64,000 nucleotides of DNA from Pseudomonadota bacterium (GTDB lineage Bacteria > Pseudomonadota > Gammaproteobacteria > Steroidobacterales > Woeseiaceae), in contig JADFHE010000008.1 of the NCBI GenBank assembly GCA_022567295.1, positions 8,113 through 72,112 of the forward strand, written 5' to 3'. A program made the translations under genes and the position numbers. How positions within the stretch are numbered: position 1 is the stretch's first letter; the number at the start of each line of letters is the position of its first letter. Under the pieces are notes generated by a model, which saw only the letters and a list, made by a program, of their open reading frames with translations, had not been told where the DNA came from and searched no databases. Positions 1-64,000 of this stretch are shown one piece after another.

Positions 1-178
1 ATTTAGGATATTTTGCTTGCCTGATAGCACCGCATTCTTAGGTATGTCATTTGGAATGCCATGTTGCGTGCCATCGATTTTGCTGTCAAGTTGCGCTGCA
101 TCGGCAACACTCACAGCCAATTGCAAACAATGAAGTGCTATTTGTCGAAGTCTCATCAGTTCCACATCAGGGGTCGAA

Positions 179-3100
179 ATGAAGCTTAGAGTTGCCATGC
201 TTGCCGTTTTACTTGCTACGAATACCGCCGTTGCAATGGAGGGCTATTACCGCTCGCCGAGCCTGCACGGTGACATTGTCGTGTTTACTGCCGAAGGCGA
301 TCTTTGGCTGTATCGCATTGGCAGCGATCAAGCTGAACGCCTGACCACGCACCCATCGCTTGAGACAAACGCTTCGCTGTCGGGCGACGGAGATCAGATC
401 GCATTTGTTTCCGACTACGAGGGCGTCGCCGAAGCATACGTCATGCCGACATCCGGCGGTGTGCCAAAGCGGCTGACTTATGAGAACGAGCGCGTTTTCA
501 TCCAGGGATGGACACCCGATGGTCTGGTGCTCTACAGCACAGGCAGTCGCGTTGGTGCTCCCTATAACATGACGCTCAAGACCGTCAATCCTGCCACCCT
601 GGAAGTTGCATTTATTCCGCTTGCAGATGCTTTCGACGGTGCGATCGATCCTGATACAGGAGATGTTTTTTTCACGCAGTTCGGTCTGCAGTGGAGTGGC
701 GATAATGCGATCACCTATCGTGGCGGAATGCGTGGCAAGTTGTGGAAATACGCGTCGGCCCCGAACAGCGAAGCGTCGAGATTGATGCCAGACCATTTGG
801 GTTCGGCAAGACGGCCAATGACACAGGGAGACAAACTGTATTTCTTGTCTGACGCCAGTGGGCGCGACAATCTATGGTCAGTCGATTCTGACGGTGCAAA
901 CGCCACTCAAATAACACATCACGAAGACTTCTCCATTCGCGGCGCGAGCCTCGACAGCGGCAGGTTGGTCTACCAACTCGGTGCTGATCTCCATCTGCTT
1001 GATTTATCGAGCCTTGACTCTCGCAAGCTGGAAATTCAGCTGACCTCGGATCATCCAGGCATGCGCGAATCATGGGTTAATGAGCCACTGAAGTTCCTGA
1101 CCGCCGCCAGGCTCGCGGGTAATCAGGAGAAGGTCGCGGTGACGGCGCGCGGCAGAATTGCGATCGCTGGAATCGATCAGGAGAGACTTGTCAGCATTGG
1201 ATCACCACCTCGCTCTCGAATGCGGAATGCCGTATTGAGTCGAGACGGAAAGTGGGTATATGCGATCAGCGACGCAAAAGGTGAACTGGAGCTATGGCGT
1301 TACGATGCAAGCGGCGCGACGACAGGTGAGCAAATGACAAAAGGTGGCAGCACATTGCGCGGCAACTTCTTCGAGTCACCCGATGGAAAGTGGATCGTCC
1401 ATGACGACGGAGATGGCGGGCTATGGCTGCTGAATACGAAGACTAAGGACGATACGAAGATCGTAAGCGACAGCAACATCGGACAGCAATTTGGTAACGT
1501 TGCCTGGTCGCTCGACAGTAAAGCGTTTGCAGTCTCTCATCGGGGCAAAGACGATGCTCGCCCACGCATTTTACTTCACGCTATTGACGGTGGCACACAA
1601 GCATTTATAACGTCCGACAAGTACGAATCATGGGCGCCGACGTTCGGCCGGGATGGTGAATGGCTGTATTACCTGTCGAACCGACATTTCGAATCGAAAA
1701 ACAGCTCAGTGTGGGCTGACCGGGATTTCGGTCCGTCGTTTGACAGTCGAACTGAAGTTTATGCACAGGCATTAACCGAAGATGCCGAATTCCCGTTCCT
1801 GGTTGCGAATGAATTAACGGTGAAGCAGACAGAAGACGAAGACAGCGACGGCAACGGAAGCAATGATTCCAAAGACGTCAGTACCAAAATTGAATGGCAA
1901 GGCCTAGCGGGCCGCGTATGGCAAGTTCCAGTTGCAGCAGGAGATTTTCGTGATATCGCGGTTAATGACGAATTTATGTACTTATTGTCGACAACCGGCG
2001 ATGGCTCGGAAATCAAGCTCCTGAAACTCGAGCCACAATCGGAGCTGACGACGTTTACGGACAGCGCCATCGACATTGCGCTATCCGATGATGGTAAGAA
2101 ACTCCTGGTCGTGAAAGAGTCGAACGATGAAATTTCGATGTTCATCGTTCCAGCCGAAGAAGAATATCCAGAAGACGTCAGCAAGAATACGGTACAGACT
2201 GAAGGATGGCAGTTCAGCATCAACCCCCAGGCGGAGTGGCAACAGATGTTCCATGACGCCTGGCTCATGCACCGTGAGCAATTTTTCGACCCGGCCATGA
2301 GAGGTCTGGATTGGAACGCTGTCAAAGACAAGTACACACCAATGTTAATGCGCGTTACCGATCGACGTGAGTTGAATGATGTGTTGGCGCAGATGATGGG
2401 TGAGCTTAATGCACTGCATTCGGGAGTTCGTGGCGGAGATGTCGCCTCGGATCCCGATGCTCCGAGTCCGTCAATTCTTGGCGCGGAGCTCAAGCAAACT
2501 CCACGTGGTGTTGAGATCAGGCACATCTATCGTCACGACACCGAGGTGCCGGCAGAAGCACCGCCGCTGGCCAAACCCGGAGTTGATGCCGCCGATGGTG
2601 ACATCATTGTGGCTATCAATGGTATAGAGGCGAAATCGCTTGATGTGGTCCACCGTTCCTTACGAAATCAAGCGGGCAAACAGGTTCTCCTGAAACTCAA
2701 AAGAGGGCGTGCGGAGATAAAGACGGTTATTGTTCCCGGCGATATGGGTCAGGACAGGCAATTCCGCTACAACGACTGGGTTCATAACAATCGACTCAAA
2801 GTCGAAGCTGCAGGCTCCGAACTCGGGTATCTGCATATTCAAGCAATGGGCGCGGCGGACGTCGCGACGTTTGCAAGAGACTTTTACGCTGGCGGCAGGA
2901 AGAATGGATTTATCATTGATGTCCGCCGCAACGACGGTGGTAATGTTGATAGCTGGATAATCGATCGACTATTGCGCAAGGCCTGGATGTTTTGGTCATT
3001 TCGATCCGATGACGTTTACGCGAATATGCAAAATGCATTTCGAGGTCACTTGGTGGTCATTGCTGACGAAGGAACCTATTCCGATGGCGAAACATTTACC

Positions 3101-3442
3101 GCCGCAATAAAGTCACTGGGCATCGCACCGGTAATTGGCAAGCGGACCGCCGGTGCTGGCGTCTGGTTGAGTGGGAGAAACTCCTTATCCGATTTCGGCA
3201 TTGCAAGAGTCGCAGAATTTCCGGTCTATGCCATGGATGGACGATGGATTGTCGAGGGCCACGGTGTCTCACCCGACATCGAGGTCGACAATCCGCCGCA
3301 TGCGACTTACGAGGGAAATGACGCACAGCTGGAAGCGGCAATTAAATACTTGCAGCAAAAAATTGACGATGAGCCGATTCCAGAACTGCGAGCACGACCC
3401 TTTCCTGAATACGGTCAGCCTGCTGACGACGTATCGAATTGA
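179..3442 (+). CDS. Tricorn-type protease homologue (beta-propeller/PDZ/S41-like core), exported
   Basis: 1087-aa ORF. Signal peptide MKLRVAMLAVLLATNTAVA. Opening YYRSPSLHGDIVVFTAEGDLWLY and the size and architecture are typical of bacterial tricorn protease homologues. Confidence 0.8.
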   Translation: MKLRVAMLAVLLATNTAVAMEGYYRSPSLHGDIVVFTAEGDLWLYRIGSDQAERLTTHPSLETNASLSGDGDQIAFVSDYEGVAEAYVMPTSGGVPKRLTYENERVFIQGWTPDGLVLYSTGSRVGAPYNMTLKTVNPATLEVAFIPLADAFDGAIDPDTGDVFFTQFGLQWSGDNAITYRGGMRGKLWKYASAPNSEASRLMPDHLGSARRPMTQGDKLYFLSDASGRDNLWSVDSDGANATQITHHEDFSIRGASLDSGRLVYQLGADLHLLDLSSLDSRKLEIQLTSDHPGMRESWVNEPLKFLTAARLAGNQEKVAVTARGRIAIAGIDQERLVSIGSPPRSRMRNAVLSRDGKWVYAISDAKGELELWRYDASGATTGEQMTKGGSTLRGNFFESPDGKWIVHDDGDGGLWLLNTKTKDDTKIVSDSNIGQQFGNVAWSLDSKAFAVSHRGKDDARPRILLHAIDGGTQAFITSDKYESWAPTFGRDGEWLYYLSNRHFESKNSSVWADRDFGPSFDSRTEVYAQALTEDAEFPFLVANELTVKQTEDEDSDGNGSNDSKDVSTKIEWQGLAGRVWQVPVAAGDFRDIAVNDEFMYLLSTTGDGSEIKLLKLEPQSELTTFTDSAIDIALSDDGKKLLVVKESNDEISMFIVPAEEEYPEDVSKNTVQTEGWQFSINPQAEWQQMFHDAWLMHREQFFDPAMRGLDWNAVKDKYTPMLMRVTDRRELNDVLAQMMGELNALHSGVRGGDVASDPDAPSPSILGAELKQTPRGVEIRHIYRHDTEVPAEAPPLAKPGVDAADGDIIVAINGIEAKSLDVVHRSLRNQAGKQVLLKLKRGRAEIKTVIVPGDMGQDRQFRYNDWVHNNRLKVEAAGSELGYLHIQAMGAADVATFARDFYAGGRKNGFIIDVRRNDGGNVDSWIIDRLLRKAWMFWSFRSDDVYANMQNAFRGHLVVIADEGTYSDGETFTAAIKSLGIAPVIGKRTAGAGVWLSGRNSLSDFGIARVAEFPVYAMDGRWIVEGHGVSPDIEVDNPPHATYEGNDAQLEAAIKYLQQKIDDEPIPELRARPFPEYGQPADDVSN

Positions 3443-4413
3443 GCGTTTGCCGCGAATCGATCCGTGGCACAAACCAATTCATGCACGATGCCCGGTTCGC
3501 TGCCAGCGTGGCCGGCATCGCCGACCAGCCGGAAGTCGGCCTCGGGCCAGGCCTTGTGAATATCCCAGGCGGTGCGCATCGGGGTGCACATGTCGTAGCG
3601 ACCCTGAATTAACACCGCGGGAATATGTTTGATCTTGTGCAGGTTCTGAATGATCTGGTCGTCGGCATCAAAGAACCCGCCATTGACGAAGTAGTGGCAT
3701 TCGATTCGTGCGAAGGCCAGGGCGAACTCATCGGAATCGACGTCGCCGTGCCGCCTTGGATCGGGCCACAATGAGATCGCTGAGAATTCCCAAAGCGCCC
3801 ACGCCCGGGCACATTCGACCTGTGCGATTTTGTCGTCACCGGTTAAACGCTTGTAATAGGCTGCCATCATGTCGCTGCGTTCATCCGCAGGAATGGGAGC
3901 GACATAGCCCTCCCAGAAATCGGGATACACATGGTTGGCACCCTCTTGATAAAACCACTCCAGCTCAGACCGGCGTAGCGTAAACAGCCCGCGCATGACC
4001 AGTTCCGTCACCCGGTCCGGATGGTTTTGCGCGTAGGCCAAACCCAGCGTACTGCCCCAGGAACCACCAAAGACTTGCCATTTATCGATACTGCAATGCT
4101 CGCGCAGCGCCTCGATATCAGAGACCGAATGCCAGGTGGTGTTGTCGACCAGCGAGCCACCGGGTTTGGACCGACCGCAACCGCGTTGGTCGAATAAGAC
4201 GATGCGGTATGCATCCGGATCAAAATAACGTCTGAAATTGGCACTGCATCCAGCCCCCGGACCGCCGTGCAGATAAACGACCGGTTTGCCGTCCGGAATG
4301 CCGCACTCCTCAAAGTAAATTTCGTGGCTTTCCGATACTCGCAACATCCCGGAGTTATAGGGTTCGATTTCAGGATACAGCGTGCGCTCGTAAGGTGGTT
4401 TGGACAGGATCAT
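3415..4413 (-). CDS. pip: Proline iminopeptidase (prolyl aminopeptidase, alpha/beta hydrolase)
   Basis: Motifs PYNSGMLRVSESHEIYFEECG, VYLHGGPGAG and GGSWGSTLGLAY (GxSxG) are characteristic of Pip. I chose the start at the internal Met (MILSKPP); the ORF track extends to 4461. No signal peptide. Confidence 0.85.
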   Translation of the reverse strand: MILSKPPYERTLYPEIEPYNSGMLRVSESHEIYFEECGIPDGKPVVYLHGGPGAGCSANFRRYFDPDAYRIVLFDQRGCGRSKPGGSLVDNTTWHSVSDIEALREHCSIDKWQVFGGSWGSTLGLAYAQNHPDRVTELVMRGLFTLRRSELEWFYQEGANHVYPDFWEGYVAPIPADERSDMMAAYYKRLTGDDKIAQVECARAWALWEFSAISLWPDPRRHGDVDSDEFALAFARIECHYFVNGGFFDADDQIIQNLHKIKHIPAVLIQGRYDMCTPMRTAWDIHKAWPEADFRLVGDAGHAGSEPGIVHELVCATDRFAANAQFDTSSAG

Positions 4414-4620
4414 TAATTCAATCAAGCCTTGGTATTCAAAGAGTGGGAAATGACATTGCACGGAACGACCGTCGGATAGTGTCTGCGGTAATGGCCGTTC
4501 AGACCTGCATTATGATTTTGCCGATTACTGCACGCTACCTTTCCCGGTGTCAATTTGCTACGGAATTCAACTGATAGACTAGGCTCGCAATGGAAATCAG
4601 TGTGAGGGCGGTGCTGATAG

Positions 4621-5523
4621 TCATGGTTTCTCACTTTCTATCGTCTCAAGTAGCCAGTCCCGAAGTGCAACCACGGGCGCGTAGTCACGTTTGGCGTCCG
4701 GTGTAACCAGGTAGTACGCCATCTCAGATGTCATTGCCTGACCAGACAGGATTACGAGTTCGCCCCTGTCGAGCTCGCCGCGTATCAGGAAGCGCGGTAG
4801 CAACGCCACACCCAGGCCCGCCACGGCCGCATGAGCCGCGATGGAAAACTGTTCGAATACCATGGTGCCGATGTTTCCCGGTACATCGAATCCCTGCTTA
4901 CCGAACCAGTCTTTCCATGCGTCCGGGCGTGACTCGAGATGCAAGAGCGGCAAATCACGTGGGTCGTTATTGAGCATGTTTTTCGCTCGCGGCAAAAGCT
5001 CGGGTGAACAGACCGGAATCGCCTTCTCTCCCATCAGGAACGTGCACTCGGCGCCCGGCCAGTTCGGGAGGCCATAGTGGATGGCCGTATCAATCCCTTC
5101 CGGGCCAAATTCGAATCGCGACAATCGCGTGACAAAATTCACGGTTATATCGGGATGCTGCTGCAAGAAGCCCGGAAATCTCGGCATTAGCCAACGCGTG
5201 CCAAAAGTTGGCAGGATGGCGAAATTCATTGTGCAGCTCAGCGGGCTGGTGATGACCCTGAGCGATGCCCTGCGCAAGGCCGACAGCGTGGCCTGAATAT
5301 CCACGGCGTAGGCCGCGCCGACCTCGGTCAGACTGACGCCGCGCGCTGAACGAACGAACAGAGAAGCGCCGAGCTGAAACTCGAGGGCTGCGACCTGCCG
5401 GCTGATGGCGCCATGCGTTAGATTCAGCTCGCGAGCCGCGGCCGATACGCTGCCTTTTCTCGCAGTCGCATCGAAGGCGGCCAGCATACTGATGCTGGGC
5501 AAGAGTCTTTTTTCGATTTGCAT
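4621..5523 (-). CDS. LysR-family transcriptional regulator (GcvA-like)
   Basis: N-terminal wHTH LPSISMLAAFDATARKGSVSAAARELNLTHGAISRQVAALE followed by a LysR substrate-binding domain. Transcribed divergently from the KamA-like operon. Start could instead be 5535. Confidence 0.85.
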   Translation of the reverse strand: MQIEKRLLPSISMLAAFDATARKGSVSAAARELNLTHGAISRQVAALEFQLGASLFVRSARGVSLTEVGAAYAVDIQATLSALRRASLRVITSPLSCTMNFAILPTFGTRWLMPRFPGFLQQHPDITVNFVTRLSRFEFGPEGIDTAIHYGLPNWPGAECTFLMGEKAIPVCSPELLPRAKNMLNNDPRDLPLLHLESRPDAWKDWFGKQGFDVPGNIGTMVFEQFSIAAHAAVAGLGVALLPRFLIRGELDRGELVILSGQAMTSEMAYYLVTPDAKRDYAPVVALRDWLLETIESEKP

Positions 5524-5575
5524 ATCCGTTACCAAACCTCACAGGTCCGTGACATATCGTCGATTGTGCCACACC

Positions 5576-5601
5576 TCAGCGCGCTGCAACATACGCGCTG
5601 A
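5576..5601. promoter_or_regulatory. Perfect 8-bp inverted repeat TCAGCGCG-N10-CGCGCTGA, candidate LysR operator
   Basis: Read directly in the 5524-5713 divergent intergenic region between the LysR gene and the radical-SAM gene. Dyad symmetry in this position is typical of LysR-type binding sites. Confidence 0.35.
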
Positions 5602-5680
5602 AATGAATGACTTTTCGAGACCTGCGAGCTATCCGCTCTGGTAGACGAATCGAAGTTCTTTTTTGACTTAATGTGATCTC

Positions 5681-7159
5681 TTGGCACGAAAAACCACATC
5701 ATCGGCGGCAGATATGACAACGAAAGAAAAGTATCAACCAACACCCAAGGCACAGGCATTCCTTGATTCGGTCGAAAACGGCAAATACAAACGTCAGATC
5801 ATTACCGGAATCAAGAAATTCCTCGACGGCAAGGTGGAAGGCGGCATCGAATCCCTGTACTCGGAGTCAGAATTACAGGCACTGAAGGCATTGAAGGGCA
5901 CGCCACAGGATGTCGAAGCCCGCATGCCGGTGAAAATCACGCGGCACTACTACGAGCTGGCAAAGAACAGCCTGCCTTTGCAGACCCTGGTCAAGGCCAG
6001 CCCAAAAGAGACCGGCAATCTTGAAGGATCTGCCGATCCTGGCAAGCAGATGGATTACAGCCCGGTAGAGGGCCTGATTCACAAGTATGAGCTTGGGCTG
6101 ATCTACGTCGCGCTGACCTGCTCCGCGCACTGCCGCTTTTGTTATCGCGAGGAGTTGATCGCGAAAAAGGACGTCGAGCGCCCAGATGGCACGATCGCAC
6201 CGAAAGGGCTGGCCCAGATCGGAGAACTTACCGACTATATCCGGCAGCACAACGAGCAGGTCGCACAGAACGGCGGGCGTCACCCCGATACCGGACGCGA
6301 GAAACTGCGTGAAATCCTGATGTCGGGCGGCGACCCGATGGTACTGGGCAACAAGAACATCGCAGCCTGGTGGTCGGCATTGGCCGATGCCGGCATCGAA
6401 TCAATACGCATCGGTACCAAGGAACTCGCGTTTTATCCTGATCGATTCGACGCAACCTTTTTCGACATGCTCGACAAGTTTCATGCCGCCTACCCCAAGA
6501 TCAGTATTCGGTTCATGGTGCACTTCAACCACCCGGATGAGTTTTTGAAAAGAGACGAAGAGGGTCGCTATATCGAAGATCCTCGCGGCGGCCTTGAATG
6601 GATAGAGTCCACAAGCAAGGCCATGCGCCAGCTTGGGAGCCGGGAATGGGTGACGATGGATAACCAGGCGCCAATTATCAAGGGCATCAATGACGATTCG
6701 GATGCGCTGCGTATCATGCAGCGGGAATTGCGCCGCAACCGCGTCGAGAATCATTATTTCTTCTGCGGCAGAGACATCATCGGCTACAAAGCATTCAACG
6801 TGCCCATCGAACGTGTCTGGCACATACTGAACGAATCGCAGAAAGGGCTTTCGGGAATTGAGGCGCACGCTCGCTTGTCGATTACGCATTACAAAGGCAA
6901 GACAGAAGTCGCGGCGGTCTCAAACCAGCCGCTTGCGGGCATACCGGGCACTGAGAACGGCTTCGTCGTATTGAAGCTGCTGCGCGGTGCCGAAGACGCA
7001 CCGGATCGCGGCAAGATAACGATCGTCGGACGAAACCCCGATGCGATTTGGTTCGACGGCTACAACGATCGAGTCATTTACGATGAGGCGGGACTATTTG
7101 CTGACGTCGGTGAGGAAGCCCCCGGCGCAGAGATTCAGACCGCAACCGGCGGCACCTGA
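5681..7159 (+). CDS. KamA-family radical SAM aminomutase-like protein (divergent from lysine 2,3-aminomutase)
   Basis: [10 protein letters not shown] (CxxxCxxC plus Arg), [18 protein letters not shown] and a YKGKTEV lysine motif all align with lysine 2,3-aminomutase landmarks. TTG at 5681 or ATG at 5714 (MTTKEKY) are possible starts. Confidence 0.8.
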
Positions 7160-7160
7160 A

Positions 7161-7484
7161 ATGACGTACGTCGTCGGTGAAAATTGCATTCGCTGCAAGC
7201 TCACGGACTGCGTTGAGGTGTGCCCGGTAGACTGCTTTTACGAAGGCCCGAATTTTCTGGTTATCGATCCCGACGAGTGCATCGATTGCGATTTGTGCGT
7301 GCCGGAGTGCCCTGTCGACGCAATCTACGCCGAGGATGACCTTCCCACTGATCAGGCGGAATTTCTCGAACTCAATGCGGAACTCGCAGAAATCTGGCCA
7401 AACATCAGCGAGCAGAAGGATCCGTTGCCGGACTTTGAAAAATGGGACGGCGTTGCGGGCAAACGCGAATTCCTGGAGCGCTAG
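7161..7484 (+). CDS. fdxA: 7Fe (3Fe-4S + 4Fe-4S) ferredoxin, FdxA type
   Basis: [55 protein letters not shown] matches the Azotobacter-type ferredoxin I pattern. The ATG lies 1 nt after the radical-SAM gene stop. The ORF track's longer N-terminus overlaps the preceding gene. Confidence 0.85.
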
Positions 7485-7487
7485 GGT

Positions 7488-8198
7488 GTGATTAACAAGC
7501 AACACGATACTCCGGCCGATGCGGTCGCCGACATTTTCGACGGCGCGACGGTGCTGATCGGCGGGTTCGGCGCGGCGGGCAGTCCGATTGAATTGATCCA
7601 CGCGCTCATCGACCAGGGAGCGTCGGATCTCATCGTTGTTAACAACAATACGGGCAGCGGTCATGTTGGACTCGCGGCGCTGATCGAACAGGGCCGCGTC
7701 GCGAAGATGATCTGTTCTTTTCCGCGGACCGCCGGGTCAACGGTATTTCCGGACAAATACCAGGCAGGCGAGATCGAACTGGAGCTCGTGCCGCAAGGCA
7801 CATTGGCGGAACGCATCCGCGCCGGTGGTGCTGGAATCCCTGCGTTCTATACGCCGACGTCTGTCGGTACCGAGCTTGCCCAAGGTAAGGAAACCCGGAC
7901 TTTCGACGGCCGAGAATACGTGATGGAGTATGGTCTTACGGCGGACTTTGCTCTGATCAAGTGTTTACGAGCAGATCGACTGGGAAATCTTATCTACAAT
8001 AAAACGGCCCGCAATTTTTCACCCGTGATGGCGATGGCAGCAAAAACAACGATTGTTCAGGCCGATTCAATTGTTGCGGCCGGCGACATTGACCCGGAGG
8101 TTGTTGTCACGCCGGCCGTCTTTGTGAATCGGATGGTAGAAGTCGGCGAGCCATTGCAGGAGTCTGCGATGGTCGCGTCCAGCGTGAGCTACCCGTGA
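7488..8198 (+). CDS. CoA-transferase subunit A (3-oxoacid/acetoacetate CoA-transferase family I)
   Basis: 236 aa; IGGFGAAGSPIELIHAL, ELVPQGTLAERIRAGGAGIPAFYTPT and IKCLRADRLGNL are typical of ScoA/AtoD. GTG start 3 nt after the fdxA stop. Confidence 0.85.
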   Translation: MINKQHDTPADAVADIFDGATVLIGGFGAAGSPIELIHALIDQGASDLIVVNNNTGSGHVGLAALIEQGRVAKMICSFPRTAGSTVFPDKYQAGEIELELVPQGTLAERIRAGGAGIPAFYTPTSVGTELAQGKETRTFDGREYVMEYGLTADFALIKCLRADRLGNLIYNKTARNFSPVMAMAAKTTIVQADSIVAAGDIDPEVVVTPAVFVNRMVEVGEPLQESAMVASSVSYP

Positions 8199-8860
8199 GC
8201 AATACCAGCCAGGAGGTCCTCGGTTGGGAGCGTGCAGACATTGCACTCAATATCGCTCTCGACATACCGGACGGTTCGATCGTCAATCTGGGCATCGGGA
8301 TTCCGGAGATGGTGGCGGCGTGCATTCCGGCCGATCGCGAGGTGATTTTCCATACTGAAAATGGCCTGTTGGGCATGGGACCACCGCCCGATCCCGATAG
8401 CGAAGACCCGGAGTTAATCAATGCCGGCAAGCGTCACATAACGGCAATTCAAGGAGCGGCCTACTTCCACCATGCCGACAGCTTCGTAATGATCCGCGGC
8501 GGCCACATCGATCTCTGTGTCCTGGGTGCGATGGAGGTATCGGAGAACGGGGACCTCGCAAATTGGTCGATGGGCAGCGATGACGCAGCACCCGCTGTTG
8601 GTGGCGCGATGGACCTGGTCGCGGGCGTCGAAAATATCGTCGTCGCAACAATGCACTGCACAAGAAAGGGACGTCCCAAATTGGTCCGCTCCTGTTCGTA
8701 CCCGCTTACAGGCATCGGAGTCGTGCGCCGCATTTACACAGACCTGGCGATCATGGACGTATCGGCGCAATCACTCGAAGTCATACGCCTTGCACCGGGC
8801 ATTGACTTCGACTACGTGCAACAACGAACCGAAGCTGAGCTGACAATAAAGACCGCATAA
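8195..8860 (+). CDS. CoA-transferase subunit B
   Basis: 221 aa; LGIGIP, ENGLLGMGP and GAMEVSENGDLANW (catalytic Glu motif SENG) are typical of ScoB/AtoA. GTGA overlap with subunit A. Confidence 0.85.
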   Translation: MSNTSQEVLGWERADIALNIALDIPDGSIVNLGIGIPEMVAACIPADREVIFHTENGLLGMGPPPDPDSEDPELINAGKRHITAIQGAAYFHHADSFVMIRGGHIDLCVLGAMEVSENGDLANWSMGSDDAAPAVGGAMDLVAGVENIVVATMHCTRKGRPKLVRSCSYPLTGIGVVRRIYTDLAIMDVSAQSLEVIRLAPGIDFDYVQQRTEAELTIKTA

Positions 8861-8862
8861 CG

Positions 8863-10230
8863 ATGACCGAGACAGATAAACAGGCGTCAAGCCGAAGCGC
8901 CCGCCTTTACCAGCGCGCGCTAGCTGTCATGCCCGGAGGTTGCAGCCGCAACACCGTGTTGCGCAGGCCACATCCGTTATACGCTGCTCACGGCGAGGGT
9001 TGTTATCTAACGGATATCGAGGGTGTTACCCGCATCGACTTCGCCAATAACATGGCGTCGTTGATACACGGCCATGCACCGCCCGAGATAGTCGATGCCG
9101 TTACAGAACAACTGCATCGTGGCACCGGGTACACAATGGCGACCGAAGCTGAAATCTTGTTCGCCGAGCACATGTGCAACCGCGCGCCGGCATTCAAAAA
9201 GATCCGCTTCGTGAATTCAGGCACGGAGGCGATCATGAGCGCGGTGAAAGCATCACGTGCTTTCACCGGCCGCGCCAAGATTGCAAAGGTGGAAGGCGCT
9301 TACCACGGCCAGTACGACTATGCCGAAGTCAGCCAGAACCCCGGGCCAACCAATTGGGGTGCCCTTGATTCACCATCCAGTGTACCGGTCGCCTACGGCA
9401 CTCCGGCGTCAGCACTCGACGATGTCGTCATCATTCCGTTTAACGACCCGGACCGGGCGATTGCGATTCTCGAACAACACGCGAAGCATCTTGCGTGTGT
9501 TCTCGTCGACCTGATGCCGCATCGCGTGGGATTAATTTCGGCCGAGCCGGAATTCGTGACAAGACTTCGCCAGTGGACGCGCAGTAATGATGTGCTGCTC
9601 GTATGCGATGAAGTCATCACATTTCGATGTGATTATGGCGGCGCACAGGCGTCATACGACATCGAGCCTGATTTGACGGCGATGGGAAAAATGATTGGTG
9701 GAGGATTCCCGGTTGGCGCACTGGCCGGCAGTGACGCAGTGATGAGCGTGATGGATCCACTGGCGGATAAAATACTGTTTCCGCACTCGGGTACATTCTC
9801 TGCGAACCCAGTCACGATGACAGCGGGACGAATCGCAATGGAACTGTTTGACCAGGCGGCGATCGACCGACTGAATGATCTGGGTGAGAAAGCGCGAGGT
9901 GCGATCGAGGAAGCAATTCGAGCGGCCGATGTTCCAGCGTGCGTAACAGGAACCGCGTCGATGTTTCGCATTCACATGAAGCCGAACCCACCGCGCAACT
10001 ATCGTGAAGCGTACGACGTGGCCAACGAAGATATTTTGCGCAGAGAGTTCCTGGACTACGCGTTGGCTAACGGCATTCTTCTTGTCGGTACCTGCACAGG
10101 CATGTTATCCACGGCGATGACCGGCAAAGAAATTGACCGTCTTGCTGAGGTCGTCGAGGGTGCGTTCAGAAAGATCGGACCCGCGTTGAGCGTCAAGAGC
10201 CATGTTGATAAAACGCGGTCATCGCTCTGA
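8863..10230 (+). CDS. Class-III PLP aminotransferase of the glutamate-1-semialdehyde aminomutase-like subgroup
   Basis: 455 aa; VNSGTEAIMSAVKASRAFTGR, CDEVITFR and LTAMGKMIGGGFPVGA (PLP lysine) match the GSAM-like subgroup. Confidence 0.8.
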   Translation: MTETDKQASSRSARLYQRALAVMPGGCSRNTVLRRPHPLYAAHGEGCYLTDIEGVTRIDFANNMASLIHGHAPPEIVDAVTEQLHRGTGYTMATEAEILFAEHMCNRAPAFKKIRFVNSGTEAIMSAVKASRAFTGRAKIAKVEGAYHGQYDYAEVSQNPGPTNWGALDSPSSVPVAYGTPASALDDVVIIPFNDPDRAIAILEQHAKHLACVLVDLMPHRVGLISAEPEFVTRLRQWTRSNDVLLVCDEVITFRCDYGGAQASYDIEPDLTAMGKMIGGGFPVGALAGSDAVMSVMDPLADKILFPHSGTFSANPVTMTAGRIAMELFDQAAIDRLNDLGEKARGAIEEAIRAADVPACVTGTASMFRIHMKPNPPRNYREAYDVANEDILRREFLDYALANGILLVGTCTGMLSTAMTGKEIDRLAEVVEGAFRKIGPALSVKSHVDKTRSSL

Positions 10231-11629
10231 AGAGCATGTGAACGTCAACTTTCGAACTCACCGAATAGGTAGAATGTATCGACAACACCGGCACACCGTA
10301 GTCGATCACTTCCATATTGTGCTTTGACAGTGAACTGCCGATCGTGCCACCCGACGCCCGGCCTTTATAAGTCGCGGTCTGCCACGCAATACCGGCATCG
10401 TCAAAGTACGCTCGAGTCCAGGCTATGTATTCTGAATTCGCGTTGAAACCGCCACCGTACAACTTGAAGTTGACGCCATGTCCGAGTCGCGGCGCATTGC
10501 CGGCCTCCCAGACCTCAGGCCAGGTTGGATGGATGCCTGGGTTGACGTCGGCCGACACAACTTTTGTTTTGCGCAGCGCTTGCCGCAATTCATAATCGCT
10601 ATAGGCGTCACCGAGCTGACGATGAATGAGCTCACTCATCAGATCAACGAGGTAGGTCGAGCTGGCACCGGTATTGTTCACATTGCCAACCTCTTCGTTG
10701 TCCACGAGGAAAGCGAGTGACGTGTACTCAGGTGTCCCCTGCTCCATAATTGCGCGCATTGCGGCGTACGATGACAGCTTGTCGTCCTGTCCGTAGATAG
10801 CCATTAAACTTCTGTCCAGGCCGACGTCCCTCGGCGCCATCGCCGGCACGAGCGCGAGCTCTGCTGATACGAAATCCTGCTCTTCAATTCCGTATTCGTC
10901 AGCAAGATAGGCGAGCACGGCATTCGATATCGAATGCTCCGCATCCGGTAGGGTCGCAATGATCGGATCCAGCTCTTCTCCACCAATGACATCTCGATTC
11001 ATGCGCTCGCGAAAATCATGATCGACGTGCGGGGACAAATCAGGAATGATCAGGATCGGATCCTCAGGATCGAGGCCAACCGATATCTCGACACGTGTGC
11101 CATCTTTTTTATCAACGTGACCGACCAGTGCCAACGGCAAATTGACCCATTGGTAGTTCTTGATACCGCCGTGCTGGTAGGTCTGAAAAAGCGCGAATCC
11201 CTCGGCCTCATAGAGCGGCCGCCCCTTCAGTTCGAGTCGCGGCGAATCAATGTGCGCACCAACAACCCGAAATCCGTCTGTAAAGCGTTTTTTGCCGGCG
11301 ACGATCAAGGTAATTGTGCGGCCCCGATTGACGTCGTAGTACCGGCCTCCTGGACGAATAACACGGTCAGACGTCAATTCACGAAATCCGGCTGCCTCAA
11401 CAATTTTTACGGCTTCAGAAACAAAGCTCATCTCAGTCTTTGCCCGGCTCATGAAGTCTTTGTAACTCTCGGCGAATACCAGTACCGCTTTGCGCTCTTT
11501 TAACGACAGGCTGACCCACGCCGGTGGCGGCCCTGTATCTTCGTCTCCCTGAGCACTGACGATGCCAGGAGAAGTCCCCGCCAGCGTCGCGAAAAGTATA
11601 ATTAACATTAAGCGATTACTAATAATCAT
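10193..11629 (-). CDS. M18-family aminopeptidase, exported
   Basis: 478 aa; signal peptide MIISNRLMLIILFATLAGTSPGIVSAQ; GAHIDSPRLELKGRPLY and the C-terminal IHSTYS motif are typical of M18 aminopeptidases. Confidence 0.75.
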   Translation of the reverse strand: MIISNRLMLIILFATLAGTSPGIVSAQGDEDTGPPPAWVSLSLKERKAVLVFAESYKDFMSRAKTEMSFVSEAVKIVEAAGFRELTSDRVIRPGGRYYDVNRGRTITLIVAGKKRFTDGFRVVGAHIDSPRLELKGRPLYEAEGFALFQTYQHGGIKNYQWVNLPLALVGHVDKKDGTRVEISVGLDPEDPILIIPDLSPHVDHDFRERMNRDVIGGEELDPIIATLPDAEHSISNAVLAYLADEYGIEEQDFVSAELALVPAMAPRDVGLDRSLMAIYGQDDKLSSYAAMRAIMEQGTPEYTSLAFLVDNEEVGNVNNTGASSTYLVDLMSELIHRQLGDAYSDYELRQALRKTKVVSADVNPGIHPTWPEVWEAGNAPRLGHGVNFKLYGGGFNANSEYIAWTRAYFDDAGIAWQTATYKGRASGGTIGSSLSKHNMEVIDYGVPVLSIHSTYSVSSKVDVHMLFRAMTAFYQHGS

Positions 11630-11659
11630 TGAAATTCCTAAAGTTTCTTTTTACTGTTT

Positions 11660-12595
11660 CTAATATCCAGCGTCAAAATCGACAACGTATTTGAGCGCTC
11701 GCTGGCTGGTGTAACGGCGATAGTTATCGATGAATATTGGTACGATGAGCGATGGATGACTCACTGCTGCAACATGAGCCGTAATCGATAAATTGGGGGT
11801 ATCCCAAAGAGGGCTGTTCTGCGCTAAGGGTTCCTCGTCAAATACATCCAGTGCGGCGCCTGCCAACCTATCGTTTTTCAACGCATCGATCAGTGCTCCC
11901 TCATCAACGACATTGCTGCGGCCGACATTGATCAAATAGGAATGTGCAGGAAGTTTCGCCAGTGATGCGGCGTCAAGCAGGTTGTCTGTATCGGCGGTTT
12001 GAGGAAGGGCTGCAATAAGATAATCGATCCCTTCCAGGAAATCGTGTAGTCGACCAATCGGCGTTACTTTTTCAAAACCTGGCGCAGGCGCGCCCGAACG
12101 ACTCAAGCCGGTCACTGTTGCACCGAAGTGATGCGCCGTTTTCGCAATGTGCTGGCCGATAGAACCCGTTCCCATAATGCCGAGACGTTTCCCTCGCAGC
12201 ATGCCTGAGTCTGCATTGAACCAGTTGTGCTCACGCTGTTCATTCATGCGCTGCACCACTTTCAATTCGTGAGCTAACATATAGCCAATAACGTATTCCG
12301 ACATCTGTGGTCCGAACACATCCTTGATGCCCGTCAATACGTAATCACGGCGATCAAGCGCCAACAGGGGTGTGACTCCTGCCCAGGAGGACTGGACCCA
12401 ATCGACCGCAGACATTTCAGGCAGTATCTCCGCAATCATATCGGGGTTGCCGAAGACTACCGACTCGTCCGTGTAATCGACGAGTGCCTGTGCCGCGGAG
12501 GTGCAGGCTTTGATTGCTATCGGGATATCAGCAAGGCGAGCGACCTCCTCGGCAAGCTCTTCCGCATTGGCAGTGACTATCAGGCAATCCGGCAT
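11660..12595 (-). CDS. D-isomer-specific 2-hydroxyacid dehydrogenase family, NAD-binding
   Basis: GIMGTGSIGQHIA Rossmann motif; INVGRSNVVDEGALIDAL and LDVFDEEPL motifs. Start taken at MPDCLIV; the ORF track extends to 12643. Confidence 0.8.
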   Translation of the reverse strand: MPDCLIVTANAEELAEEVARLADIPIAIKACTSAAQALVDYTDESVVFGNPDMIAEILPEMSAVDWVQSSWAGVTPLLALDRRDYVLTGIKDVFGPQMSEYVIGYMLAHELKVVQRMNEQREHNWFNADSGMLRGKRLGIMGTGSIGQHIAKTAHHFGATVTGLSRSGAPAPGFEKVTPIGRLHDFLEGIDYLIAALPQTADTDNLLDAASLAKLPAHSYLINVGRSNVVDEGALIDALKNDRLAGAALDVFDEEPLAQNSPLWDTPNLSITAHVAAVSHPSLIVPIFIDNYRRYTSQRALKYVVDFDAGY

Positions 12596-12611
12596 AGCGA
12601 AATCACTGGCA

Positions 12612-14663
12612 TCACTCCGACCCGGTCCCCAGGTAGCGGGCATACCACTCGATCATGCGCTCCAGTCGATCCTGAATGTAGCTCGGCTTGGAGAGGCCAT
12701 GGTTCTCACCCGGATAGATCACCAGCTGCGTCGGTACGTTCAGACTGCGCAGTGCCTGATACATCTGCTCCGAGTTGATCAGCGGCACGTTAAAGTCCAG
12801 CTCTCCACACATGAACAGGGTTGGGGTCTCGATGCGATCGGCGTGCAGGAACGGATACGACAGCTTGAGATAGGACTCGGGTGATTCCCACGGCAGACCG
12901 AGCTCATTCTCATACACCCGGATATACTGATCAGTGCCGTAGCCCGCGATGTAGTTCGAGGCCGACGCACCGGAGACCGCCGCCGCGAAGCGAGTGTCGG
13001 TCGCAATGGCGAAATTGGTATTGATACCGCCGTAGCTCCAGCCGCCGATGCCCAGCCGCTCGGGATCGGCCAGGCCCTCCTCGACCAGCTTATCCATCAC
13101 TGCGTGGATGTCCTGAATTTCCAGGCCTCCCCAATCCGCATAGATCGCCCGGGAAAACTCGCGGCCACGACCTGAGCTACCCCGGTAGTTAGGGTTAACC
13201 ACGAGGTAACCCTGTGCCGCCAGCATCTGGGAAATGGTATCGAATTCGTAGCCGTCCTGCCCCACGGGTCCGCCGTGCACATAAGCAATCGTTGGGTACC
13301 TGACGCCGTCACGATAACCCGGCGGCTTGAGCAGCATCGAGCCGACCATGACGCCGTCTTTGCTTACGGCGTCGAAGCTTTCGACCGTCGCCCAGTCGAT
13401 TGACTCGCGCAGCTCCCTGTTGTGATCGCTGAGCGCCTTGCCGTCGTTCGCCCGATAGATCTCTGCGGGCCGCTGACCGAATGTCGTAACTGCGACCACA
13501 CCGTTATGACCGATGGCGAATGACCTTACGACGCCTGGCACAGTGTCAGCCGGATAGGCTCGCTCGACGTTGCCGCCTTCGGACGGCACACTCGCCAGCG
13601 TCTGAGTACGATCGTCGGCGACCAGGAAATGCAGCGTCTTACCATCGGGCGACCACCGCGGTGACGATATATTGCGGTCCAACTCACTGGTTGGCAAAAA
13701 AGGCTCGCCGCCTTTAACCGATATCACAGCGATCTGGCTTGGATCGTAACCCGAATACTTGGGTGGCCCGTCTTGCAGATAGGCAATCTGCCTGCCATCC
13801 GGACTGAACACAGGGTTGCTGTCCGGTCCCTCCCAGGTAGTCACCTGGCGGGCCAACGCGTTCGCAGACGTTTCGATGACATAGATATCGCTGTTCTCGT
13901 GCCGGTCCGGATCACCCTGACGTTTGCTGCTGAAAGCGATGATGTCGCCGTCCGGCCCCCAGGCAGGCTGGGTACTGTCGTACGAACCTGGGGTCAGAAG
14001 TGACGCTTCCCGTGATTCCAAGTCAAAGACATACAGTCGCTGATAGCGATCGCCCAGGTAGCCCAGACCATCCTGTTTGAATTGGTAGCGATCGATGACA
14101 ATCGGCTTCGGCGTGTCGTGTGAAACGGTTTCGGTCTCTGCAGCGTCTTCTTCCTGCTCCTCGGGGTCCCTGGAAACCAGCACGAGACGCGTGCTGTCCG
14201 GAGACCACTCGAAGCTCGACACGCCGCCCGGCATCTCTGTCAGGCGCTCCGCGTCACCGCCAGAACGGTTCAGGCGCCAGACCTGGCTTTTCCCCTTGGG
14301 GTCATCGGACTCGTCTGACTTTCCGTCACCGCGTGCGGCAACAAATGCGAGGTATTTTCCATCGGGACTGAACCGTGGATGTCCTTCGCCACTGTCCTCG
14401 GTGTGCGTCAGCTGGATGCGTGTCGATCCGTTCCAGTTGACCATGAATAAATCCGAGGTACTCTCATCCTTGTCGACGTTCGTCGTACCCACCCGGTATG
14501 CGATCCACTCACCATCGGGAGAAATCGCAATGTCACCGACGTGCTTGATCCGATGCACGTCTTCGGGCTGAAACAGCCGACGCTCGACGTCCTGTGCCAG
14601 GACACTGCCGGAAATCAATCCGGCGAACAAGAAGCCGGATAGGGTGTTTGCCGAGCAATTCAT
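12612..14663 (-). CDS. S9-family serine peptidase (prolyl oligopeptidase/dipeptidyl peptidase type) with N-terminal beta-propeller, exported
   Basis: 683 aa; signal peptide; repeated SPDG propeller motifs; nucleophile motif GGWSYGG; C-terminal HG. Confidence 0.85.
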   Translation of the reverse strand: MNCSANTLSGFLFAGLISGSVLAQDVERRLFQPEDVHRIKHVGDIAISPDGEWIAYRVGTTNVDKDESTSDLFMVNWNGSTRIQLTHTEDSGEGHPRFSPDGKYLAFVAARGDGKSDESDDPKGKSQVWRLNRSGGDAERLTEMPGGVSSFEWSPDSTRLVLVSRDPEEQEEDAAETETVSHDTPKPIVIDRYQFKQDGLGYLGDRYQRLYVFDLESREASLLTPGSYDSTQPAWGPDGDIIAFSSKRQGDPDRHENSDIYVIETSANALARQVTTWEGPDSNPVFSPDGRQIAYLQDGPPKYSGYDPSQIAVISVKGGEPFLPTSELDRNISSPRWSPDGKTLHFLVADDRTQTLASVPSEGGNVERAYPADTVPGVVRSFAIGHNGVVAVTTFGQRPAEIYRANDGKALSDHNRELRESIDWATVESFDAVSKDGVMVGSMLLKPPGYRDGVRYPTIAYVHGGPVGQDGYEFDTISQMLAAQGYLVVNPNYRGSSGRGREFSRAIYADWGGLEIQDIHAVMDKLVEEGLADPERLGIGGWSYGGINTNFAIATDTRFAAAVSGASASNYIAGYGTDQYIRVYENELGLPWESPESYLKLSYPFLHADRIETPTLFMCGELDFNVPLINSEQMYQALRSLNVPTQLVIYPGENHGLSKPSYIQDRLERMIEWYARYLGTGSE

Positions 14664-14802
14664 GCTGACTCCTCTGACCCTCGCATTGACCGGGTACCAA
14701 AATGAACGCGCCGGCCCGAAGCCGACGCGTTATCCTAGCAGCCTTACAACGATTTAATCGAAGTTTAGCGAAAGGATCAGGAAGTAGCGACGCGCCAACC
14801 AG

Positions 14803-15053
14803 TCATATTGTGAGTAGCAAGCCACCTGTGCCTTGATGGGTCAGCCGCGGCGGTAGCTCATCCAGGACATTTGCAACACCCAGCCTCGCCGTCAGTCCGA
14901 AATCTTGTAACCCTGTTCCGTGACCAGCGCCACTGCATCCTGCTTGAAATCTTCCGTGTAATTGCTTCGATTTCTCTTTTCTGTTGTCATCGTTCACCTC
15001 GTTATGGCAGTTTACCGCCTCAACTCGGTGTCCGAATTTAGTAGATCACTTCA
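14803..15053 (-). mobile_element. Relic of an IS3-family insertion sequence (left inverted repeat plus frameshifted OrfA N-terminus)
   Basis: The minus strand reads TGAAGTGATCTACTAAATTCGGACACCGAGTTGAGG (an IS3/IS911-like IRL starting 5'-TGAAGTG), then GAGG-N7-ATG. The ORF gives MTTEKRNRSNYTEDFKQDAVALVTEQGYKISD, hits a stop, and continues in the +1 frame as LTARLGVANVL (HTH of IS3 OrfA). No OrfB follows. Confidence 0.6.
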
Positions 15054-15163
15054 TTGCGCGAAATCGGCTCGCTGGATTCAGGTGTCACTGTCGGTCTGGA
15101 AAGTCTGCTCGGGACTTGACATTGCCTTGCGTATAGCCCCCTTTTGGGTGCGAAGGATCAACA

Positions 15164-16207
15164 ATGAAAAAATATGTGCTCTCGTTTCTTATCGCGCTTA
15201 CCACCACGCAGCCGGTATTCGCGGAATCGTTTGTAGTCGGCACGGTCGAAGCACAACGCGGTCATCAGTCCTCCGGATACCTGAATGTTCCGCCAGGAAT
15301 CGATGCAGGCACTATGATTCCGATTACTGTTGCACATGGGAGTGGCGATGGTCCCACACTGGCATTGATTGCTGGTACACATGGTTACGAGTACCCAGGC
15401 ATTACGGCTTTACAGCGAATCCGCAAGTCGCTGGATCCGGGCGAACTCAGCGGAACTATTATTATGGTGCACATCGCCAACGTACCGTCCTTTCTGGGTC
15501 GCACCATTTACTACAGCCCGGCGGATGGCAAGAATCTGAATCGCGTGTATCCAGGTGACCCCGAGGGTTCGCTCAGCCAACGAATCGCGCACACTATCAC
15601 GCAGGAAGTCATCGAAAAGGCGGACTACCTGATTGATCTGCACGCGGGCGACGGCAATGAGTTATTACGGCCATACGTGTACATGCCACTGACCGGTGAG
15701 ACAGAACTCGATGCCGCTGCAAAAGGGCTCGCAATGTCTTTTGGTCTGGATCACATCGTCATCGACGAAGCTCCTCTTCGTTCGATAGACGACTCGCTGT
15801 ATACCGATCAGACCGCACTGGTGAGAGGTATTCCCGCAATTACGACGGAAACGGGACAGATGGGATCGAACGACGATTATTGGGTCGACATGGCGGAAGC
15901 CGGCATCTGGAACGTGCTGCGGCATCTGAAGATGATACCGGGAGCCGAAGAAATCAACGAGGGTATTACCTGGCTAATCGACTACCAGGTTGTTCGCAGC
16001 CCGCAGGATGGTATTTTTCGGGCCGCAGTCAGGGATGGCTATACCATAGCGAAGGGTGCCACGCTGGGCGTTCTTGTGGATTTCTTCGGCGACGAAATTC
16101 AGGAAATTCGGGCGCCGTTCTCTGGTGTCGTCAACTATGTGATTGGAACGCCGCCAGTCAGCGAAGGCGAGCCCGTAGCGATGATCAGCCGAATTCAGCC
16201 AGATTAG
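15164..16207 (+). CDS. Succinylglutamate desuccinylase/aspartoacylase (AstE/AspA, M14-like) family protein, exported
   Basis: 347 aa; signal peptide MKKYVLSFLIALTTTQPVFA; GTHGYEYPG and DLHAGDGNE metal-site motifs. Confidence 0.7.
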   Translation: MKKYVLSFLIALTTTQPVFAESFVVGTVEAQRGHQSSGYLNVPPGIDAGTMIPITVAHGSGDGPTLALIAGTHGYEYPGITALQRIRKSLDPGELSGTIIMVHIANVPSFLGRTIYYSPADGKNLNRVYPGDPEGSLSQRIAHTITQEVIEKADYLIDLHAGDGNELLRPYVYMPLTGETELDAAAKGLAMSFGLDHIVIDEAPLRSIDDSLYTDQTALVRGIPAITTETGQMGSNDDYWVDMAEAGIWNVLRHLKMIPGAEEINEGITWLIDYQVVRSPQDGIFRAAVRDGYTIAKGATLGVLVDFFGDEIQEIRAPFSGVVNYVIGTPPVSEGEPVAMISRIQPD

Positions 16208-16246
16208 ATAACGTCAGACGGCCGGGATTTCGGTTTAAAACCCACA

Positions 16247-16281
16247 AAGAACGGGGCCGGATAAATCCGGCCCCGTTTTTG
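16247..16281. terminator. Bidirectional rho-independent terminator
   Basis: Perfect 11-bp stem AACGGGGCCGG / CCGGCCCCGTT with loop ATAAAT. It is followed by TTTTT and preceded by an A-rich tract, and sits between convergent genes. Confidence 0.8.
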
Positions 16282-16289
16282 TGAATCGA

Positions 16290-18803
16290 CTAATCTCCGA
16301 ATCTCTGAGTAAATCGAACGCCATACGATCGCGGCCGGTTGGTCATGGTGGTCCAGGCGGTTCCCGGCGGAACGTAGCCCGGAATGGCGGTGCCATAACC
16401 CGGATCAGAGAAATCGATTTCGGCACGCTCATCAAATGCGTTATTGATGAATAACCCGACAGACCAATTGTCCCTTTGGATACCCGCCGATAGATTCACC
16501 AGCGTGTATGCATCCATTTCCCGCCTGGCGGGGACATTTAGCGTATCGAGATCATTCCATCGTTTGCCCGTATAAGATACAGCGGCCTGGAAGAAAGAGG
16601 GCATGGATCCCAATTCGAATTCGCTTCGCCAGATGCCGGTCAACTGCAACTCCGGCACATAGGGCATCGGTGTGCCTGCCGGTGCGTTTGCTGGCTCACC
16701 GGCAACTCGATCATCGTCCGTGCGCCAGAAATCAGTCTCAAGTTCGGCGTCGTTATAGGAGCCTGCGAACGTCAATTCGTTGTTGTCATTGGCTGCAAAA
16801 GTCAGATCCCACTCGAGACCCCTGGTCTGCGAGTTACCGACATTCTGCACAATGGTCAGGTTGGAAACGGTGAAATCGAGGAAGCCAAACTGAAAATTAT
16901 CCCAATCGATAATATAGGCCGCACCGTTGAATCGTAGACGACCATCGGCAAGCAACAATTTCCAGCCGAATTCGTAGTTGGTGACAAAATCAGGATCGTA
17001 CTTGGGGATGCCGGGCACTCGTGCGCGGTTCACACCACCGGCCCGGAACCCTTCGGACCAGGTCACATAAATCATCTTGTCGTCACCAAGGGAATATTCC
17101 GCGTTGATCTTGAAGGCCCAGTCATCGCCCTTGGCCACGTCATCCAGGATTCGGGTGTCGAAGCAGGGATACTGTACTTCACCGCCATCTGCTGCAGGGA
17201 TTACGACAAATACATCGTCAATGTATTGGCCGGTGCAATGCCGGACAAAACCATTAAATCCGTACAGTGAATTCTCGTATTCGAAGTACCGGGCGCCAAC
17301 GGTGGCGGTAACTTTATCGCTGAAGTCATAGGTTAACTCACCGAAAAATGCCGTATCCTCATCGTCACGTACCTGGTACGTCTGCCATACCGTGTTGCCG
17401 CCGAATTTGCGATCACCGGTAGGGGACTCGACCACCGTCAAGTTGGTATCAAGATCTGGGACGATCCACTGCAGGTCAAAATTGTGCTCCTGTGCCTGAA
17501 AAAACGCGCCGGCAATCCACCTCAGGCTAGTGTCCGCCGAGGACTGGAGGCGCAATTCATGGCTCTGGCGCTTGTATTGCTCAAAGCCACCGACATATTG
17601 CGTTCCGATGGCACATTCGTAATAGCCATCCCCTACAGCCCCTACATTTCGATCACTGTAGTAAACGCACCAGGTACCCCCGGAAGTATATTGCGAGTAA
17701 GTGGCCCAGTATTCCGTGTAGTCACTGTAGTCGTACTCACTGATATTTTCCCGATCCAGATAGGCACCCGCATAGACAAGGTCGATATCTCCGATACTGC
17801 CCTCCAGCGTCAGCGTCGCCTGATACCATTCATCATCAGCAAACGCATCCCACATCGCGCCGCTCTGCAAATCGCCCTGATCTTCCGGATTGTGGGCCCA
17901 GGTGCCTTCAATCTTAGAATCCTGGTAAATGATGCCCGGCGTGACTGACCAGTTGTCGTTCAGATCCACTTTCAGCAAGGCACGCAGGCCGGACGTCCTC
18001 ACTGTGTTGTAGTCTTTCCTGGCAAATGCGAAGTTATCTGTCGAAGTGGGCAGCGACCCGGGGCCGGGGAGCCCGGGGCCAATCGGCGTTCCGCCGGGGA
18101 AGTCCATCGTGGCGGGCACCAGATCGATAAAGCCGGCCGTTTCTTTGGTCCAGGCGACCAGCCTGACAGCGGCGCGTTCGCCGATCGGAATATTCCCGAA
18201 ACCGTTCAGGTTGTAGCCCGTGCCACCATCGTCGATTGTGTTGCCTTCAATGTCATAGCCGAATTCGCTTCGACCCATGACCGGCTTGTTGGTAATGATA
18301 CGAATGGTGCCTGACTGGCTGCCCTGGCCATAGAGCGTTCCTTGCGGGCCGGATAACGTCTCGACACGGGCGATGTCGTACATATGGATGTCCAGGATCT
18401 GGTTGATCGTGGTCACCGGTTGTTCGTCCAGGTAAAAGCCAACACTGGGCATGGAAGCGGAGTGGTTGCCGTCGCCGCCGCTCGCGATGCCGCGCATATA
18501 AATCTTGGCATAGCCGGGCCCGGAGGAGTCATAGGAAACGGTAGGCAGCATATCGATGTAATCTTCAAATGACCGGACATTTAGATTTTCCAGTTGCTGG
18601 TTATTCATTACCTGGATTGAAACAGGCACATCCTGGAGATTCTGTTCCCGTTTTGCGGCCGTGACGATAATTTCGTCAAGCATAGCGTCCTGAGCCAGCA
18701 CTGGCGACGCAGCGATTGCGGCTACGGCAGAACCTGCCAGGGCCAAGGAAATTGCTCTTGCCAAGCGATTGCGTTTGAAATTCTTCACGTATTTCCCCTG
18801 CAT
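16290..18803 (-). CDS. TonB-dependent receptor
   Basis: Signal peptide ending AQD, plug motifs LDEIIVTAAKREQNLQDVP and ETLSGPQGTLYG, and a long beta-barrel. Start taken at MQGKYVK; the ORF track extends to 18839. Confidence 0.9.
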   Translation of the reverse strand: MQGKYVKNFKRNRLARAISLALAGSAVAAIAASPVLAQDAMLDEIIVTAAKREQNLQDVPVSIQVMNNQQLENLNVRSFEDYIDMLPTVSYDSSGPGYAKIYMRGIASGGDGNHSASMPSVGFYLDEQPVTTINQILDIHMYDIARVETLSGPQGTLYGQGSQSGTIRIITNKPVMGRSEFGYDIEGNTIDDGGTGYNLNGFGNIPIGERAAVRLVAWTKETAGFIDLVPATMDFPGGTPIGPGLPGPGSLPTSTDNFAFARKDYNTVRTSGLRALLKVDLNDNWSVTPGIIYQDSKIEGTWAHNPEDQGDLQSGAMWDAFADDEWYQATLTLEGSIGDIDLVYAGAYLDRENISEYDYSDYTEYWATYSQYTSGGTWCVYYSDRNVGAVGDGYYECAIGTQYVGGFEQYKRQSHELRLQSSADTSLRWIAGAFFQAQEHNFDLQWIVPDLDTNLTVVESPTGDRKFGGNTVWQTYQVRDDEDTAFFGELTYDFSDKVTATVGARYFEYENSLYGFNGFVRHCTGQYIDDVFVVIPAADGGEVQYPCFDTRILDDVAKGDDWAFKINAEYSLGDDKMIYVTWSEGFRAGGVNRARVPGIPKYDPDFVTNYEFGWKLLLADGRLRFNGAAYIIDWDNFQFGFLDFTVSNLTIVQNVGNSQTRGLEWDLTFAANDNNELTFAGSYNDAELETDFWRTDDDRVAGEPANAPAGTPMPYVPELQLTGIWRSEFELGSMPSFFQAAVSYTGKRWNDLDTLNVPARREMDAYTLVNLSAGIQRDNWSVGLFINNAFDERAEIDFSDPGYGTAIPGYVPPGTAWTTMTNRPRSYGVRFTQRFGD

Positions 18804-18960
18804 CCAACTGTTGATATTGCTGTATCTTAATACTGACAATTATGTGCCATTCGGTTCCAACTGTCTATGAATATAAAGATATATACATGCCAATATGTGG
18901 TATGTACGCCACAATCCGAAATTGCTTCCCGTCCGGGCACATTCATGGATAATGTAATCT

Positions 18961-20979
18961 ATGCCAAAGGCCGATAAACCCGACAGAGCTGACCCGCAGA
19001 TCGCCCTCAAGAATGCGGCTGATCTGCTCGCTCACGATCCGCAGCTGGCCCACGAGCAAGCGCAAGAGATTCTGAAAGTGTATCCCGATACCGTTGCGGC
19101 CAAACGGATACTTGCTACTGCTTTTCGCCTGCAAAAAATGCCGCAAAAAGGGCTGGATGTATTGGCGCCACTGCTTGACGGGCACACCGATTCTCCCGAT
19201 TTTTTGCATGAAATCGCACAATGCCAGGGTGGCGTCGGGCGGGGTGATGATGCCATCACGACCCTGCGAAAAGCGGTCACGATTGACCCGAAGCATGCGG
19301 CGGCCTGGCAAAGCCTCGGCCATCAGTTGGCGGTCGCCGGTGACGAAGACGGCAGCCGCCAGGCTTTTCAACGGCATTTTGAACTCTCCACCCCGCATCC
19401 GGAACTGGTCGAGGCCAGCAGACTGCTGCGTGATGACAAAGTGGGCAAGGCGGAACCCATTGTTCGCGCTTTGCTGAAAAAGCACCCTGCTGACGTGACT
19501 GCCATTCGGGTGCTGGCCGATATAGGCATCAAACTCGGGCAATTGAAAGATGCCAGCCATCTGCTGGAGCGTTGCCTGGAACTGGCGCCGGATTTTCATG
19601 CGGCGAGACACAGCTACGCAATAGTTCTGATGCGCCGGCAGAAGCCGGAGGCTGCCATAGACGAGGCTGAGAAACTACTGGCGCAGGAACCGGACAATCC
19701 CAATTTTCTGACCCTCAAAGCGTACATCCTGAATCGCATCGGGGACCAGTCGGGGGCGCTCGAGATTTACGAAAAAGTACTGAAAGACTACCCCAACCAG
19801 GCCAGGGCCCAGATGAGCTACGGCCACACGCTACATGCAGTCGGAAGGATGGACGAAGCCATCGAGGCCTACAACAAATGCATCCGCCTGAGCCCCGAGG
19901 TGGGCGAAGCCTATTGGAGCCTGGCCAACCTCAAGACCTTCCGCTTCAGTGACGAAGACATCGACAACATGCGCAAGCAGGTAACGACCGAGGGCGGCGA
20001 TGCCGATGACCAGTCGCATCTGGCCTTTGCACTGGGGAAAGCACTGGAGGACCGCAAGGAATACGACGAATCGTTCAAATTTTACGGGCGCGGCAACGCC
20101 ATCCGTCGACTCACGCATCGCCACATCCTTAAAATCAATGTTCTGGATTCACTGCGGCAAGTTCGGGCATTACCGAGGGCGTTCTTTGAGCAACGCAAGG
20201 GTTGGGGTTGCGGCGCGCCGGATCCAATTTTCATCGTCGGTTTGCCACGCGCCGGATCGACCTTGCTGGAGCAGATCCTGGCCAGCCATTCACAGGTTGA
20301 AGGCACAGCTGAACTCATGGACATCATCGCGATTTCGCGCAAGCTGGGCGACAAGAAGCGCGAAAACCCAGCCGGAAAATATCCGGAAGTACTTGCCGAG
20401 CTGACCCAGGACCAGGTCCGGGAGTTGGGCGAGAGTTACCTGGAAACCACCCGCATCCAGCGCACTACTGATGACCCATTTTTTATCGATAAGATGCCCA
20501 ATAATTTCCGGCACATCGGATTGATCCACCTGATTCTGCCCAACAGCAAGATCATCGACGCGAGGCGCCACCCGATGGGCGGCTGTTTTTCCGGCTTCAA
20601 GCAGTTGTTCGCCCGCGGTCAGACTTTCACTTATGGCCTGGAAGACATCGGCAAGTACTACCGTGATTACGCCAGGGTGATGGACCACTGGGACGAGGCG
20701 TTGCCCGGCCGCGTGCACCGCGTGCAGTACGAAGAAATGGTGGCCGACACCGACGCACAAATTCGCGCGCTGCTGGACTATTGCGAACTGGATTTCGAAG
20801 AACAGTGCCTGAGGTTTTACGAAACCGACCGGGCCATACGCACGCCCAGCGCAGAGCAGGTCCGCAAGCCGATCTACAAAGAAGGTCTGGAGCAGTGGCG
20901 AAATTTCGAGGCGCACCTCGATCCGCTCAAGGAAGCGTTGGGGCCGGAGGTCCGGCGGCAGTATTCCATCGATCTCTAA
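18961..20979 (+). CDS. TPR-repeat / sulfotransferase fusion protein (paralogue 1)
   Basis: 672 aa; N-terminal ~330 aa of TPR-like repeats. The C-terminal sulfotransferase domain carries the PAPS 5'-phosphosulfate-binding loop GLPRAGSTLLEQIL and IIDARRHP. No signal peptide. Confidence 0.85.
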   Translation: MPKADKPDRADPQIALKNAADLLAHDPQLAHEQAQEILKVYPDTVAAKRILATAFRLQKMPQKGLDVLAPLLDGHTDSPDFLHEIAQCQGGVGRGDDAITTLRKAVTIDPKHAAAWQSLGHQLAVAGDEDGSRQAFQRHFELSTPHPELVEASRLLRDDKVGKAEPIVRALLKKHPADVTAIRVLADIGIKLGQLKDASHLLERCLELAPDFHAARHSYAIVLMRRQKPEAAIDEAEKLLAQEPDNPNFLTLKAYILNRIGDQSGALEIYEKVLKDYPNQARAQMSYGHTLHAVGRMDEAIEAYNKCIRLSPEVGEAYWSLANLKTFRFSDEDIDNMRKQVTTEGGDADDQSHLAFALGKALEDRKEYDESFKFYGRGNAIRRLTHRHILKINVLDSLRQVRALPRAFFEQRKGWGCGAPDPIFIVGLPRAGSTLLEQILASHSQVEGTAELMDIIAISRKLGDKKRENPAGKYPEVLAELTQDQVRELGESYLETTRIQRTTDDPFFIDKMPNNFRHIGLIHLILPNSKIIDARRHPMGGCFSGFKQLFARGQTFTYGLEDIGKYYRDYARVMDHWDEALPGRVHRVQYEEMVADTDAQIRALLDYCELDFEEQCLRFYETDRAIRTPSAEQVRKPIYKEGLEQWRNFEAHLDPLKEALGPEVRRQYSIDL

Positions 20980-20981
20980 GC

Positions 20982-22595
20982 ATGGATTTGCCTGAATCTC
21001 TGCAGCGGGCATTGCACTATCTGCGAACCGGCTCGCCGGCAGAGTGTGCGGGTGTGTGTGATGAAATCCTGGCCGAGAGTCCGGGGTTGATCCAGGCACT
21101 GTATCTGCGCGGTTGCGCCGCATTTGAGACTGGCGACATCGCCCGGTCGGTCAATGACCTCGAAGCCGTCCATGGCAACCATCCGGAGCACCTGCACGCG
21201 GCCTACAATTTAGGGCGATCTTTGCGGGCAGCGGGCAGGCTTGAGGAGGCGCTGGCGCCACTGCAAGCGGCCCTGGGCGAGGATGAATTCGCAGTGCCTG
21301 CCCGCTACGAACTTGCCACCTGCCTGACTCGGTTGCGGCGCAGGCCCGAAGCTATCGATCACTACCAGGCCATCCTGACGTTGCAGCCTGACAATGCGCA
21401 GGTGGCCGCAAACCTGGCGTCAGTGCTGGAGCGCGAAAACCGACTGGATGAGGCTGAAAGCTGGACAGCCAAGGCGCTGCTGATGGATCCCGTCAATGAG
21501 ACGGCACAAATGACGCGCGCCACGCTGGATCGACGCAGCGGAAAATATCCGGAGGCAGCACAAGGACTCCGCAGTTTGATCCCGGGAATTAACGACCCCA
21601 TCAACCGCAGCATCGCCTGGAATCAGTTGGGTCAGTGCCTGGAAGGCCAGGAGGACTGGGACGAAGCCTTCGATGCGTTCAGTGAATCCAACCGAATCTT
21701 AAAGGAGGGTCACACAGGCTCACTCCCCGACCCGCGTGGCCCGCACGGTCTGCAGACCCTGGCCCGGATTCACGAGTGGCTGCAAGAGAATCCGATGAAA
21801 ACTTGGAAAAAGCCGGCCACTAATGACACCGGCGGTATTGCATTCCTCGTTGGCTTTCCAAGGTCCGGCACCACGTTGCTGGATCGCATGCTCTGGGCTC
21901 ACCCGGAAGTCGAAGTACTGGAAGAAAAAAGCCTGTTCTCCTCGCTTCACCAGGACTGGGCGGAGCCCGGTACACTGGAGGCGCTGGCCGACCTCAACGA
22001 CGCGCAGATTACTGACGCCCGTAAAATATACCGACGGGAAATGTCACGCCACCGGCGTCAACCGCAACGCTCCCTTGTGATTGACAAATTGCCGCTGAAT
22101 CTGGCCTACCTTTTCCTGATTCACCGGTTGTTTCCGGAAGCGCCGGTGATATTTCTATTGCGCCACCCCATGGATGTCTGCATCAGCTGTAATTTTCAGG
22201 CTTTTGAGCTTGAAGCATCAATGGCCTACTTTCTCGATATCCAACAGACTGCGCAGTATTACGATGCTGTTATGCAAGTGGCGGTGCCGTCCATGGAGCA
22301 GATCGACAATCCACTGCACCAATTACGTTACGAAGATCTGGTGGCCGAGCCGCAACACCAGCTTGCGCCATTGCTTAGTTTCCTTGCTCTGGAAAGCCAC
22401 GATTCGATGCTGGAATACCGTCATCAGGGCGGCGGCGAAACAAGCAATACTCCCAGCTACCAACAGGTGGCGCAGCCACTGCATACCCGATCGATTGGCA
22501 GGTGGCGGCACTACTCAAGACAGCTTGAATCCAGTCTTTCGATCCTGCAACCATGGGTCAAGCGGTTTGGATATCAGAAAACGAACAGCGCTTAA
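20982..22595 (+). CDS. TPR-repeat / sulfotransferase fusion protein (paralogue 2, more divergent)
   Basis: Start at MDLPESLQ, 2 nt after the paralogue-1 stop (the ORF track's upstream extension overlaps paralogue 1). TPR repeats followed by GFPRSGTTLLDRML and LLRHPMD. Confidence 0.8.
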   Translation: MDLPESLQRALHYLRTGSPAECAGVCDEILAESPGLIQALYLRGCAAFETGDIARSVNDLEAVHGNHPEHLHAAYNLGRSLRAAGRLEEALAPLQAALGEDEFAVPARYELATCLTRLRRRPEAIDHYQAILTLQPDNAQVAANLASVLERENRLDEAESWTAKALLMDPVNETAQMTRATLDRRSGKYPEAAQGLRSLIPGINDPINRSIAWNQLGQCLEGQEDWDEAFDAFSESNRILKEGHTGSLPDPRGPHGLQTLARIHEWLQENPMKTWKKPATNDTGGIAFLVGFPRSGTTLLDRMLWAHPEVEVLEEKSLFSSLHQDWAEPGTLEALADLNDAQITDARKIYRREMSRHRRQPQRSLVIDKLPLNLAYLFLIHRLFPEAPVIFLLRHPMDVCISCNFQAFELEASMAYFLDIQQTAQYYDAVMQVAVPSMEQIDNPLHQLRYEDLVAEPQHQLAPLLSFLALESHDSMLEYRHQGGGETSNTPSYQQVAQPLHTRSIGRWRHYSRQLESSLSILQPWVKRFGYQKTNSA

Positions 22596-22866
22596 AGCGC
22601 CAGTTAGAAGCCCGGCACATGGCCGGACTTTCGGTTTCCTGGCAGCAATCTTCAGGTGCGATCTCTGTGAAGTGCAAACTGACGATCTTCCATCAAGGCA
22701 CGCCGTGAATACAGTCCACCCCGACGCGCGAAGCGAGGACAGGCCGAATGCCCATCTCCCCAGCCTGACCAATTCAAAATAAGCAAAATCGTCGTTGTTA
22801 GTGGATCGCGGTCTGGAGAGACTCCTGATAAGCCACGTCATGCCAATCGGCAGGTCAAACCTATTT

Positions 22867-23784
22867 TCACACTTCGCGGAGGCTGAATCCGTGTTCGCGT
22901 TCCAACAAAGCAGCCAGTTCATGCCCAGCCGTTGCCGACATCGCAGTCAGTGGTGGGCGGACATTGGCCCACCGCTCGTCACCGGTGGCGATTGCGAGCA
23001 GACGCTTCTGCGCCGGGATCGGGGAATACTCCTGCAACGTTAGCCGCAATCGCTTGACGGTCTCGTGCTGCGCTTCCGCTGCAGCGTGGTCACCGTCAAC
23101 ATGTAATTCTACGACCTTGACGATGTTGCCCGCATTGACGTTGGCGGTTGCCGTGATGCAACCCGGGGAGCCAAGCGCCAACGCCTCAAGTAGCGGCAAT
23201 TCCGATCCTGGATAAACAACTAAGCCGTCAATATCAAGCAGCGCCCGCGTATTATTCCAATCGCCGGAACTGTCCTTGATGCCGACGATCTGATCCGGGA
23301 ACGCCGCGTGCAGTCGCGAGGCCAGCGTTGGCGGCACACCAACAATGGCGACCGGTGGAATGTGGTACAGATAGATGCACGCGTCCTGTCCGATCGCTGC
23401 AATCAATTGCTCAAAGTAGTTAAAGAGCCCGTCTTCGGAAACGTCCTTGTAATAAAACGGCGGCAAAGTCAGCACGCCAGCACAGCCCATGTCGAGACAA
23501 GCGCGCGATAATCGGGCAGTGTCCGCCACATTTGACAATCCGGTACCCGGAATCAATCGCTTCGGGTCGATGCCACTGTCAATTAAATCCTCAATCGCGG
23601 CGATCCGTTCGTCTATGCCAACTGACAAGGCTTCGCCTGTCGTGCCGAACGGCGCGATGCCAGCGCAGCCCTGCTCAATCAGCCATTTCGCATGAGCGAC
23701 ATAAAGATGGGTTGCCACCAGGAAGTTATCGTCGAACGGCGTCAAAATCGGCGCAATAATGCCGCGAATTTTCTCGACCGTCAT
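22867..23784 (-). CDS. Dihydrodipicolinate synthase/N-acetylneuraminate lyase-family class I aldolase
   Basis: 305 aa; GIIAPILTPF, GTTGEA and the Schiff-base lysine context GIKDSSGD. AGGAA RBS upstream. Confidence 0.8.
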   Translation of the reverse strand: MTVEKIRGIIAPILTPFDDNFLVATHLYVAHAKWLIEQGCAGIAPFGTTGEALSVGIDERIAAIEDLIDSGIDPKRLIPGTGLSNVADTARLSRACLDMGCAGVLTLPPFYYKDVSEDGLFNYFEQLIAAIGQDACIYLYHIPPVAIVGVPPTLASRLHAAFPDQIVGIKDSSGDWNNTRALLDIDGLVVYPGSELPLLEALALGSPGCITATANVNAGNIVKVVELHVDGDHAAAEAQHETVKRLRLTLQEYSPIPAQKRLLAIATGDERWANVRPPLTAMSATAGHELAALLEREHGFSLREV

Positions 23785-23977
23785 CCAGTCAATTTCCTAA
23801 CACGACACGCAATTATTGTTGTTGTTGGCACCTTCGATCACATGAACAAGGCAACGAGGGTCTAATAATATCGCAGTCCGGGTCGATTTGGCAGACGTCG
23901 GCCGTATCGTTATTTACGATCATCGAGTAATCAATCGACATATGTTCGGGGTTCGTGCTGCGAATAATCCGAATTGC

Positions 23978-25147
23978 TCATGCCCGAGAGATCACCCGGG
24001 CAGGTTTCGCAGGCTCGACGATATGTTGCCAGGCTTCCTTTCCGGTAACTGATGCGTAGTTCGCACGTATTTCTTTCGCCACCTCTGTAGCGTCATCGGA
24101 CCTGCAGATCGACAACACACAACCGCCAAAACCACCGCCGACCATGCGCGAACCGAACACACCAGTGCTGGCATTTGCCGCCGAAACCAGTGCTTCAAGC
24201 TCGTCGCAACTGACTTCAAAGTCGTCGCGCAAGCTCGCGTGACAGGCGTCAAACAGTGTACCCAGATCTTGTAATTCGCCGTTCTCGAGCGCCTGGACTG
24301 CACTCTGCACACGCTCGTTCTCGGTTAGAACATGACGACAGCGCCGATACAACACATCACCGAGTGCCGTTCTGTTCGCCTCAAGAATATCTGTCCGCAA
24401 GTCGCGTAGCGACTCGATTTCCTGCCCGTCACGTACGAGTATTTCCACGGCTGCCACGCATTCGTCGGCACGGCTATTGAGCTGGCCGTCGGGGAGACGG
24501 TGTTTAACACCGCAGTCGGTCACAATGAATCCCATCTCGGATGGTATCGGAATCTGGGCCACTTCCAATGACCGGCAGTCCAGCAAAATCGCATGTCCTT
24601 CCTTGGCGCAGTTCAATGTGTACTGATCCATGATGCCGCACTGAACTCCGGCATAGCGCTGTTCGGCTCGCTGGCACAGCTTGGCCAGATCGGGCTCCGG
24701 AACACGTTCCCCGGCAATCGAAAGCAGCGCTTTGGCGACAGCAAGTTCCAGCGAAGCTGATGAGCTCAGGCCCGCACCCAGCGGAATATCACTGTCGATG
24801 AGAATATCGGCACCGCACAGTACGATACCGAGGTCTTCGAGTTCCGCGGCGACGCCCTTCACGTATTCGACCCAGCTGAACGACTCACCCGGTTGAATGC
24901 CATCCAGCTCGAACAGACACGTTGCGCCGACATTGTGCGATGTGACCCTGATTTTTCGATCATCGCGCGGGCTTGCTGTCGCCCAGGTGAAGAGCGCTGT
25001 GCTCATCGGCAATACGAAACCGTCGTTGTAGTCCGCGTGCTCGCCGATGATGTTGACCCGCGCCGGCACCTTTACGAGTAAAGCGCCGTCCGCATTCCCG
25101 CCGCCGAAGTCGTGCAACGCGGCGCGAAACTTTGCTGGCATACTCAT
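23978..25147 (-). CDS. galK: Galactokinase-like GHMP kinase
   Basis: RVNIIGEHADYNDGFVLP (galactokinase signature) and PLGAGLSSSASLE (GHMP ATP motif). The ATG overlaps the upstream stop (ATGA); the ORF track extends to 25171. Confidence 0.75.
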   Translation of the reverse strand: MSMPAKFRAALHDFGGGNADGALLVKVPARVNIIGEHADYNDGFVLPMSTALFTWATASPRDDRKIRVTSHNVGATCLFELDGIQPGESFSWVEYVKGVAAELEDLGIVLCGADILIDSDIPLGAGLSSSASLELAVAKALLSIAGERVPEPDLAKLCQRAEQRYAGVQCGIMDQYTLNCAKEGHAILLDCRSLEVAQIPIPSEMGFIVTDCGVKHRLPDGQLNSRADECVAAVEILVRDGQEIESLRDLRTDILEANRTALGDVLYRRCRHVLTENERVQSAVQALENGELQDLGTLFDACHASLRDDFEVSCDELEALVSAANASTGVFGSRMVGGGFGGCVLSICRSDDATEVAKEIRANYASVTGKEAWQHIVEPAKPARVISRA

Positions 25148-26220
25148 GCCCGCATCTCGACGCTCAGCCACCAGTGTCGCTTGCCGCCCGCCTCGAGCCA
25201 GGGCACCGCATTATTTTCGATTGCCTGGTTGACGCAGTCGTAGGGACTTGTTGCAGGCTCGAAGCCAAGATTCCTGTAGGGCTCCGAGCCACAGCCCGAC
25301 CAGCCCCGATTGTTGATCCACAGACCGAGCCACGGCAGTTCGATTGGATCGAACCTGAAGGTCAGCTGCGCGCCGCTATTGCCCACCAAGACGCTCGCGA
25401 TTCCTGTCGCCGGTGAGCGAACAAAAATTTTACTCACCAACAAGCGTTGCGCTCCATTGACGGCGAAGCTGCGGGACAGGTCGACCGATCTGCCGTCTTG
25501 CAGATGAAGATGTGGCCACTGTTGCGCTATACCGCCGTCCAACAGTTTTCGGGTCGCGTTATCCTCAACACGCAGCGGCAAATCGCCTTGCAAATCGATG
25601 CGTGCATCGGACTCGACGGCCAGTAACGCATGCGCGCACCAATAGCATGGCAGTGGCTCATCACCGTCATTGATCAGCGAATAGTCCAGTTCGATGACCG
25701 GCTCGCCGTTCGGCAAGCGTATCCGGCGCCGGAATCGATAGGGAGCAGCGGTGCCGAGCGCAGTCATGTCGCAGACGACGTCTCCGGCCGCCGTCACCCG
25801 CAGATCTGCAACGGACCATTCACAGCCGACTAGGTCGCCGTGGTCCGGGACCGCGCGAATCTGATGGTTCGCCAAGCGAATCTTTCCGGGCTTGATCGAC
25901 AGCAACACCTCGTCCCAGCCGCCGGAATCGTGGTCTCGACTGAAGTCGGCGTCACTGCTTGGTCTCGAGAGCGGAATATGGGGGTTTTGCCACAGCCAGT
26001 TGCGGCCACTGCGCCGGTCGACCATTTCGATAATCTTGCCGCCGACGGCAGGCGCGATCGCGAGATCCACACAGTCATTTTGCAGGCGAATGATGTCCAG
26101 CCCGCCGCCGGACAGATCCTGTCGATAGCTGCTCACCGGTGATTGTCCAGGCTGATTTCCGACATTCTTCCTAGCATAAGCATCATCCGGAGCCTTTGAA
26201 AATGGACATTTAATGCGCAA
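25144..26220 (-). CDS. Aldose 1-epimerase (galactose mutarotase)-like fold protein
   Basis: 358 aa; VGGKIIEM..GRNWLW, PDHGDL, YSLINDGDEPLPCYWCAH and LGFEPAT follow the mutarotase-family motif order. The start is uncertain: TTG at 26220, or GTG near 26136. Confidence 0.55.
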   Translation of the reverse strand: MRIKCPFSKAPDDAYARKNVGNQPGQSPVSSYRQDLSGGGLDIIRLQNDCVDLAIAPAVGGKIIEMVDRRSGRNWLWQNPHIPLSRPSSDADFSRDHDSGGWDEVLLSIKPGKIRLANHQIRAVPDHGDLVGCEWSVADLRVTAAGDVVCDMTALGTAAPYRFRRRIRLPNGEPVIELDYSLINDGDEPLPCYWCAHALLAVESDARIDLQGDLPLRVEDNATRKLLDGGIAQQWPHLHLQDGRSVDLSRSFAVNGAQRLLVSKIFVRSPATGIASVLVGNSGAQLTFRFDPIELPWLGLWINNRGWSGCGSEPYRNLGFEPATSPYDCVNQAIENNAVPWLEAGGKRHWWLSVEMRA

Positions 26221-26262
26221 TGATGGATATTCTTACGAAAATCTAAAACACGGTAATGCAGC

Positions 26263-27162
26263 GTGGCAGACAGCAAACTCAAACTTCGTGAGGGCTTCGC
26301 AGGTCAGGACATGTTCGTGATCCCACGCCCCGCGCTGGCACATGCGAAGCAACACCCGCTGGTACGCTCTGTCTATCCGACCGACATTGGCTGGTTCCCG
26401 ACAGCGGCCCACCATTACCGTGACCGGCCCAACGGGGCCAGACAGGATCACCTGATGATGTGCGTGGGCGGCCACGGCTATGTCGTCGTGAATGGCCAGA
26501 AGGCCCACCTGCAAGCTGGCGAAATGCTGATCGTCCCAAGGAAAACGCAGCACACTTACTGGGCGGCGGACGATGATCCCTGGTCTATTTACTGGGTGCA
26601 TTTTCTGGGGGAAGACATCGACTACTTTGTCGAACGCATCCCCAGAGTGGGCCAGCCTGTGCCGATCGAGGCCTCGGCACAGAGCGAAGCTGTGCGGCTG
26701 TTCCGCTACTGCCTGGATGCGTTACATGATGGCTACGGACTTCCAACCCTGATTTACGCCGCTCAATCTACGCAACACATATTGTCGCTTTTGCTGTACC
26801 GCAATCAGTCGCTACCCATGGAGCCGCGCTCCGGCAAACGACGCTCGAGCCTGGAATCTGTTGTTGAATACATGCAGCTCAACCTGGACTCGCCCCTGCG
26901 CCTTCAGGATTTTGCTCAGGAGGCCGGCATGTCGGTCAGTCACTTCTCGGAAATCTTCCGTGCACAGACGGGACAATCACCCGTGGCGTATTTCATCCAA
27001 CTACGGATGCGGCTGGCCTGTCGCCTGTTGGACCTGAGCGTCAAACCAATCAAGACGATCGCCCTGGAAACCGGTTATCGTGATCCGTACTATTTTTCGC
27101 GGGTTTTCAAGAATTCCATGGGTATTGCCCCGGGCAAGTACCGCGACATCAAGAAGGGCTGA
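26263..27162 (+). CDS. AraC-family transcriptional regulator (cupin sensor + HTH)
   Basis: 299 aa; N-terminal EGFAGQDMFVIPRP cupin-type domain; C-terminal AraC HTH (LQDFAQEAGMSVSHFSEIFRAQTGQSP ... GYRDPYYFSRVFK). Confidence 0.85.
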   Translation: MADSKLKLREGFAGQDMFVIPRPALAHAKQHPLVRSVYPTDIGWFPTAAHHYRDRPNGARQDHLMMCVGGHGYVVVNGQKAHLQAGEMLIVPRKTQHTYWAADDDPWSIYWVHFLGEDIDYFVERIPRVGQPVPIEASAQSEAVRLFRYCLDALHDGYGLPTLIYAAQSTQHILSLLLYRNQSLPMEPRSGKRRSSLESVVEYMQLNLDSPLRLQDFAQEAGMSVSHFSEIFRAQTGQSPVAYFIQLRMRLACRLLDLSVKPIKTIALETGYRDPYYFSRVFKNSMGIAPGKYRDIKKG

Positions 27163-27395
27163 ACCAGCGAATATTCCAATTTTACAGTGTGAAATACCAT
27201 AAGACAAAGCTACAGGCCTATAGGCTAGGCAAAAATCGCACGCTCGCAACGTTGTCATTTTCCGGAAGATCGTCCATCAATCAGTAGCAACATCCATTGA
27301 GCTACTAACAATCACATGCCACTATCTGCCATGAGTGTAAGGTCGTTCTCTGCGGCGACATAGAATCAACGTCATCTTGATCGGGGGATCTGCAC

Positions 27396-29915
27396 ATGAC
27401 TCATGCAAACCGGCGTACCGCCAAGCATGGTATATCGAACGCTCAATCATCCAAGAGAATTTTTTCGTTGACGCCGCTGGCAGCGGCTATTGTTGCTACG
27501 CTGGGCCCCGCAGGGCCTGCGCTAGCTCAGGAGTCCAAGACGCTCGACGAGATCATCGTTACCGCGACCAAGCGCGAAATAAACCTACAGGATGTGCCCC
27601 ACAGTATCGACGTATTGTCGGCTAGCGATCTTGCGAGAATGGGCGCCAGAGATTTGCAAGCGACGCTCAGAGCATTTCCCAGCGTTACTCTCACCGCCAT
27701 GATGCCCGGGCAGAACTCACTGGTCATCCGTGGCATTTCCACGGGACCGTTCGAGTATCGCACCGAGGCCCAGGTCGCCGTCTATCTCGACGAGCAACCG
27801 TTTACCTTCAATTCGCAGCAGGTTGGAATCCGCAATATCGATATGGCTCGAGTTGAACATCTGCCGGGGCCGCAGGGCACGCTGTTTGGCTCCAGCTCAC
27901 AAACCGGCACTATTCGCTACATTACCAACAAACCAAATATGAGCGCGTTTGGCGGACAGGTGGAAGGCCGCTATGGCATTACCTCCGGCGGCGAAGACAG
28001 CTACGAAATAAACGCTATTTTAAATATTCCGGTCAGTGATTCCCTGTCTTTGCGCGTGGTTGGGTATTCCTCCCATGACGGGGGCTATGTCGACAACGTC
28101 TTCGGCACGAGTTTTTCCGGCAATTACGACAACGCGAATCTCGTCGAGGATGACTTCAACGAATACGACGTAGACGGCGGTCGTCTCCACGTACTGTGGA
28201 ATATCAGTGACGATTGGTCGGCCTTGTTGACCGTGAGCGCCGAGAACACCGACGCCTTCGGCGTCTGGGACAGTGATGAGGCTCTGGGCGACTACAAGGT
28301 CACGCGGTTTGAGGAAGAGTTCCGCACGGACGACTGGGTCGCAACATCTCTCACGTTGGATGGCGACCTTGGTTTCGCCGACTTGTCGTTTAATGCGAGC
28401 AAGTTTGAGCGCGACATTGTCTACGAATACGACAACATGACGTACTCCCAGTGGAAGGACGCGTACTGGGGATCCGTTTACCCTTTGTATAACACCAATT
28501 ACTATAGAAGCATCGTTTTCAACGATCAGATACAAGAGCGTGAGTCGATGGAGCTGCGCCTGGCCTCGAGTGGCGACAGCCGTCTGCAATGGATGCTGGG
28601 CGCCTATTACGAAGACATCATTGACGAGTGGTATTACGGCGCCAGGCTGCCCGACTATATGAACACGTCGTCGTGGGCCTATGCGAACTCTTATTACGCC
28701 TATGTCGCTAACAACTTTGGATTTTATAACTACGACTGCGCCTGCTACGAGACCAATCCCAACGTGGCGTACCCGCTTGCGCCAACCGATATCGGTTTCT
28801 CCAATACGCTGGACCGTTCTATCGCACAAACCGCTCTGTTTGGCGAGCTGAGTTTTGACCTGACGGATGAATTGACCATTCACGGCGGAATTCGCTGGTC
28901 TGAATACGATCGCGATATCTACAGCCGGTTCGCATTCCCGGAGGGCTTACCTCCTTATTCGGATTTGATTTTAGGAAACGACGGATCGTTCAGAGATATC
29001 GGCAAGGTCGACGACATGATTTACAAAGTCGGCATCAAGTACAACCTGGACGACGATCGAATGATCTATGGCTTGTTCAGCCAGGGATTCAGGCTGGGCG
29101 GCTTCAACAACCAACGCGCAGTCAGCACTGGACGATTGCCAGCGCGGTATGGCCCGGATTATCTCGACAATTACGAGCTTGGCATCAAGAGCAGATGGTT
29201 TGGTAACCGATTGACAATTAACGCCGACTTTTTCTTCATGGAGTGGACCGACTACCAGCAGGGGGCGGATCTTGGCCAATGGTGGATGAGGGGCAACGTT
29301 AATGCCGGTGACGCCGAAACCAAGGGTATCGAAGTACAAGCCGAATGGCAGGCCACGGACAACTTGGCCTTGTCCCTGAACTTTTTTGTTGCAGACGCGA
29401 AGTTTAGCGACAACTTCTGCAATGACTATGTAGATAACGTGCACTTCGACTGCGTCATTGATGGCAATGGGGAAGCCGTATGGGCCAATGACCCATCCGA
29501 GCCGGCGGACATAGTGACCGGTATGAAGATGCCGAATTCCCCGAAGTCGACTGCCCACGCGAGTATCTACTACACGATGCCCGACGTACTCGGCGGCGAC
29601 CTCTGGTTTTATTACGACATTAGCTATAGCGCCGAGATATGGAATTCACTTAGCTCCATTCGCGGTAACAACAGGAACGGCATAGCACCCTCCTGGACTT
29701 ACAGCTCATTCTCGACCGGCCTGCAATTGCCAAACCAGCTCGATGTCGAACTGAATGTGAGAAATCTGTTCGACCAGTCAGGCTATAGCTATGTGGGGAC
29801 TTGGGAAGCCGGTAATGCAGAACTATTTGGTGATCCTCGCTACGCCAGAATAAGGGCACAGGACCGACCCCGCTCAATCTGGCTGACCCTGCGGAAAGGG
29901 TTCGGCGGCACATAG
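27396..29915 (+). CDS. TonB-dependent receptor
   Basis: 839 aa; signal peptide ending LAQE; plug motifs LDEIIVTATKREINLQDVP and EHLPGPQGTLFG. Paralogous to the receptor at 16290-18803. Confidence 0.9.
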   Translation: MTHANRRTAKHGISNAQSSKRIFSLTPLAAAIVATLGPAGPALAQESKTLDEIIVTATKREINLQDVPHSIDVLSASDLARMGARDLQATLRAFPSVTLTAMMPGQNSLVIRGISTGPFEYRTEAQVAVYLDEQPFTFNSQQVGIRNIDMARVEHLPGPQGTLFGSSSQTGTIRYITNKPNMSAFGGQVEGRYGITSGGEDSYEINAILNIPVSDSLSLRVVGYSSHDGGYVDNVFGTSFSGNYDNANLVEDDFNEYDVDGGRLHVLWNISDDWSALLTVSAENTDAFGVWDSDEALGDYKVTRFEEEFRTDDWVATSLTLDGDLGFADLSFNASKFERDIVYEYDNMTYSQWKDAYWGSVYPLYNTNYYRSIVFNDQIQERESMELRLASSGDSRLQWMLGAYYEDIIDEWYYGARLPDYMNTSSWAYANSYYAYVANNFGFYNYDCACYETNPNVAYPLAPTDIGFSNTLDRSIAQTALFGELSFDLTDELTIHGGIRWSEYDRDIYSRFAFPEGLPPYSDLILGNDGSFRDIGKVDDMIYKVGIKYNLDDDRMIYGLFSQGFRLGGFNNQRAVSTGRLPARYGPDYLDNYELGIKSRWFGNRLTINADFFFMEWTDYQQGADLGQWWMRGNVNAGDAETKGIEVQAEWQATDNLALSLNFFVADAKFSDNFCNDYVDNVHFDCVIDGNGEAVWANDPSEPADIVTGMKMPNSPKSTAHASIYYTMPDVLGGDLWFYYDISYSAEIWNSLSSIRGNNRNGIAPSWTYSSFSTGLQLPNQLDVELNVRNLFDQSGYSYVGTWEAGNAELFGDPRYARIRAQDRPRSIWLTLRKGFGGT

Positions 29916-29938
29916 TCAAGCTTGTAGCAAGCTCGGTT

Positions 29939-30838
29939 GTGCGCGGCAGCCACCAGGGCGACAGTCATGGTGGCGTCTACCTGATCGATCTTGAACACCA
30001 AACCGTTGAACAGTCGCTCGACTGGAACACCACCGACATCGATTGGCAGGGCCGCGGATGGGACCGCGGCCTGCGCGGTATTGCCTTTGACGATGACAGA
30101 ATCTATATCGCCGCAAGCGATGAACTATTCGCCTACACGCCCGATTTCAAGTTGGTTGATTCCTGGCGCAGCCCATACCTAAAGCACTGTCATGAAATCG
30201 CCGTGTTCGAGCGCACATTGTATTTGACCTCAACCGCGTATGACAGCATTCTGGGCTTTCATCTCGATAAGCACCGCTTTCACTGGGCCATGCACGTTCA
30301 GACGGCCAATTACCGATTCAATGCCGCAAGCTTTGATCCGATGTCGGATGAAGGTCCATTGATGCTGAACAAATTGCACATCAACAATGTGTTTTGTTCC
30401 GAACACGGAATGTATATTTCCGGGCTAAAAACTGGCGGCATGCTGCACTTCAACGGCAAGGACATACTCATGGCGGTACAAATGCCGCCCGGTACCCACA
30501 ATGCCCAGCCATTCCGGGACGGCGTGTTATTCAATGACAGCAACGACGACGTGTTGCGCTACACCGGCCGTGGTGAAGGCGAGGAAGACCGGGCCATGTT
30601 GGTTCCCACCTACGACCCAACTGAATTGCAACACTTGGATGCAGCGGATGACGAGGTCGCACGACCTGGATTTGCCCGTGGCCTCTGTGTTCTGTCCGAT
30701 CGAATTGTCGCAGGGGGGTCCTCGCCGTCTACCATTACCGCGTATGACCTGGAGGCGAATGAAATGCTGATTTCGGTCAACTTGAGCATGGACGTACGCA
30801 ACGCCATTCACGGACTCGAGATATGGCCATTTAACTGA
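29939..30838 (+). CDS. Hypothetical protein, possibly DUF4915/TIGR03032-like beta-propeller (recognised from memory only)
   Basis: 299-aa ORF starting (GTG) 23 nt after the receptor stop. No signal peptide. Repeated strand-like segments; PGFARGL motif near the C-terminus. Confidence 0.55.
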   Translation: MRGSHQGDSHGGVYLIDLEHQTVEQSLDWNTTDIDWQGRGWDRGLRGIAFDDDRIYIAASDELFAYTPDFKLVDSWRSPYLKHCHEIAVFERTLYLTSTAYDSILGFHLDKHRFHWAMHVQTANYRFNAASFDPMSDEGPLMLNKLHINNVFCSEHGMYISGLKTGGMLHFNGKDILMAVQMPPGTHNAQPFRDGVLFNDSNDDVLRYTGRGEGEEDRAMLVPTYDPTELQHLDAADDEVARPGFARGLCVLSDRIVAGGSSPSTITAYDLEANEMLISVNLSMDVRNAIHGLEIWPFN

Positions 30839-32852
30839 GTCCGGCGTTTCTTGACACCTCGGGCAACTCGTCAATGATATAGCCAAGCTGGTCAAGCCAT
30901 AGGTCCAGGTGTTGCTCGTAATGACGCCACTTTCCAAGGGCACCGGTGTAAATGGGCTGTCGCACCTGCTCCGAACTCGCCGTCTTGACTGGCCGTTCCG
31001 TTTCATGAAAGCGCACGCAGCTCTCCTCAAACGCTAAACCGCAATGATCCAGGATGCGCCGCACCTGGCCCTCCAAATCGGTCACCGTTTCCTCGTAGTG
31101 CACATCCAGCACCTTGCCGGGTAGCACCTCGTGCCAGTGCTTCATGATCCTGTCATATTGCTGGTAGTAGTGAGCAAGATCCAACATGTCGTAAGTGAAG
31201 TTTTGACCTGCACCGAACAACTGTTTATAGGCACCCAGGCAACTGTCAAAGGGATGCCGGCGAGCATTAATGACTTTCACATTGGGAAGTATGAGGTGAG
31301 CAAAGCCCACCAACGGAAAATTGTTGGGTAGCTTGTCTGAAAAAAACGGTTTTTGTGTTAGCCGATGCCTCTGACTCTCTTCAATATATTGCTTGCCATA
31401 GGCGCGCAAGTCCTTGTCCCGTAGATCTTTGATCGCCTCTGGATAACGAACGCCGTCGGTTCTGTATCGTCCGATCGACTCCGCAATTTTGTTCAGCAGC
31501 GGTAATTCCGACGTGCCTTCTACCTGGCTATGGCTCGCAAGAATCTGTTCCACCAATGTTGATCCAGAGCGCGGCAGGCCGACGATGAGGATCGGGTCGG
31601 GCGCATCGTAGCCGACGCCCGCTCGCTCGTTCATCAACTGTCGATCAAACACGGTTTTAATTGCTGTTTGGCGCTTCTCGATATCGAGGGGATCGTACTC
31701 CACTATCATGCGCTGGCGCTGGTTACCGCTGTGATAAAAGTGCCAGGCTTGTTCATAATCCTCTTTGTCTTCCATCGCCTTGCCCAAGGCAAAGCGAAGA
31801 TGAACATCTTCGACATCCGTCAGGTCGTCGCGCTCCAGTTGTTGCAGCATGTTTTCGATTTCTTCATCTGAAAAATTGAAGATCTTGAGATTTGCCATGC
31901 TCCAGTAGACCTGACCGAAGTTCGGTTTGGCTTTGATCGCACGTCGATAGGCTTTGACCGCACCGTCCTGATCGCCGACGGTCTTCAGCTCCCAGGCATA
32001 CGCTGCCATTACGCTTGGCGTACCGTCATCGATTGCAAATGATCTTTCGTATGCCTGCACAGCCTTTTCGGGATACATAGCACGGCCGAGAGCACTGCCC
32101 AGACCCGCCCAGGCGCGCGCGTTCCTGGGTTCGAGTTCCGTCGCTTTTTGATATGTTGCAACAGCATCCATGAACTTATTCATGTCGAGCAGCAACGCGC
32201 CAAGAGTTAGCCACGCTTCGGTAAAGTCTACGGCCGTCTGTGTGGCGCGCCGCAACAACGCCTCCGCGTCTTCCAGCCGTTTCTTGTCATGCCAGAAGGA
32301 CAAGGCCAGGTGACGCATCGCGTTGACATTATTGGGGTTCCCTTTGAGCACGTCGCGAAATACCGCCAAGGCCTCATCAAGCTTATCGGCCTGCTTGAAT
32401 TCAATGCCCTTGATGATGGCAGCGCGCTCAGGGTCAGAGTCCCTGTAATCTTTAAACGCTTCAGCGGCATCTTCGCCCCGGCCAACGGCAGTCAGCGCCT
32501 GACCCAGTTTTTTCTGCGCCAGCGGCAATGCGGGCTGCAGCGCAATCGCCTTTTCGAATTCGGGCACAGCCTCCTCAAACCTGGACTGCATTACAAGCGC
32601 GCTGCCCAGGTCTTCATATAACTGCGGGAAATCGGCATTCAGGGAGAGCGCAAAACGCAATTGCTCCTCTGCCTCTACCGCACGATTCTGCTTCATCAGT
32701 GCCAGGCTGAGCAGGCGAATATGATCGGCGCATCCTGGATGCTTATTGAGATAGTCTCGGCACGCCTCCTCGGCGCGAAGCGGCCGGTTGCGCTTCAGGA
32801 ACTCAAGCGCCCGCTGTATGTTTGCATTCTTTTCGGGTACCGCCTGATTCAT
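30831..32852 (-). CDS. TPR-repeat / sulfotransferase fusion protein (paralogue 3)
   Basis: 673 aa, collinear with paralogue 1: VYWSMANLKIFNFSDEEIENM vs AYWSLANLKTFRFSDEDIDNM; GLPRSGSTLVEQILASHSQVEGTSEL vs GLPRAGSTLLEQILASHSQVEGTAEL; INARRHP. Confidence 0.85.
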   Translation of the reverse strand: MNQAVPEKNANIQRALEFLKRNRPLRAEEACRDYLNKHPGCADHIRLLSLALMKQNRAVEAEEQLRFALSLNADFPQLYEDLGSALVMQSRFEEAVPEFEKAIALQPALPLAQKKLGQALTAVGRGEDAAEAFKDYRDSDPERAAIIKGIEFKQADKLDEALAVFRDVLKGNPNNVNAMRHLALSFWHDKKRLEDAEALLRRATQTAVDFTEAWLTLGALLLDMNKFMDAVATYQKATELEPRNARAWAGLGSALGRAMYPEKAVQAYERSFAIDDGTPSVMAAYAWELKTVGDQDGAVKAYRRAIKAKPNFGQVYWSMANLKIFNFSDEEIENMLQQLERDDLTDVEDVHLRFALGKAMEDKEDYEQAWHFYHSGNQRQRMIVEYDPLDIEKRQTAIKTVFDRQLMNERAGVGYDAPDPILIVGLPRSGSTLVEQILASHSQVEGTSELPLLNKIAESIGRYRTDGVRYPEAIKDLRDKDLRAYGKQYIEESQRHRLTQKPFFSDKLPNNFPLVGFAHLILPNVKVINARRHPFDSCLGAYKQLFGAGQNFTYDMLDLAHYYQQYDRIMKHWHEVLPGKVLDVHYEETVTDLEGQVRRILDHCGLAFEESCVRFHETERPVKTASSEQVRQPIYTGALGKWRHYEQHLDLWLDQLGYIIDELPEVSRNAGLS

Positions 32853-32870
32853 GAAAATTGTTCCAACAGC

Positions 32871-33437
32871 TCAAGCTTGCGTATTCGGCAGCTGGTCGGC
32901 TGGTACGTAGTCAAAAATAAAGGAAATACGATCCTCGCTCCCCATGTTAATCACGCTATGTTTTTTCTGGTTGTTCAGTTCATAGGCTTTACCAACCTCA
33001 AACGCATATGGCTTGCCGTCGATCGTAAAACGAACAGCCGCATTGGTCGTAATCGGTACATGGATGCGATGCCCCATGTGGAAGGAGCGCAACATGTCGC
33101 GATGCGGATGGATGCGGCCCTGAACTTTTAATTTCGCCGCCATCGCCCGAAGTAGCGTGCCGCCCGGCGCGTAATAGGTTTCGATAATGTGGTCGATCAG
33201 GGGCATGGCGACATCGGCCAGCCTATCCCAACCTGGTTCCCTGTAGATATCTCCGCCGTTCGGCCAACTCTCGTCGCAGAACAACATGACGATCGACTCG
33301 GTATCTTTATGCACTTCGTAGGTTTGCTGTCGTACTGCCTGTTCGGTCCAGGCTTCCGGCTCCTGAGCTAAAATCCTTTCGCTCAGAGCCTGCACGTCAA
33401 CTTCTCCGAGACATCGTTGCGCGCCTTCGATATCCAT
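32871..33437 (-). CDS. Aspartyl/asparaginyl beta-hydroxylase-family (cupin, Fe2+/2-oxoglutarate dioxygenase-like) protein
   Basis: 188 aa; HPHRDMLRSFHMGHRIHVPI and KKHSVINMG motifs are typical of the Asp_Arg_Hydrox family. Lies 18 nt upstream of sulfotransferase paralogue 3 on the same strand. Confidence 0.7.
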   Translation of the reverse strand: MDIEGAQRCLGEVDVQALSERILAQEPEAWTEQAVRQQTYEVHKDTESIVMLFCDESWPNGGDIYREPGWDRLADVAMPLIDHIIETYYAPGGTLLRAMAAKLKVQGRIHPHRDMLRSFHMGHRIHVPITTNAAVRFTIDGKPYAFEVGKAYELNNQKKHSVINMGSEDRISFIFDYVPADQLPNTQA

Positions 33438-33553
33438 GCGGTTTCCTCATAATAAGGTGGAATCCCATATTTTACAGAACAGTGGCTGTCGTGTGTTGGT
33501 CATTTCAATTGGGTAAACTGTTCACAGAATTTGAAGAGTCCAGGAATAAATGA

Positions 33554-34855
33554 ATGGTAAGAACCCTACTCGGTGTGCTGATAGCCAGTGTTTCGATCAG
33601 CGCATTGGCGCAGACCAATCGCATCGATATTGTCCGCCATGACGCGCCCGAGCTCGCCCGTTTCGGCCAGTACGATATTGGCGTGCGTACGATCGTGCTC
33701 ACCGATCCGGATCGTCCCGACATCCTGAATACCGCCCAAGGTGGCAAGACCACGTTTTACGATCGCAACCTGACCGTCGAAGTCTGGTACCCCGCCCTGC
33801 TCGCTGAAAATCAGCAGCCCGGCGGTGAGTACACGACCACAACACGAAACCCGGCCGTTACTGCAACCTTGCATGGCAGAGCCGTCAGAGATGCTGCCGC
33901 ATTGGCAAGCGCCGGGGCAATGCCACTCGTCATAATATCTCACGGTTATCCGGGCAATCGTTATCTCATGAGCCACCTTGGCGAGAACCTGGCAAGTAAA
34001 GGATATGTGGTGGCCTCCATCGATCACCGCGACAGCACCTATAACGACAAGCAGGCGATTGCGAGCACGCTGTACAATCGCCCGCTGGACCAGCTGTTCG
34101 TCCTGGAGCAGATGGCCGTCTTGTCAGACGGCGACGCCAGTTTTCTTAGCGGCATGGTGGACGCCGAACATACCGGTATTGTCGGTTATTCGATGGGTGG
34201 CTACGGTCTGATTATTAATCTCGGCGGTGGCTACAGCGATGCAGTTGTCGCTCACGATGAAGCACCTCCTAACGCGTTAGCAAAACGCCACGCAGCGGCC
34301 AACCCGGACTTTCGCAAGAATCTCGATTCAAGAATCAAGGCGGGGTTCGCCGTGGCACCCTGGGGTATGGCAGATGAGGTCTGGAATCCGGATGATTTGA
34401 AGGGCATCGAGGTGCCGACCTTCTATTTGGCCGGCAGTGTCGACGCGACGTCTGGTTACGAAGACGGTACGCGTGCCATTTACTTAAACGCGACCCACAG
34501 TGATCGCTACCTGCTGACCTATATCAATGCTGGCCACAACGCCATTGCGCCGATTCCTCTGCCGGTTGAAATTCTCAACAGCGAAGACCAGACCGGTGCG
34601 TCTCACTACACAGATCCGGTGTGGGATTCAGTTCGCTCGGCCAACATCATGAATCACTTCGCCACGGCATTTTTTGACTATTATTTGAAAGACAACACGG
34701 AAAGACTGACCTACCTGAAACTCGTACCGAACTCCCAGGATGGCGTCTACTCTGTCGAGGATGAGCAACAAACTGACGCGCACACTTACTGGAAGGGATT
34801 CGCCGAAGGCACGGCACGCGGTTTACTGCTTGAGCATCTCGAGCCTGCAGAGTAG
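33554..34855 (+). CDS. Exported alpha/beta hydrolase (PAF-acetylhydrolase/dienelactone-hydrolase-like esterase)
   Basis: 433 aa; signal peptide; [13 protein letters not shown] and the nucleophile elbow GYSMGGYG. Confidence 0.7.
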
Positions 34856-34860
34856 TCAAA

Positions 34861-35361
34861 ATGGGACGCTGGCGACCACCCGCTCCAAGCTCATCGCCGT
34901 ACATCACACCGGCAGGCTTTGCTGCTTTACAAAAGGAGTTGAATGACATCTGGTTGCGCCGCCGAGATGTTGTCAAGGCTCTGGCAGCGGCTGCCGCCGA
35001 GGGCGATCGTTCGGAGAATGCCGAATACATTTACCGTAAGAAAGAATTGGGTGGTTTGGATCGACGGATTCGCTATCTGCAGAAACGCCTGCCCATCTTA
35101 AACGTGGTTCGAGACCTCCCCGACGGTGACGCAGTTTATTTCGGAGCGATTGTGGAAGTGCGCGATGATGACGACGACATCTACACCTATCGAATCGTGG
35201 GGCCGGATGAAACGGACGCCAAGATATCTGCAATCAGTATAGATTCGCCGCTTGCCAAGGCTCTGCTGGCCAAGCGTGTGGATGATGAAATTGTGGTCAA
35301 AACTGAAGAAAAAACGACCACGATGAGAATTGTGTCGATTCGTTATAAACAGCAGCAGTAA
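34861..35361 (+). CDS. greB: Transcription elongation factor GreB
   Basis: [45 protein letters not shown] and C-terminal [10 protein letters not shown] motifs. Confidence 0.85.
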
Positions 35362-35368
35362 CCTACCT

Positions 35369-36019
35369 TCAGAATCTCCACCAGTAGAGGTTTAGGTCTG
35401 CCTCGCAACCTTGCAACTGCGCCCACCATTCTTTCGCCCGACGGTCGACGCGCCGCGCCGATTTCTTGAGCCAGCTTTTTTCTTCGTAGGTTCCGCGAAG
35501 CCAGCCAGCCTGACCTTCGTGGTAGGCGAGATACTGATTGTACGGATCCCATTTGGAAATTCCTGCGAGTTTGTCCGACAGGTCTGTGTACCAACCGATG
35601 AAGTCGATGGCATCGTCGAAATCGTCCCGGTCAGCAGACTGTCGACCCGTATCATTTTTGTACCGGACCCAGGTACTGTCGAGCGCCTGCGCGAACCCGT
35701 AGGCATTGGACTTTCGCTTCCAGGGTATGAACCCCAACAATTTTGACCGTGGTGGTTTCGCGTTAAATCTGAATGACGACTCCTGGTGGATTATCGCCAG
35801 CTGTATGTGAGTTGGCGTGCCCCAACGCTCCTCAGATTTTTTCGCCGCCCGGTACCAGTCGCGCCTGTCCCCGAAGATTTTACAAATGTCTTCGACATTT
35901 CGCGGCGTTCTGTTGTCATAAACGGTAATTGCACCGAATGAGAGCCCGCCCAGCAACAGGTAGCCCAGCCATGCGCGCCGTGGCTTAGACTTACGAGACT
36001 TTCTGGAAAGTCTTGGCAT
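35369..36019 (-). CDS. Transglycosylase SLT-domain protein, membrane-anchored
   Basis: 216 aa; N-terminal basic region plus a TM segment; AIIHQESSF (catalytic Glu) and AYGFAQALDSTW motifs. Confidence 0.7.
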   Translation of the reverse strand: MPRLSRKSRKSKPRRAWLGYLLLGGLSFGAITVYDNRTPRNVEDICKIFGDRRDWYRAAKKSEERWGTPTHIQLAIIHQESSFRFNAKPPRSKLLGFIPWKRKSNAYGFAQALDSTWVRYKNDTGRQSADRDDFDDAIDFIGWYTDLSDKLAGISKWDPYNQYLAYHEGQAGWLRGTYEEKSWLKKSARRVDRRAKEWWAQLQGCEADLNLYWWRF

Positions 36020-36126
36020 GTCGATGATTTAACTGCCAACTTCTAGCCCAAGTGACCCAGTATACCGCGTTCGGCCCGGCCGTGCCGTCGTGACAGATTT
36101 TCGGTTCAGTTGGCAACCCGAATTTA

Positions 36127-36855
36127 CTAAAACCACGCTCGAAGTCCGATGACTAATTGGGCTTCAGAAGTATCCTCGCCGGCGAATCTGGCAAAATCCG
36201 CTGTATTGCCGAACAGTTTGGTCCAGTTAACACCTATATAAGGTGCGAACTCCCGCCGAATCTCGTAGCGCAGCCTGAGTCCGACTTCGAGATCTGATAA
36301 TCCGGAGCCTAAGCCTAAATCTGTGTCATCTTGTCCGTAGAAATTGACTTCGATATCCGGTGTCAGTATGAGGCGTTGAGTAAGAAGCAATTCATACTCA
36401 CTCTCAAGCCGCAGCGCAGTACGACCGGACTCGCCGATGAAAAGGGCAATGTCTGTTTCGAAAAAATACGGAGCCAGTCCCTGAATCCCGATTGCCGCCC
36501 AGCTGCGGCTGGGTGAAGGTTTAAAGTCATGTCGCACGCCAATCTGTAATTCCCAATATTTGGCTATTGCCTTGCTATACAGGAATTGCAATTCCGCCTC
36601 TGTCGTACTGCCCCCTGCCCGTTCGCCCTCTGTTTTGAACCACAACTTGCGTAAATCTTTTCCGAACCATCCCTGCCCGTCCCAGGATAAATTGCTGTCT
36701 CCCGCCGCATCACGCAATTCAAGTTGATCCAGTATGCCCATTAACAGGAGCGGATCATCCTCTGTGGCAGCCCTGGCATTTTCCGCAACAGACAGGCAGG
36801 AGGTCACAATCAGCGTGGCGGCAAATACAATTTTTGCTGCGCTTCGAATGGCCAT
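36127..36855 (-). CDS. copB: Copper resistance protein B (outer membrane)
   Basis: 242 aa; signal peptide; LDQLELRDAAGDSNLSWDGQGWFGKDLRKLWFKTEGE is typical of CopB/PcoB. The start abuts the copA stop. Confidence 0.85.
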   Translation of the reverse strand: MAIRSAAKIVFAATLIVTSCLSVAENARAATEDDPLLLMGILDQLELRDAAGDSNLSWDGQGWFGKDLRKLWFKTEGERAGGSTTEAELQFLYSKAIAKYWELQIGVRHDFKPSPSRSWAAIGIQGLAPYFFETDIALFIGESGRTALRLESEYELLLTQRLILTPDIEVNFYGQDDTDLGLGSGLSDLEVGLRLRYEIRREFAPYIGVNWTKLFGNTADFARFAGEDTSEAQLVIGLRAWF

Positions 36856-38676
36856 CTAACTCACCCTTACTTCGCGAAACATGCCGGGCATGTGATACAG
36901 CAGATGGCAGTGATAGGCCCATCCTCCCATCGCATCGGCTGTCACGAGGTAGCTGATTTTGGACCCCGGTTGTACGATCACAGTGTGCTTGCGGGGCATG
37001 TAATCGGGGTCGCCCGTCTCCAGCTCGCTCCACATTCCGTGCAGGTGAATCGGGTGAGTCATCATCGTGTCATTAACCAGATTTATGCGTACACGCTCAC
37101 CGTAGCTAAGCCGAAGAAGATCCGCATCAGCGAACTTGATACCGTTCATAGACCACATGTAGCGGTTCATGTTGCCCGTGAGATGCAGCTCGATTTCGCG
37201 CTCAGGGTCCCTGGGATCAAGCGTGCGACCAAGGTTGCGAATGTCCGCGTACGTCAATACCCGTCTGCCGTACAGGCGCTGATGATCGCGCAAGCCGATG
37301 CCCGGGTCTGACAATCCATCTTGTGGCGTCGATGCGCGCATATCGACATGAGGGCCAAACTCCGAAGCAATGTGCGTGATCTCGCGGTTGCTGCCGTATC
37401 CGGCCGGATCTGGCGCACGGCCACTTTTGCGTGGCATTTCCCGCATGCCGGACATTTTGCTCATGTCGTGCTGGCTGTGATCCATTCCGCCCACATCGTG
37501 ATCCATGCCACCCATTCCGCCCATGCCCATATCCCTGTGACCCAAAAGCGCCGGCGGATCCAACTGCGGCACTTCGGCGGACCAATCGGCATCCGGGCTC
37601 AGTATCCCGCGGGCATAGCCGGTTCTGTCGATGCTCTGAGCAAAAATCGTATAGGCGCTGTCGGCACTGGGCTCGACAATCACGTCATACGTTTCCGCTA
37701 CGCCAATTCGAAACTCATCGATCGACACCGGTTCAATGTTCTGGCCATCGGCGGCAACGACCTTCATCTTCAAGCCGGGGATTCGCACATCGTAAATCGT
37801 CATAGCGGCTGCATTAATAAAACGGAGCCTGACTTTCTCACCTTGCTCGAACAGGCCGAGCCACCCGTCTTCCGGAGTAGCGCCGTTCATTAGGAACGTA
37901 TAGGTATAAGCGCTGACATCTGACAGGTCGCGATCGCTCATGCGCATCTGATTCCACATCGCGCGATCTCTTCGTGTTTGACCTACGCCCTTGTCCGAAA
38001 TATCTCGCCATAAATCGGCGGCTGTTCGCTCGCGAAAGTTGTAGTAGTCGCTTTGCTTTTTTAGTTTGGCGTAGATTCTCTCGGGTTTCTCATCACTCCA
38101 GTCGGACAGCACTATCACGTAGTCTCGGTCATAACTGACAGGGTCCGGCTTCGCCGGATCAATGACGATAGCTCCGTACATCCCGGTCTGCTCCTGAAAA
38201 CCGGAATGGCTGTGATACCAAAACGTCCCGTTCTGCCGCACGTCGAACTGATAAGTGAACGTTTCTCCAGGTTTTATCCCATCGAAGCTGATGCCAGGCA
38301 CACCATCCATGCGCGCGTCAAGAATCATCCCGTGCCAATGGATGGACGAGTCGTGAGCGAGGTGGTTCGTAACTCGCAGTGTTACACGATCGCCCTCACG
38401 CCAGCGCAGGATTGGCCCAGGCACAGAGCCGTTGATTGTCGTTGCGGGTCGCTCCCGTCCGGTGAAATTTACCATCTTGTAGCCGATGTCGATGTCGAAA
38501 CTCGAACCGCGCAGAGTGGTAACCGGCTGTCGAGTCAAGGTCACGGCAAACGACGAATCAGCCGAAATTCCAAGACCGAGCAACGCGCTGCCGGCAGCCG
38601 CTCCGGTCACAAAGCGCCGGCGCGACATCAATGCCGATCGTCCTGGCAGGATCATTTGCCTCTTATATTCCATCAA
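36856..38676 (-). CDS. copA: Copper resistance multicopper oxidase CopA/PcoA (Tat-exported)
   Basis: Twin-arginine signal MSRRRFVTGAAAGSALLG; copper sites HWHG, WYHSH, HPIHLHG and HCHLLYH; Met/His-rich insert MGMGGMGGMDHDVGGMDHSQHDMSKMSGM. The likely start is the internal Met at 38628. Confidence 0.9.
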   Translation of the reverse strand: MMEYKRQMILPGRSALMSRRRFVTGAAAGSALLGLGISADSSFAVTLTRQPVTTLRGSSFDIDIGYKMVNFTGRERPATTINGSVPGPILRWREGDRVTLRVTNHLAHDSSIHWHGMILDARMDGVPGISFDGIKPGETFTYQFDVRQNGTFWYHSHSGFQEQTGMYGAIVIDPAKPDPVSYDRDYVIVLSDWSDEKPERIYAKLKKQSDYYNFRERTAADLWRDISDKGVGQTRRDRAMWNQMRMSDRDLSDVSAYTYTFLMNGATPEDGWLGLFEQGEKVRLRFINAAAMTIYDVRIPGLKMKVVAADGQNIEPVSIDEFRIGVAETYDVIVEPSADSAYTIFAQSIDRTGYARGILSPDADWSAEVPQLDPPALLGHRDMGMGGMGGMDHDVGGMDHSQHDMSKMSGMREMPRKSGRAPDPAGYGSNREITHIASEFGPHVDMRASTPQDGLSDPGIGLRDHQRLYGRRVLTYADIRNLGRTLDPRDPEREIELHLTGNMNRYMWSMNGIKFADADLLRLSYGERVRINLVNDTMMTHPIHLHGMWSELETGDPDYMPRKHTVIVQPGSKISYLVTADAMGGWAYHCHLLYHMPGMFREVRVS

Positions 38677-38697
38677 TTTCTCTCGAAGCCAAACTAG

Positions 38698-39321
38698 CTA
38701 GTGTTCATGGGTACTGTGATCGTGCTCTTCGGGCTCCGCCGGCTTATCTTCGGAATGTCCCGCATCTTCGTGCGGATGCCCCTCGACTGCCGCGTCATTG
38801 GCGTGATGCCCCATGCCGCTCGCACTTTCCAACAAATTCCGGTATTGGGCCGCATCGAGATCAGGTAATTTCGTCAGGAATGCGACGACTGGCCAAATAG
38901 CGTCGTCGTCGTGGGTAGCACCCCACGCCGGCATACCCGTCATCTTGATGCCGTTCTTGGTTACCCAGAATAATTCAGCTGGCGACATTTCCGATGCGGA
39001 TTCTGCAAGGTCAGGCGGTGGAGGGTTCAATCCCTGACCCATTGCCTCAGGATCTTGCCCGGGGGCGCCGTGGCATCCGGCACACATGCCATCGAAGTCA
39101 TTGACGCCGGCACTTACTAGTGCGTCATCACCAAGATCCGGCACCTCAATACCCTTGGCGTTGCGTTCTATCGATGCGTGCGAAGTTGTCGACAGTAGCC
39201 AATTGACAATACTACTGTGTGACGAGCTTGCACTGACATCGTAAAGACCCGAATACGCGAAGCCGACGATGGCGATCACGACGATGGTTGTAACAATAGT
39301 GAGTGTCTTGATTATCTTCAT
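38698..39321 (-). CDS. Membrane-anchored c-type cytochrome with His-rich C-terminal tail
   Basis: 207 aa; N-terminal TM segment; single haem motif CAGCHG; MPAWG; tail MGHHANDAAVEGHPHEDAGHSEDKPAEPEEHDHSTHEH. Confidence 0.75.
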   Translation of the reverse strand: MKIIKTLTIVTTIVVIAIVGFAYSGLYDVSASSSHSSIVNWLLSTTSHASIERNAKGIEVPDLGDDALVSAGVNDFDGMCAGCHGAPGQDPEAMGQGLNPPPPDLAESASEMSPAELFWVTKNGIKMTGMPAWGATHDDDAIWPVVAFLTKLPDLDAAQYRNLLESASGMGHHANDAAVEGHPHEDAGHSEDKPAEPEEHDHSTHEH

Positions 39322-39458
39322 AGTGGTCTCTATCTATTGATTCCGCAGGAGTGAAAAAGTGCGGATCACGATTGCAAAACGATGCGATTACGCATTGCCA
39401 GGAACCGGGCACCTTAGGGCTGAGACGCGACAACTAAGCCGCGTCCACAACGCGGCGC

Positions 39459-39896
39459 TCAGTCAGGCGTGGCGGCGGGAGGTCGAAATGGAACGCCAGA
39501 ATCGGGATCGCTGTGCAGGCGACGAGCGACCGGAATTGGCTGGCTTTGGTTATCTGGCACGGTGTGCAGCGACGCGGAGTCAATGGCGCAAATCGTGCCG
39601 GCGGATGACGCGCAGGCCGAAATGCAGCTGACACAGCATTCGCAATCTAGCGGCGGCGAATCGCCGTCGTTGTTGTCCCCATGATGCAAATTTGTCCCAT
39701 GCATCGAGTCATGGCCATGGTGCGCTGCCATGACCGTGTCCCGCGATAATGACCGATCCTGTTGGTGACAAGGAACGACAGCGTCCGCCCATAGCGACAA
39801 TGGCGCAGCGACGCCAAGCATTACGATCAATAGTGTGCCAGGAACCTTCACAAGAATAAGACTAGACCTTTCGCTTCGAGACCACAATGACGGCAA
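39459..39896 (-). CDS. Small Cys/His-rich putative exported metal-binding protein (CopL/DUF2946-like?)
   Basis: Hydrophobic leader LLIVMLGVAAPLSLWADA, His cluster AAHHGHDSMHGTNLHHGD and Cys cluster CECCVSCISAC. First gene of the cop strand block. The true start is uncertain. Confidence 0.4.
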   Translation of the reverse strand: MPSLWSRSERSSLILVKVPGTLLIVMLGVAAPLSLWADAVVPCHQQDRSLSRDTVMAAHHGHDSMHGTNLHHGDNNDGDSPPLDCECCVSCISACASSAGTICAIDSASLHTVPDNQSQPIPVARRLHSDPDSGVPFRPPAATPD

Positions 39897-39929
39897 TGCA
39901 GAGCTCTAGAACGTCAGGGGTACATCGCC

Positions 39930-40117
39930 CTAGTTCGCGTAGCTATCCTGCCGCCCTCCTGAGAATCGCGCCACGCTCAACCGCCGGAGTCTGTAACCAG
40001 GTCTTGTACGCCCCTAGCGCGGCTTCGGCGGCAAGTGCGGCATTGGGCATCGAGCAAATGCGTGGTGCGCTCCAGGGCAACTTCCAGTATGCCAGACGGT
40101 TCGGAAACTTCGCTCAC
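39930..40117 (-). pseudogene. Aldehyde dehydrogenase N-terminal relic (frameshifted, truncated)
   Basis: A minus-strand frame gives AALAAEAALGAYKTWLQTPAVERGAILRRAAG-stop. This matches the conserved ALDH N-terminal pattern A..A..A...W......ER..ILRR.A. The preceding frame gives EPSGILEVALERTTHLLDA, beginning with a GTG that overlaps the BCCT-like stop (GTGA). Confidence 0.45.
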
Positions 40118-41259
40118 GCCAACCGCTCCCTTTCGCCAGGCGTCTGAAGTTGCTGACGTCGCTGAAACACGAGGACGTAAATCGCCGCGTAGATACCGAC
40201 GACAACAAGTCCAATCCACTCGATCTTCAAAGGCGTGAACTTGTACAGCATGACGAGCGCAGACAACGCCACCCAGTTGCCGATGATGTAGTGCAACTTG
40301 CCGAATCGATCCGTGGTGACCCCGAGATTCTGCGTGTAAAGACGAATGAGCGAATCGAGTGAGTTAATGACAAATATGACACCGACAACCACCATCGCCA
40401 GACGCCAATACGCTCCAATATCAAGCCCATTGCTAAAGTAGTAGTAAAGGATCGAAAACCAGATCGCGATTGGAATGGATGGCACGATGACGAGCGCAAG
40501 CAGCAATTGCCAGGCTTTCAGATCACCGACAAACCTCGCGACAAACTGCCCGATCATGATGCTCCAGGCGAACCACCAATACAGGTAGAACTGGTGATAC
40601 TCGGTAATCGGCGACATGAAGCGATGAATGTTTGAGAAATAGGCACCGATGCCGCTCATCGATTTGGCGAGCCCGAATACACCCATTCCCGAGGCCAGCC
40701 AGGCACCGGCGATCAGCGCGAAGAACAGCCAGGTCGAGGAAACACTGAGCACTTTCACGTACTTGATGTCGGTACTCGACAAAGTCGCGAACAGAATCAC
40801 AGCCGCAACCAGGCCGTAACGAAAGGGTTCGCTGATCCCCTGAATGTAATCAGGCAAATACACCAGGAACAGAAATGCAGTAAATGCGCAGGTACCGATG
40901 ATAACGATATTGTTCGTCAACTTGATGACAGGAATTTCAAAGAGTTTCAGCTTCGGCTCGACAATGCAGAAATAGAAAGTCGTTAGAAAATAAAAGGACC
41001 AGACGAGAAAGCCCCAAAATCCGAATTCCAGCGCCAGCGGATTGGCGAACGAATATTCCGCTTCGCTGGCATATAGCTCGAAATCGACCAGTGGAAACAT
41101 GATCAACCCGACATCGAGCCCCGATGTAAACAGAATCGCAATGAACGTGAAAAACGAAACCGGAATCGGCCCCGTGCATTTTAGATCGTGCCAACGAATA
41201 ACCAGCACCAATGCCGTCAGCATCGTGACGGCCATTGCAATAGTCAAAATCAGTGCCAC
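40114..41259 (-). CDS. Short BCCT-family-like transporter
   Basis: 381 aa, about 10-11 TM segments. LFTSGLDVGLIMFP and YLYWWFAWSIMIGQFVARF resemble the BCCT glycine-rich and Trp-rich signature segments. Confidence 0.55.
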   Translation of the reverse strand: MALILTIAMAVTMLTALVLVIRWHDLKCTGPIPVSFFTFIAILFTSGLDVGLIMFPLVDFELYASEAEYSFANPLALEFGFWGFLVWSFYFLTTFYFCIVEPKLKLFEIPVIKLTNNIVIIGTCAFTAFLFLVYLPDYIQGISEPFRYGLVAAVILFATLSSTDIKYVKVLSVSSTWLFFALIAGAWLASGMGVFGLAKSMSGIGAYFSNIHRFMSPITEYHQFYLYWWFAWSIMIGQFVARFVGDLKAWQLLLALVIVPSIPIAIWFSILYYYFSNGLDIGAYWRLAMVVVGVIFVINSLDSLIRLYTQNLGVTTDRFGKLHYIIGNWVALSALVMLYKFTPLKIEWIGLVVVGIYAAIYVLVFQRRQQLQTPGERERLA

Positions 41260-41287
41260 GAAAACTCCCCCCGCTTTTTCGCGACGG

Positions 41288-43531
41288 TCATTTCGCGACT
41301 ATCACCCACACTGGATTGGTATAGGCGAACTTGCCATTCATGTCCTCGACGACAAGGCTATACCAGGTGTCCGCGTCAGGACGCACTGAAAAATCGACCT
41401 GCACGGGCTCGCTCTCACCGTCCAGCGCCAACACTTCGATTGCACTACCGCGCTCAATGAGCTGCACTAATCGTAGCCCGGATACTGCCTGTACCGAATA
41501 CCTCAGCGCAAGCTTGTCACCTGCCGCACGATGCAATTCGCTGCCAAACAGTATCTCCGGATAAATCAGCGGGCCCTGGCTGGCGAACGAATGCCCAGCC
41601 TTGAGCGCTGCAACAAATTTTTCAATGCTCAACTTTCCGTTGACGTGCACGTAGGACCGTGCTGACCCGGACTCCTGAATCCACACATCGTGCGCATCAG
41701 AACCTGCGGTCAGATACACCCGGTGCCCCTCATTCCACATTTGCCATACGCGCGTAAGCGTCTTTGCGTTGTCATTACTCGTCATCTCGACAAGATCGAA
41801 TCCCGCATCGTAGCCTCCGGGCACTGTGCCCTGTTCGTCGCTTTGAAAATAGCCGTAATCCGAATAGGGATGATTCGCCGCAACGATGTCGGCACCCATG
41901 CGACGGGCGGCCGAGAAAATTTCCTGCACCGTGGCCTGGCCGGTATCGATGTCCACGGTCTCCCCGTCATCCAAAGGATAGGCGTTGAAGTGCGCCCACG
42001 ACGGCGACAATTCGGTACCCGGAATAAAGTGCATTCCGCGCGCATCGGAAAGAACTCGCATTTCCCGATTGTTCACTACGGAATCATGGTCGCTGAGAAA
42101 CGCGATATCGACGCCTGCCGCGAGTTCGGACCGCATCACAAATTCCGCCTCGGTGAAGCCGTCCAGCACATCCGAGTGATGATGCAGGTCTGCGTTGTAC
42201 CAGCCATGCTCTTGTGGCATCGCCAGAACAGGAATTTCGGCATTGAGATCATTCGTCTGCCCTGATTCGACCACGACCTCAACGCGTTGCGGCTTGGACG
42301 TAAAGCCGCCGCCAGCGGATACTTCGAATACATAGGCTCCCGGTGCGATCACTTGCGTTGTTTCGCCCGCGATATCCAGCTCTGTAAAAAAGGTATTCTT
42401 GCCAAAGTAGCTGATCAGCGGTTTGTAACCGCTCTGAATGCTGATCCTGGCGTCAAGAGGCTGCCCCGTGTCTTTGTCCGATACCTGTATATGCACAGCG
42501 CCCGGCGGCCTGACGTCGCCGAAATCGACGTTGATCTCGCCGCCTTTCAAAACGGTGATGTTCCTCGTTGCGCCTTGCGCATAGCCACGAGCTGTTGCAT
42601 AAATCTCATAGTCGCCAGTCGGCAGGTTGATCTCGTAGTCGCCATCATTGCCCACTGTCCAGGCATACGGTTTACCGTCCTTCATTACAACGACCGCGGG
42701 CCGCGCGACGAGCTCTCCATCATTGCTCGCGACTTGCCCAGAGACACGGCCCGACGGCAGCTGTTGAAAGTCGATTTCTGCCTGCACCAGCGGCGCCAGT
42801 GACCCGTCATTCTCGATCTGCAGCCAGGCTTCGAACGACTGGGTCTCGCCCGGCAGCAGGTCATGCGGCAAGTATCGATCGCGACCGCCGTACGCAAGAA
42901 TTTCTGAAAACGGCGCATGCAGGCCAAGCACCCAATGCTCCCCGTAGGCTGCCGACCAGTCACCGAGCGCTGCATCTTCCGGGCTGACAGACACGGCAGG
43001 TAATCCAGGCATTCCGAACAGCGAGCCGCCGTCTGGCCAGACGACATAACCGGAATGCAAACCTTCGAGCGATACTTCGCCGTTGTTGGTCATCCGCGTA
43101 ATGATATGAATCTTGCTGTCCCCATCCTTGATATGGAAGACCGTCTCGAGTTCAACCTCACCCCAGTCACGCACGGTCTTGACGACAGCTTCATCAATGG
43201 AGGCTTTCTCGATGGTCACTCGTTGATAGGTCGTTGGCCAGCTTGACCACTTATTCGGCATGAAATCGGCCAGTGATGCTATGTCATGACCGGGCTCGCC
43301 GTCCTGGAAAGGCGCGATGTCGACGATGCCTCCGCGCGCCACTCCCCATGGCGGGGCAGTGTCGACTGCGAACGCAATCGCAAATAATCCGTTGCTGATC
43401 GTGATATCCCTGGCACCGGTCGCGTCGCCGCGAGGGATCGTCGTCGGGCCAATCACAACGGATACCTCGGCATGCGCACCGAACGGTGCCAACAAGACAG
43501 CAAACAACAGAGTTACGATCAGAATTGGCAA
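41288..43531 (-). CDS. Exported PHP-domain metallohydrolase (CehA/McbA-like) with carboxypeptidase-regulatory-like beta-sandwich domains
   Basis: 747 aa; signal peptide; NADLHHHSD, FLSDHD, ANHPY and GSDAHD PHP metal motifs; a GDYEIYATARGY-type beta-sandwich repeat. Confidence 0.7.
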   Translation of the reverse strand: MPILIVTLLFAVLLAPFGAHAEVSVVIGPTTIPRGDATGARDITISNGLFAIAFAVDTAPPWGVARGGIVDIAPFQDGEPGHDIASLADFMPNKWSSWPTTYQRVTIEKASIDEAVVKTVRDWGEVELETVFHIKDGDSKIHIITRMTNNGEVSLEGLHSGYVVWPDGGSLFGMPGLPAVSVSPEDAALGDWSAAYGEHWVLGLHAPFSEILAYGGRDRYLPHDLLPGETQSFEAWLQIENDGSLAPLVQAEIDFQQLPSGRVSGQVASNDGELVARPAVVVMKDGKPYAWTVGNDGDYEINLPTGDYEIYATARGYAQGATRNITVLKGGEINVDFGDVRPPGAVHIQVSDKDTGQPLDARISIQSGYKPLISYFGKNTFFTELDIAGETTQVIAPGAYVFEVSAGGGFTSKPQRVEVVVESGQTNDLNAEIPVLAMPQEHGWYNADLHHHSDVLDGFTEAEFVMRSELAAGVDIAFLSDHDSVVNNREMRVLSDARGMHFIPGTELSPSWAHFNAYPLDDGETVDIDTGQATVQEIFSAARRMGADIVAANHPYSDYGYFQSDEQGTVPGGYDAGFDLVEMTSNDNAKTLTRVWQMWNEGHRVYLTAGSDAHDVWIQESGSARSYVHVNGKLSIEKFVAALKAGHSFASQGPLIYPEILFGSELHRAAGDKLALRYSVQAVSGLRLVQLIERGSAIEVLALDGESEPVQVDFSVRPDADTWYSLVVEDMNGKFAYTNPVWVIVAK

Positions 43532-43616
43532 TTCAGGCTCCTAGACCTCAGGCCTTGTCAATCTCGTGAGCGATATCAATGCCGCTGCGTAAATCGATGA
43601 GTGGGATTGTTCGCAT

Positions 43617-44606
43617 TCAGTCGATGAAACTTCGACCGTCCAGCTGATCGCGAATATTTTCTGGAATTTCCAATTGCAGGTGAGTGGCGATCGACGGAAG
43701 GATGTCAACGATGGCAGGTAATTCATCAAAGTGTGTATTCAGATTGCCGCTGTTAGTAACGATCCAGATCGTGCGCTCTCTTTCCGTCTGTCCACCGTGT
43801 GTTTGTCCCGTAAGCTCGTCGCGGCCATGATCCGTCGTAATCAAAATCATCCAGTCTTCATCGTGTGTCCGCTGCCGATTTTGTACGGCGTTCCAGATTC
43901 TCCCGATCTGACCATCCATGAGTTCCACGGCTGCCGACATTTCAGGGCCATCGCCGTATCCATGCCCGACATCATCTGTGTATTCCAGGTAGACCCACGA
44001 CAGGTCGGGTCCGTTAGATTCGATATATCTGGCCGCTTCAGCGGCGACAAGTTCATCGATGTCGCGGATGTAGTCTCTCAATGGATCATGCGGAAACCGT
44101 TTGGTGTCGAGTTCAAAGCCGTCAAAATGGTAATCGAGTTTGTTGCCTCCGGCTGTTTCCAATCCGTCACCAAGAAGTTTGGTCCTGTTGTCAGTCCAGG
44201 TTGAAAAAATAGCCGTTTTCAGGGCCGCATCATGCGCTTTGGCTATTCTGAAAATGTCCCAGTAGTTATAGTCGGGATCACTGACCGCGTTGTCCCAGAC
44301 GTTGTGTTTGTTGGCCCAGGTTCCAGTGAGCAAACTGTTGTAGCCGACTGCCGACACTGTAGGACTCTCTGACTCCTGTCCCGGTGTCCCGCCAACGTAA
44401 GCCCTCGCATACCCGCGACCCCCGCTTATTGCATCCAGATACGGCGTGGATGCACGCTCCACGACATCCGCGGGTATGCCATCTACGATAATAAAGAGCG
44501 CTTTCGGTGTTCGTGTTATCGGACTCGCTCCCTCATTGCAGCCATTCACCATGATCGCGGCCAACAAAATAAGGGCCGATGACAACGTAGATGAACCTCG
44601 CGTCAT
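43617..44606 (-). CDS. Alkaline-phosphatase-superfamily type I phosphodiesterase/nucleotide pyrophosphatase, probable lipoprotein
   Basis: 329 aa; leader ending MVNGC; FIIVDGIPAD, YLEYTDDVGHGYG and ITTDHGRD metal-site motifs. Confidence 0.7.
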   Translation of the reverse strand: MTRGSSTLSSALILLAAIMVNGCNEGASPITRTPKALFIIVDGIPADVVERASTPYLDAISGGRGYARAYVGGTPGQESESPTVSAVGYNSLLTGTWANKHNVWDNAVSDPDYNYWDIFRIAKAHDAALKTAIFSTWTDNRTKLLGDGLETAGGNKLDYHFDGFELDTKRFPHDPLRDYIRDIDELVAAEAARYIESNGPDLSWVYLEYTDDVGHGYGDGPEMSAAVELMDGQIGRIWNAVQNRQRTHDEDWMILITTDHGRDELTGQTHGGQTERERTIWIVTNSGNLNTHFDELPAIVDILPSIATHLQLEIPENIRDQLDGRSFID

Positions 44607-44830
44607 GACAGGCGTACTCCCTGATGCAGTAACTCAGTCTGCAAAAGATCAACACTGAGCTCTGAAAAACGCTGTTCATGTTTCACGGCGATCGCCGCGG
44701 CAACACCGGCACGGGCAGCACCGATCGCGGCAGCGAGTCCACCGGGGCCCGATCCGACCACCAGAACATCCGTCTCGTGGACGACATCGATTTCACGAGA
44801 CGATTCTCTAATCTTATCGATACGCACCAT
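44603..44830 (-). pseudogene. Orphan 75-codon ORF encoding only an FAD-binding Rossmann N-terminus (relic of an FAD-dependent oxidoreductase)
   Basis: MVRIDKIRESSREIDVVHETDVLVVGSGPGGLAAAIGAARAGV is a typical dinucleotide-binding N-terminus. It is followed by 32 unrelated residues and a stop that overlaps the phosphodiesterase ATG (ATGA). Confidence 0.4.
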
Positions 44831-44875
44831 GCATAATAGTTTACGCTGGAAGAGGGGATCAGCAAGAGCAACACG

Positions 44876-46540
44876 ATGGAGAAGAATTTCGACTACGTAA
44901 TCGTCGGTGCTGGGTCGGCGGGTTGTGTTCTTGCCCGCAGGCTGACTGAAAATCCGGATACATCCGTATTGCTGCTTGAGGCCGGCGGCGTCGATCCTTT
45001 CTGGGAATGGAAAATACGCATGCCAGCCGCACTCGCCTACCCAATGAACGGCACGCGCTACAACTGGGACTATCACACAGAACCGGAACCGCACCTCGGC
45101 GGTCGCATCATGCACTGCCCGCGCGGCAGAGTGCTCGGTGGTTCCTCGTCGATAAATGGCATGGTTTACATTCGAGGTAACGCGCTCGACTACGATCGTT
45201 GGGCCAAAGAGGATGCATCCCTCGCGGATTGGGATTATCAACACTGCCTGCCGTACTTCATTAAGTCGGAAACAAGGGAAGGCGGCGACAACGACTATCA
45301 CGGTGATTCCGGGCCGCAGATGGTCGCCAGGGGCCGCGCTGACAATCCGCTGTTCGGCGCCTTCATCAATGCGGCACAGGAAGCCGGCTACCCGTACACG
45401 AGCGATATGAACGGCTATCAACAGGAAGGTTTTGGCCCTATGGATCGCACCACGGGCAATGGCGTTCGACAGTCGACTGCCGTGGGCTACTTGCGCCCGG
45501 CCATGCGGCGACCGAACCTGACGGTATTGACCCGCGCTGTCGCCCAGCGGCTGATTCAGAACGGGCGGCGTATTCGCGGCCTGGAATTCGCGTACAGGCG
45601 TCGTGCGTGCAAGGTTCTTGCGAAGTGCGAGGTGATTCTCTCTGGAGGACCGATTAATAATCCGAAACTGTTGATGCTGTCAGGCATCGGGCCCGCCGAT
45701 CACATTGAGGAGATGGGAATTACACCGACGCATGCGTTGCCGGGCGTTGGGAAAAATTTGCAGGATCATCTTGAAATTTATTTGCAAATGGAGTGTGTGC
45801 GACCGGTATCACTGTACAAGTACTACAACCTTTTGGGCAAAGCCTACGTCGGTGCACGATGGCTGATTACGCGCACCGGTTTGGGCGCAAGCAATTCCTT
45901 TGAGGCCGGCGGTTTTATCCGCAGCCGCGCAGGTATCCAACACCCTGACATTCAATATCACTTTTTTCCCATGGCGATACGCTACGACGGCAAAAGCCCA
46001 AACGACTCACACGGCTTCCAGGCACACGTCGGACCGATGCGATCGCAAAGCAGGGGATGGGTGAAACTACGTTCTTCGAATCCGAACGATGCACCAAGAA
46101 TCTGTTTCAACTACATGTCGAAAGACGAAGACTGGGAAGAATTCAGAGCCGCGGTGCGCTTGACGCGGGAAATATTCGGGCAACAGGCTTTTGCGCCTTT
46201 TGCCGGCGTCGAATTATCTCCGGGTCCCGACGTTCAAAGTGACGCAGACATCGATGCCTTCATTAAAGGTGCAGTGGAGTCGGCATATCATCCGTCGTGC
46301 ACCTGCAAGATGGGCAGTAATGAGATGTCCGTTGTCGACGCTCATTGCAAAGTGCCTGGTCTGGATGGATTGCGCATCGTCGATTCGTCAATCATGCCAT
46401 CCATCGTCAGTGGCAACCTGAATGCACCAACAATAATGATCGCCGAAAAGGCCGCCGATATCATTGCCGGAAAGACTCCGTTGAAACCGGCCGGCGTCCC
46501 TGTCTATGTGGCGCAAGATTATCGTGACAAGCAACGTTAG
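44876..46540 (+). CDS. betA: Choline dehydrogenase (GMC oxidoreductase)
   Basis: 554 aa, collinear with E. coli BetA as I recall it: FDYVIVGAGSAGCVLARRLTENPDTSVLLLEAGG, RYNWDYHTEPEP, GSSSINGMVYIRGNALDYD and NGYQQEGFGPMDRT. Confidence 0.75.
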   Translation: MEKNFDYVIVGAGSAGCVLARRLTENPDTSVLLLEAGGVDPFWEWKIRMPAALAYPMNGTRYNWDYHTEPEPHLGGRIMHCPRGRVLGGSSSINGMVYIRGNALDYDRWAKEDASLADWDYQHCLPYFIKSETREGGDNDYHGDSGPQMVARGRADNPLFGAFINAAQEAGYPYTSDMNGYQQEGFGPMDRTTGNGVRQSTAVGYLRPAMRRPNLTVLTRAVAQRLIQNGRRIRGLEFAYRRRACKVLAKCEVILSGGPINNPKLLMLSGIGPADHIEEMGITPTHALPGVGKNLQDHLEIYLQMECVRPVSLYKYYNLLGKAYVGARWLITRTGLGASNSFEAGGFIRSRAGIQHPDIQYHFFPMAIRYDGKSPNDSHGFQAHVGPMRSQSRGWVKLRSSNPNDAPRICFNYMSKDEDWEEFRAAVRLTREIFGQQAFAPFAGVELSPGPDVQSDADIDAFIKGAVESAYHPSCTCKMGSNEMSVVDAHCKVPGLDGLRIVDSSIMPSIVSGNLNAPTIMIAEKAADIIAGKTPLKPAGVPVYVAQDYRDKQR

Positions 46541-46558
46541 TTGGGAGTAGATTTCCCT

Positions 46559-47776
46559 ATGGCAGCAGAGCAGCTCATCGTTCCAGATTTTGATACGTAC
46601 CCGGTAACGCACGCACTGGAAGAAGCATGGGTGATCGACGGGGGCGTAAAATTACGCTGGGACGACGGACTCGAGAGCCGGCTACCGGTGCTTTGGCTAC
46701 GCGAGTTCAGTCCCGATATATCCACATTCCACGCCATCACTCGCGAGCAAATGATCAAGCTTACCGAGATTCCGGCCGACCTCATCGCCAGCGAGGCGAC
46801 GATCGCACAGGACGGTTTTCTGAGCGTTCTCTGGGAACCCGAGAGTTTATCGAGTCGCTACCACCCCGGTTGGTTGCGTGCCCATATTCCTGATACGCCT
46901 GACGCAATTTTTGCATTGCCTGAACGACAGTTGTGGCGAGATGCTGATCATAAAAAAGCAACCTGGTTCGACGGTAACGCGGTTCGCGAAGGCCGACATG
47001 GGGTATTCAAAGAGTGGGTTGAGGCCATCCACATACACGGCGTCGGCTTGCTGAGAGGACTACCGGCCGAGCCGGCGATTATTCCAGAAATCCCCGACCT
47101 GATCGGTCCGGTCCGCACCACAAACTTCGGATCGATCTATGAGGTGATCAATCGCCCGGATGCCAATTCGAACGCCTTTACGGCGATCGCGCTAGCAGCT
47201 CACACCGATCTGGCAACTCGAGAGTACGTTCCGGGACTGCAGTTTCTGTTTTGTTTGGTCAATGACGTGGTTGGCGGCAACAGCATTCTGGCAGACGGCT
47301 TTTCAATCGCTGAGCAACTGAAACAGGAATCCGCCGAGTTCTATGAGGTGTTGTCCACCGTGGCAATCCCATTCGGCACCAAGGATAAGAACAGTGATTA
47401 CCGTTATACCGCCCCGGTACTCGAACACGATTGCGAGGGCAAGCTGTCGGCACTTCGCTATACCTACTGGCTGCGCTCACCGATGAGCGGCAGCTTTGAC
47501 ACTATCACGACGTTTTATGCGGCTTTTCGCCGCCTTCAGGAAATCGCGAATGACCCGGCGAATCAGATTGATTTCCGCTTGAATCCGGGCGAGATGATGG
47601 CCTTCGATAATCGGCGCATACTGCACGGCCGCGCGGCTTTCGACCCCGCCTCGGGAAAAAGGTTGTTGCGTGGTTGTTACGGTGAACGGGAAGATCTTGA
47701 ATCCTGTTTGCGAATTCTAAATCGTAAAGAACGAAAACGTGCGGCAACCTCGCGCCACACCGCATCGTCCGAATGA
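46559..47776 (+). CDS. Gamma-butyrobetaine hydroxylase-like Fe2+/2-oxoglutarate dioxygenase (DUF971 + TauD/TfdA fold)
   Basis: N-terminal DUF971-like LRWDDGLESRLPVLWLREFSPD; facial-triad candidates AAHTDLA and ILHGRAAF. ATG at 46559; the ORF track's TTG is at 46541. Confidence 0.65.
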   Translation: MAAEQLIVPDFDTYPVTHALEEAWVIDGGVKLRWDDGLESRLPVLWLREFSPDISTFHAITREQMIKLTEIPADLIASEATIAQDGFLSVLWEPESLSSRYHPGWLRAHIPDTPDAIFALPERQLWRDADHKKATWFDGNAVREGRHGVFKEWVEAIHIHGVGLLRGLPAEPAIIPEIPDLIGPVRTTNFGSIYEVINRPDANSNAFTAIALAAHTDLATREYVPGLQFLFCLVNDVVGGNSILADGFSIAEQLKQESAEFYEVLSTVAIPFGTKDKNSDYRYTAPVLEHDCEGKLSALRYTYWLRSPMSGSFDTITTFYAAFRRLQEIANDPANQIDFRLNPGEMMAFDNRRILHGRAAFDPASGKRLLRGCYGEREDLESCLRILNRKERKRAATSRHTASSE

Positions 47777-49269
47777 CTATCGATAGTTTACGCGTCGCCG
47801 TTATTGGCGGAGGTTTGATCGGTGCCGGCTGGATTGCGCGCTTTGCGGAAAACGGTGTCGACGTCTCGGTATACGACCCCGCGCCCGATGCAGAAGAAAA
47901 GGCGAATCGTGTACTCGAGAACGCAGATCGCGCTTATTCGAAGCTGACGATGGCGCCACGCACGAATAAAGGTGATGTGCGTTTTGTCGATTCCATCGAT
48001 AAGGCCGTACGCAATGCCGGGCTGATCGTTGAGGCCGTTCCCGAAGAGCCGTCTCTGAAAAAAACAATTTATGCCGAGATCGAGAAGACCGCCGCTGCGG
48101 AGGCACTCATCGCATCATCAACATCCGGCATCCTGCCAAGTAATTTGCAGGAAGGAATGCTTCATCCGGAACGCCTGCTGGTCGCCCACCCTTTCAACCC
48201 GGTTTACTTATTGCCATTGGTTGAGTTGGTCGGTGGCAGGGAAACAGCCGCCGACGTCATTCGCAGGGCCAGCGAAATCTATCGGGCCATCGGTATGCAC
48301 CCGCTCCACATCAAAAAGGAAATCGAGGCATTCGTAGCCGATCGGCTGCTCGAAGCAGTCTGGCGCGAATCGTTATGGCTCGTTAAAGACGGAATCGCAA
48401 CGACCGGGGAAATCGACGATGCAATACGCTTCGGGTTTGGACTGCGTTGGGCGCAAATGGGGCTGTTCGAAACCTACCGGCTTGCGGGCGGCGAAGCCGG
48501 CATGCGTCATTTCATGGCCCAGTTCGGACCGTGCCTGAAATGGCCCTGGACGAAGCTGACGGACGTGCCGGACCTCACCGATGAACTCGTTGATCTGATT
48601 GCGTCACAATCGGATGCACAATCCGGTCATCATTCGATCCGTGAGCTCGAACGAATTCGCGATGACAACCTGGTTGCGATCTTGCAGGCACTAAAAGTCA
48701 ATAACTGGGGTGCAGGAGAAACGCTGGCGAACTATGAGAAGCAACGCTTCGATGCCGGAGCGCTAACCGCGACTGATGTCGATAAGTCGCAACCGATCCG
48801 TACCCTCGAACGGCTGGTGCCGGCGGATTGGACCGACTACAACAACCACATGAATGAGAGCCGCTACTTGCAGTGTTTTGCCGATGCGTCCGACTCGCTT
48901 TTGCGTGTTATCGGCGTTGACGCAGAGTATGTTGCCAATCGCGGCTCATACTTCACCGTAGAAACACATATCCGGCATCTGAATGAGGTTGCCGCTCTGC
49001 AACCCATCTATGTTACGACCCAGATACTAAAGGCTCGCGGCAAGAAGCTGCATTTGTTTCATCGTCTTTACCATGGCAGCGACCAATTGCTTGCGACGGG
49101 CGAACATATGCTGCTCCATGTGAACCTTGAAACACGCAGTGCATCAGAACCGGCGACCGAGGTCAGTCAGCGTGCTACCGAAATTGCACAGGCGCATGCG
49201 CACCTTGAGACACCGGAGGGCGCGGGTCGGGCCATCGGCCAACCGCTGTCAGTTGGCAGAACTCGCTGA
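47773..49269 (+). CDS. L-carnitine dehydrogenase fused to a hotdog-fold (betainyl-CoA-type) thioesterase
   Basis: N-terminus VAVIGGGLIGAGWIARFAENGVDVSVYDPAP and the 3-hydroxyacyl-CoA-dehydrogenase fold are typical of carnitine dehydrogenase. The C-terminal ~150 aa (WTDYNNHMNESRYLQCF) are 4HBT/YbgC-like. ATGA overlap with the upstream gene. Confidence 0.7.
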   Translation: MTIDSLRVAVIGGGLIGAGWIARFAENGVDVSVYDPAPDAEEKANRVLENADRAYSKLTMAPRTNKGDVRFVDSIDKAVRNAGLIVEAVPEEPSLKKTIYAEIEKTAAAEALIASSTSGILPSNLQEGMLHPERLLVAHPFNPVYLLPLVELVGGRETAADVIRRASEIYRAIGMHPLHIKKEIEAFVADRLLEAVWRESLWLVKDGIATTGEIDDAIRFGFGLRWAQMGLFETYRLAGGEAGMRHFMAQFGPCLKWPWTKLTDVPDLTDELVDLIASQSDAQSGHHSIRELERIRDDNLVAILQALKVNNWGAGETLANYEKQRFDAGALTATDVDKSQPIRTLERLVPADWTDYNNHMNESRYLQCFADASDSLLRVIGVDAEYVANRGSYFTVETHIRHLNEVAALQPIYVTTQILKARGKKLHLFHRLYHGSDQLLATGEHMLLHVNLETRSASEPATEVSQRATEIAQAHAHLETPEGAGRAIGQPLSVGRTR

Positions 49270-49345
49270 GCGGGGTTGGAGCCGTAATCTGGAGTAGAAT
49301 TGCGCAGGGTTGTTATCCAGCTCTATTAATAAGGAGGCGTTTGAG

Positions 49346-49540
49346 ATGAACAACGAAATAAAACAAGTAATGATCGCCGGCGCCGTCGGTACCGTGGGGA
49401 TTATGTGGGTTGTCGGTGGGATCGCGCTCGTTATGGGGGCTTTCCAGGAACACTGGGCGCTTGGATGGCTGTCGTTGTTTGTCTGGATCTGGGGTTGTAT
49501 TACGGCCGGGCTTTATTTCAAAGTGCAGCGCTTCTTCTAG
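49346..49540 (+). CDS. Small two-TM membrane protein, unknown function
   Basis: 64 aa from the ATG preceded by AAGGAGG at 8-nt spacing. Two hydrophobic segments. Followed by a terminator. Confidence 0.55.
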   Translation: MNNEIKQVMIAGAVGTVGIMWVVGGIALVMGAFQEHWALGWLSLFVWIWGCITAGLYFKVQRFF

Positions 49541-49578
49541 AAGTCCAGTAATTCAATTTTCTCGTCTCTGCACGACGG

Positions 49579-49609
49579 AAAAGAGCTCCCAAATCGGGAG
49601 CTCTTTTTT
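49579..49609. terminator. Rho-independent terminator (usable in both directions)
   Basis: 12-bp stem AAAAGAGCTCCC / GGGAGCTCTTTT with loop AAATC and trailing T-run, between convergent genes. Confidence 0.8.
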
Positions 49610-49615
49610 GTTGGC

Positions 49616-50086
49616 CTATTCGGCTTCCGCGACGTGATGATGCCCGACTTCAGTCACTGAATTGGCGACTTTGGAAAAGTAGTTCATCAAAATCTCCTCA
49701 GCCTCATCCGTGCCACCCGATATTTCCGCCAGGGCTGCGAACCACTTTATGTTGTTCGGTGAGCGGTACCATTCAAGATCCGCCATGCCCCCGGCCAACT
49801 CCCATACAAACGTCGCATCCCATTTCCCCGATTGATAATGGATTGCCAGTATCGGGCCCGGCGTTCCAGCTTTTTCCCCGGCGACCATAAAATGCTCACG
49901 AATAATTTGCATGGCCGATTCACGCTGGCCAGGTTTGAAACTGACGTGGGTGACTCTCAAATACCTGGCATCATCTCCCTGCGTAACAGGCCCCTCATCG
50001 TCATCCTGCGCGAAGCTTGCTCCCGATGAAAGGTACATAAGTGCAGCTACGGCAAGCAACTTGCCGATCGTGTCGGTTCTTGTCAT
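49616..50086 (-). CDS. Exported hypothetical protein
   Basis: 156 aa; signal peptide LLAVAALMYLSSGASFAQ. I recognised no family motif. Confidence 0.5.
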   Translation of the reverse strand: MTRTDTIGKLLAVAALMYLSSGASFAQDDDEGPVTQGDDARYLRVTHVSFKPGQRESAMQIIREHFMVAGEKAGTPGPILAIHYQSGKWDATFVWELAGGMADLEWYRSPNNIKWFAALAEISGGTDEAEEILMNYFSKVANSVTEVGHHHVAEAE

Positions 50087-50190
50087 CTTAATCCCCTATG
50101 CGTTTACAGAGGCGCTGCATTATTACTTGTTGGTCTGCCGCAGCGCCGTGTCATCGAATATTAGTAGAGATGTCGGCGTATTGCGAGATT

Positions 50191-50733
50191 TTACCCGTGC
50201 CAGGCCGATCCGGCGTCGCGATGCCTGCGCAGCTCAATCTGCTCTTGTACTGAATCAAACAGGCCATTTCTCAGCCCGGCCAGCTTGAATAATTCAACAA
50301 CCGTGAAAAACGGCGCGGCCAGATTCGCCTGTATCGGGTGTTTGATCAGCACCGGCATCGATTTTTCCACGGCGTGACCAATGAACTGGGCAATATAGCC
50401 ACCAAAGAAACACGCGGCAGCTATGAGCCAACCGGTATTTCCCGGATATGCGCCTAGTTTCACCGCGAGCAGCGACAGGAGATAGCCGCCAACCGCGAAT
50501 GCAAACGCGAAAATTACATCGAGTGTCAGGTAGAAAAGGGAAAAGCCCGCAATAACAACGTGTGCCAGTGAAAGTCGAAATTCACCTATCTCAAATCCTG
50601 CCCATGTCAGCGGAATCAATATGCCGAGCATGATCGTCGGTATGCCGATCATGTGCACAAAAATATTGAACGGATGCTGGTGCGACGCGGCGTAGCCCGT
50701 CAGCATGTCCCTCAACTTTCCTTCCGCTTGCAT
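50191..50733 (-). CDS. Mpo1-like (DUF962) membrane protein
   Basis: HQHPFNIFVHMIGIPTIMLG and the later GHAVEK motif match DUF962/YGL010w-like proteins. Start taken at MQAEGKL. Confidence 0.6.
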   Translation of the reverse strand: MQAEGKLRDMLTGYAASHQHPFNIFVHMIGIPTIMLGILIPLTWAGFEIGEFRLSLAHVVIAGFSLFYLTLDVIFAFAFAVGGYLLSLLAVKLGAYPGNTGWLIAAACFFGGYIAQFIGHAVEKSMPVLIKHPIQANLAAPFFTVVELFKLAGLRNGLFDSVQEQIELRRHRDAGSAWHG

Positions 50734-50819
50734 TCCGCATTCCCTTGTTCGTGTGGCGGTCAATCTAGCATGAATCGGTATACTTGAAGCGCCTGTAAAC
50801 GTGTTGAAGGAGGCCTGTT

Positions 50820-51389
50820 ATGACTTTTTTGATTGTCGGCGTTGTTCTCTGGAGCGTCACTCATTTGATCCCGTCCACCCTGCCCCAGGTACGGACGAGT
50901 CTGATTGGTAAACTGGGTATCGGCCCGTTCAAGGGCCTGTTCGCGATCGACATACTTCTGGCCCTCTTCTTGATCATATTCGGCTGGAAGGCATCTGAGC
51001 CTGTCGCTATCTATACACCGCCGTTGGCTGGCAATGAAATTGCAGCGGTTCTGATGCTCGTCGGACTCATTCTGTTCGTAGCATCCAGCGTGCAGGGCAA
51101 TATCAAACGCTATGTACGGCATCCGCAAATGCTTGGCGTCATTTGTTGGGGTGTCGCTCATCTTCTGGCTAACGGCGACAGTCGTTCGCTCATATTATTT
51201 GGCGGCCTGTCGACCTGGGCGGTGCTGGAAATCATTTTCATCAATCGCCGTGACGGCATCTGGGAAAAGCCCGCTGTCAGGCCCGTGAAAATGGACCTAA
51301 TAACCGTAATTGCCGGTGCTGCAGCCTTCGCTGCCCTGCTCTATTTTCATGCCCGTTTGTTCGGCGCATCCGTGGCAATACTGGGCTAG
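50820..51389 (+). CDS. NnrU-family membrane protein
   Basis: 189 aa, multi-TM. MTFLIVGVVLWSVTHLIPS and RHPQMLGVICWGVAHLLANGD are typical NnrU motifs. GGAGG RBS. Confidence 0.65.
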   Translation: MTFLIVGVVLWSVTHLIPSTLPQVRTSLIGKLGIGPFKGLFAIDILLALFLIIFGWKASEPVAIYTPPLAGNEIAAVLMLVGLILFVASSVQGNIKRYVRHPQMLGVICWGVAHLLANGDSRSLILFGGLSTWAVLEIIFINRRDGIWEKPAVRPVKMDLITVIAGAAAFAALLYFHARLFGASVAILG

Positions 51390-51546
51390 TAATCAGTGAC
51401 TTACGTCACTACTTGACCATCATCAGGAGACCATCAGAAAACATTCGAAATTAGTCACTTTGTAATCAGTTAGTTACACGGAGACATCACTAGATTTGAT
51501 TCCGAGGCCGCAACACGGGGCGGCCGACAAAAAACGGAGTCAAATC

Positions 51547-52995
51547 ATGAAAATCGCCAAATACAACATCGCCACACTCGCAATCGTTATCGCAATGACG
51601 GCTGGCTGCGCGTCAGCCCCGCAGCACACCGACCGCGGCTTCAAGGCCCAGCGCGTTGTGACCCGAGGCGCCCACATCGGCTGGCAATACGCTCGATCCG
51701 TCTACGAAAACCCGATCAATCGCCCTGTCTCGCACGTTACCTCGCTGGCATCCCTTGCGCTCAAGTCAACCGGTGGCATGCTGCGCCGCGTTGTGATCGG
51801 CACGGTACAGATGCCAGCGTTGAACGGTGACATTCCCGAGATCAGCCATGCCGATACCATGGATATCGAAGCGTTCGAAAGGAAGTTGGACAAGGTGACC
51901 GGCACACGCCGTGACACCGGCCGGATCAAGTTTCTTGTCGACGGAGACGAGTATTTCTGCCGCCTCATGAGCTCCATTGACAATGCCGAAGAAAGCATTG
52001 ACATCCGTACGTACATTTTCGACAACGACGATTACGCTGTCACCGTCGCCGATCGCTTGAAAGAACGATCGAATGACGTCCGGGTTCGCATCATGATAGA
52101 CGGGCTGGGCAACCTGCAGGCAATGCAGGCAGACCCGGACACAATGCCCGCCGACCACAAAGTTCCGCTATCGATGCGCATGTACATGGAACGTGGCTCC
52201 GAAGTGAAGGTTCGCAATACCACCAATCCGTGGTTCACGGGCGATCACACGAAGACCACGATCATCGATAAGAAACTGGCATTTGTCGGCGGCATGAACA
52301 TTGGCCGCGAATACCGTTACGACTGGCACGACCTGATGATGGAAGTCACAGGTCCCGTCGTCGACAGGCTGCAGTTCGAATCCGACAAGGCGTGGGCCCG
52401 GGCCGGCCTGTTCGGCGATTTCGCCAACGTCGTCGCATTCATCAAGGGCAAGAAAGAGACAGCGGACAGAGGCGGCTACCCGGTTAGAATTCTGCAGACG
52501 CGGAATTTCGACTCAGATATCCACAAGGCGCAAATCGCCGCCATTCAGAGTGCACAGAGCTACATCTTGATCGAGAACGCCTATTTCTCCGATGACCGGA
52601 CAGTCTATGAATTGGCCAAAGCGCGTCGTCGCGGCGTCGATGTGCGCGTCATTATCCCTGACAGAGGTAATCACGGACCGCTGAACGCCAGCAACATAAT
52701 CACGATCAACAAATTGTTGCAGCATGGCATTCGTGTCTACCGGTACCCCGGCATGAGCCACGTAAAGGCGGCAATTTACGACGGTTGGGCCAGCGTAGGC
52801 TCGGCGAATTTCGACAAATTAAGCCTCAAGATCAACAAAGAACTGAATCTTGCGACCTCAGACCCCGAGACGGTTAACGCTTTGCTGGACCAGGTATTTA
52901 TTCCCGATCTTATGATGTCGCGGGAGGTCAACCAGCCGCTCGATGTAACCGTTGCGACGCGACTCGCCGAGATCGTAGTAGACGAACTGCTATGA
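51547..52995 (+). CDS. Phospholipase D / cardiolipin-synthase-like protein with two HKD motifs, lipoprotein
   Basis: Lipobox MTAGC; HKD motifs HTKTTIID..GGMNIG and HVKAAIYD..GSANFD. Start at MKIAKYN; the ORF track extends to 51496. Confidence 0.75.
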   Translation: MKIAKYNIATLAIVIAMTAGCASAPQHTDRGFKAQRVVTRGAHIGWQYARSVYENPINRPVSHVTSLASLALKSTGGMLRRVVIGTVQMPALNGDIPEISHADTMDIEAFERKLDKVTGTRRDTGRIKFLVDGDEYFCRLMSSIDNAEESIDIRTYIFDNDDYAVTVADRLKERSNDVRVRIMIDGLGNLQAMQADPDTMPADHKVPLSMRMYMERGSEVKVRNTTNPWFTGDHTKTTIIDKKLAFVGGMNIGREYRYDWHDLMMEVTGPVVDRLQFESDKAWARAGLFGDFANVVAFIKGKKETADRGGYPVRILQTRNFDSDIHKAQIAAIQSAQSYILIENAYFSDDRTVYELAKARRRGVDVRVIIPDRGNHGPLNASNIITINKLLQHGIRVYRYPGMSHVKAAIYDGWASVGSANFDKLSLKINKELNLATSDPETVNALLDQVFIPDLMMSREVNQPLDVTVATRLAEIVVDELL

Positions 52996-53044
52996 ATGTG
53001 CCAGAAGTAACGCCACTGTTAGTGAATGGTTTTGGGAGGCAGAA

Positions 53045-53446
53045 ATGCAGGGGTTATTGCTTGGCTTACTGCTGCTACTCTCGATTGTCGGGCTGCTTGT
53101 ATGGATTCGGCAAAACAGAGCAGAGTCGACAGCCAAGTCAGCGGCAAAACCGGACGATAACAGCGCCTTTCACGCGGTCGCAATCAAATGCTCTGATAAA
53201 GCATGCGATGCGGCGAAGGCAATGACCGGACGCCGCTTTCTCTCCAACGCTGCGCCGCGCTTACCGTTACCGGAATGTGACCTTCTCGAATGCCGCTGCC
53301 GGTTCGTCCATTATAAAGATCGACGAACGCATCGCGGTCGACGCAGCCCCTTCGCCACGAGCAGCTCAAGCGGAACGACCGGAACTCTTGAGCAAAACAG
53401 GCGAGAAAAAGCCGATCGGCGATCCGACGCCAATCTGGATGACTAA
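53045..53446 (+). CDS. Hypothetical single-TM protein with Cys motif and basic tail
   Basis: 133 aa; N-terminal TM LLLGLLLLLSIVGLLVWI; PECDLLECRCRFVHYKDRR. No family recognised. Confidence 0.4.
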   Translation: MQGLLLGLLLLLSIVGLLVWIRQNRAESTAKSAAKPDDNSAFHAVAIKCSDKACDAAKAMTGRRFLSNAAPRLPLPECDLLECRCRFVHYKDRRTHRGRRSPFATSSSSGTTGTLEQNRREKADRRSDANLDD

Positions 53447-54075
53447 TAGCCCATGTCAGCTACGACGATCTGGTAGTGCTCGAGCTCAACCTGAGAGCGC
53501 GCACGGATTTCGTACAGGTTCCTGATTTCGGTCTCAAGTTGCCCGGTCCGCTCAGAGAGCTCTTTTAGATCGGCAAGCAGTAAGACACGGTCTGCCAACG
53601 CCATTTCGTTCAATATCACCGCCACTTCTTTTTCCGTGATCAAATCTTCGATTTGATGCAGCTCGTGTTCTTTCGAATGGATTGAATTGCTTGCACGGCT
53701 GACGTTCGACCTTAGGGAATACAGTTGATAGCCGGCATTGTAAGCATCCAGAAAACTGGCTTCCAGATTGACGCTGCAGACACCATTATAGCTACCGCCG
53801 TTTGAGCCAACCTTAAAGCCGCGGCCAGGCTGACAATATTCAACCAGACCCTGATCTCGACCGTTCTGGTAGGCCGCAAAATCCGGCGTCACTCCGTGTT
53901 TCGCACAAGCTTTCCGATGCCTGGTCAGGCGCTCCATCGTGTAGCCGCGCGAACCGTCTTCATAGCCGATAGCCGACCAGTCACTGGTCATACATTCGTC
54001 ACTGCTCATGGTCGCACAACCGTTAAGACCGGCAACTACTAAGGCCAGCCAGATCAATTTCGACTTTCTATTCAT
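53443..54075 (-). CDS. DUF2799-like lipoprotein with C-terminal coiled coil
   Basis: Lipobox LNGC; repeated C..DW..G..DG..G modules (ECMTSDWSAIGYEDGSRGY). Start at MNRKSK. Confidence 0.55.
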   Translation of the reverse strand: MNRKSKLIWLALVVAGLNGCATMSSDECMTSDWSAIGYEDGSRGYTMERLTRHRKACAKHGVTPDFAAYQNGRDQGLVEYCQPGRGFKVGSNGGSYNGVCSVNLEASFLDAYNAGYQLYSLRSNVSRASNSIHSKEHELHQIEDLITEKEVAVILNEMALADRVLLLADLKELSERTGQLETEIRNLYEIRARSQVELEHYQIVVADMGY

Positions 54076-54184
54076 GACACGCTCCATCCAGATGGTTTTC
54101 GCAGCTCATGCTCCCATATAGTCACAAAGCCTGCTGTATAGACGCCTGAAACAGCGAATTACGGCCCGCTTCTTGGCATCTCAA

Positions 54185-54200
54185 TGTGACTTGGGTCACA
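54185..54200. promoter_or_regulatory. Candidate CRP/Vfr-type binding site TGTGA-N6-TCACA
   Basis: The exact consensus core TGTGACTTGGGTCACA, read in the divergent intergenic region between the DUF2799 and NERD genes. Confidence 0.4.
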
Positions 54201-54261
54201 GAGTCGGGCCCGTTGCGGCGATACGCTCAGACGAATACCCAGGATATGCGGAGACGAGCCG

Positions 54262-55125
54262 ATGGAACTTGAGGCAATCAGCGGTGCGGCGACAGTCGCG
54301 TTGACGAGTACGGTCGTCTTCCTGCTGGTCGCCAAAACCTGGAACGTCGTCAGTCGAAGCATTGGTTCATCGCCAAGCTTTTCAGATCGTATCATGCACG
54401 AAGCTGCACAACGCTTCCGCGACGAACTCGATCGACTTTCCAGCTCTCAATCCACGTACCTTAGCGGCGCGCTCGTATTCGTTGTGCTTTATATCGCGGC
54501 GTATACCCTGCAGGCAAAGCACCTGTTCGTCGGCTACCCATCCTGGCAATTGTATTCGCTTCTCGGGTTCCTTCTATTGGTGTTGTGTTACGCAGCCTAC
54601 CGCCTGGCCAGAACCGTTCTTGCTCGATACGAAATGAAATTCCTGCGCGATGCGAATGTGGCAATCGGACATCAATTGCAACAATTGTCGGTGGGAGGCA
54701 CGCGCATATTTCACGACGTCGCGACGTCCGCCGGGATTGTCGATCACGTCATAATAGGCCAGAAAGGTCTTTATGCCGTGAACGTTGTTGCGCGCCGAAC
54801 GGCCAAACGTGCAAATGCCAGGCTACGAGGAAACTCGATCGAGTACTCAAACAGCAAAGTCGAAAGTCCCATCGTCGACATAGCAGCGAAAACAGCGCGC
54901 CTGCAAAAAGAGTTTCGCGAGTTACTCGGGCATAAGGTTCGTGTCCGCTCGGTCATTGCGGTGCCAGGTTGGGATATTGGCGAACAATCGAACGACGAGC
55001 ATTTGCTCGTCAACGAACGAACCATCGCAATGGTCGGCGGCTGGAATGACACCAACGATCACCTCATGAACGAGGATGTCGAGATTCTGAAAAACGAACT
55101 CCTTTCCCGGTGTGCCAGAGGCTAG
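54262..55125 (+). CDS. Membrane-anchored NERD-domain protein
   Basis: Two TM segments, then FHDVATSAGIVDHVIIGQKGLYAVNV, which is typical of the nuclease-related NERD domain. The start may be the internal Met near 54394. Confidence 0.6.
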   Translation: MELEAISGAATVALTSTVVFLLVAKTWNVVSRSIGSSPSFSDRIMHEAAQRFRDELDRLSSSQSTYLSGALVFVVLYIAAYTLQAKHLFVGYPSWQLYSLLGFLLLVLCYAAYRLARTVLARYEMKFLRDANVAIGHQLQQLSVGGTRIFHDVATSAGIVDHVIIGQKGLYAVNVVARRTAKRANARLRGNSIEYSNSKVESPIVDIAAKTARLQKEFRELLGHKVRVRSVIAVPGWDIGEQSNDEHLLVNERTIAMVGGWNDTNDHLMNEDVEILKNELLSRCARG

Positions 55126-55175
55126 CCGATACTCTCACCAGACGCGATTGATATAGCGTTCTCCGGCTGCAAAGT

Positions 55176-56240
55176 TCACAGCGGCTGCAGGCGTGCCGCC
55201 AGCTGATCCTTCTCCAGAATTTCGCTGAACTCATCAGCGAGCTGTTCACATGCGCGAGTACATTCACGCCAGGCCGCGACGCGTTCTGCCCGCGTGTAAT
55301 TCAGAAAATCGCTTCGATCCGGAATCTTGGCATTCGGCAAGCGCGACACGAATTCGGCCGACGGACTGACAAGTATCGTTCGATCAACATGTTCCGGATG
55401 CGGGCGTCGCCAACCGAGCTTCTTGTCAAACCATCCCGGTATGATTCGATCGTAGAAGTGCGGATACAGCGTCAACCGTTCTTTGTCACTGTGTTGCAGA
55501 TCATGGTGATAGTCGATAACGCCGCCATCACGATAAATTCCGGGCGCCGCACCATCGATGTTGCGCACACCTGTCAATACGAGCGGAATGGAACCGGTCG
55601 CAATTACGGCGTCTTCGAGGTTCCGCCGGCTCAGTGCAATTCGCTGCAGTGGAAATCCAGTCATATCGAAGAACGGCGGCAACTCACGAGCGTCGAAAAA
55701 TAACGCCCTCTCGAAGAACAGGCCCAGCGTCTTGCGATTGACGATATTCAAAGTCGCCGCGGCCATCAGACCGAGCCCCAACAGCCATCGATTTTCTGAC
55801 GCCAGTACATGGCGGCTGCGTACGGCCATTATGTGAGTACGAAATACCGGATGACTCAGAATTTCGTCAACGCCGTTCGGCCCGAGCACGAGTTGAACTA
55901 TTGCGCGGCTTATCATCGTAATTTCGTGAATATCGGGATGTTCGCTGAAGCTTTGTTCGATGTACGCCGTCTCAAACCGTTCAATCGCCGCAACCGGGTC
56001 ATTCTGGGCGTAGCAGGCAAAGCGCCACGAACCGATGGACGTACCAAGCAGATGTACAGGCCCCTGCAACTTAGGCACGAGATTCGTGAGTATGGCCTTG
56101 TCGAGCTGACTGAGTACTAGCCACTTCGCACCACCGGAGGCGCCCGCAATCGTGCCAATGGACGATATGTCGAATCCATGTGATTGAACGGATTTAAGCG
56201 CACCCGCGCCCGCTTTAAGTGTCAAAGAGACGGGTTTCAC
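55176..56240 (-). CDS. Patatin-like phospholipase
   Basis: 354 aa; oxyanion loop GASGGAKW, nucleophile GTSIGS and catalytic Asp context YRDGGVIDY. Confidence 0.7.
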   Translation of the reverse strand: MKPVSLTLKAGAGALKSVQSHGFDISSIGTIAGASGGAKWLVLSQLDKAILTNLVPKLQGPVHLLGTSIGSWRFACYAQNDPVAAIERFETAYIEQSFSEHPDIHEITMISRAIVQLVLGPNGVDEILSHPVFRTHIMAVRSRHVLASENRWLLGLGLMAAATLNIVNRKTLGLFFERALFFDARELPPFFDMTGFPLQRIALSRRNLEDAVIATGSIPLVLTGVRNIDGAAPGIYRDGGVIDYHHDLQHSDKERLTLYPHFYDRIIPGWFDKKLGWRRPHPEHVDRTILVSPSAEFVSRLPNAKIPDRSDFLNYTRAERVAAWRECTRACEQLADEFSEILEKDQLAARLQPL

Positions 56241-56267
56241 AATGTGTCGGCGGTCTGCTCGGCGTTC

Positions 56268-57596
<1,329 letters not shown>

Positions 57597-57785
57597 CTAA
57601 CTTCGAATCAGCATCAGGGTCACTAGCCCGATGATCATCACGACCAGACCGATTGTCCGGATGTGATTGTCACTCAGCCGCGCGATTTCCGCCACCAGCT
57701 CGCGATACTTGCGCGGCGACGTGAAAGGCAGCATGCCTTCGATAATCAGCACCAGCGCCAGTGCTGTAAAAATCTCGGTGGCTAT
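57597..57785 (-). CDS. yjeT: DUF2065 (YjeT-like) small membrane protein, start codon unresolved
   Basis: My own translation gives (I)ATEIFTALALVLIIEGMLPFTSPRKYRELVAEIARLSDNHIRTIGLVVMIIGLVTLMLIRS-stop. This resembles the YjeT pattern LALALVLVLEG..P and occupies the conserved slot between hflC and purA. It is absent from the ORF track because no ATG/GTG/TTG lies upstream of the first helix. Confidence 0.55.
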   Translation of the reverse strand: MATEIFTALALVLIIEGMLPFTSPRKYRELVAEIARLSDNHIRTIGLVVMIIGLVTLMLIRS

Positions 57786-58654
57786 TGCTTGCCGCTCGAC
57801 TGATTGAGGTAACGAAAGAACTCGTTGTTCGGGTCCAGTACCAACAGATCGCCGGGCTTACCCATCGAATTCTTGTACGCCTGTATGCTGCGGTAGAAGG
57901 CATAGAATTCCGCGTCCTTTTGGTAGGCGCTGGCGTAGATTTCGGCTGCGCGCGCATCACCTTCACCGCGAATAAGCTGACCGTCGCGATAGGCATCCGC
58001 CAGGAGAATTGTTCTGTCCTTGTCGGCCGTCGAACGAATCAATTCGGCAGCCTCACTACCTTCGGCGCGCGTTTCAGTAGCGATCCGAGCACGTTCTTCA
58101 CGCATTTGGAGGTAAACGGCTTCGCGCACAGAGGCAACAAACTCAACTTGCTTGACACGAAAATCAACCAGCTCAACACCCAGGCCTTTCGCTGTCGGTC
58201 TCGCCGTCGCCAGCATGTCACGCATCAGCTCAACGCGCTCCAACGATATAGCTTCTGTCGTAGAGCGTTTGCCGAATTCGGTAACCACCGAGTTCTTAAC
58301 GATTTCGCGCAAGCGTTCGATGGCAACGAATTGCGATCCACCTGTTGATGTATAGAAAGACACTTCGTCCACAATTCGCCACTTGACGAAAAAGTCCACG
58401 GTCATTTCCGTGCGATCAAGCGTGAAAATATTTTGCGGCGCGTCGTCGATTTTTAGTATTTGACTCGAAAATTTTCGCACCGTCTGAATGACCGGAATCT
58501 TGAAATACAGGCCCGGTTCGTAATTTGCCTGTACAACCTGACCAACCTGCAGCTTGATCGCGAGTTCGCGTTCGTTGACCGTAAACGCCGACAGCCCGAT
58601 AACGACGAATACCAGGCCAAGAACGACTATCACCATAAACTTAGAGTTTTTCAT
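57782..58654 (-). CDS. hflC: Protease modulator HflC
   Basis: 290 aa; N-terminal TM; SPFH/band-7 domain; follows hflK with a 4-nt overlap. Confidence 0.9.
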   Translation of the reverse strand: MKNSKFMVIVVLGLVFVVIGLSAFTVNERELAIKLQVGQVVQANYEPGLYFKIPVIQTVRKFSSQILKIDDAPQNIFTLDRTEMTVDFFVKWRIVDEVSFYTSTGGSQFVAIERLREIVKNSVVTEFGKRSTTEAISLERVELMRDMLATARPTAKGLGVELVDFRVKQVEFVASVREAVYLQMREERARIATETRAEGSEAAELIRSTADKDRTILLADAYRDGQLIRGEGDARAAEIYASAYQKDAEFYAFYRSIQAYKNSMGKPGDLLVLDPNNEFFRYLNQSSGKQ

Positions 58655-59775
58655 TCGCGGGTCCTCCTGGTACGACCGTCCTCCCCCTGATTCTCCGATA
58701 CGGCGCCTATCTGTGGCAACTGGGAACCGGCCGACCCCGACGATCCCGCGCCTCGTGACTGTCGAATCAACTGGTCAAGCGGCAGATACAACAAATTGCC
58801 ACTGCCCTCAGAATCGATCAACACCTTATTTGTGCGGCTGTAGACGTCTTCTAATGCTTCGATGTAAAGCCGGTCTCGCGTAACTCTTGGCGCTTTATGA
58901 TATTCGACCAGTAGTGCTTCGAAACGTCCCGCCTCACCTTGGGCGTCTGCAATTACGCGTTCGCGATACGCTTCAGCCTCCTGCAGCACACGCTGTGCAG
59001 CACCCCGAGCGCGCGGAATAATATCATTCGAGTAAGTTGTCGCCTCGAGTATGTAGCGGTCTCTGTCATTGCGGGCCCTCTGCGTATCTGCGACGGCGTC
59101 CTCAACACGTTTCGGATAATTGACATCTTTCAGGTTGATCGATGTAACCGTTAAACCGGCTCCATAAGCTGTGAGCGTCTCTTGCAGTTCTTCGATTGTC
59201 CGCGCCGGTATTTCCGCGCGTCGCTCGCCGATGAGGTCCGCAAGTGAACTTGTTCCAACCACACTGCGCAGGGCACTTTCGGTGACATCCTGCAACGTAA
59301 TCTCCGGATCCTGAACTTCGAAGCTGTATTTCACCGGATCAGTACGACGATACTGCACGACCAGATCCATGAGTACGTACTGCTCGTTCGCCGTCAGCAT
59401 TTCGGTCTTAAAATTGAAATTGTTCACTTCCTGGATGTTGACCACATCCACGGTCTCTATCGGAAACGGCAAATGCCAGCGCAATCCGGGCAAAGTTGTT
59501 TCCGTGTAAGCGCCAAACTGCTGTACTACGCCGCGTTCTGCCTCATCGATCCGGTAGAACCCCGTGAGGCCCCATGCGATCAGCAGCATAATGATCAACG
59601 CATAACCACCGGAGCCACCGGACCGGCGGCCACCGCCGCCGAGGATACTGCCAAAGCGTTTCTGCCAGTGCTGCACTATTTGGTCGAGGTCATTCGGCTT
59701 ATTGCCGCGCCGTTTCCACGGATCCCCGCCATTGCCTGATTCGTTATTAGCCATAATGTCTTTGCTTCTACTCAT
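58651..59775 (-). CDS. hflK: Protease modulator HflK
   Basis: 374 aa; Gly-rich N-terminus NESGNGGDPW, TM segment and SPFH domain. Alternative start at 59754 (MANNESG). Confidence 0.9.
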   Translation of the reverse strand: MSRSKDIMANNESGNGGDPWKRRGNKPNDLDQIVQHWQKRFGSILGGGGRRSGGSGGYALIIMLLIAWGLTGFYRIDEAERGVVQQFGAYTETTLPGLRWHLPFPIETVDVVNIQEVNNFNFKTEMLTANEQYVLMDLVVQYRRTDPVKYSFEVQDPEITLQDVTESALRSVVGTSSLADLIGERRAEIPARTIEELQETLTAYGAGLTVTSINLKDVNYPKRVEDAVADTQRARNDRDRYILEATTYSNDIIPRARGAAQRVLQEAEAYRERVIADAQGEAGRFEALLVEYHKAPRVTRDRLYIEALEDVYSRTNKVLIDSEGSGNLLYLPLDQLIRQSRGAGSSGSAGSQLPQIGAVSENQGEDGRTRRTRE

Positions 59776-61087
59776 TTGTTGCAGTTGCCGCCGTCGCCCC
59801 TTCGGGCGCCGGTTCCAGTTGATCCATGCTGAGATTTTCGCGCTTCAGGAATCGCCGCAAGTCTTTTTCAGTCATTCGCAAGTCCAGCGCCCAGCTGCCA
59901 TCGTCCCGAACGTTTTCACTAAGAACAGCGCCGAGCTCGAATAGTTTGGCGCGCTGCCGTCCCTGGTCTGGCTGAAGACGAATAGTACGATACGTCGTTT
60001 TCTGGCGTAAGCGATTCGCTATCGCGGTTTTCAGCGTCGGCAGGCCCTCACCTGTCACTGCTGATAGCCAGACTGCCCGTCCCGCTCCATGACGATTATT
60101 CGTCATCCGTCGCTGACGATCCAGTTTATCGATCTTATTGTACACCCGAATCTGTGGCACCTGATCTGCATCAAGTTGTTTCAATACGGAATTGACCTGT
60201 CGAACACGCTGCCACCGATTCGGGTCACTCGCATCGATCAGATGCAATATCAGATCCGCCTTTCGCGCTTCCTGCAATGTCGATTTGAACGCGGCCACCA
60301 GTTCATGCGGAAGGTCACGGACAAATCCAACCGTATCGGCCAGTACCACATGCTCGCCTTCCGGCAGATCAAGGCGACGAACCGTGGGATCCAGCGTCGC
60401 AAACAGCTGGTCCTGCACGTAGACGTCGGCACCGGTCAGAGCATTGAACAACGTCGATTTACCCGAATTCGTATAGCCGACCAGCGTGACTGTCGGTATT
60501 TCAGCCTTCATGCGATTACGGCGATTCATCGAACGACTCGTATCCACGTCCCTCAGGCGTGCGTTGAGCTGTCGAATCCGATTGCCGATCAGGCGACGGT
60601 CAGTTTCCAGCTGTGTTTCACCCGGTCCGCGCAACCCGATACCACCCTTCTGTCTTTCAAGATGGGTCCAGCCGCGAACCAGTCGCGTTGACAGATGCGT
60701 CAGCTGGGCGAGTTCAACTTGCAGCTTGCCCTCAAAACTGCGCGCCCTCTGCGCGAAAATATCCAGGATCAAACCCGCGCGGTCCAATACGCGGCACTGC
60801 AAAGCGCGCTCGATATTTCGTTCCTGACTCGGGCTTAAGGAAGCACCCGAAATCACCAGCTCGGCGTTATTCTGCCGAACCAGAGTCTGCAGCTCCTCGA
60901 GCTTGCCTTTGCCTATGAAATAGCGAGGATCAGGGCGTTTCCGGTTTGTGATTAATTCAGACACCACGACAGCGCCCGCCGATATCGCCAACTCGGCGAA
61001 CTCTTCGCGTTCGGATTCCTCAGGTAACCCGTCGGGACTCGCGTGGACAAGTATTGCGCGCTCACCACTTTGCGGCCGTTCAATCAA
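59768..61087 (-). CDS. hflX: GTPase HflX
   Basis: 439 aa; ERAILVH N-terminus; G1 GYTNSGKSTLFN, G3 DTVGF and G4 NKID. TTG start 36 nt after hfq. Confidence 0.9.
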   Translation of the reverse strand: MIERPQSGERAILVHASPDGLPEESEREEFAELAISAGAVVVSELITNRKRPDPRYFIGKGKLEELQTLVRQNNAELVISGASLSPSQERNIERALQCRVLDRAGLILDIFAQRARSFEGKLQVELAQLTHLSTRLVRGWTHLERQKGGIGLRGPGETQLETDRRLIGNRIRQLNARLRDVDTSRSMNRRNRMKAEIPTVTLVGYTNSGKSTLFNALTGADVYVQDQLFATLDPTVRRLDLPEGEHVVLADTVGFVRDLPHELVAAFKSTLQEARKADLILHLIDASDPNRWQRVRQVNSVLKQLDADQVPQIRVYNKIDKLDRQRRMTNNRHGAGRAVWLSAVTGEGLPTLKTAIANRLRQKTTYRTIRLQPDQGRQRAKLFELGAVLSENVRDDGSWALDLRMTEKDLRRFLKRENLSMDQLEPAPEGATAATATNE

Positions 61088-61123
61088 ATACGACCTCCCT
61101 GGCGAGGCAGCATTACAGCGCAG

Positions 61124-61372
61124 TTACTCGTTGCCATCTCCAGCTTCGTCGTCCGGCATCGGAAGACGAACATTACGCGATGGCACAACTGTCGATATTG
61201 CGTGTTTATAGACCATCTGGTTAACACTGTTCTTGAGTAGAATGACGAACTGGTCAAATGAGTCCACCTGCCCTTGCAACTTAATGCCATTTACTAGGTA
61301 GATTGAAACCGGTACCTTTTCCTTGCGCAAAATATTAAGGAACGGGTCCTGTAGTGTTTGCCCTTTAGCCAT
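61124..61372 (-). CDS. hfq: RNA chaperone Hfq
   Basis: [48 protein letters not shown]...[10 protein letters not shown]. Confidence 0.97.
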
Positions 61373-61500
61373 ATTGGGTCTCCTTATTCTTTGTTTTCTT
61401 GTCGAATTCCGCCTGCCGGTGGCGCCCGTTTGCCTATCGCAGAATTCAGCCTAAGCGTTTAAAAAGTCTATCACAGGCAACACGCAGAACGAGCTGATAT

Positions 61501-62433
61501 TCACTCCAGTTTTGGCGCCAGATACGCCGATATAGTGTCAATTGCGTTCGCTTCAAGCGGATTGACCGAAAACACCGAGTTTTCTGAGCGTAGCCACGTC
61601 AGTTGCCGTTTCGCCAGCTGGCGTGTCGCGAACAGCGCCCGGTCCCTGGCTTCCTGCCGTGAGGTTTCCCCTTCCAGGTAGCTCCAGAACTGGCGATAGC
61701 CAACCGCGCGCATTGACGAACAGTCCCGTGTCAGGCCAGGTCGCTCACGGAGCGTACGCATTTCGTCTTCGAAGCCATCGTCGATCATTTGATCCAGACG
61801 CCGCTCGATTCGATCGTGCAGTACCTTTCTCGGCTCTATTTGCAATGCGATCTTGATAAAATCGATGCCGCCATTGTCCGCGGCCGCCTCGCTCTGCCAT
61901 TCTCCCAGCGGCTTGCCGCTGCAGCGGAAAACCTCCAGCGCACGTTGAATACGCTGGCTGTCGTTGGGGCTCAGCCGCGCAGCCAAATCCGGGTCCACTG
62001 CCTCGAGTTCTGCATGCAAGACCGGCCAACCTTTTGATTCCGCTTCACGATCGATCTGCGCACGAATGGCCATGTCGGCCTGCGGCAGGTCCGCGATGCC
62101 CTCGGTCAGAGCTCGAAAGTACATCATCGTGCCGCCGGCAAGCAGCGGAATCCTGGCGTTCGCGACACTGATTTCGATTGCCGCGCGCGCGTCACGCACA
62201 AATTCGCCCGCCGAGTAGCTTTCTTCGGGATCACGGATGTCGATCAGCTGGTGTGGAGCACGCCGCAGCGTCCGGGCGTCCGGTTTGGCCGTGCCGATAT
62301 CCATGCCGCGATAAACGAGCGCCGAATCAACGCTGATGATATCGCAGGGAAAGCGCTTACACAGGCTAATTGCGATCTCGGTCTTCCCTGATGCGGTCGG
62401 CCCCATCAGAAGGACTGCTTGGCCGGTCATCAA
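61501..62433 (-). CDS. miaA: tRNA dimethylallyltransferase
   Basis: LMGPTASGKT P-loop, ISVDSALVYRGMDIGTAKP and GGTMMYF motifs. Confidence 0.93.
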   Translation of the reverse strand: MMTGQAVLLMGPTASGKTEIAISLCKRFPCDIISVDSALVYRGMDIGTAKPDARTLRRAPHQLIDIRDPEESYSAGEFVRDARAAIEISVANARIPLLAGGTMMYFRALTEGIADLPQADMAIRAQIDREAESKGWPVLHAELEAVDPDLAARLSPNDSQRIQRALEVFRCSGKPLGEWQSEAAADNGGIDFIKIALQIEPRKVLHDRIERRLDQMIDDGFEDEMRTLRERPGLTRDCSSMRAVGYRQFWSYLEGETSRQEARDRALFATRQLAKRQLTWLRSENSVFSVNPLEANAIDTISAYLAPKLE

Positions 62434-62439
62434 ACGGTC

Positions 62440-64000
62440 TCAGCGACCGCGTAGAAACAGGCGATCAAGTTCCGACATCGTGACGGTCGTCCAGGTCGGC
62501 CGACCATGATTGCACTGATCTGCGCGATCCGTCGTTTCCATTTCACGCAACAACGCGTTCATTTCATCCAGCGACAGCAATCGATTCGCTCGAACAGAAT
62601 GATGACAGGCCATCGTTGCCAAAACTTCATCGCCGGCATCCTCGATTCTGTGGCTTTGCCCGGCCTCCGATAAGTCCGACAGCACGTCTCTCAGCATAGA
62701 CTCGACGTCCGAGTTTTTCAGCAATGCGGGCACCTCGCGCACGGTCACACTGGTGGGTCCGGAGCGATCGACCACCAAACCCATTCCGGCCAGCATTTCT
62801 CCGGACTCTTCGATCAGATTCGCCTCACTCTCAGACACCGAAATCGATTCGGGAACCAGCAACGGCTGACGGACAAGATTGCGGTCGTCGAATCCTCGTT
62901 TTAGTTTCTCGTACGTGATGCGCTCGTGGGCCGCATGCATGTCGACAATCACAAGGCCATCTTTGTTTTCGGCCAGTATGTACACGCCGGCAAGCTGCGC
63001 GATGGCAAATCCCAGTGGCGGCACTTCGGTCGAGTTCTCCGGAACATCGGCCAGCGACGGCGCTGTCGCCATCGCCCGATAGGTGGCGAGCGCATCGCGA
63101 ACGCCGGCAGCGGAGGGTCGAGACGGCAACGGCATTGAACCCTGGTGAAAAACGGATTCTCGTGTCATCGGGAGCGGCGCAACATTGTGACCGCCCGGTC
63201 GCGTATCTTGCAAAGCGACACCAACGGACTGAGACACGACGCCATGCACCCGGCGCCCGTCGCGAAAACGAATCTCGTGTTTTGCGGGATGTGCATTGGC
63301 GTCGACACCGGTTGGATCTATTGTCAGATTGAGCACATAGGCTGGATACCGACCATGGAACAACACGTCGCGATAAGCATGGCGAACGGCATGCGAAAGC
63401 GTTTTGTCGACAACGCTGCGGCCATTAACGAACCAGTATTGCATGTCAGGCTGGCTTCGATTAAACGTCGGCAGTCCGATCCAACCTGCCAATGCGATGC
63501 CCTCGGTCTCGTGCTCGATAGCAATACATTGCTCTGCAAAGGCTGCGCCGCAGATTTTTGCAATGCGCTGACGCTGCTCTTCTTGAGATGTCGCCGCCGG
63601 CGTTTGAAGCTTGGTGCGCTGGTTATGCGTCAGTGTAAAACCGATCCCCGGGCGTGACAGCGCCAGGCGCCGGACCCATTTTTCAATGTGACCAAACTCA
63701 GTTCGCTCGGTCCGGAGGAAGCGCCGCCGGGCCGGTGTGTTATAGAACAGATCGTGCACTTCGACTGTCGTGCCCTGTGGGTGCGCTGCCGGTATCAACG
63801 CACTGATTGCCCCACCATCGGCTTCCACTTGCCACGCAGAATCTGCGTCCAGCGTCCGCGAACACAATGTCAGACGGGCAACAGAAGCGATACTCGGCAG
63901 CGCCTCGCCACGAAACCCCAGCGACGCAATGGCCTCCAGGTCGTCCAGACTCGATATCTTGCTGGTTGCGTGACGCGCTAGCGCCAAACAGATTTCGTGT
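62440..64000 (-). CDS. mutL: DNA mismatch repair protein MutL (N-terminus beyond the window edge)
   Basis: GFRGEALPSIASV, the C-terminal dimerisation domain and the ending CNHGRPT...LDRLFLRGR. The reading frame stays open to position 64000. Confidence 0.9.
   Translation of the reverse strand, partial: HEICLALARHATSKISSLDDLEAIASLGFRGEALPSIASVARLTLCSRTLDADSAWQVEADGGAISALIPAAHPQGTTVEVHDLFYNTPARRRFLRTERTEFGHIEKWVRRLALSRPGIGFTLTHNQRTKLQTPAATSQEEQRQRIAKICGAAFAEQCIAIEHETEGIALAGWIGLPTFNRSQPDMQYWFVNGRSVVDKTLSHAVRHAYRDVLFHGRYPAYVLNLTIDPTGVDANAHPAKHEIRFRDGRRVHGVVSQSVGVALQDTRPGGHNVAPLPMTRESVFHQGSMPLPSRPSAAGVRDALATYRAMATAPSLADVPENSTEVPPLGFAIAQLAGVYILAENKDGLVIVDMHAAHERITYEKLKRGFDDRNLVRQPLLVPESISVSESEANLIEESGEMLAGMGLVVDRSGPTSVTVREVPALLKNSDVESMLRDVLSDLSEAGQSHRIEDAGDEVLATMACHHSVRANRLLSLDEMNALLREMETTDRADQCNHGRPTWTTVTMSELDRLFLRGR

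Follow-up and report, generated by a model that had tools for sequence, protein, structure and literature searches.

A conserved operon around a divergent KamA-family radical-SAM enzyme, proposed as a catabolic module for L-2-aminoadipate

Which pathway is served by an operon that combines a KamA-like radical-SAM/PLP enzyme with a ferredoxin, both subunits of a 3-oxoacid CoA-transferase and a class-III aminotransferase? The operon lies in a 64-kb window, by which we mean the whole stretch of DNA that was analyzed. Its general logic is very likely that of an α-to-β aminomutase, a β-transaminase and a 3-oxoacid CoA-transferase, followed by thiolysis. We consider it probable that the operon is, more specifically, a self-contained catabolic module that would carry lysine-derived L-2-aminoadipate into the β-ketoadipate route.

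Operon layout and the divergent regulator

ORF analysis places five co-directional genes on the + strand, divergent to a LysR gene and with spacings of 1–3 nt or an overlap of 4 nt; the coordinates agree with the tight packing on one strand described in the first-pass annotation. The radical-SAM ORF (5681/5714–7159) has two candidate starts, of which we assign the ATG at 5714, since the orthologues consist of 476–481 residues and share the same first methionine. The ferredoxin gene (7161–7484) opens 1 nt past the radical-SAM stop codon and is followed, after 3 nt, by the gene for CoA-transferase subunit A (7488–8198), which overlaps that of subunit B (8195–8860) by 4 nt; both of these start with GTG. 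The aminotransferase gene (8863–10230, ATG start) begins after a gap of 2 nt. No excess of terminator- or promoter-like signals was found inside the operon. The peptidases flanking it are not part of the system, based on the neighborhoods in other genomes.

The product of the divergent gene (4621–5535, − strand, alternative ATG at 5523) matches the Pfam families HTH_1 and LysR_substrate and is GcvA-like, its score of 250 bits against the GcvA subfamily model being under the cut-off of 288. The likely role of this regulator is to switch the operon on when 2- or 3-aminoadipate is present. The intergenic region contains an inverted repeat at 5576–5601, TCAGCGCG-N10-CGCGCTGA, with perfect 8-bp arms, compared to a rough estimate of ∼0.1 such repeats expected here by chance. 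The palindrome noted in the first pass is real and is a possible operator, but it is not conserved across the orthologous LysR–radical-SAM intergenic regions.

The radical-SAM protein and its partner enzymes

The radical-SAM protein carries a CxxxCxxC cluster motif (CSAHCRFC), and none of the curated HMMs in Pfam and NCBIfam names it. A Pfam search gave no match at E<0.001, the best NCBIfam matches (77–88 bits, including the glutamate 2,3-aminomutase model at 85 bits) are all far under their cut-offs, and the KamA-family HMM scores 86 against a cut-off of 199. EpmB, an identity that the first pass had named as incompatible with its reading, is rejected at 80 bits versus a cut-off of 369. Comparison with the PDB by sequence and by fold (Foldseek) gave a single strong match, lysine 2,3-aminomutase (LAM, PDB 2A5H), whose fold is matched over ∼430 alignment columns; the AlphaFold model of the protein is of only moderate confidence (pLDDT 71.6), with the region of the cluster loop poorly modeled. 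The family retains the SAM-cluster cysteines, the PLP lysine (in GK396TE, invariant among the orthologues), the arginine that contacts the α-carboxylate (LAM R134), and the SGGD and HFNHP motifs. The earlier assignment as an aminomutase is supported, for a divergent member of the KamA/LAM fold.

The residues expected to select the substrate are altered. Lepore et al. are said to have reported in 2005 that Asp293 and Asp330 of LAM bind the ε-ammonium group of lysine. E. coli EpmB has Asp and Glu at these positions, whereas the radical-SAM family, according to the alignment, has an invariant arginine (Arg353) at the position of Asp293 and uncharged residues (Ser389/Ile390) at that of Asp330. The active site argues against lysine as the substrate. 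Arg353 is only moderately diagnostic, since arginine occupies the Asp293 position in many other uncharacterized KamA-like proteins as well.

The adjacent gene encodes an FdxA-type 7Fe (3Fe-4S + 4Fe-4S) ferredoxin, which scores 167 bits against NF045490 (FdxA_Protbact, cut-off 135), also matches DUF3470, and has the nine-cysteine pattern of Azotobacter FdI. The CoA-transferase is a family-I 3-oxoacid enzyme. Its PcaI-like subunit A scores 341 bits against TIGR02429 (pcaI_scoA_fam, cut-off 128.5), with SCOT A subunits as top PDB matches, and its PcaJ-like subunit B scores 281 bits against TIGR02428 (pcaJ_scoB_fam, cut-off 243.6), these NCBIfam models not separating PcaIJ from ScoAB. Subunit B contains HTENGLLGMGP, in which (S/T)ENG is the catalytic-glutamate motif, with Glu55 as the glutamate.

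The aminotransferase belongs to the Aminotran_3 family of Pfam and is a class-III, GSAM-like protein. It is not a genuine HemL, the other identity that would have conflicted with the first-pass reading, as the hemL model gives 329 bits versus a cut-off of 527. Its top PDB match is StoTA (PDB 6K8H, 405 bits), with ∼50% identity over 428 aligned residues, as estimated from the alignment, and with the equivalents of StoTA K282 and R36 retained; ForI (326 bits), GSAMs (∼213 bits) and β-Phe aminotransferases (∼190 bits) are lesser matches. StoTA is a demonstrated β/γ-amino-acid transaminase and accepts β-leucine (PMC10589169), in line with the β-amino-acid transaminase proposed in the first pass. 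No extra basic residue for binding a second carboxylate is evident in the aminotransferase.

Conserved neighborhoods and the proposed pathway

Orthologues of the radical-SAM protein are 68–99% identical across six phyla. The gene set is shared with 80 other genomes, at whose loci the radical-SAM gene is 68–87% identical; these belong to Gamma- and Alphaproteobacteria, Chloroflexota, Myxococcota, Planctomycetota and Bacteroidota, and the family is overwhelmingly marine. Neighbors were counted over 81 loci of other genomes. An aminotransferase orthologue lies beside the radical-SAM gene at 59, a LysR orthologue (39–79% identity) lies divergently upstream at 50, and CoA-transferase subunits A and B are present at 38 and 36, respectively. 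If only the 50 loci flanked on both sides by 5 kb or more are counted, the aminotransferase is found at 41, LysR at 33, the CoA-transferase at 25 and the ferredoxin at 14. The association of the operon genes is far beyond chance, and the gene set is kept as a unit outside this genome, where a lack of such conservation would have conflicted with the first-pass reading, except that the ferredoxin gene directly follows the radical-SAM gene at 20 of the 81 loci, only about a quarter. Some genomes have LysR and the radical-SAM gene without the rest of the operon, and in others the radical-SAM gene stands alone.

Additional neighbors suggest the substrate. An aldehyde dehydrogenase gene is present at 22 loci, with a representative scoring 789 bits against the NCBIfam equivalog for L-piperidine-6-carboxylate (P6C) dehydrogenase (cut-off 730). 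At 13 loci there is a gene of the saccharopine dehydrogenase family, similar to lysine 6-dehydrogenase (LysDH), whose top PDB match is L-lysine 6-dehydrogenase 3ABI (PMC10413350). A PcaF-type thiolase gene (representative 680 bits against the pcaF equivalog, cut-off 597) occurs in the cluster at 14 loci, usually directly 3′ of the aminotransferase gene; these loci include Planctomycetota, where the gene order is different. The first-pass idea of a 3-oxoacid CoA-transferase that feeds thiolysis thus finds both a PcaIJ/ScoAB-type enzyme and, in these other genomes, a thiolase. Two Woeseiaceae loci (L014 and L027) have the order Lrp / LysDH-P6CDH-rSAM-Fdx-CoTA-CoTB-AT. The formation of 2-aminoadipate by the first two enzymes and the use of 3-oxoadipyl-CoA by PcaF leave a gap between 2-aminoadipate and 3-oxoadipate that consists only of a 2,3-amino shift and a β-transamination, and these are what KamA-family enzymes and StoTA-like transaminases, respectively, catalyze. 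The substrate assignment rests on other genomes, since LysDH, P6C dehydrogenase and PcaF are all absent from the 64-kb window.

The evidence is comparative throughout: the genes present and their spacing, the families they belong to, the conserved synteny and the substitutions in the active site are observed, and from them we infer each catalytic activity, the substrate, the direction of flux, the role of the ferredoxin and the effector. The KamA-like enzyme would shift the amino group of 2-aminoadipate by one carbon, from C2 to C3, to give 3-aminoadipate; the electrons for its [4Fe-4S] cluster would come from the low-potential 7Fe ferredoxin encoded in the same operon. The aminotransferase would then pass the β-amino group to a 2-oxo acid, yielding 3-oxoadipate (β-ketoadipate), which the PcaIJ-like CoA-transferase would convert with succinyl-CoA to 3-oxoadipyl-CoA. 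Cleavage to succinyl-CoA and acetyl-CoA would fall to a PcaF thiolase, which in this genome would be encoded elsewhere and in others is encoded within the cluster. Among the papers searched, none connects aminoadipate, an aminomutase and 3-oxoadipate, and no paper or curated model was found for the route from 2-aminoadipate through 3-aminoadipate and 3-oxoadipate to 3-oxoadipyl-CoA. Lysine oxidation yields 2-aminoadipate, which also serves at least one marine bacterium as an osmolyte, as reported for Ruegeria pomeroyi at high salt (PMC4334477).

Alternative readings and known systems

The same logic, completed by the CoA-transferase and thiolase, might serve another acidic or neutral amino acid, such as glutamate (through β-glutamate to 3-oxoglutarate) or leucine (through β-leucine to 3-oxo-4-methylpentanoate, Poston's β-keto pathway), which we regard as unlikely. 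The best NCBIfam matches include the glutamate 2,3-aminomutase model, StoTA accepts β-leucine, and the residue at the Asp293 position is basic, as it reportedly is (a Lys) in the glutamate 2,3-aminomutase of Ruzicka and Frey (2007). However, those matches are all far under the cut-offs, glutamate catabolism needs no such detour, and neither amino acid accounts for the repeated presence of linked P6C dehydrogenase, lysine dehydrogenase and PcaF genes in several phyla.

It is distinctly unlikely that the radical-SAM protein is no aminomutase and performs another radical reaction in a different pathway with the aminotransferase and CoA-transferase. LAM has a PGGGG phosphate loop and Zn-binding cysteines, whereas the radical-SAM family has an altered PLP-phosphate loop without this motif and lacks the Zn site; these differences and the low KamA score leave room for chemistry other than a 2,3-amino shift, and a ∼25-residue insertion, the lack of a Pfam match and the stand-alone genes point the same way. 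Against this stand the extended match to the LAM fold and the retained cofactor and α-carboxylate residues and, to our knowledge, all characterized KamA-family enzymes are amino-acid 2,3-aminomutases.

Two further readings start from lysine itself. In the first, which is very unlikely, the radical-SAM protein would be a true lysine 2,3-aminomutase producing β-lysine, the LysDH-like enzyme and aldehyde dehydrogenase would oxidize the ε end to 3-aminoadipate, and the remaining steps would be as proposed above. The gene set and end products would be identical, the characterized lysine-acting relatives of KamA all use the free amino acid, and members of the family carry the name lysine 2,3-aminomutase in JGI annotation. 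However, both ε-ammonium-binding acidic residues of LAM and EpmB are gone, one replaced by the invariant arginine, and the aldehyde dehydrogenase clears the equivalog cut-off for P6C dehydrogenase. Moreover, the LysDH–aldehyde dehydrogenase pair is a separate, Lrp-linked module of variable orientation, and in many genomes, as in this window, the radical-SAM module has its own LysR and neither gene nearby.

The second, which is highly improbable, is an aerobic analogue of the β-lysine pathway of Pseudomonas B4, in which lysine would pass through β-lysine, 3-oxo-6-aminohexanoate and its CoA ester to 4-aminobutyryl-CoA and acetyl-CoA. Chemically, an aminomutase, β-transaminase, CoA-transferase and thiolase could carry it out, and Barker and co-workers are said to have described a precedent, a β-lysine transaminase pathway with an N6-acetyl-β-lysine transaminase. 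The missing lysine-binding acidic residues count equally against this route, which also leaves the linked PcaF equivalog and P6C dehydrogenase without a role and lacks a conserved N-acetyltransferase in the clusters.

A biosynthetic direction, from succinyl-CoA and acetyl-CoA through 3-oxoadipate and 3-aminoadipate to 2-aminoadipate as an osmolyte or precursor, is extremely improbable: the osmolyte role in R. pomeroyi, the marine distribution and the reversibility of the aminomutase, transaminase and CoA-transferase reactions would suit it, but the thiolase equilibrium favors cleavage, 3-oxoadipate is unstable, LysR-controlled PcaIJF-type operons are typically catabolic, and the linked lysine-oxidizing genes would be redundant.

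The preferred reading, catabolism of 2-aminoadipate, has parallels in other systems. The same logic recurs in a sister clade, where a Margulisiibacteriota MAG carries a KamA-like gene followed by genes for a class-III aminotransferase and a β-keto-acid cleavage enzyme. The LysDH-like and P6C dehydrogenase neighbors are the same pair as lysdh–aasadh, which has been verified in Ruegeria pomeroyi (PMC4334477).

Organization and distribution of the operon

ORF listing and HMM scans place five genes on the + strand, encoding a KamA-like radical-SAM protein (rSAM, 5714–7159), a FdxA-type 7Fe ferredoxin (Fdx, 7161–7484), subunits A and B of a 3-oxoacid CoA-transferase (CoTA, 7488–8198, and CoTB, 8195–8860) and a class-III aminotransferase (AT, 8863–10230). 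Successive genes are separated by +1, +3, −4 (an overlap) and +2 nt, and a LysR gene (4621–5535) diverges from them, confirming the co-directional, tightly packed and LysR-linked arrangement described in the first-pass annotation. The rSAM start, ATG at 5714, agrees with the start and the length (476–481 aa) of the orthologues. A consensus scan inside the operon found no excess of terminators or promoters. At the distal end, the AT gene and a convergent M18 aminopeptidase gene (10193–11629) overlap at their 3′ ends by 38 nt (10193–10230), which leaves no space for an intergenic terminator after AT. The palindrome at 5576–5601, earlier put forward as a target of the LysR protein, is an exact inverted repeat, but it has no conserved counterpart. 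Orthologous intergenic regions carry unrelated inverted repeats or none, and the idea of a conserved LysR operator at this site is not supported.

Peptidase genes lie on both sides of the operon (179–4461 and 10193–14663). These regions encode a Tricorn-like S41/PDZ protease (179–3442) and a prolyl aminopeptidase (3415–4461) on one side and, on the other, the M18 aminopeptidase, a D-2-hydroxyacid dehydrogenase (11660–12643) and an ORF of 683 aa that by eye resembles an S9-type peptidase (12612–14663). The prolyl aminopeptidase, the M18 aminopeptidase and the 2-hydroxyacid dehydrogenase do not recur beside the cluster in the other loci searched by tblastn. Elsewhere in the window, three adjacent genes for a GMC oxidoreductase (44876–46540, +), a TauD-family dioxygenase (46541–47776, +) and a fusion of 3-hydroxyacyl-CoA dehydrogenase and 4HBT thioesterase (47773–49269, +) form an architecture that we take to resemble γ-butyrobetaine/carnitine catabolic genes. 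Three TPR + Sulfotransfer_3 proteins (18961–20979, 20781–22595 and 30831–32852) are interleaved with two TonB-dependent receptors (16290–18839 and 27396–29915) in a repeated pairing.

Relatives of rSAM number more than 2,000 in a protein collection clustered at 90% identity. The best 120 of these, found in Woeseiaceae, Emcibacter and numerous marine Gamma- and Alphaproteobacteria, are 72–99% identical to it. When a single genome was scanned for each species, 225 rSAM loci were obtained, of which 80 (68–87% identity; L004–L083) were kept. They span Gamma- and Alphaproteobacteria, Chloroflexota, Myxococcota, Planctomycetota and Bacteroidota, and include the Gamma 3 symbiont of the gutless worm Olavius as well as five cultured carriers (Woeseia oceani, Hoeflea sp. 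TYP-13, Sneathiella chungangensis, Cucumibacter marinus and Parasedimentitalea huanghaiensis).

Neighbours were counted by tblastn with the proteins of the window and by clustering every ORF of the loci de novo. The rSAM gene is adjoined by an AT orthologue in 59 of 81 loci, by a mostly divergent LysR gene in 50, by CoTA in 38, by CoTB in 36 and by the ferredoxin in 20. When restricted to the 50 loci that extend 5 kb or more to either side, these counts become 41 (AT), 33 (LysR), 25 (CoTA), 23 (CoTB) and 14 (Fdx). The concern raised with the first-pass annotation, that the set might not be conserved as a unit in other genomes, is therefore not borne out. In loci without the CoA-transferase, where a replacement for it was sought, the neighbours are unrelated (isocitrate dehydrogenase, ABC-2 transporter, β-galactosidase, cytochromes, sulfatase). 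Some loci consist of LysR and rSAM only, or of rSAM alone, with no linked AT or CoA-transferase (L002, 8910–11422, Emcibacter sp.; also L088 and L090). The partners may sit elsewhere in these genomes; alternatively, the rSAM enzyme may be useful alone, e.g. for interconversion of α- and β-aminoadipate.

Across six phyla, rSAM is 68–87% identical, compared to only 54–65% for the adjacent AT and CoTB, and about 180 positions are invariant among 44 aligned family members. This high identity would reflect either unusually strong constraint or recent horizontal spread.

The radical-SAM protein

The sole sequence match of rSAM in the PDB is lysine 2,3-aminomutase (LAM, 2A5H; 53 bits). An AlphaFold model (pLDDT 71.6, pTM 0.75) has 2A5H as its only strong Foldseek match in the PDB (E 7e-14, TM 0.53–0.64 over ~430 aligned columns), followed by NifB at 3.5e-4. 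The full 2A5H sequence was verified and aligned with rSAM family members and intermediates. The radical-SAM motif CxxxCxxC (C136-S-A-H-C140-R-F-C143) is invariant in the 44 members and aligns with C125, C129 and C132 of LAM. The Arg following this motif (R134 of LAM), the SGGD and HFNHP motifs and an NQ pair are also kept. An invariant G395-K396-T397-E398 segment aligns with G336-K337-T338 of LAM, anchored by a flanking SG and T-x-V. One MAFFT run placed the PLP-lysine segment otherwise, and the predicted strand-turn-strand favours the alignment of K396 with Lys337 of LAM. Compared to LAM, the family has an insertion of ~25 residues after HFNHPDEF and carries THYKG where LAM has its PGGGG loop. 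The rSAM positions aligned with the Zn site of LAM (C268, C375, C377 and C380) lack cysteines, and the C-terminal CxCxxC segment is absent.

The carboxylates of Asp293 and Asp330 in LAM are said to bind the ε-ammonium group of lysine (reportedly the work of Lepore et al. in 2005). The position of Asp293 is occupied by an invariant arginine (Arg353) in the rSAM family, as found concordantly by phmmer, hmmsearch and MAFFT, and that of Asp330 by Ser389/Ile390. In E. coli EpmB, these positions are Asp and Glu. The arginine and the loss of Asp330 together speak against lysine as the substrate and in favour of one whose distal group is anionic. An Arg at the Asp293 position is also seen in other uncharacterised KamA-like proteins, which weakens its diagnostic value.

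All curated models place rSAM below threshold: 86 bits vs a cut-off of 199.2 for the KamA family (TIGR00238), 80 vs 369 for EpmB, 79 vs 525 for LAM (lys_2_3_AblA), 88 vs 600 for Arg-AM and 85 vs 650 for glutamate 2,3-aminomutase (TIGR04368). Pfam Radical_SAM reaches only E 0.004. By the curated TIGR00238 threshold, rSAM is thus a divergent relative and not a member. A full HMMER scan of 1.84 billion representatives gave only 78 proteins at E<1e-30. Ten KamA-like representatives at greater distance all stay below every equivalog cut-off. The earlier concern that the protein might be EpmB is answered by both its clade and its score; judged from sequence, rSAM is a distinct clade. Its relatives carry the labels "hypothetical", "KamA family radical SAM protein" and "lysine 2,3-aminomutase". 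The last of these, on the residue evidence, appears to be wrongly applied to the family.

Sister-clade proteins, 44–50% identical to rSAM, occur in Verrucomicrobiota, Margulisiibacteriota and others, mostly as stand-alone genes. At one locus (L089, 7001–10628, Margulisiibacteriota MAG JBFWNS010000001.1), a KamA-like gene, 44% identical to the rSAM of the window, precedes genes for a class-III aminotransferase distinct from AT and for a β-keto-acid cleavage enzyme (BKACE, PF05853); next come an AMP-binding ligase and a member of the carnitine acyltransferase family. By analogy, this arrangement would follow the same α to β to β-keto to cleavage logic with another last step, and it supports an aminomutase/β-transaminase reading of the wider clade. 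The cluster may be a second undescribed β-amino-acid pathway.

Linked genes and a proposed route from lysine

Genes recurring beside rSAM in other genomes point to the substrate. One cluster of neighbours (c5, ~510 aa) has a representative that scores 789 bits on the NCBIfam equivalog L-piperidine-6-carboxylate dehydrogenase (P6CDH; cut-off 730), with members at least 51% identical to it in 22 loci. The product of the enzyme so assigned is L-2-aminoadipate. A second cluster (c8, ~360 aa, 13 loci) contains two saccharopine-dehydrogenase Pfam domains and usually lies beside P6CDH and an Lrp/AsnC regulator. Its best PDB match is 3ABI, the L-lysine 6-dehydrogenase (LysDH) of Pyrococcus horikoshii (PMC10413350). 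The representative of a third cluster (c7, ~400 aa) scores 680 bits on the equivalog for the 3-oxoadipyl-CoA thiolase PcaF (cut-off 597), and members at least 63% identical to it are found in 14 loci, usually directly after AT; the gene order is different in Planctomycetota. Thiolytic cleavage, predicted from the window, is thus matched by a PcaF equivalog within the cluster in 14 other genomes.

Two Woeseiaceae loci (L014 and L027) are arranged as Lrp / LysDH-P6CDH-rSAM-Fdx-CoTA-CoTB-AT, and several Alphaproteobacteria as LysR / rSAM-CoTA-CoTB-AT-PcaF. P6CDH, LysDH and PcaF lie within 8 kb in 18, 9 and 9 of 50 complete loci, respectively, in several phyla and with several gene orders. Each of these genes is, we assume, probably present in about one copy per genome. 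We therefore take their close recurrence as strong evidence that the genes are functionally coupled. LysDH, P6CDH, PcaF and Lrp were not found by tblastn in the 64-kb window.

The CoA-transferase subunits pass the cut-offs of models that do not separate PcaIJ from ScoAB (CoTA, 341 bits vs 128.5 for TIGR02429; CoTB, 281 vs 243.6 for TIGR02428). CoTB carries the (S/T)ENG motif of the catalytic Glu as T54-E55-N56-G57. The PcaIJ reading is based on the PcaF linkage in other genomes (14 clusters; pcaF is absent from the window). The ferredoxin passes FdxA NF045490 (167 bits vs 135), and its cysteines (C9, C12, C17, C21, C25, C40, C43, C46 and C50) follow the pattern of Azotobacter FdI, with one 3Fe-4S and one 4Fe-4S cluster. 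In the 20 loci where it is present, it always directly follows the rSAM gene, a constant adjacency that fits a role as the reductant of rSAM.

AT fails the HemL cut-offs (329 vs 527 for TIGR00713 and 325 vs 398 for PRK00062), which disposes of the possibility, raised initially, that it is a genuine HemL. StoTA and ForI score above any GSAM. The best solved relative is StoTA (6K8H; 405 bits and ~50% identity, estimated from the printed alignment), followed by ForI (326 bits), GSAMs (~213) and β-phenylalanine transaminases (~190). The equivalents of the catalytic lysine (K282) and the carboxylate-binding arginine (R36) of StoTA are kept. No residue pattern that would clearly mark a site for a second carboxylate was identified: Arg34 and Arg35 are not a conserved pair, and among the 13 residues that AT orthologues share but that are different in StoTA as well as in ForI, none is an obvious additional basic residue. 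StoTA itself was considered as an AT orthologue and rejected: no rSAM gene is linked to its close relatives, either in a Sphaerobacter MAG or in another genome, so by context it is a homologue. This crystallised Sphaerobacter ω-transaminase has low activity on every β- or γ-amino acid tried (PMC10589169), and its natural substrate may also be a β-amino acid such as 3-aminoadipate.

Since the linked modules supply 2-aminoadipate and consume 3-oxoadipyl-CoA, the gap between them is an amino shift, a deamination and a CoA transfer. In the proposed route, rSAM as a KamA-type aminomutase would move the amino group from C2 to C3, AT as a β-amino-acid transaminase would remove the β-amino group to give 3-oxoadipate, and CoTA/CoTB as a PcaIJ-type transferase would place CoA onto this product. 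By stoichiometry, lysine would yield succinate and acetyl-CoA over the full route with no loss of CO2, and neither 2-oxoadipate dehydrogenase nor glutaryl-CoA dehydrogenase would be needed. The logic of aminomutase, β-transaminase, CoA-transferase and thiolysis in the first-pass annotation is supported and sharpened. We consider it highly likely that the operon follows a general β-amino-acid catabolic logic, and 2-aminoadipate is its probable substrate. On balance, we lean towards rSAM being the first natural 2-aminoadipate 2,3-aminomutase, defining an undescribed carbon-conserving branch from lysine, by way of 2-aminoadipate, 3-aminoadipate and 3-oxoadipate, to succinyl-CoA and acetyl-CoA that is widespread in marine bacteria.

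Several other readings were weighed. Glutamate or leucine could be processed by the same logic, which is unlikely as either would leave the linkage to lysine genes unexplained. A chemistry other than an amino shift is rather improbable for rSAM, given the LAM-like motifs and fold described for this divergent protein. Formation of β-lysine first, with later oxidation of its ε end, is compatible with the gene list but at odds with the rSAM active site, the P6CDH equivalog and the modular architecture, and we regard it as quite improbable. Thiolysis of β-lysine to 4-aminobutyryl-CoA has a distant precedent in Pseudomonas B4; such a route would give no role to PcaF or P6CDH and lacks its acetyltransferase, making it very improbable here. 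We hardly expect the operon, whose counterparts in other genomes neighbour thiolase and lysine-oxidation genes, to run in the reverse, biosynthetic direction.

Pfam and NCBIfam (June 2026) contain no model naming the rSAM protein. The route from 2-aminoadipate to 3-oxoadipyl-CoA is not described in the full-text literature covered, which takes in few subscription journals; there, aminoadipate, an aminomutase and 3-oxoadipate are never linked, and mentions of 3-aminoadipate are confined to lists of metabolites and a study of a meteorite. Enzymes deaminating β-lysine, lysine or 2-aminoadipate have been stated as not known (PMC7241714). The component families are known; the substrate, the assembly and the link from lysine to β-ketoadipate appear to be new.

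If correct, the proposed branch would degrade lysine and 2-aminoadipate without CO2 loss to a C4 TCA-cycle intermediate, joining amino-acid breakdown to the β-ketoadipate pathway and bypassing the 2-oxoadipate and glutaryl-CoA dehydrogenases. It would also give a function to an unnamed family of more than 2,000 90%-identity clusters that are now generically or wrongly labelled, widen the substrate range of KamA-type radical enzymes to include a dicarboxylic amino acid of six carbons, and place an oxygen-sensitive enzyme class in presumably mostly aerobic hosts. Its marine carriers would include Woeseiaceae, Rhodobacterales, Kordiimonadales, Planctomycetota and Chloroflexota. In marine sediments, Woeseiaceae rank with the most abundant bacteria; the family is present there and in the Olavius Gamma 3 symbiont, and is therefore relevant to how lysine from protein, and aminoadipate as a reported osmolyte, are turned over. 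For bio-based adipic acid, there is an active search for enzymes that convert lysine-derived 2-aminoadipate to an adipate substituted at position 3. Comparative evidence supports the prediction well; it can be tested, might reach textbook level and concerns a gene family that is very widespread in the sea.

Comparison with known systems

rSAM shares the fold of the KamA family (LAM, EpmB and glutamate 2,3-aminomutase), its radical-SAM cysteines, α-carboxylate Arg and PLP lysine, and, by proposal, its 1,2-amino shift. It differs in its low identity (~20%), its scores under every curated HMM cut-off, its insertion, the absence of the Zn cysteines, and the changes at the PGGGG loop, Asp293 and Asp330. 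In addition, it is encoded within a catabolic operon, would act on a dicarboxylic amino acid of six carbons and comes from marine heterotrophs that are presumably aerobic for the most part.

Clostridial lysine fermentation (kamA-kamDE-kdd-kce-kal-atoAD) likewise combines a KamA-type start, a β-keto acid and a two-subunit family-I CoA-transferase. As noted in the first reading of the window, kamDE, kdd, kce and kal are absent; none is found among the conserved neighbours in 81 loci or among 27 scanned ORFs of the window, a set without the smaller ORFs. The β-amino group is lost via a dehydrogenase or lyase in the fermentation, whereas a transaminase is proposed for the operon. The fermentation ends in butyrate and acetate, in contrast to succinyl-CoA and acetyl-CoA, the products expected from the CoA-transferase and PcaF.

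The lower β-ketoadipate pathway (PcaIJ and PcaF) has the same CoA-transferase families, as judged by their cut-offs, and the same proposed intermediates and products. However, the proposed feed is an amino acid, entering via aminomutase and transaminase, rather than aromatic ring cleavage, and no pcaBCDGH genes are linked to the operon orthologues in 81 loci.

The closest parallel to the upstream module is the verified lysdh-aasadh pair of Ruegeria pomeroyi (SPO0234 and SPO0235), where aminoadipate is reported to accumulate as a high-salt osmolyte (PMC4334477). The same two-gene module, often with Lrp, lies beside the rSAM cluster in 13–22 genomes. The R. pomeroyi pathway ends at 2-aminoadipate or goes via 2-oxoadipate, whereas another downstream branch is proposed for the operon.

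AT has the class-III fold of the β-amino-acid transaminases StoTA (6K8H), MesAT (2YKU), VpAT (4AO9) and ForI (6SSD), and the products of such enzymes are β-keto acids (PMC10589169). Unlike the StoTA-like genes of Sphaerobacter relatives, the AT gene is linked to an rSAM gene, and the proposed natural substrate of AT is a dicarboxylic β-amino acid.

Follow-up and report, generated by a model that had tools for sequence, protein, structure and literature searches.

TPR-sulfotransferases and TonB-dependent receptors encoded as pairs in two conserved modules: putative sulfation of surface proteins before export

Two independent conserved modules, each pairing a TonB-dependent receptor with a TPR-sulfotransferase, lie in the window, the whole 64,000-nucleotide stretch of DNA analysed here. 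Unrelated sugar genes separate them; the earlier note had named the right parts and joined them into a single locus. Sulfotransferases and receptors co-diversify as pairs, and what TPR-sulfotransferase neighbourhoods have in common is a surface protein destined for export rather than a ligand that is transported. We propose, at a probability of about 0.45, that these enzymes are dedicated cytoplasmic protein sulfotransferases, the TPR domain docking the precursor of the neighbouring surface protein, which would be modified before export. In the window, the substrates would most likely be the two receptors, TBDR_A and TBDR_B. The earlier note saw no acceptor substrate, which is probably wrong, as the comparative context suggests the adjacent receptors as acceptors. 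Every gene it placed between 16290 and 33437 is found at its position in the list of open reading frames:

16290..18839, minus strand: TBDR_A, module 1 TonB-dependent receptor (Pfam Plug and TonB_dep_Rec_b-barrel)
18840..18960, no strand: intergenic spacer separating the divergent TBDR_A and ST1 genes (sequence read directly)
18961..20979, plus strand: ST1, cytoplasmic TPR-sulfotransferase (Pfam PF13469 Sulfotransfer_3, E 2.6e-50, with TPRs)
20982..22595, plus strand: ST2, shorter divergent TPR-sulfotransferase (Pfam PF13469, E 1.1e-32, with TPRs)
22867..26220, minus strand: DHDPS-family lyase, galactokinase-like GHMP kinase and DUF4432 (aldose-epimerase-like) protein (Pfam)
26263..27162, plus strand: AraC-family regulator upstream of TBDR_B (NCBIfam AraC match)
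27396..29915, plus strand: TBDR_B, module 2 TonB-dependent receptor (Pfam Plug and barrel)
29909..30838, plus strand: cytoplasmic beta-propeller protein, core of module 2 (AF2 model; no Pfam or NCBIfam match)
30831..32852, minus strand: ST3, module 2 TPR-sulfotransferase converging on the propeller gene (Pfam PF13469, E 1.3e-46, with TPRs)
32871..33437, minus strand: HYD, soluble 188-aa Fe(II)/2-oxoglutarate-type cupin of the Asp/Asn beta-hydroxylase family (Pfam PF05118)

In module 1, the true start of TBDR_A, judged from homologues, is probably an internal ATG near 18803. By sequence analysis the receptors have signal peptides, TBDR_A carrying a signal-peptide-like hydrophobic N-terminus. 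The shared AT-rich divergent promoter once suggested for TBDR_A and ST1 is putative, the promoter-like matches in 18840..18960 staying at chance level in a consensus scan; only the gene arrangement suggests shared regulation. Only 2 nt separate the ST1 stop from the ST2 ATG, and ST2 is confined to close relatives, with orthologues downstream of ST1 in three loci (L001-L003). In module 2, HYD lies upstream of ST3, 18 nt from stop to start, and ST3 overlaps the convergent propeller gene by 8 nt. The propeller protein is 299 aa long from GTG 29939 or 309 aa from ATA 29909; its homologues begin MVKLV..., aligned to IVKLV at 29909, and the gene probably starts at this ATA, overlapping the TBDR_B stop. 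A PAPS-synthesis gene and an exporter, whose absence the earlier note had remarked, are not found in the window.

The sulfotransferase assignments hold, with Pfam Sulfotransfer_3 in all three C-termini, intact catalytic residues and the 5'-PSB loops as first read (ST1 PRAGST, ST2 PRSGTT, ST3 PRSGST). ST1 consists of about 400 aa of TPR repeats followed by a PAPS-type sulfotransferase domain at residues ~420-660. It is 37% identical to ST3 over 652 aa, and each of these two is 23-25% identical to ST2; the two receptors share 29% identity. The catalytic residues of the protein-tyrosine sulfotransferases (TPSTs) align with ST1 R430/E451/K511/S630, and all four positions are invariant in ST1, ST2 and ST3, as are the PAPS-binding positions. 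The nearest likeness of the ST1 TPR array is the TPR superhelix of OGT (E ~5e-25), an array that binds protein substrates. Among solved sulfotransferases, the closest by sequence is that of CurM (E 6e-8), with the OLS sulfotransferase at E 1.8e-6 and the TPSTs ranking behind CurM at E 1e-4 to 2e-3. Since none of the three enzymes has a signal peptide or membrane segment, they are assigned to the cytoplasm.

The 299-aa protein of module 2 models as an all-beta propeller (AF2, pLDDT 76, pTM 0.79), in line with its earlier description as propeller-like, and its Foldseek matches are generic WD40-like propellers at TM ~0.5. Its 5665 homologues all lack a name. It is no bystander, since no other partner accompanies TBDR_B and ST3 as constantly. 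HYD matches Pfam PF05118 Asp_Arg_Hydrox at 41.9 bits (cut-off 22.6; E 1.2e-10), over the C-terminal half of the profile only, which bears out the beta-hydroxylase-family call; H112-x-D114...H160 and R170 are invariant, and the full metal- and cosubstrate-binding set is kept. Human AspH, LpxO and OlsC share the PF05118 match and the conserved metal-binding His and Arg, whereas HYD lacks their membrane segment or TPR. The kinship with LpxO and OlsC claimed earlier survives as a family match, and the analogy to lipid hydroxylases is weak because HYD is soluble, 188 aa long and without a membrane segment. No solved relative of HYD is detectable by sequence and its model is too poor for fold comparison.

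Across related genomes, the linkage of sulfotransferase to receptor is strongly conserved in both modules. For module 1 (TBDR_A with ST1, plus ST2), 91 sulfotransferase genes from 80 species-level loci of Alpha- and Gammaproteobacteria were compared; a receptor gene lies within 500 bp of 73 of them, and 5 further genes sit at contig ends. TBDR_A orthologues adjoin ST1 orthologues across L001-L080, and the pairs occur in three different orientations. When all genes in these loci are clustered, the sulfotransferase family appears in 73 loci and the receptor family in 60, every other family being limited to 10 loci or fewer; no scaffold-biosynthesis, precursor, exporter or inner-membrane transporter gene is conserved with the pair. 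Module 2 runs from TBDR_B to the propeller gene, convergent with the hydroxylase followed by ST3, and is kept within three unrelated flanking contexts. The propeller gene directly follows a co-directional receptor gene in 59/67 informative loci, and a convergent TPR-sulfotransferase gene lies downstream of it in 66/71. The hydroxylase is linked more loosely: it directly precedes the module 2 sulfotransferase in 17 of 37 informative loci, and HYD is therefore an accessory part. A HYD homologue also stands upstream of the sulfotransferase in L081-L084, and the same order recurs in Asticcacaulis. Culturable organisms that carry such enzymes include Novosphingobium pentaromativorans, Pseudoalteromonas, Asticcacaulis and Ralstonia solanacearum, the last with an autotransporter as partner gene.

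The sugar-catabolism genes at 22867..26220 are context between the modules and belong to neither. They are missing in most related loci, a minority having them with AraC beside TBDR_B. AraC homologues (64-80% identity) adjoin the TBDR_B homologue in L083, L133, L147 and L164, making the regulator a recurrent neighbour of module 2 outside its core. GalK-like homologues lie nearby in L083, L132, L133 and L164, and DUF4432-like ones in L083, L084 and L164.

The identities of 100 sulfotransferase/receptor pairs correlate pairwise with r = 0.93 (Mantel 0/999), and in 97 of 98 pairs the sulfotransferase and its receptor belong to the same branch of the old A/B paralogue split, a match for which species phylogeny cannot account. 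The constant adjacency, the lack of any other conserved gene family and this co-diversification all argue for the receptors as protein substrates.

Distant TPR-sulfotransferases widen the range of partners. Among 16 hand-picked annotated replicon contexts, whose plasmid gene tables are incomplete, the neighbour is an adjacent TonB-dependent receptor in 4, a receptor 2 kb away in 1, an autotransporter in 5 (five lineages), a porin in 1, a flagellin in 1 (the two genes divergent), a type-I-secretion adhesin operon enclosing the enzyme in 1 (Comamonas) and a metalloprotease whose export is not established in 1. Such varied surface-protein neighbours rule out a shared transported ligand as the cause of the association and fit a protein substrate in cis. 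The remaining 2 contexts have no surface-protein neighbour, which counts against the receptors as substrates.

Known systems offer precedents for the separate parts. Human TPST1/2 and Xanthomonas RaxST belong to the same Pfam family, PF13469; RaxST works in the bacterial cytoplasm on a secreted peptide whose gene lies close by, which it sulfates, and the Comamonas operon resembles raxST-raxABC. Despite the weak sequence similarity to TPSTs, the PSB loop, the catalytic Glu/Lys/Ser equivalents, the 3'-PB Arg and a C-terminal S-x-x-Q-V-x-x-P-I...W motif align. TPSTs and RaxST lack the TPR array and act on short acidic peptides, whereas the receptors presumed to be modified here are beta-barrels of 840 aa exported by Sec. 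The shared catalytic positions and C-terminal motif, together with the OGT-like array, favour a protein substrate. HMW1C is a dedicated cytoplasmic enzyme encoded beside an exported protein that it modifies before Sec export. TibC/Aah (BAHT) likewise heptosylate adjacently encoded autotransporters (PMC4358343). The proposed arrangement is the same as in these enzymes, which differ in fold and glycosylate rather than sulfate; the TibC/Aah partners are autotransporters, while a TonB-dependent receptor has no known modification of such kind. In Caulobacter FlmG, a TPR domain binds flagellin and a C-terminal transferase modifies it in the cytoplasm (PMC7591256). FlmG, OGT and the present enzymes are built alike, with TPRs over the N-terminal ~300-400 aa and a transferase at the C-terminus; the catalytic domain of FlmG is a glycosyltransferase, that of the present enzymes is a PAPS sulfotransferase, and substrate binding by their TPRs is putative. 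The FlmG and TibC/Aah precedents favour the protein-substrate reading.

In the retrieved text of Iyer, Abhiman, de Souza and Aravind (2010; PMC2938197), TonB-receptor neighbourhoods hold tryptophan halogenase, SapC and JmjC/cupin hydroxylases, and hydroxylation followed by sulfation is proposed for operons of a beta-hydroxylase-family dioxygenase and a sulfotransferase. As in the window, a TonB-type receptor is encoded with soluble enzymes of a peptide-modifying type; that retrieved text mentions neither the TPR fusion nor a beta-propeller partner nor one-to-one pairing with receptors. Conversely, no halogenase, SapC, JmjC, phytanoyl-CoA hydroxylase, collagen-like or tail-collar protein is found at the window modules.

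In the proposed mechanism, the receptor precursor would be synthesised in the cytoplasm, where the cognate enzyme would grip it, still unfolded, with its ~400-aa TPR superhelix, and the TPST-like domain would sulfate hydroxyl side chains (Tyr, Ser or Thr) with PAPS as donor. In module 2, the hydroxylase might, more speculatively, add a hydroxyl as a modification of its own or as a new sulfation site, and the propeller protein might be an adaptor or a further enzyme. The modified precursor would then follow the route established for TonB-dependent receptors in general, Sec export and outer-membrane insertion. Modification before export is favoured because the receptors have signal peptides and the enzymes have none. 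Several observations count against receptors as substrates: no common acceptor motif was found, autotransporter partners have few Tyr and acidic residues, and ST2 has no receptor of its own. A D370/Y374 motif is conserved in both receptor families, among the paired receptors compared, and may be structural.

A real rival, though rather less probable in our estimate, is that the substrate is a small molecule which the receptor handles. The enzymes would either complete a sulfated or hydroxylated ligand, siderophore-like or signal-like, that is secreted and then taken back up by the receptor, or sulfate an imported compound inside the cell. Receptor genes commonly adjoin ligand-making or -processing genes, and methanobactin clusters reportedly combine a sulfotransferase with a TonB-dependent receptor. 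Co-diversification would also be expected for enzymes acting on a receptor-specific ligand, and the AraC, galactokinase-like and DUF4432 genes recurring at TBDR_B suggest a sugar substrate. A small secreted metabolite is also what Iyer et al. preferred for receptor-linked clusters, in the retrieved text (PMC2938197). The nearest solved enzyme, from the CurM polyketide pathway, weakens the protein-substrate reading in the same direction: the CurM and OLS domains share the PSB loop, catalytic Glu and D-K-x-P motif with the present enzymes and act within megasynthases on carrier-protein-bound beta-hydroxyacyl chains. That alignment ends before the TPST-like C-terminal motif, and the window holds no synthase or carrier protein. 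Against a small molecule stand the missing biosynthetic and transport genes, the TPR array, unusual among small-molecule sulfotransferases, the autotransporter, porin, flagellin and adhesin neighbours, none of which import ligands, and the spending of PAPS on an imported nutrient without obvious benefit.

It is improbable that the target is an envelope glycan or lipid (lipopolysaccharide, capsule or surface-protein glycan), the receptor link reflecting co-regulated envelope remodelling. Distant members do adjoin glycosyltransferase genes, one annotated GT8 in Enterobacter, in which Pfam shows only TPR, a TPR-containing GT9-family (heptosyltransferase) gene in Azospirillum and a GT-A gene in Komagataeibacter; the Asticcacaulis locus has an extra gene of the often glycan-acting Sulfotransfer_2 family, and Asp_Arg_Hydrox includes the lipid hydroxylases LpxO and OlsC. 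Yet no glycosyltransferase, lipid-synthesis or polysaccharide-export gene lies in the modules or is conserved in 160 related loci, HYD lacks the membrane segment of LpxO/OlsC, and one-to-one co-diversification with receptors is unexpected for a general envelope modification. Least probable is a mainly non-catalytic role, in which the proteins would chaperone, target or regulate the neighbouring outer-membrane protein to assist or control its production and the sulfotransferase fold would be a nucleotide sensor. TPRs and beta-propellers are classic protein-protein scaffolds and the tight gene spacing suggests matched co-expression, but the PAPS-binding and catalytic positions are invariant despite 23-37% identity, HYD keeps its binding set, and a Ralstonia gene string reads autotransporter, TPR-sulfotransferase, unknown gene, APS kinase; the conserved residues and linked APS kinase indicate catalysis.

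The description as an uncharacterised modification system linked to TonB-dependent receptors has withstood the three refutations the earlier note named, failed sulfotransferase domains, unconserved linkage and a prior characterisation: a literature search gave no publication characterising the TPR-sulfotransferase family, and the enzyme combination is not known to have an assigned function. Nor are we aware of any TonB-dependent receptor reported to be sulfated or hydroxylated. In conclusion, if sulfation of the paired receptors is correct, these receptors may be chemically tagged by their own sulfotransferases, a modification so far unreported.

[quoted passage not shown] The positions claimed for them in an earlier note on this DNA all agree with the ORF map and the Pfam scan.

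Genes of the locus (window positions, strand, product)
16290-18839, minus strand, TBDR_A: plug and barrel
18961-20979, plus strand, ST1: TPRs and Sulfotransfer_3, E 2.6e-50
20982-22595, plus strand, ST2: TPRs and Sulfotransfer_3, E 1.1e-32
27396-29915, plus strand, TBDR_B: plug and barrel
29939-30838, plus strand, 299-aa propeller protein: no family match
30831-32852, minus strand, ST3: TPRs and Sulfotransfer_3, E 1.3e-46
32871-33437, minus strand, HYD: Asp_Arg_Hydrox, E 1.2e-10

ST1 and ST3 share 37% identity over 652 residues; ST2 reaches 23-25% with each of them, and the two receptors 29% with each other. The spacings of 2 nt between ST1 and ST2 and of 18 nt between HYD and ST3 are right, and the absence of a PAPS-synthesis gene and of an exporter holds across the 64-kb window. 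The divergent promoter that TBDR_A and ST1 were said to share could not be demonstrated, promoter and terminator scans of the window returning consensus matches at chance level. The observation as a whole stands, and its reading is partly supported and sharpened: the 17-kb span, described there as one locus, resolves into two modules, and a single functional unit is rejected because the intervening sugar genes are absent from most related loci. Module 1 consists of TBDR_A and ST1, with or without ST2; module 2 consists of TBDR_B and the propeller gene, convergent with HYD and ST3.

Both receptors match PF07715 and PF00593 (plug and 22-strand barrel profile), as TonB-dependent receptors do, and begin with hydrophobic segments ending in AQD or AQE, typical of signal peptides. 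Against solved structures only the plug domain aligns, and the loop topology of the barrel is drawn solely from the pattern of short turns and long loops. No signal peptide or membrane segment is found in ST1-3, HYD or the 299-aa protein, whereas both receptors have signal peptides.

The surrounding window holds several other gene groups. Just upstream of module 1 (179-14663) peptidase genes are dense, a tricorn-like S41 protease of 1087 aa being accompanied by, among others, an S33 alpha/beta hydrolase, an M18 aminopeptidase and a PD40-containing S9 prolyl-oligopeptidase, and this run fits a proteolytic lifestyle. At 5681-10230, a 492-aa protein lacking a Pfam match is encoded alongside a LysR regulator, both subunits of a CoA-transferase and a class-III aminotransferase; its neighbours are alike in a distant contig (L081, 2544-6773), and the group looks like a conserved catabolic operon with one uncharacterised member. 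A copper-resistance cluster (CopA-like multicopper oxidase, CopB, c-type cytochrome) at 36127-39321 adjoins the modules and is unrelated to them. At 44876-49269, a single gene string encodes a GMC oxidoreductase, a TauD/TfdA-family dioxygenase and a fusion of a 3-hydroxyacyl-CoA dehydrogenase with a thioesterase, a set resembling those for carnitine or betaine-type catabolism.

The sulfotransferase domains of ST1, ST2 and ST3 score 172, 114 and 160 bits against PF13469 (cut-off 27). Each carries the 5'-phosphosulfate-binding loop P-R-x-G-[ST]-T, in the forms PRAGST, PRSGTT and PRSGST that had been quoted for them. The catalytic counterparts in ST1, R430, E451, K511 and S630, line up with the TPST motifs PRSG, GEE, NKDP and RSTDQV, and correspond to R78, E99, K158 and S285 of TPST2. 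They are invariant in all three paralogues, as is the 3'-phosphate-binding arginine (R536 in ST1, within ARRHP / LLRHP), which aligns with the TPST 'RDGR'. The C-terminal R-S-T-D-Q-V-I-K-P-I...W motif of TPST, containing the catalytic serine, also has a counterpart in ST1. The nearest solved structures to the ST domain are the sulfotransferases CurM (E 6e-8) and OLS (E 1.8e-6), followed by TPST1/2 (E 1e-4 to 2e-3). Judged by sequence, the enzymes look functional and cytoplasmic.

In the Pfam scan, TPR families occupy residues ~70-330 and the ST domain residues ~420-660, so that the TPR array precedes a C-terminal transferase. Among natural proteins in the PDB, the TPR region is most like the TPR superhelix with which OGT binds its substrates (E about 5e-25), and the proteins share the design of FlmG and OGT, a long N-terminal TPR region and a C-terminal transferase in one soluble polypeptide. 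Clustered at 50% identity, the ST domain family numbers 26,100 clusters at E <= 1e-3 and 10,505 at E <= 1e-30; among the members listed at the top, most are 600-680 aa long with the ST domain at the C-terminus. Some family representatives (within P0361-P0375) reach 1000-2800 aa with two to six sulfotransferase domains, and may be multi-domain fusions or assembly artefacts.

Module 1 recurs widely. A scan of the ST alignment against one genome per species gives 80 loci, from Gammaproteobacteria (Woeseiaceae, Lysobacterales, Steroidobacteraceae, Halieaceae, Microbulbifer, Arenicella, Thalassomonas) and Alphaproteobacteria (Caulobacterales, Sphingomonadales, Hyphomonas, Hellea, Phenylobacterium). 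A receptor gene lies within 500 bp of the ST gene in 73 of 91 cases, with gene boundaries taken as longest-ORF estimates, and five more ST genes are at contig ends. The order is variable: 16 pairs are divergent, 28 have the receptor before the ST and 29 the ST before the receptor. When all 1010 genes of the 80 loci are clustered, ST is found in 73 loci and TBDR in 60, and no third family exceeds 10 loci.

Module 2 is equally recognizable outside the window. Three HYD homologues with unrelated flanks sit in an identical four-gene block of TBDR, propeller, convergent HYD and ST, and a metagenome scan seeded with the propeller protein gives a further set of 80 loci. A co-directional TBDR lies directly upstream of the propeller gene in 59 of the 67 loci with room for one, a convergent TPR-sulfotransferase lies downstream in 66 of 71, and HYD directly precedes the ST in 17 of 37, with three more elsewhere in the locus. 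On these counts the propeller is a core component and HYD an accessory one. The alphaproteobacterium Asticcacaulis has the order TBDR, Sulfotransfer_2, hydroxylase, TPR-sulfotransferase. The DHDPS-family, galactokinase-like, DUF4432 and AraC genes are outside both modules. AraC homologues (64-80% identity) adjoin the TBDR_B homologue in four related loci (L083, L133, L147 and L164), and GalK-like and DUF4432-like homologues are nearby in some of these and in L132; this recurrence hints that TBDR_B is part of a sugar regulon.

Enzyme and receptor have also diversified together. Across 100 ST/TBDR pairs, ST-ST identities correlate with TBDR-TBDR identities (r = 0.93, Mantel 0/999), a value inflated by common species history, and the two partners sort together across an ancient A/B paralogue split in 97 of 98 pairs, a congruence that species history cannot explain. 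Receptor adjacency and this co-diversification are indirect grounds on which the TPR domain is predicted to bind a protein substrate.

HYD matches PF05118 at 41.9 bits (cut-off 22.6), and its metal and 2-oxoglutarate ligands (H112-x-D114, H160, R170) are invariant in 26 aligned homologues. Its maximum Kyte-Doolittle 19-residue mean is 0.65, indicating no hydrophobic segment, and Pfam and NCBIfam scans reveal no lipid-synthesis genes nearby. A membrane-anchored lipid hydroxylase of the LpxO or OlsC type, an affinity raised in the earlier note, is set aside on these grounds. The AF2 model of HYD reaches a pLDDT of only 49, and a sequence search of the PDB gives no match. The propeller protein is modelled by AF2 as an all-beta propeller (pLDDT 76, pTM 0.79). 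It has no match in Pfam, including DUF4915 (PF16261), or in NCBIfam; Foldseek returns only generic WD40-like propellers (TM about 0.5), and none of its 5,665 sequence-search hits is named. Neither an arylsulfotransferase-like nor a lactonase-like enzyme received support. Two homologues, P0269 and P0339, show collinear DUF4915 matches over residues 244-281, below threshold (E 0.06 and 0.19, 11-13 bits vs cut-off 35), and DUF4915 is a family of similar length, which gives a hint at most of a remote relationship. Homologues begin MVKLV..., and the window aligns as IVKLV from the ATA codon at 29909, which overlaps the TBDR_B stop (29905-29915, ACATAGTC). The alignment points to one of two starts: a rare ATA codon, translationally coupled, or GTG 29939, which gives a shortened protein.

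Neighbours of the wider TPR-sulfotransferase family were read in 16 annotated plasmid or chromid contexts and checked with Pfam, a small set picked by hand and with incomplete gene tables for the plasmids.

Neighbours of TPR-sulfotransferase genes in the 16 annotated contexts
TBDR, adjacent: 4 contexts (Asticcacaulis, Novosphingobium, two Pseudoalteromonas)
TBDR, 2 kb away: 1 context (Komagataeibacter)
Autotransporter: 5 contexts (Enterobacter sp. 638, Pacificitalea, Thalassospira, Azospirillum, Ralstonia)
Porin: 1 context (Cereibacter)
Flagellin, divergent: 1 context (Paroceanicella)
Giant cadherin adhesin with its type-I secretion genes: 1 context (Comamonas)
Metalloprotease, export putative: 1 context (Sphingomonas aerolata)
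No surface-protein neighbour: 2 contexts (Roseibium, Methylovirgula)

On the Ralstonia solanacearum megaplasmid (CP023017.1; L168, 2690-10398), an autotransporter (PF03797, E 2e-61) is followed by a TPR-sulfotransferase, a 372-aa protein without a family match and an APS-kinase fusion. The sulfotransferase match occurs at equivalent positions in 15 Ralstonia megaplasmid records, the neighbours having been read in one. In its passenger repeats the Ralstonia protein is similar to the Enterobacter and Thalassospira autotransporters, which also lie next to TPR-sulfotransferases. On a Comamonas endophytica plasmid (L173, 1-11620), an 878-aa TPR-sulfotransferase sits between the cadherin-domain adhesin and TolC, ABC and HlyD genes, a layout reminiscent of raxST-raxABC. 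On a Paroceanicella profunda plasmid (L178, 3343-6353) the ST gene diverges from a flagellin gene within a flagellar cluster, and by analogy with flagellin glycosylation by FlmG this arrangement could serve flagellin sulfation. What the neighbours have in common is an exported surface protein, by any export route, and not a transported ligand. Mainly for this reason a protein substrate encoded in cis is ranked above a small molecule.

The reading we favour, with a probability of roughly 0.45, is that the ST family sulfates neighbouring surface proteins in the cytoplasm. There the TPR domain would dock on the surface-protein precursor encoded next to it while this is unfolded, and the TPST-like domain would move sulfate from PAPS to hydroxyl side chains. 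A second modification, or assistance, may come from the Fe/2-oxoglutarate hydroxylase and the propeller in module 2, and export of the precursor would come last, after modification. The logic of this scheme has precedents. RaxST sulfates a secreted peptide, RaxX. The N-terminal TPR domain of FlmG binds flagellins, which its C-terminal transferase modifies in the cytoplasm (PMC7591256), and the TibC/Aah heptosyltransferases act on autotransporters encoded beside them (PMC4358343).

A tyrosine-sulfation site was considered in TBDR_A, where residues 364-384 (window 17729-17749) contain the acidic tyrosine cluster EYDYSDYTEYW. The cluster opens a long Tyr-rich segment with two cysteines, probably one of the extracellular loops. 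Residues D370 and Y374 (counterpart in TBDR_B: residues 343-350) are at least 97% conserved in both ST-paired receptor families, a figure without an unpaired-receptor control, every TBDR in the related loci being paired or at a contig end; they may mark a modification site or a structural motif. The autotransporter partners are Ser/Thr-rich and poor in Tyr and acidic residues. The receptor motif is accordingly recorded as an observation and not claimed as a sulfation site, and the acceptor may be tyrosine or another residue.

That the enzymes instead make or process a small sulfated ligand for the receptor is a plausible alternative: CurM is the nearest solved structure to the ST domain, methanobactin clusters likewise pair a sulfotransferase with a receptor, and Iyer et al. 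2010 (PMC2938197) made predictions of this kind for receptor-linked tailoring enzymes. It leaves unexplained why no scaffold, exporter or importer gene is conserved, and why partners other than receptors occur. Siderophore or RiPP metallophore clusters (e.g. methanobactin with MbnS) contain scaffold-forming enzymes or a precursor gene, plus an exporter; here only receptor and ST are conserved across the 80 loci of module 1, and module 2 adds only the propeller and the hydroxylase. Sulfation of a glycan or lipid is suggested by context, as glycosyltransferases adjoin some distant TPR-sulfotransferases, but the window modules have no gene of that type and HYD is a soluble protein. The invariance of the active sites makes a non-catalytic role unlikely.

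Known systems differ from the locus in their gene content. In sulfated-peptide systems of the RaxST-RaxX-RaxABC type, the sulfotransferase is accompanied by a short precursor-peptide gene and a peptidase-containing ABC exporter; with small ORFs covered in part, no ABC exporter is present in the window or conserved in related loci. Unlike the window, the distant Comamonas homologue sits in a type-I-secretion operon as in a RaxABC-type system. The tryptophan halogenase, SapC and JmjC-type cupin genes that mark another TonB-receptor neighbourhood (Iyer et al. 2010) are absent from the window and from the conserved clusters of the 80 loci. The nearest published idea is the hydroxylate-then-sulfate proposal of that paper (PMC2938197), made for different operons. 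The parts themselves are ordinary members of known families (TBDR, Sulfotransfer_3, TPR, Asp_Arg_Hydrox). Three features appear undescribed: a TPR-sulfotransferase family that co-evolves with outer-membrane receptors as its partners, a four-gene module that contains the unnamed propeller, and the wider adjacency to surface-protein genes. The openly accessible full-text literature yielded no description of any of the three, and no paper on the propeller protein. Genomic context points to a cytoplasmic enzyme dedicated to modifying an exported protein by TPST-like chemistry; because function is read from context alone, the system is not called categorically new.

In its widest form, a proposal we hold somewhat more tentatively, Gram-negative bacteria would modify their own surface proteins before these leave the cytoplasm, by sulfation and, in some modules, by hydroxylation as well; the targets would include TonB-dependent receptors, autotransporters, porins, flagellins and type-I-secreted adhesins. 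The modifiers would form a very large TPR-fused, TPST-like family, with each enzyme's gene next to that of its substrate and the two evolving together. Sulfation of outer-membrane receptors would then be a widespread and previously unrecognised protein modification in marine and soil Proteobacteria, and a bacterial parallel to eukaryotic extracellular proteins, on which tyrosine sulfation is paired with Asp/Asn hydroxylation. In many marine and soil bacteria, polymers, vitamins and metals enter mainly through TonB-dependent receptors, which phages and bacteriocins also use as entry points. The module is simple, with two to four genes, and is present in culturable, genetically tractable bacteria. 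Culturable carriers are Novosphingobium pentaromativorans US6-1 (pLA3), Pseudoalteromonas, Asticcacaulis sp. DW145, Microbulbifer and Lysobacter brunescens, and for the autotransporter version Ralstonia solanacearum. Should the product turn out to be a small sulfated ligand, the two-gene module would be a marker for a large class of as yet undescribed metabolites. If the receptors are sulfated or hydroxylated before export, this would be a new kind of modification in outer-membrane biology, models of receptor-ligand and receptor-phage recognition would change, and the scope of bacterial protein sulfation would extend far beyond the single case of RaxX.
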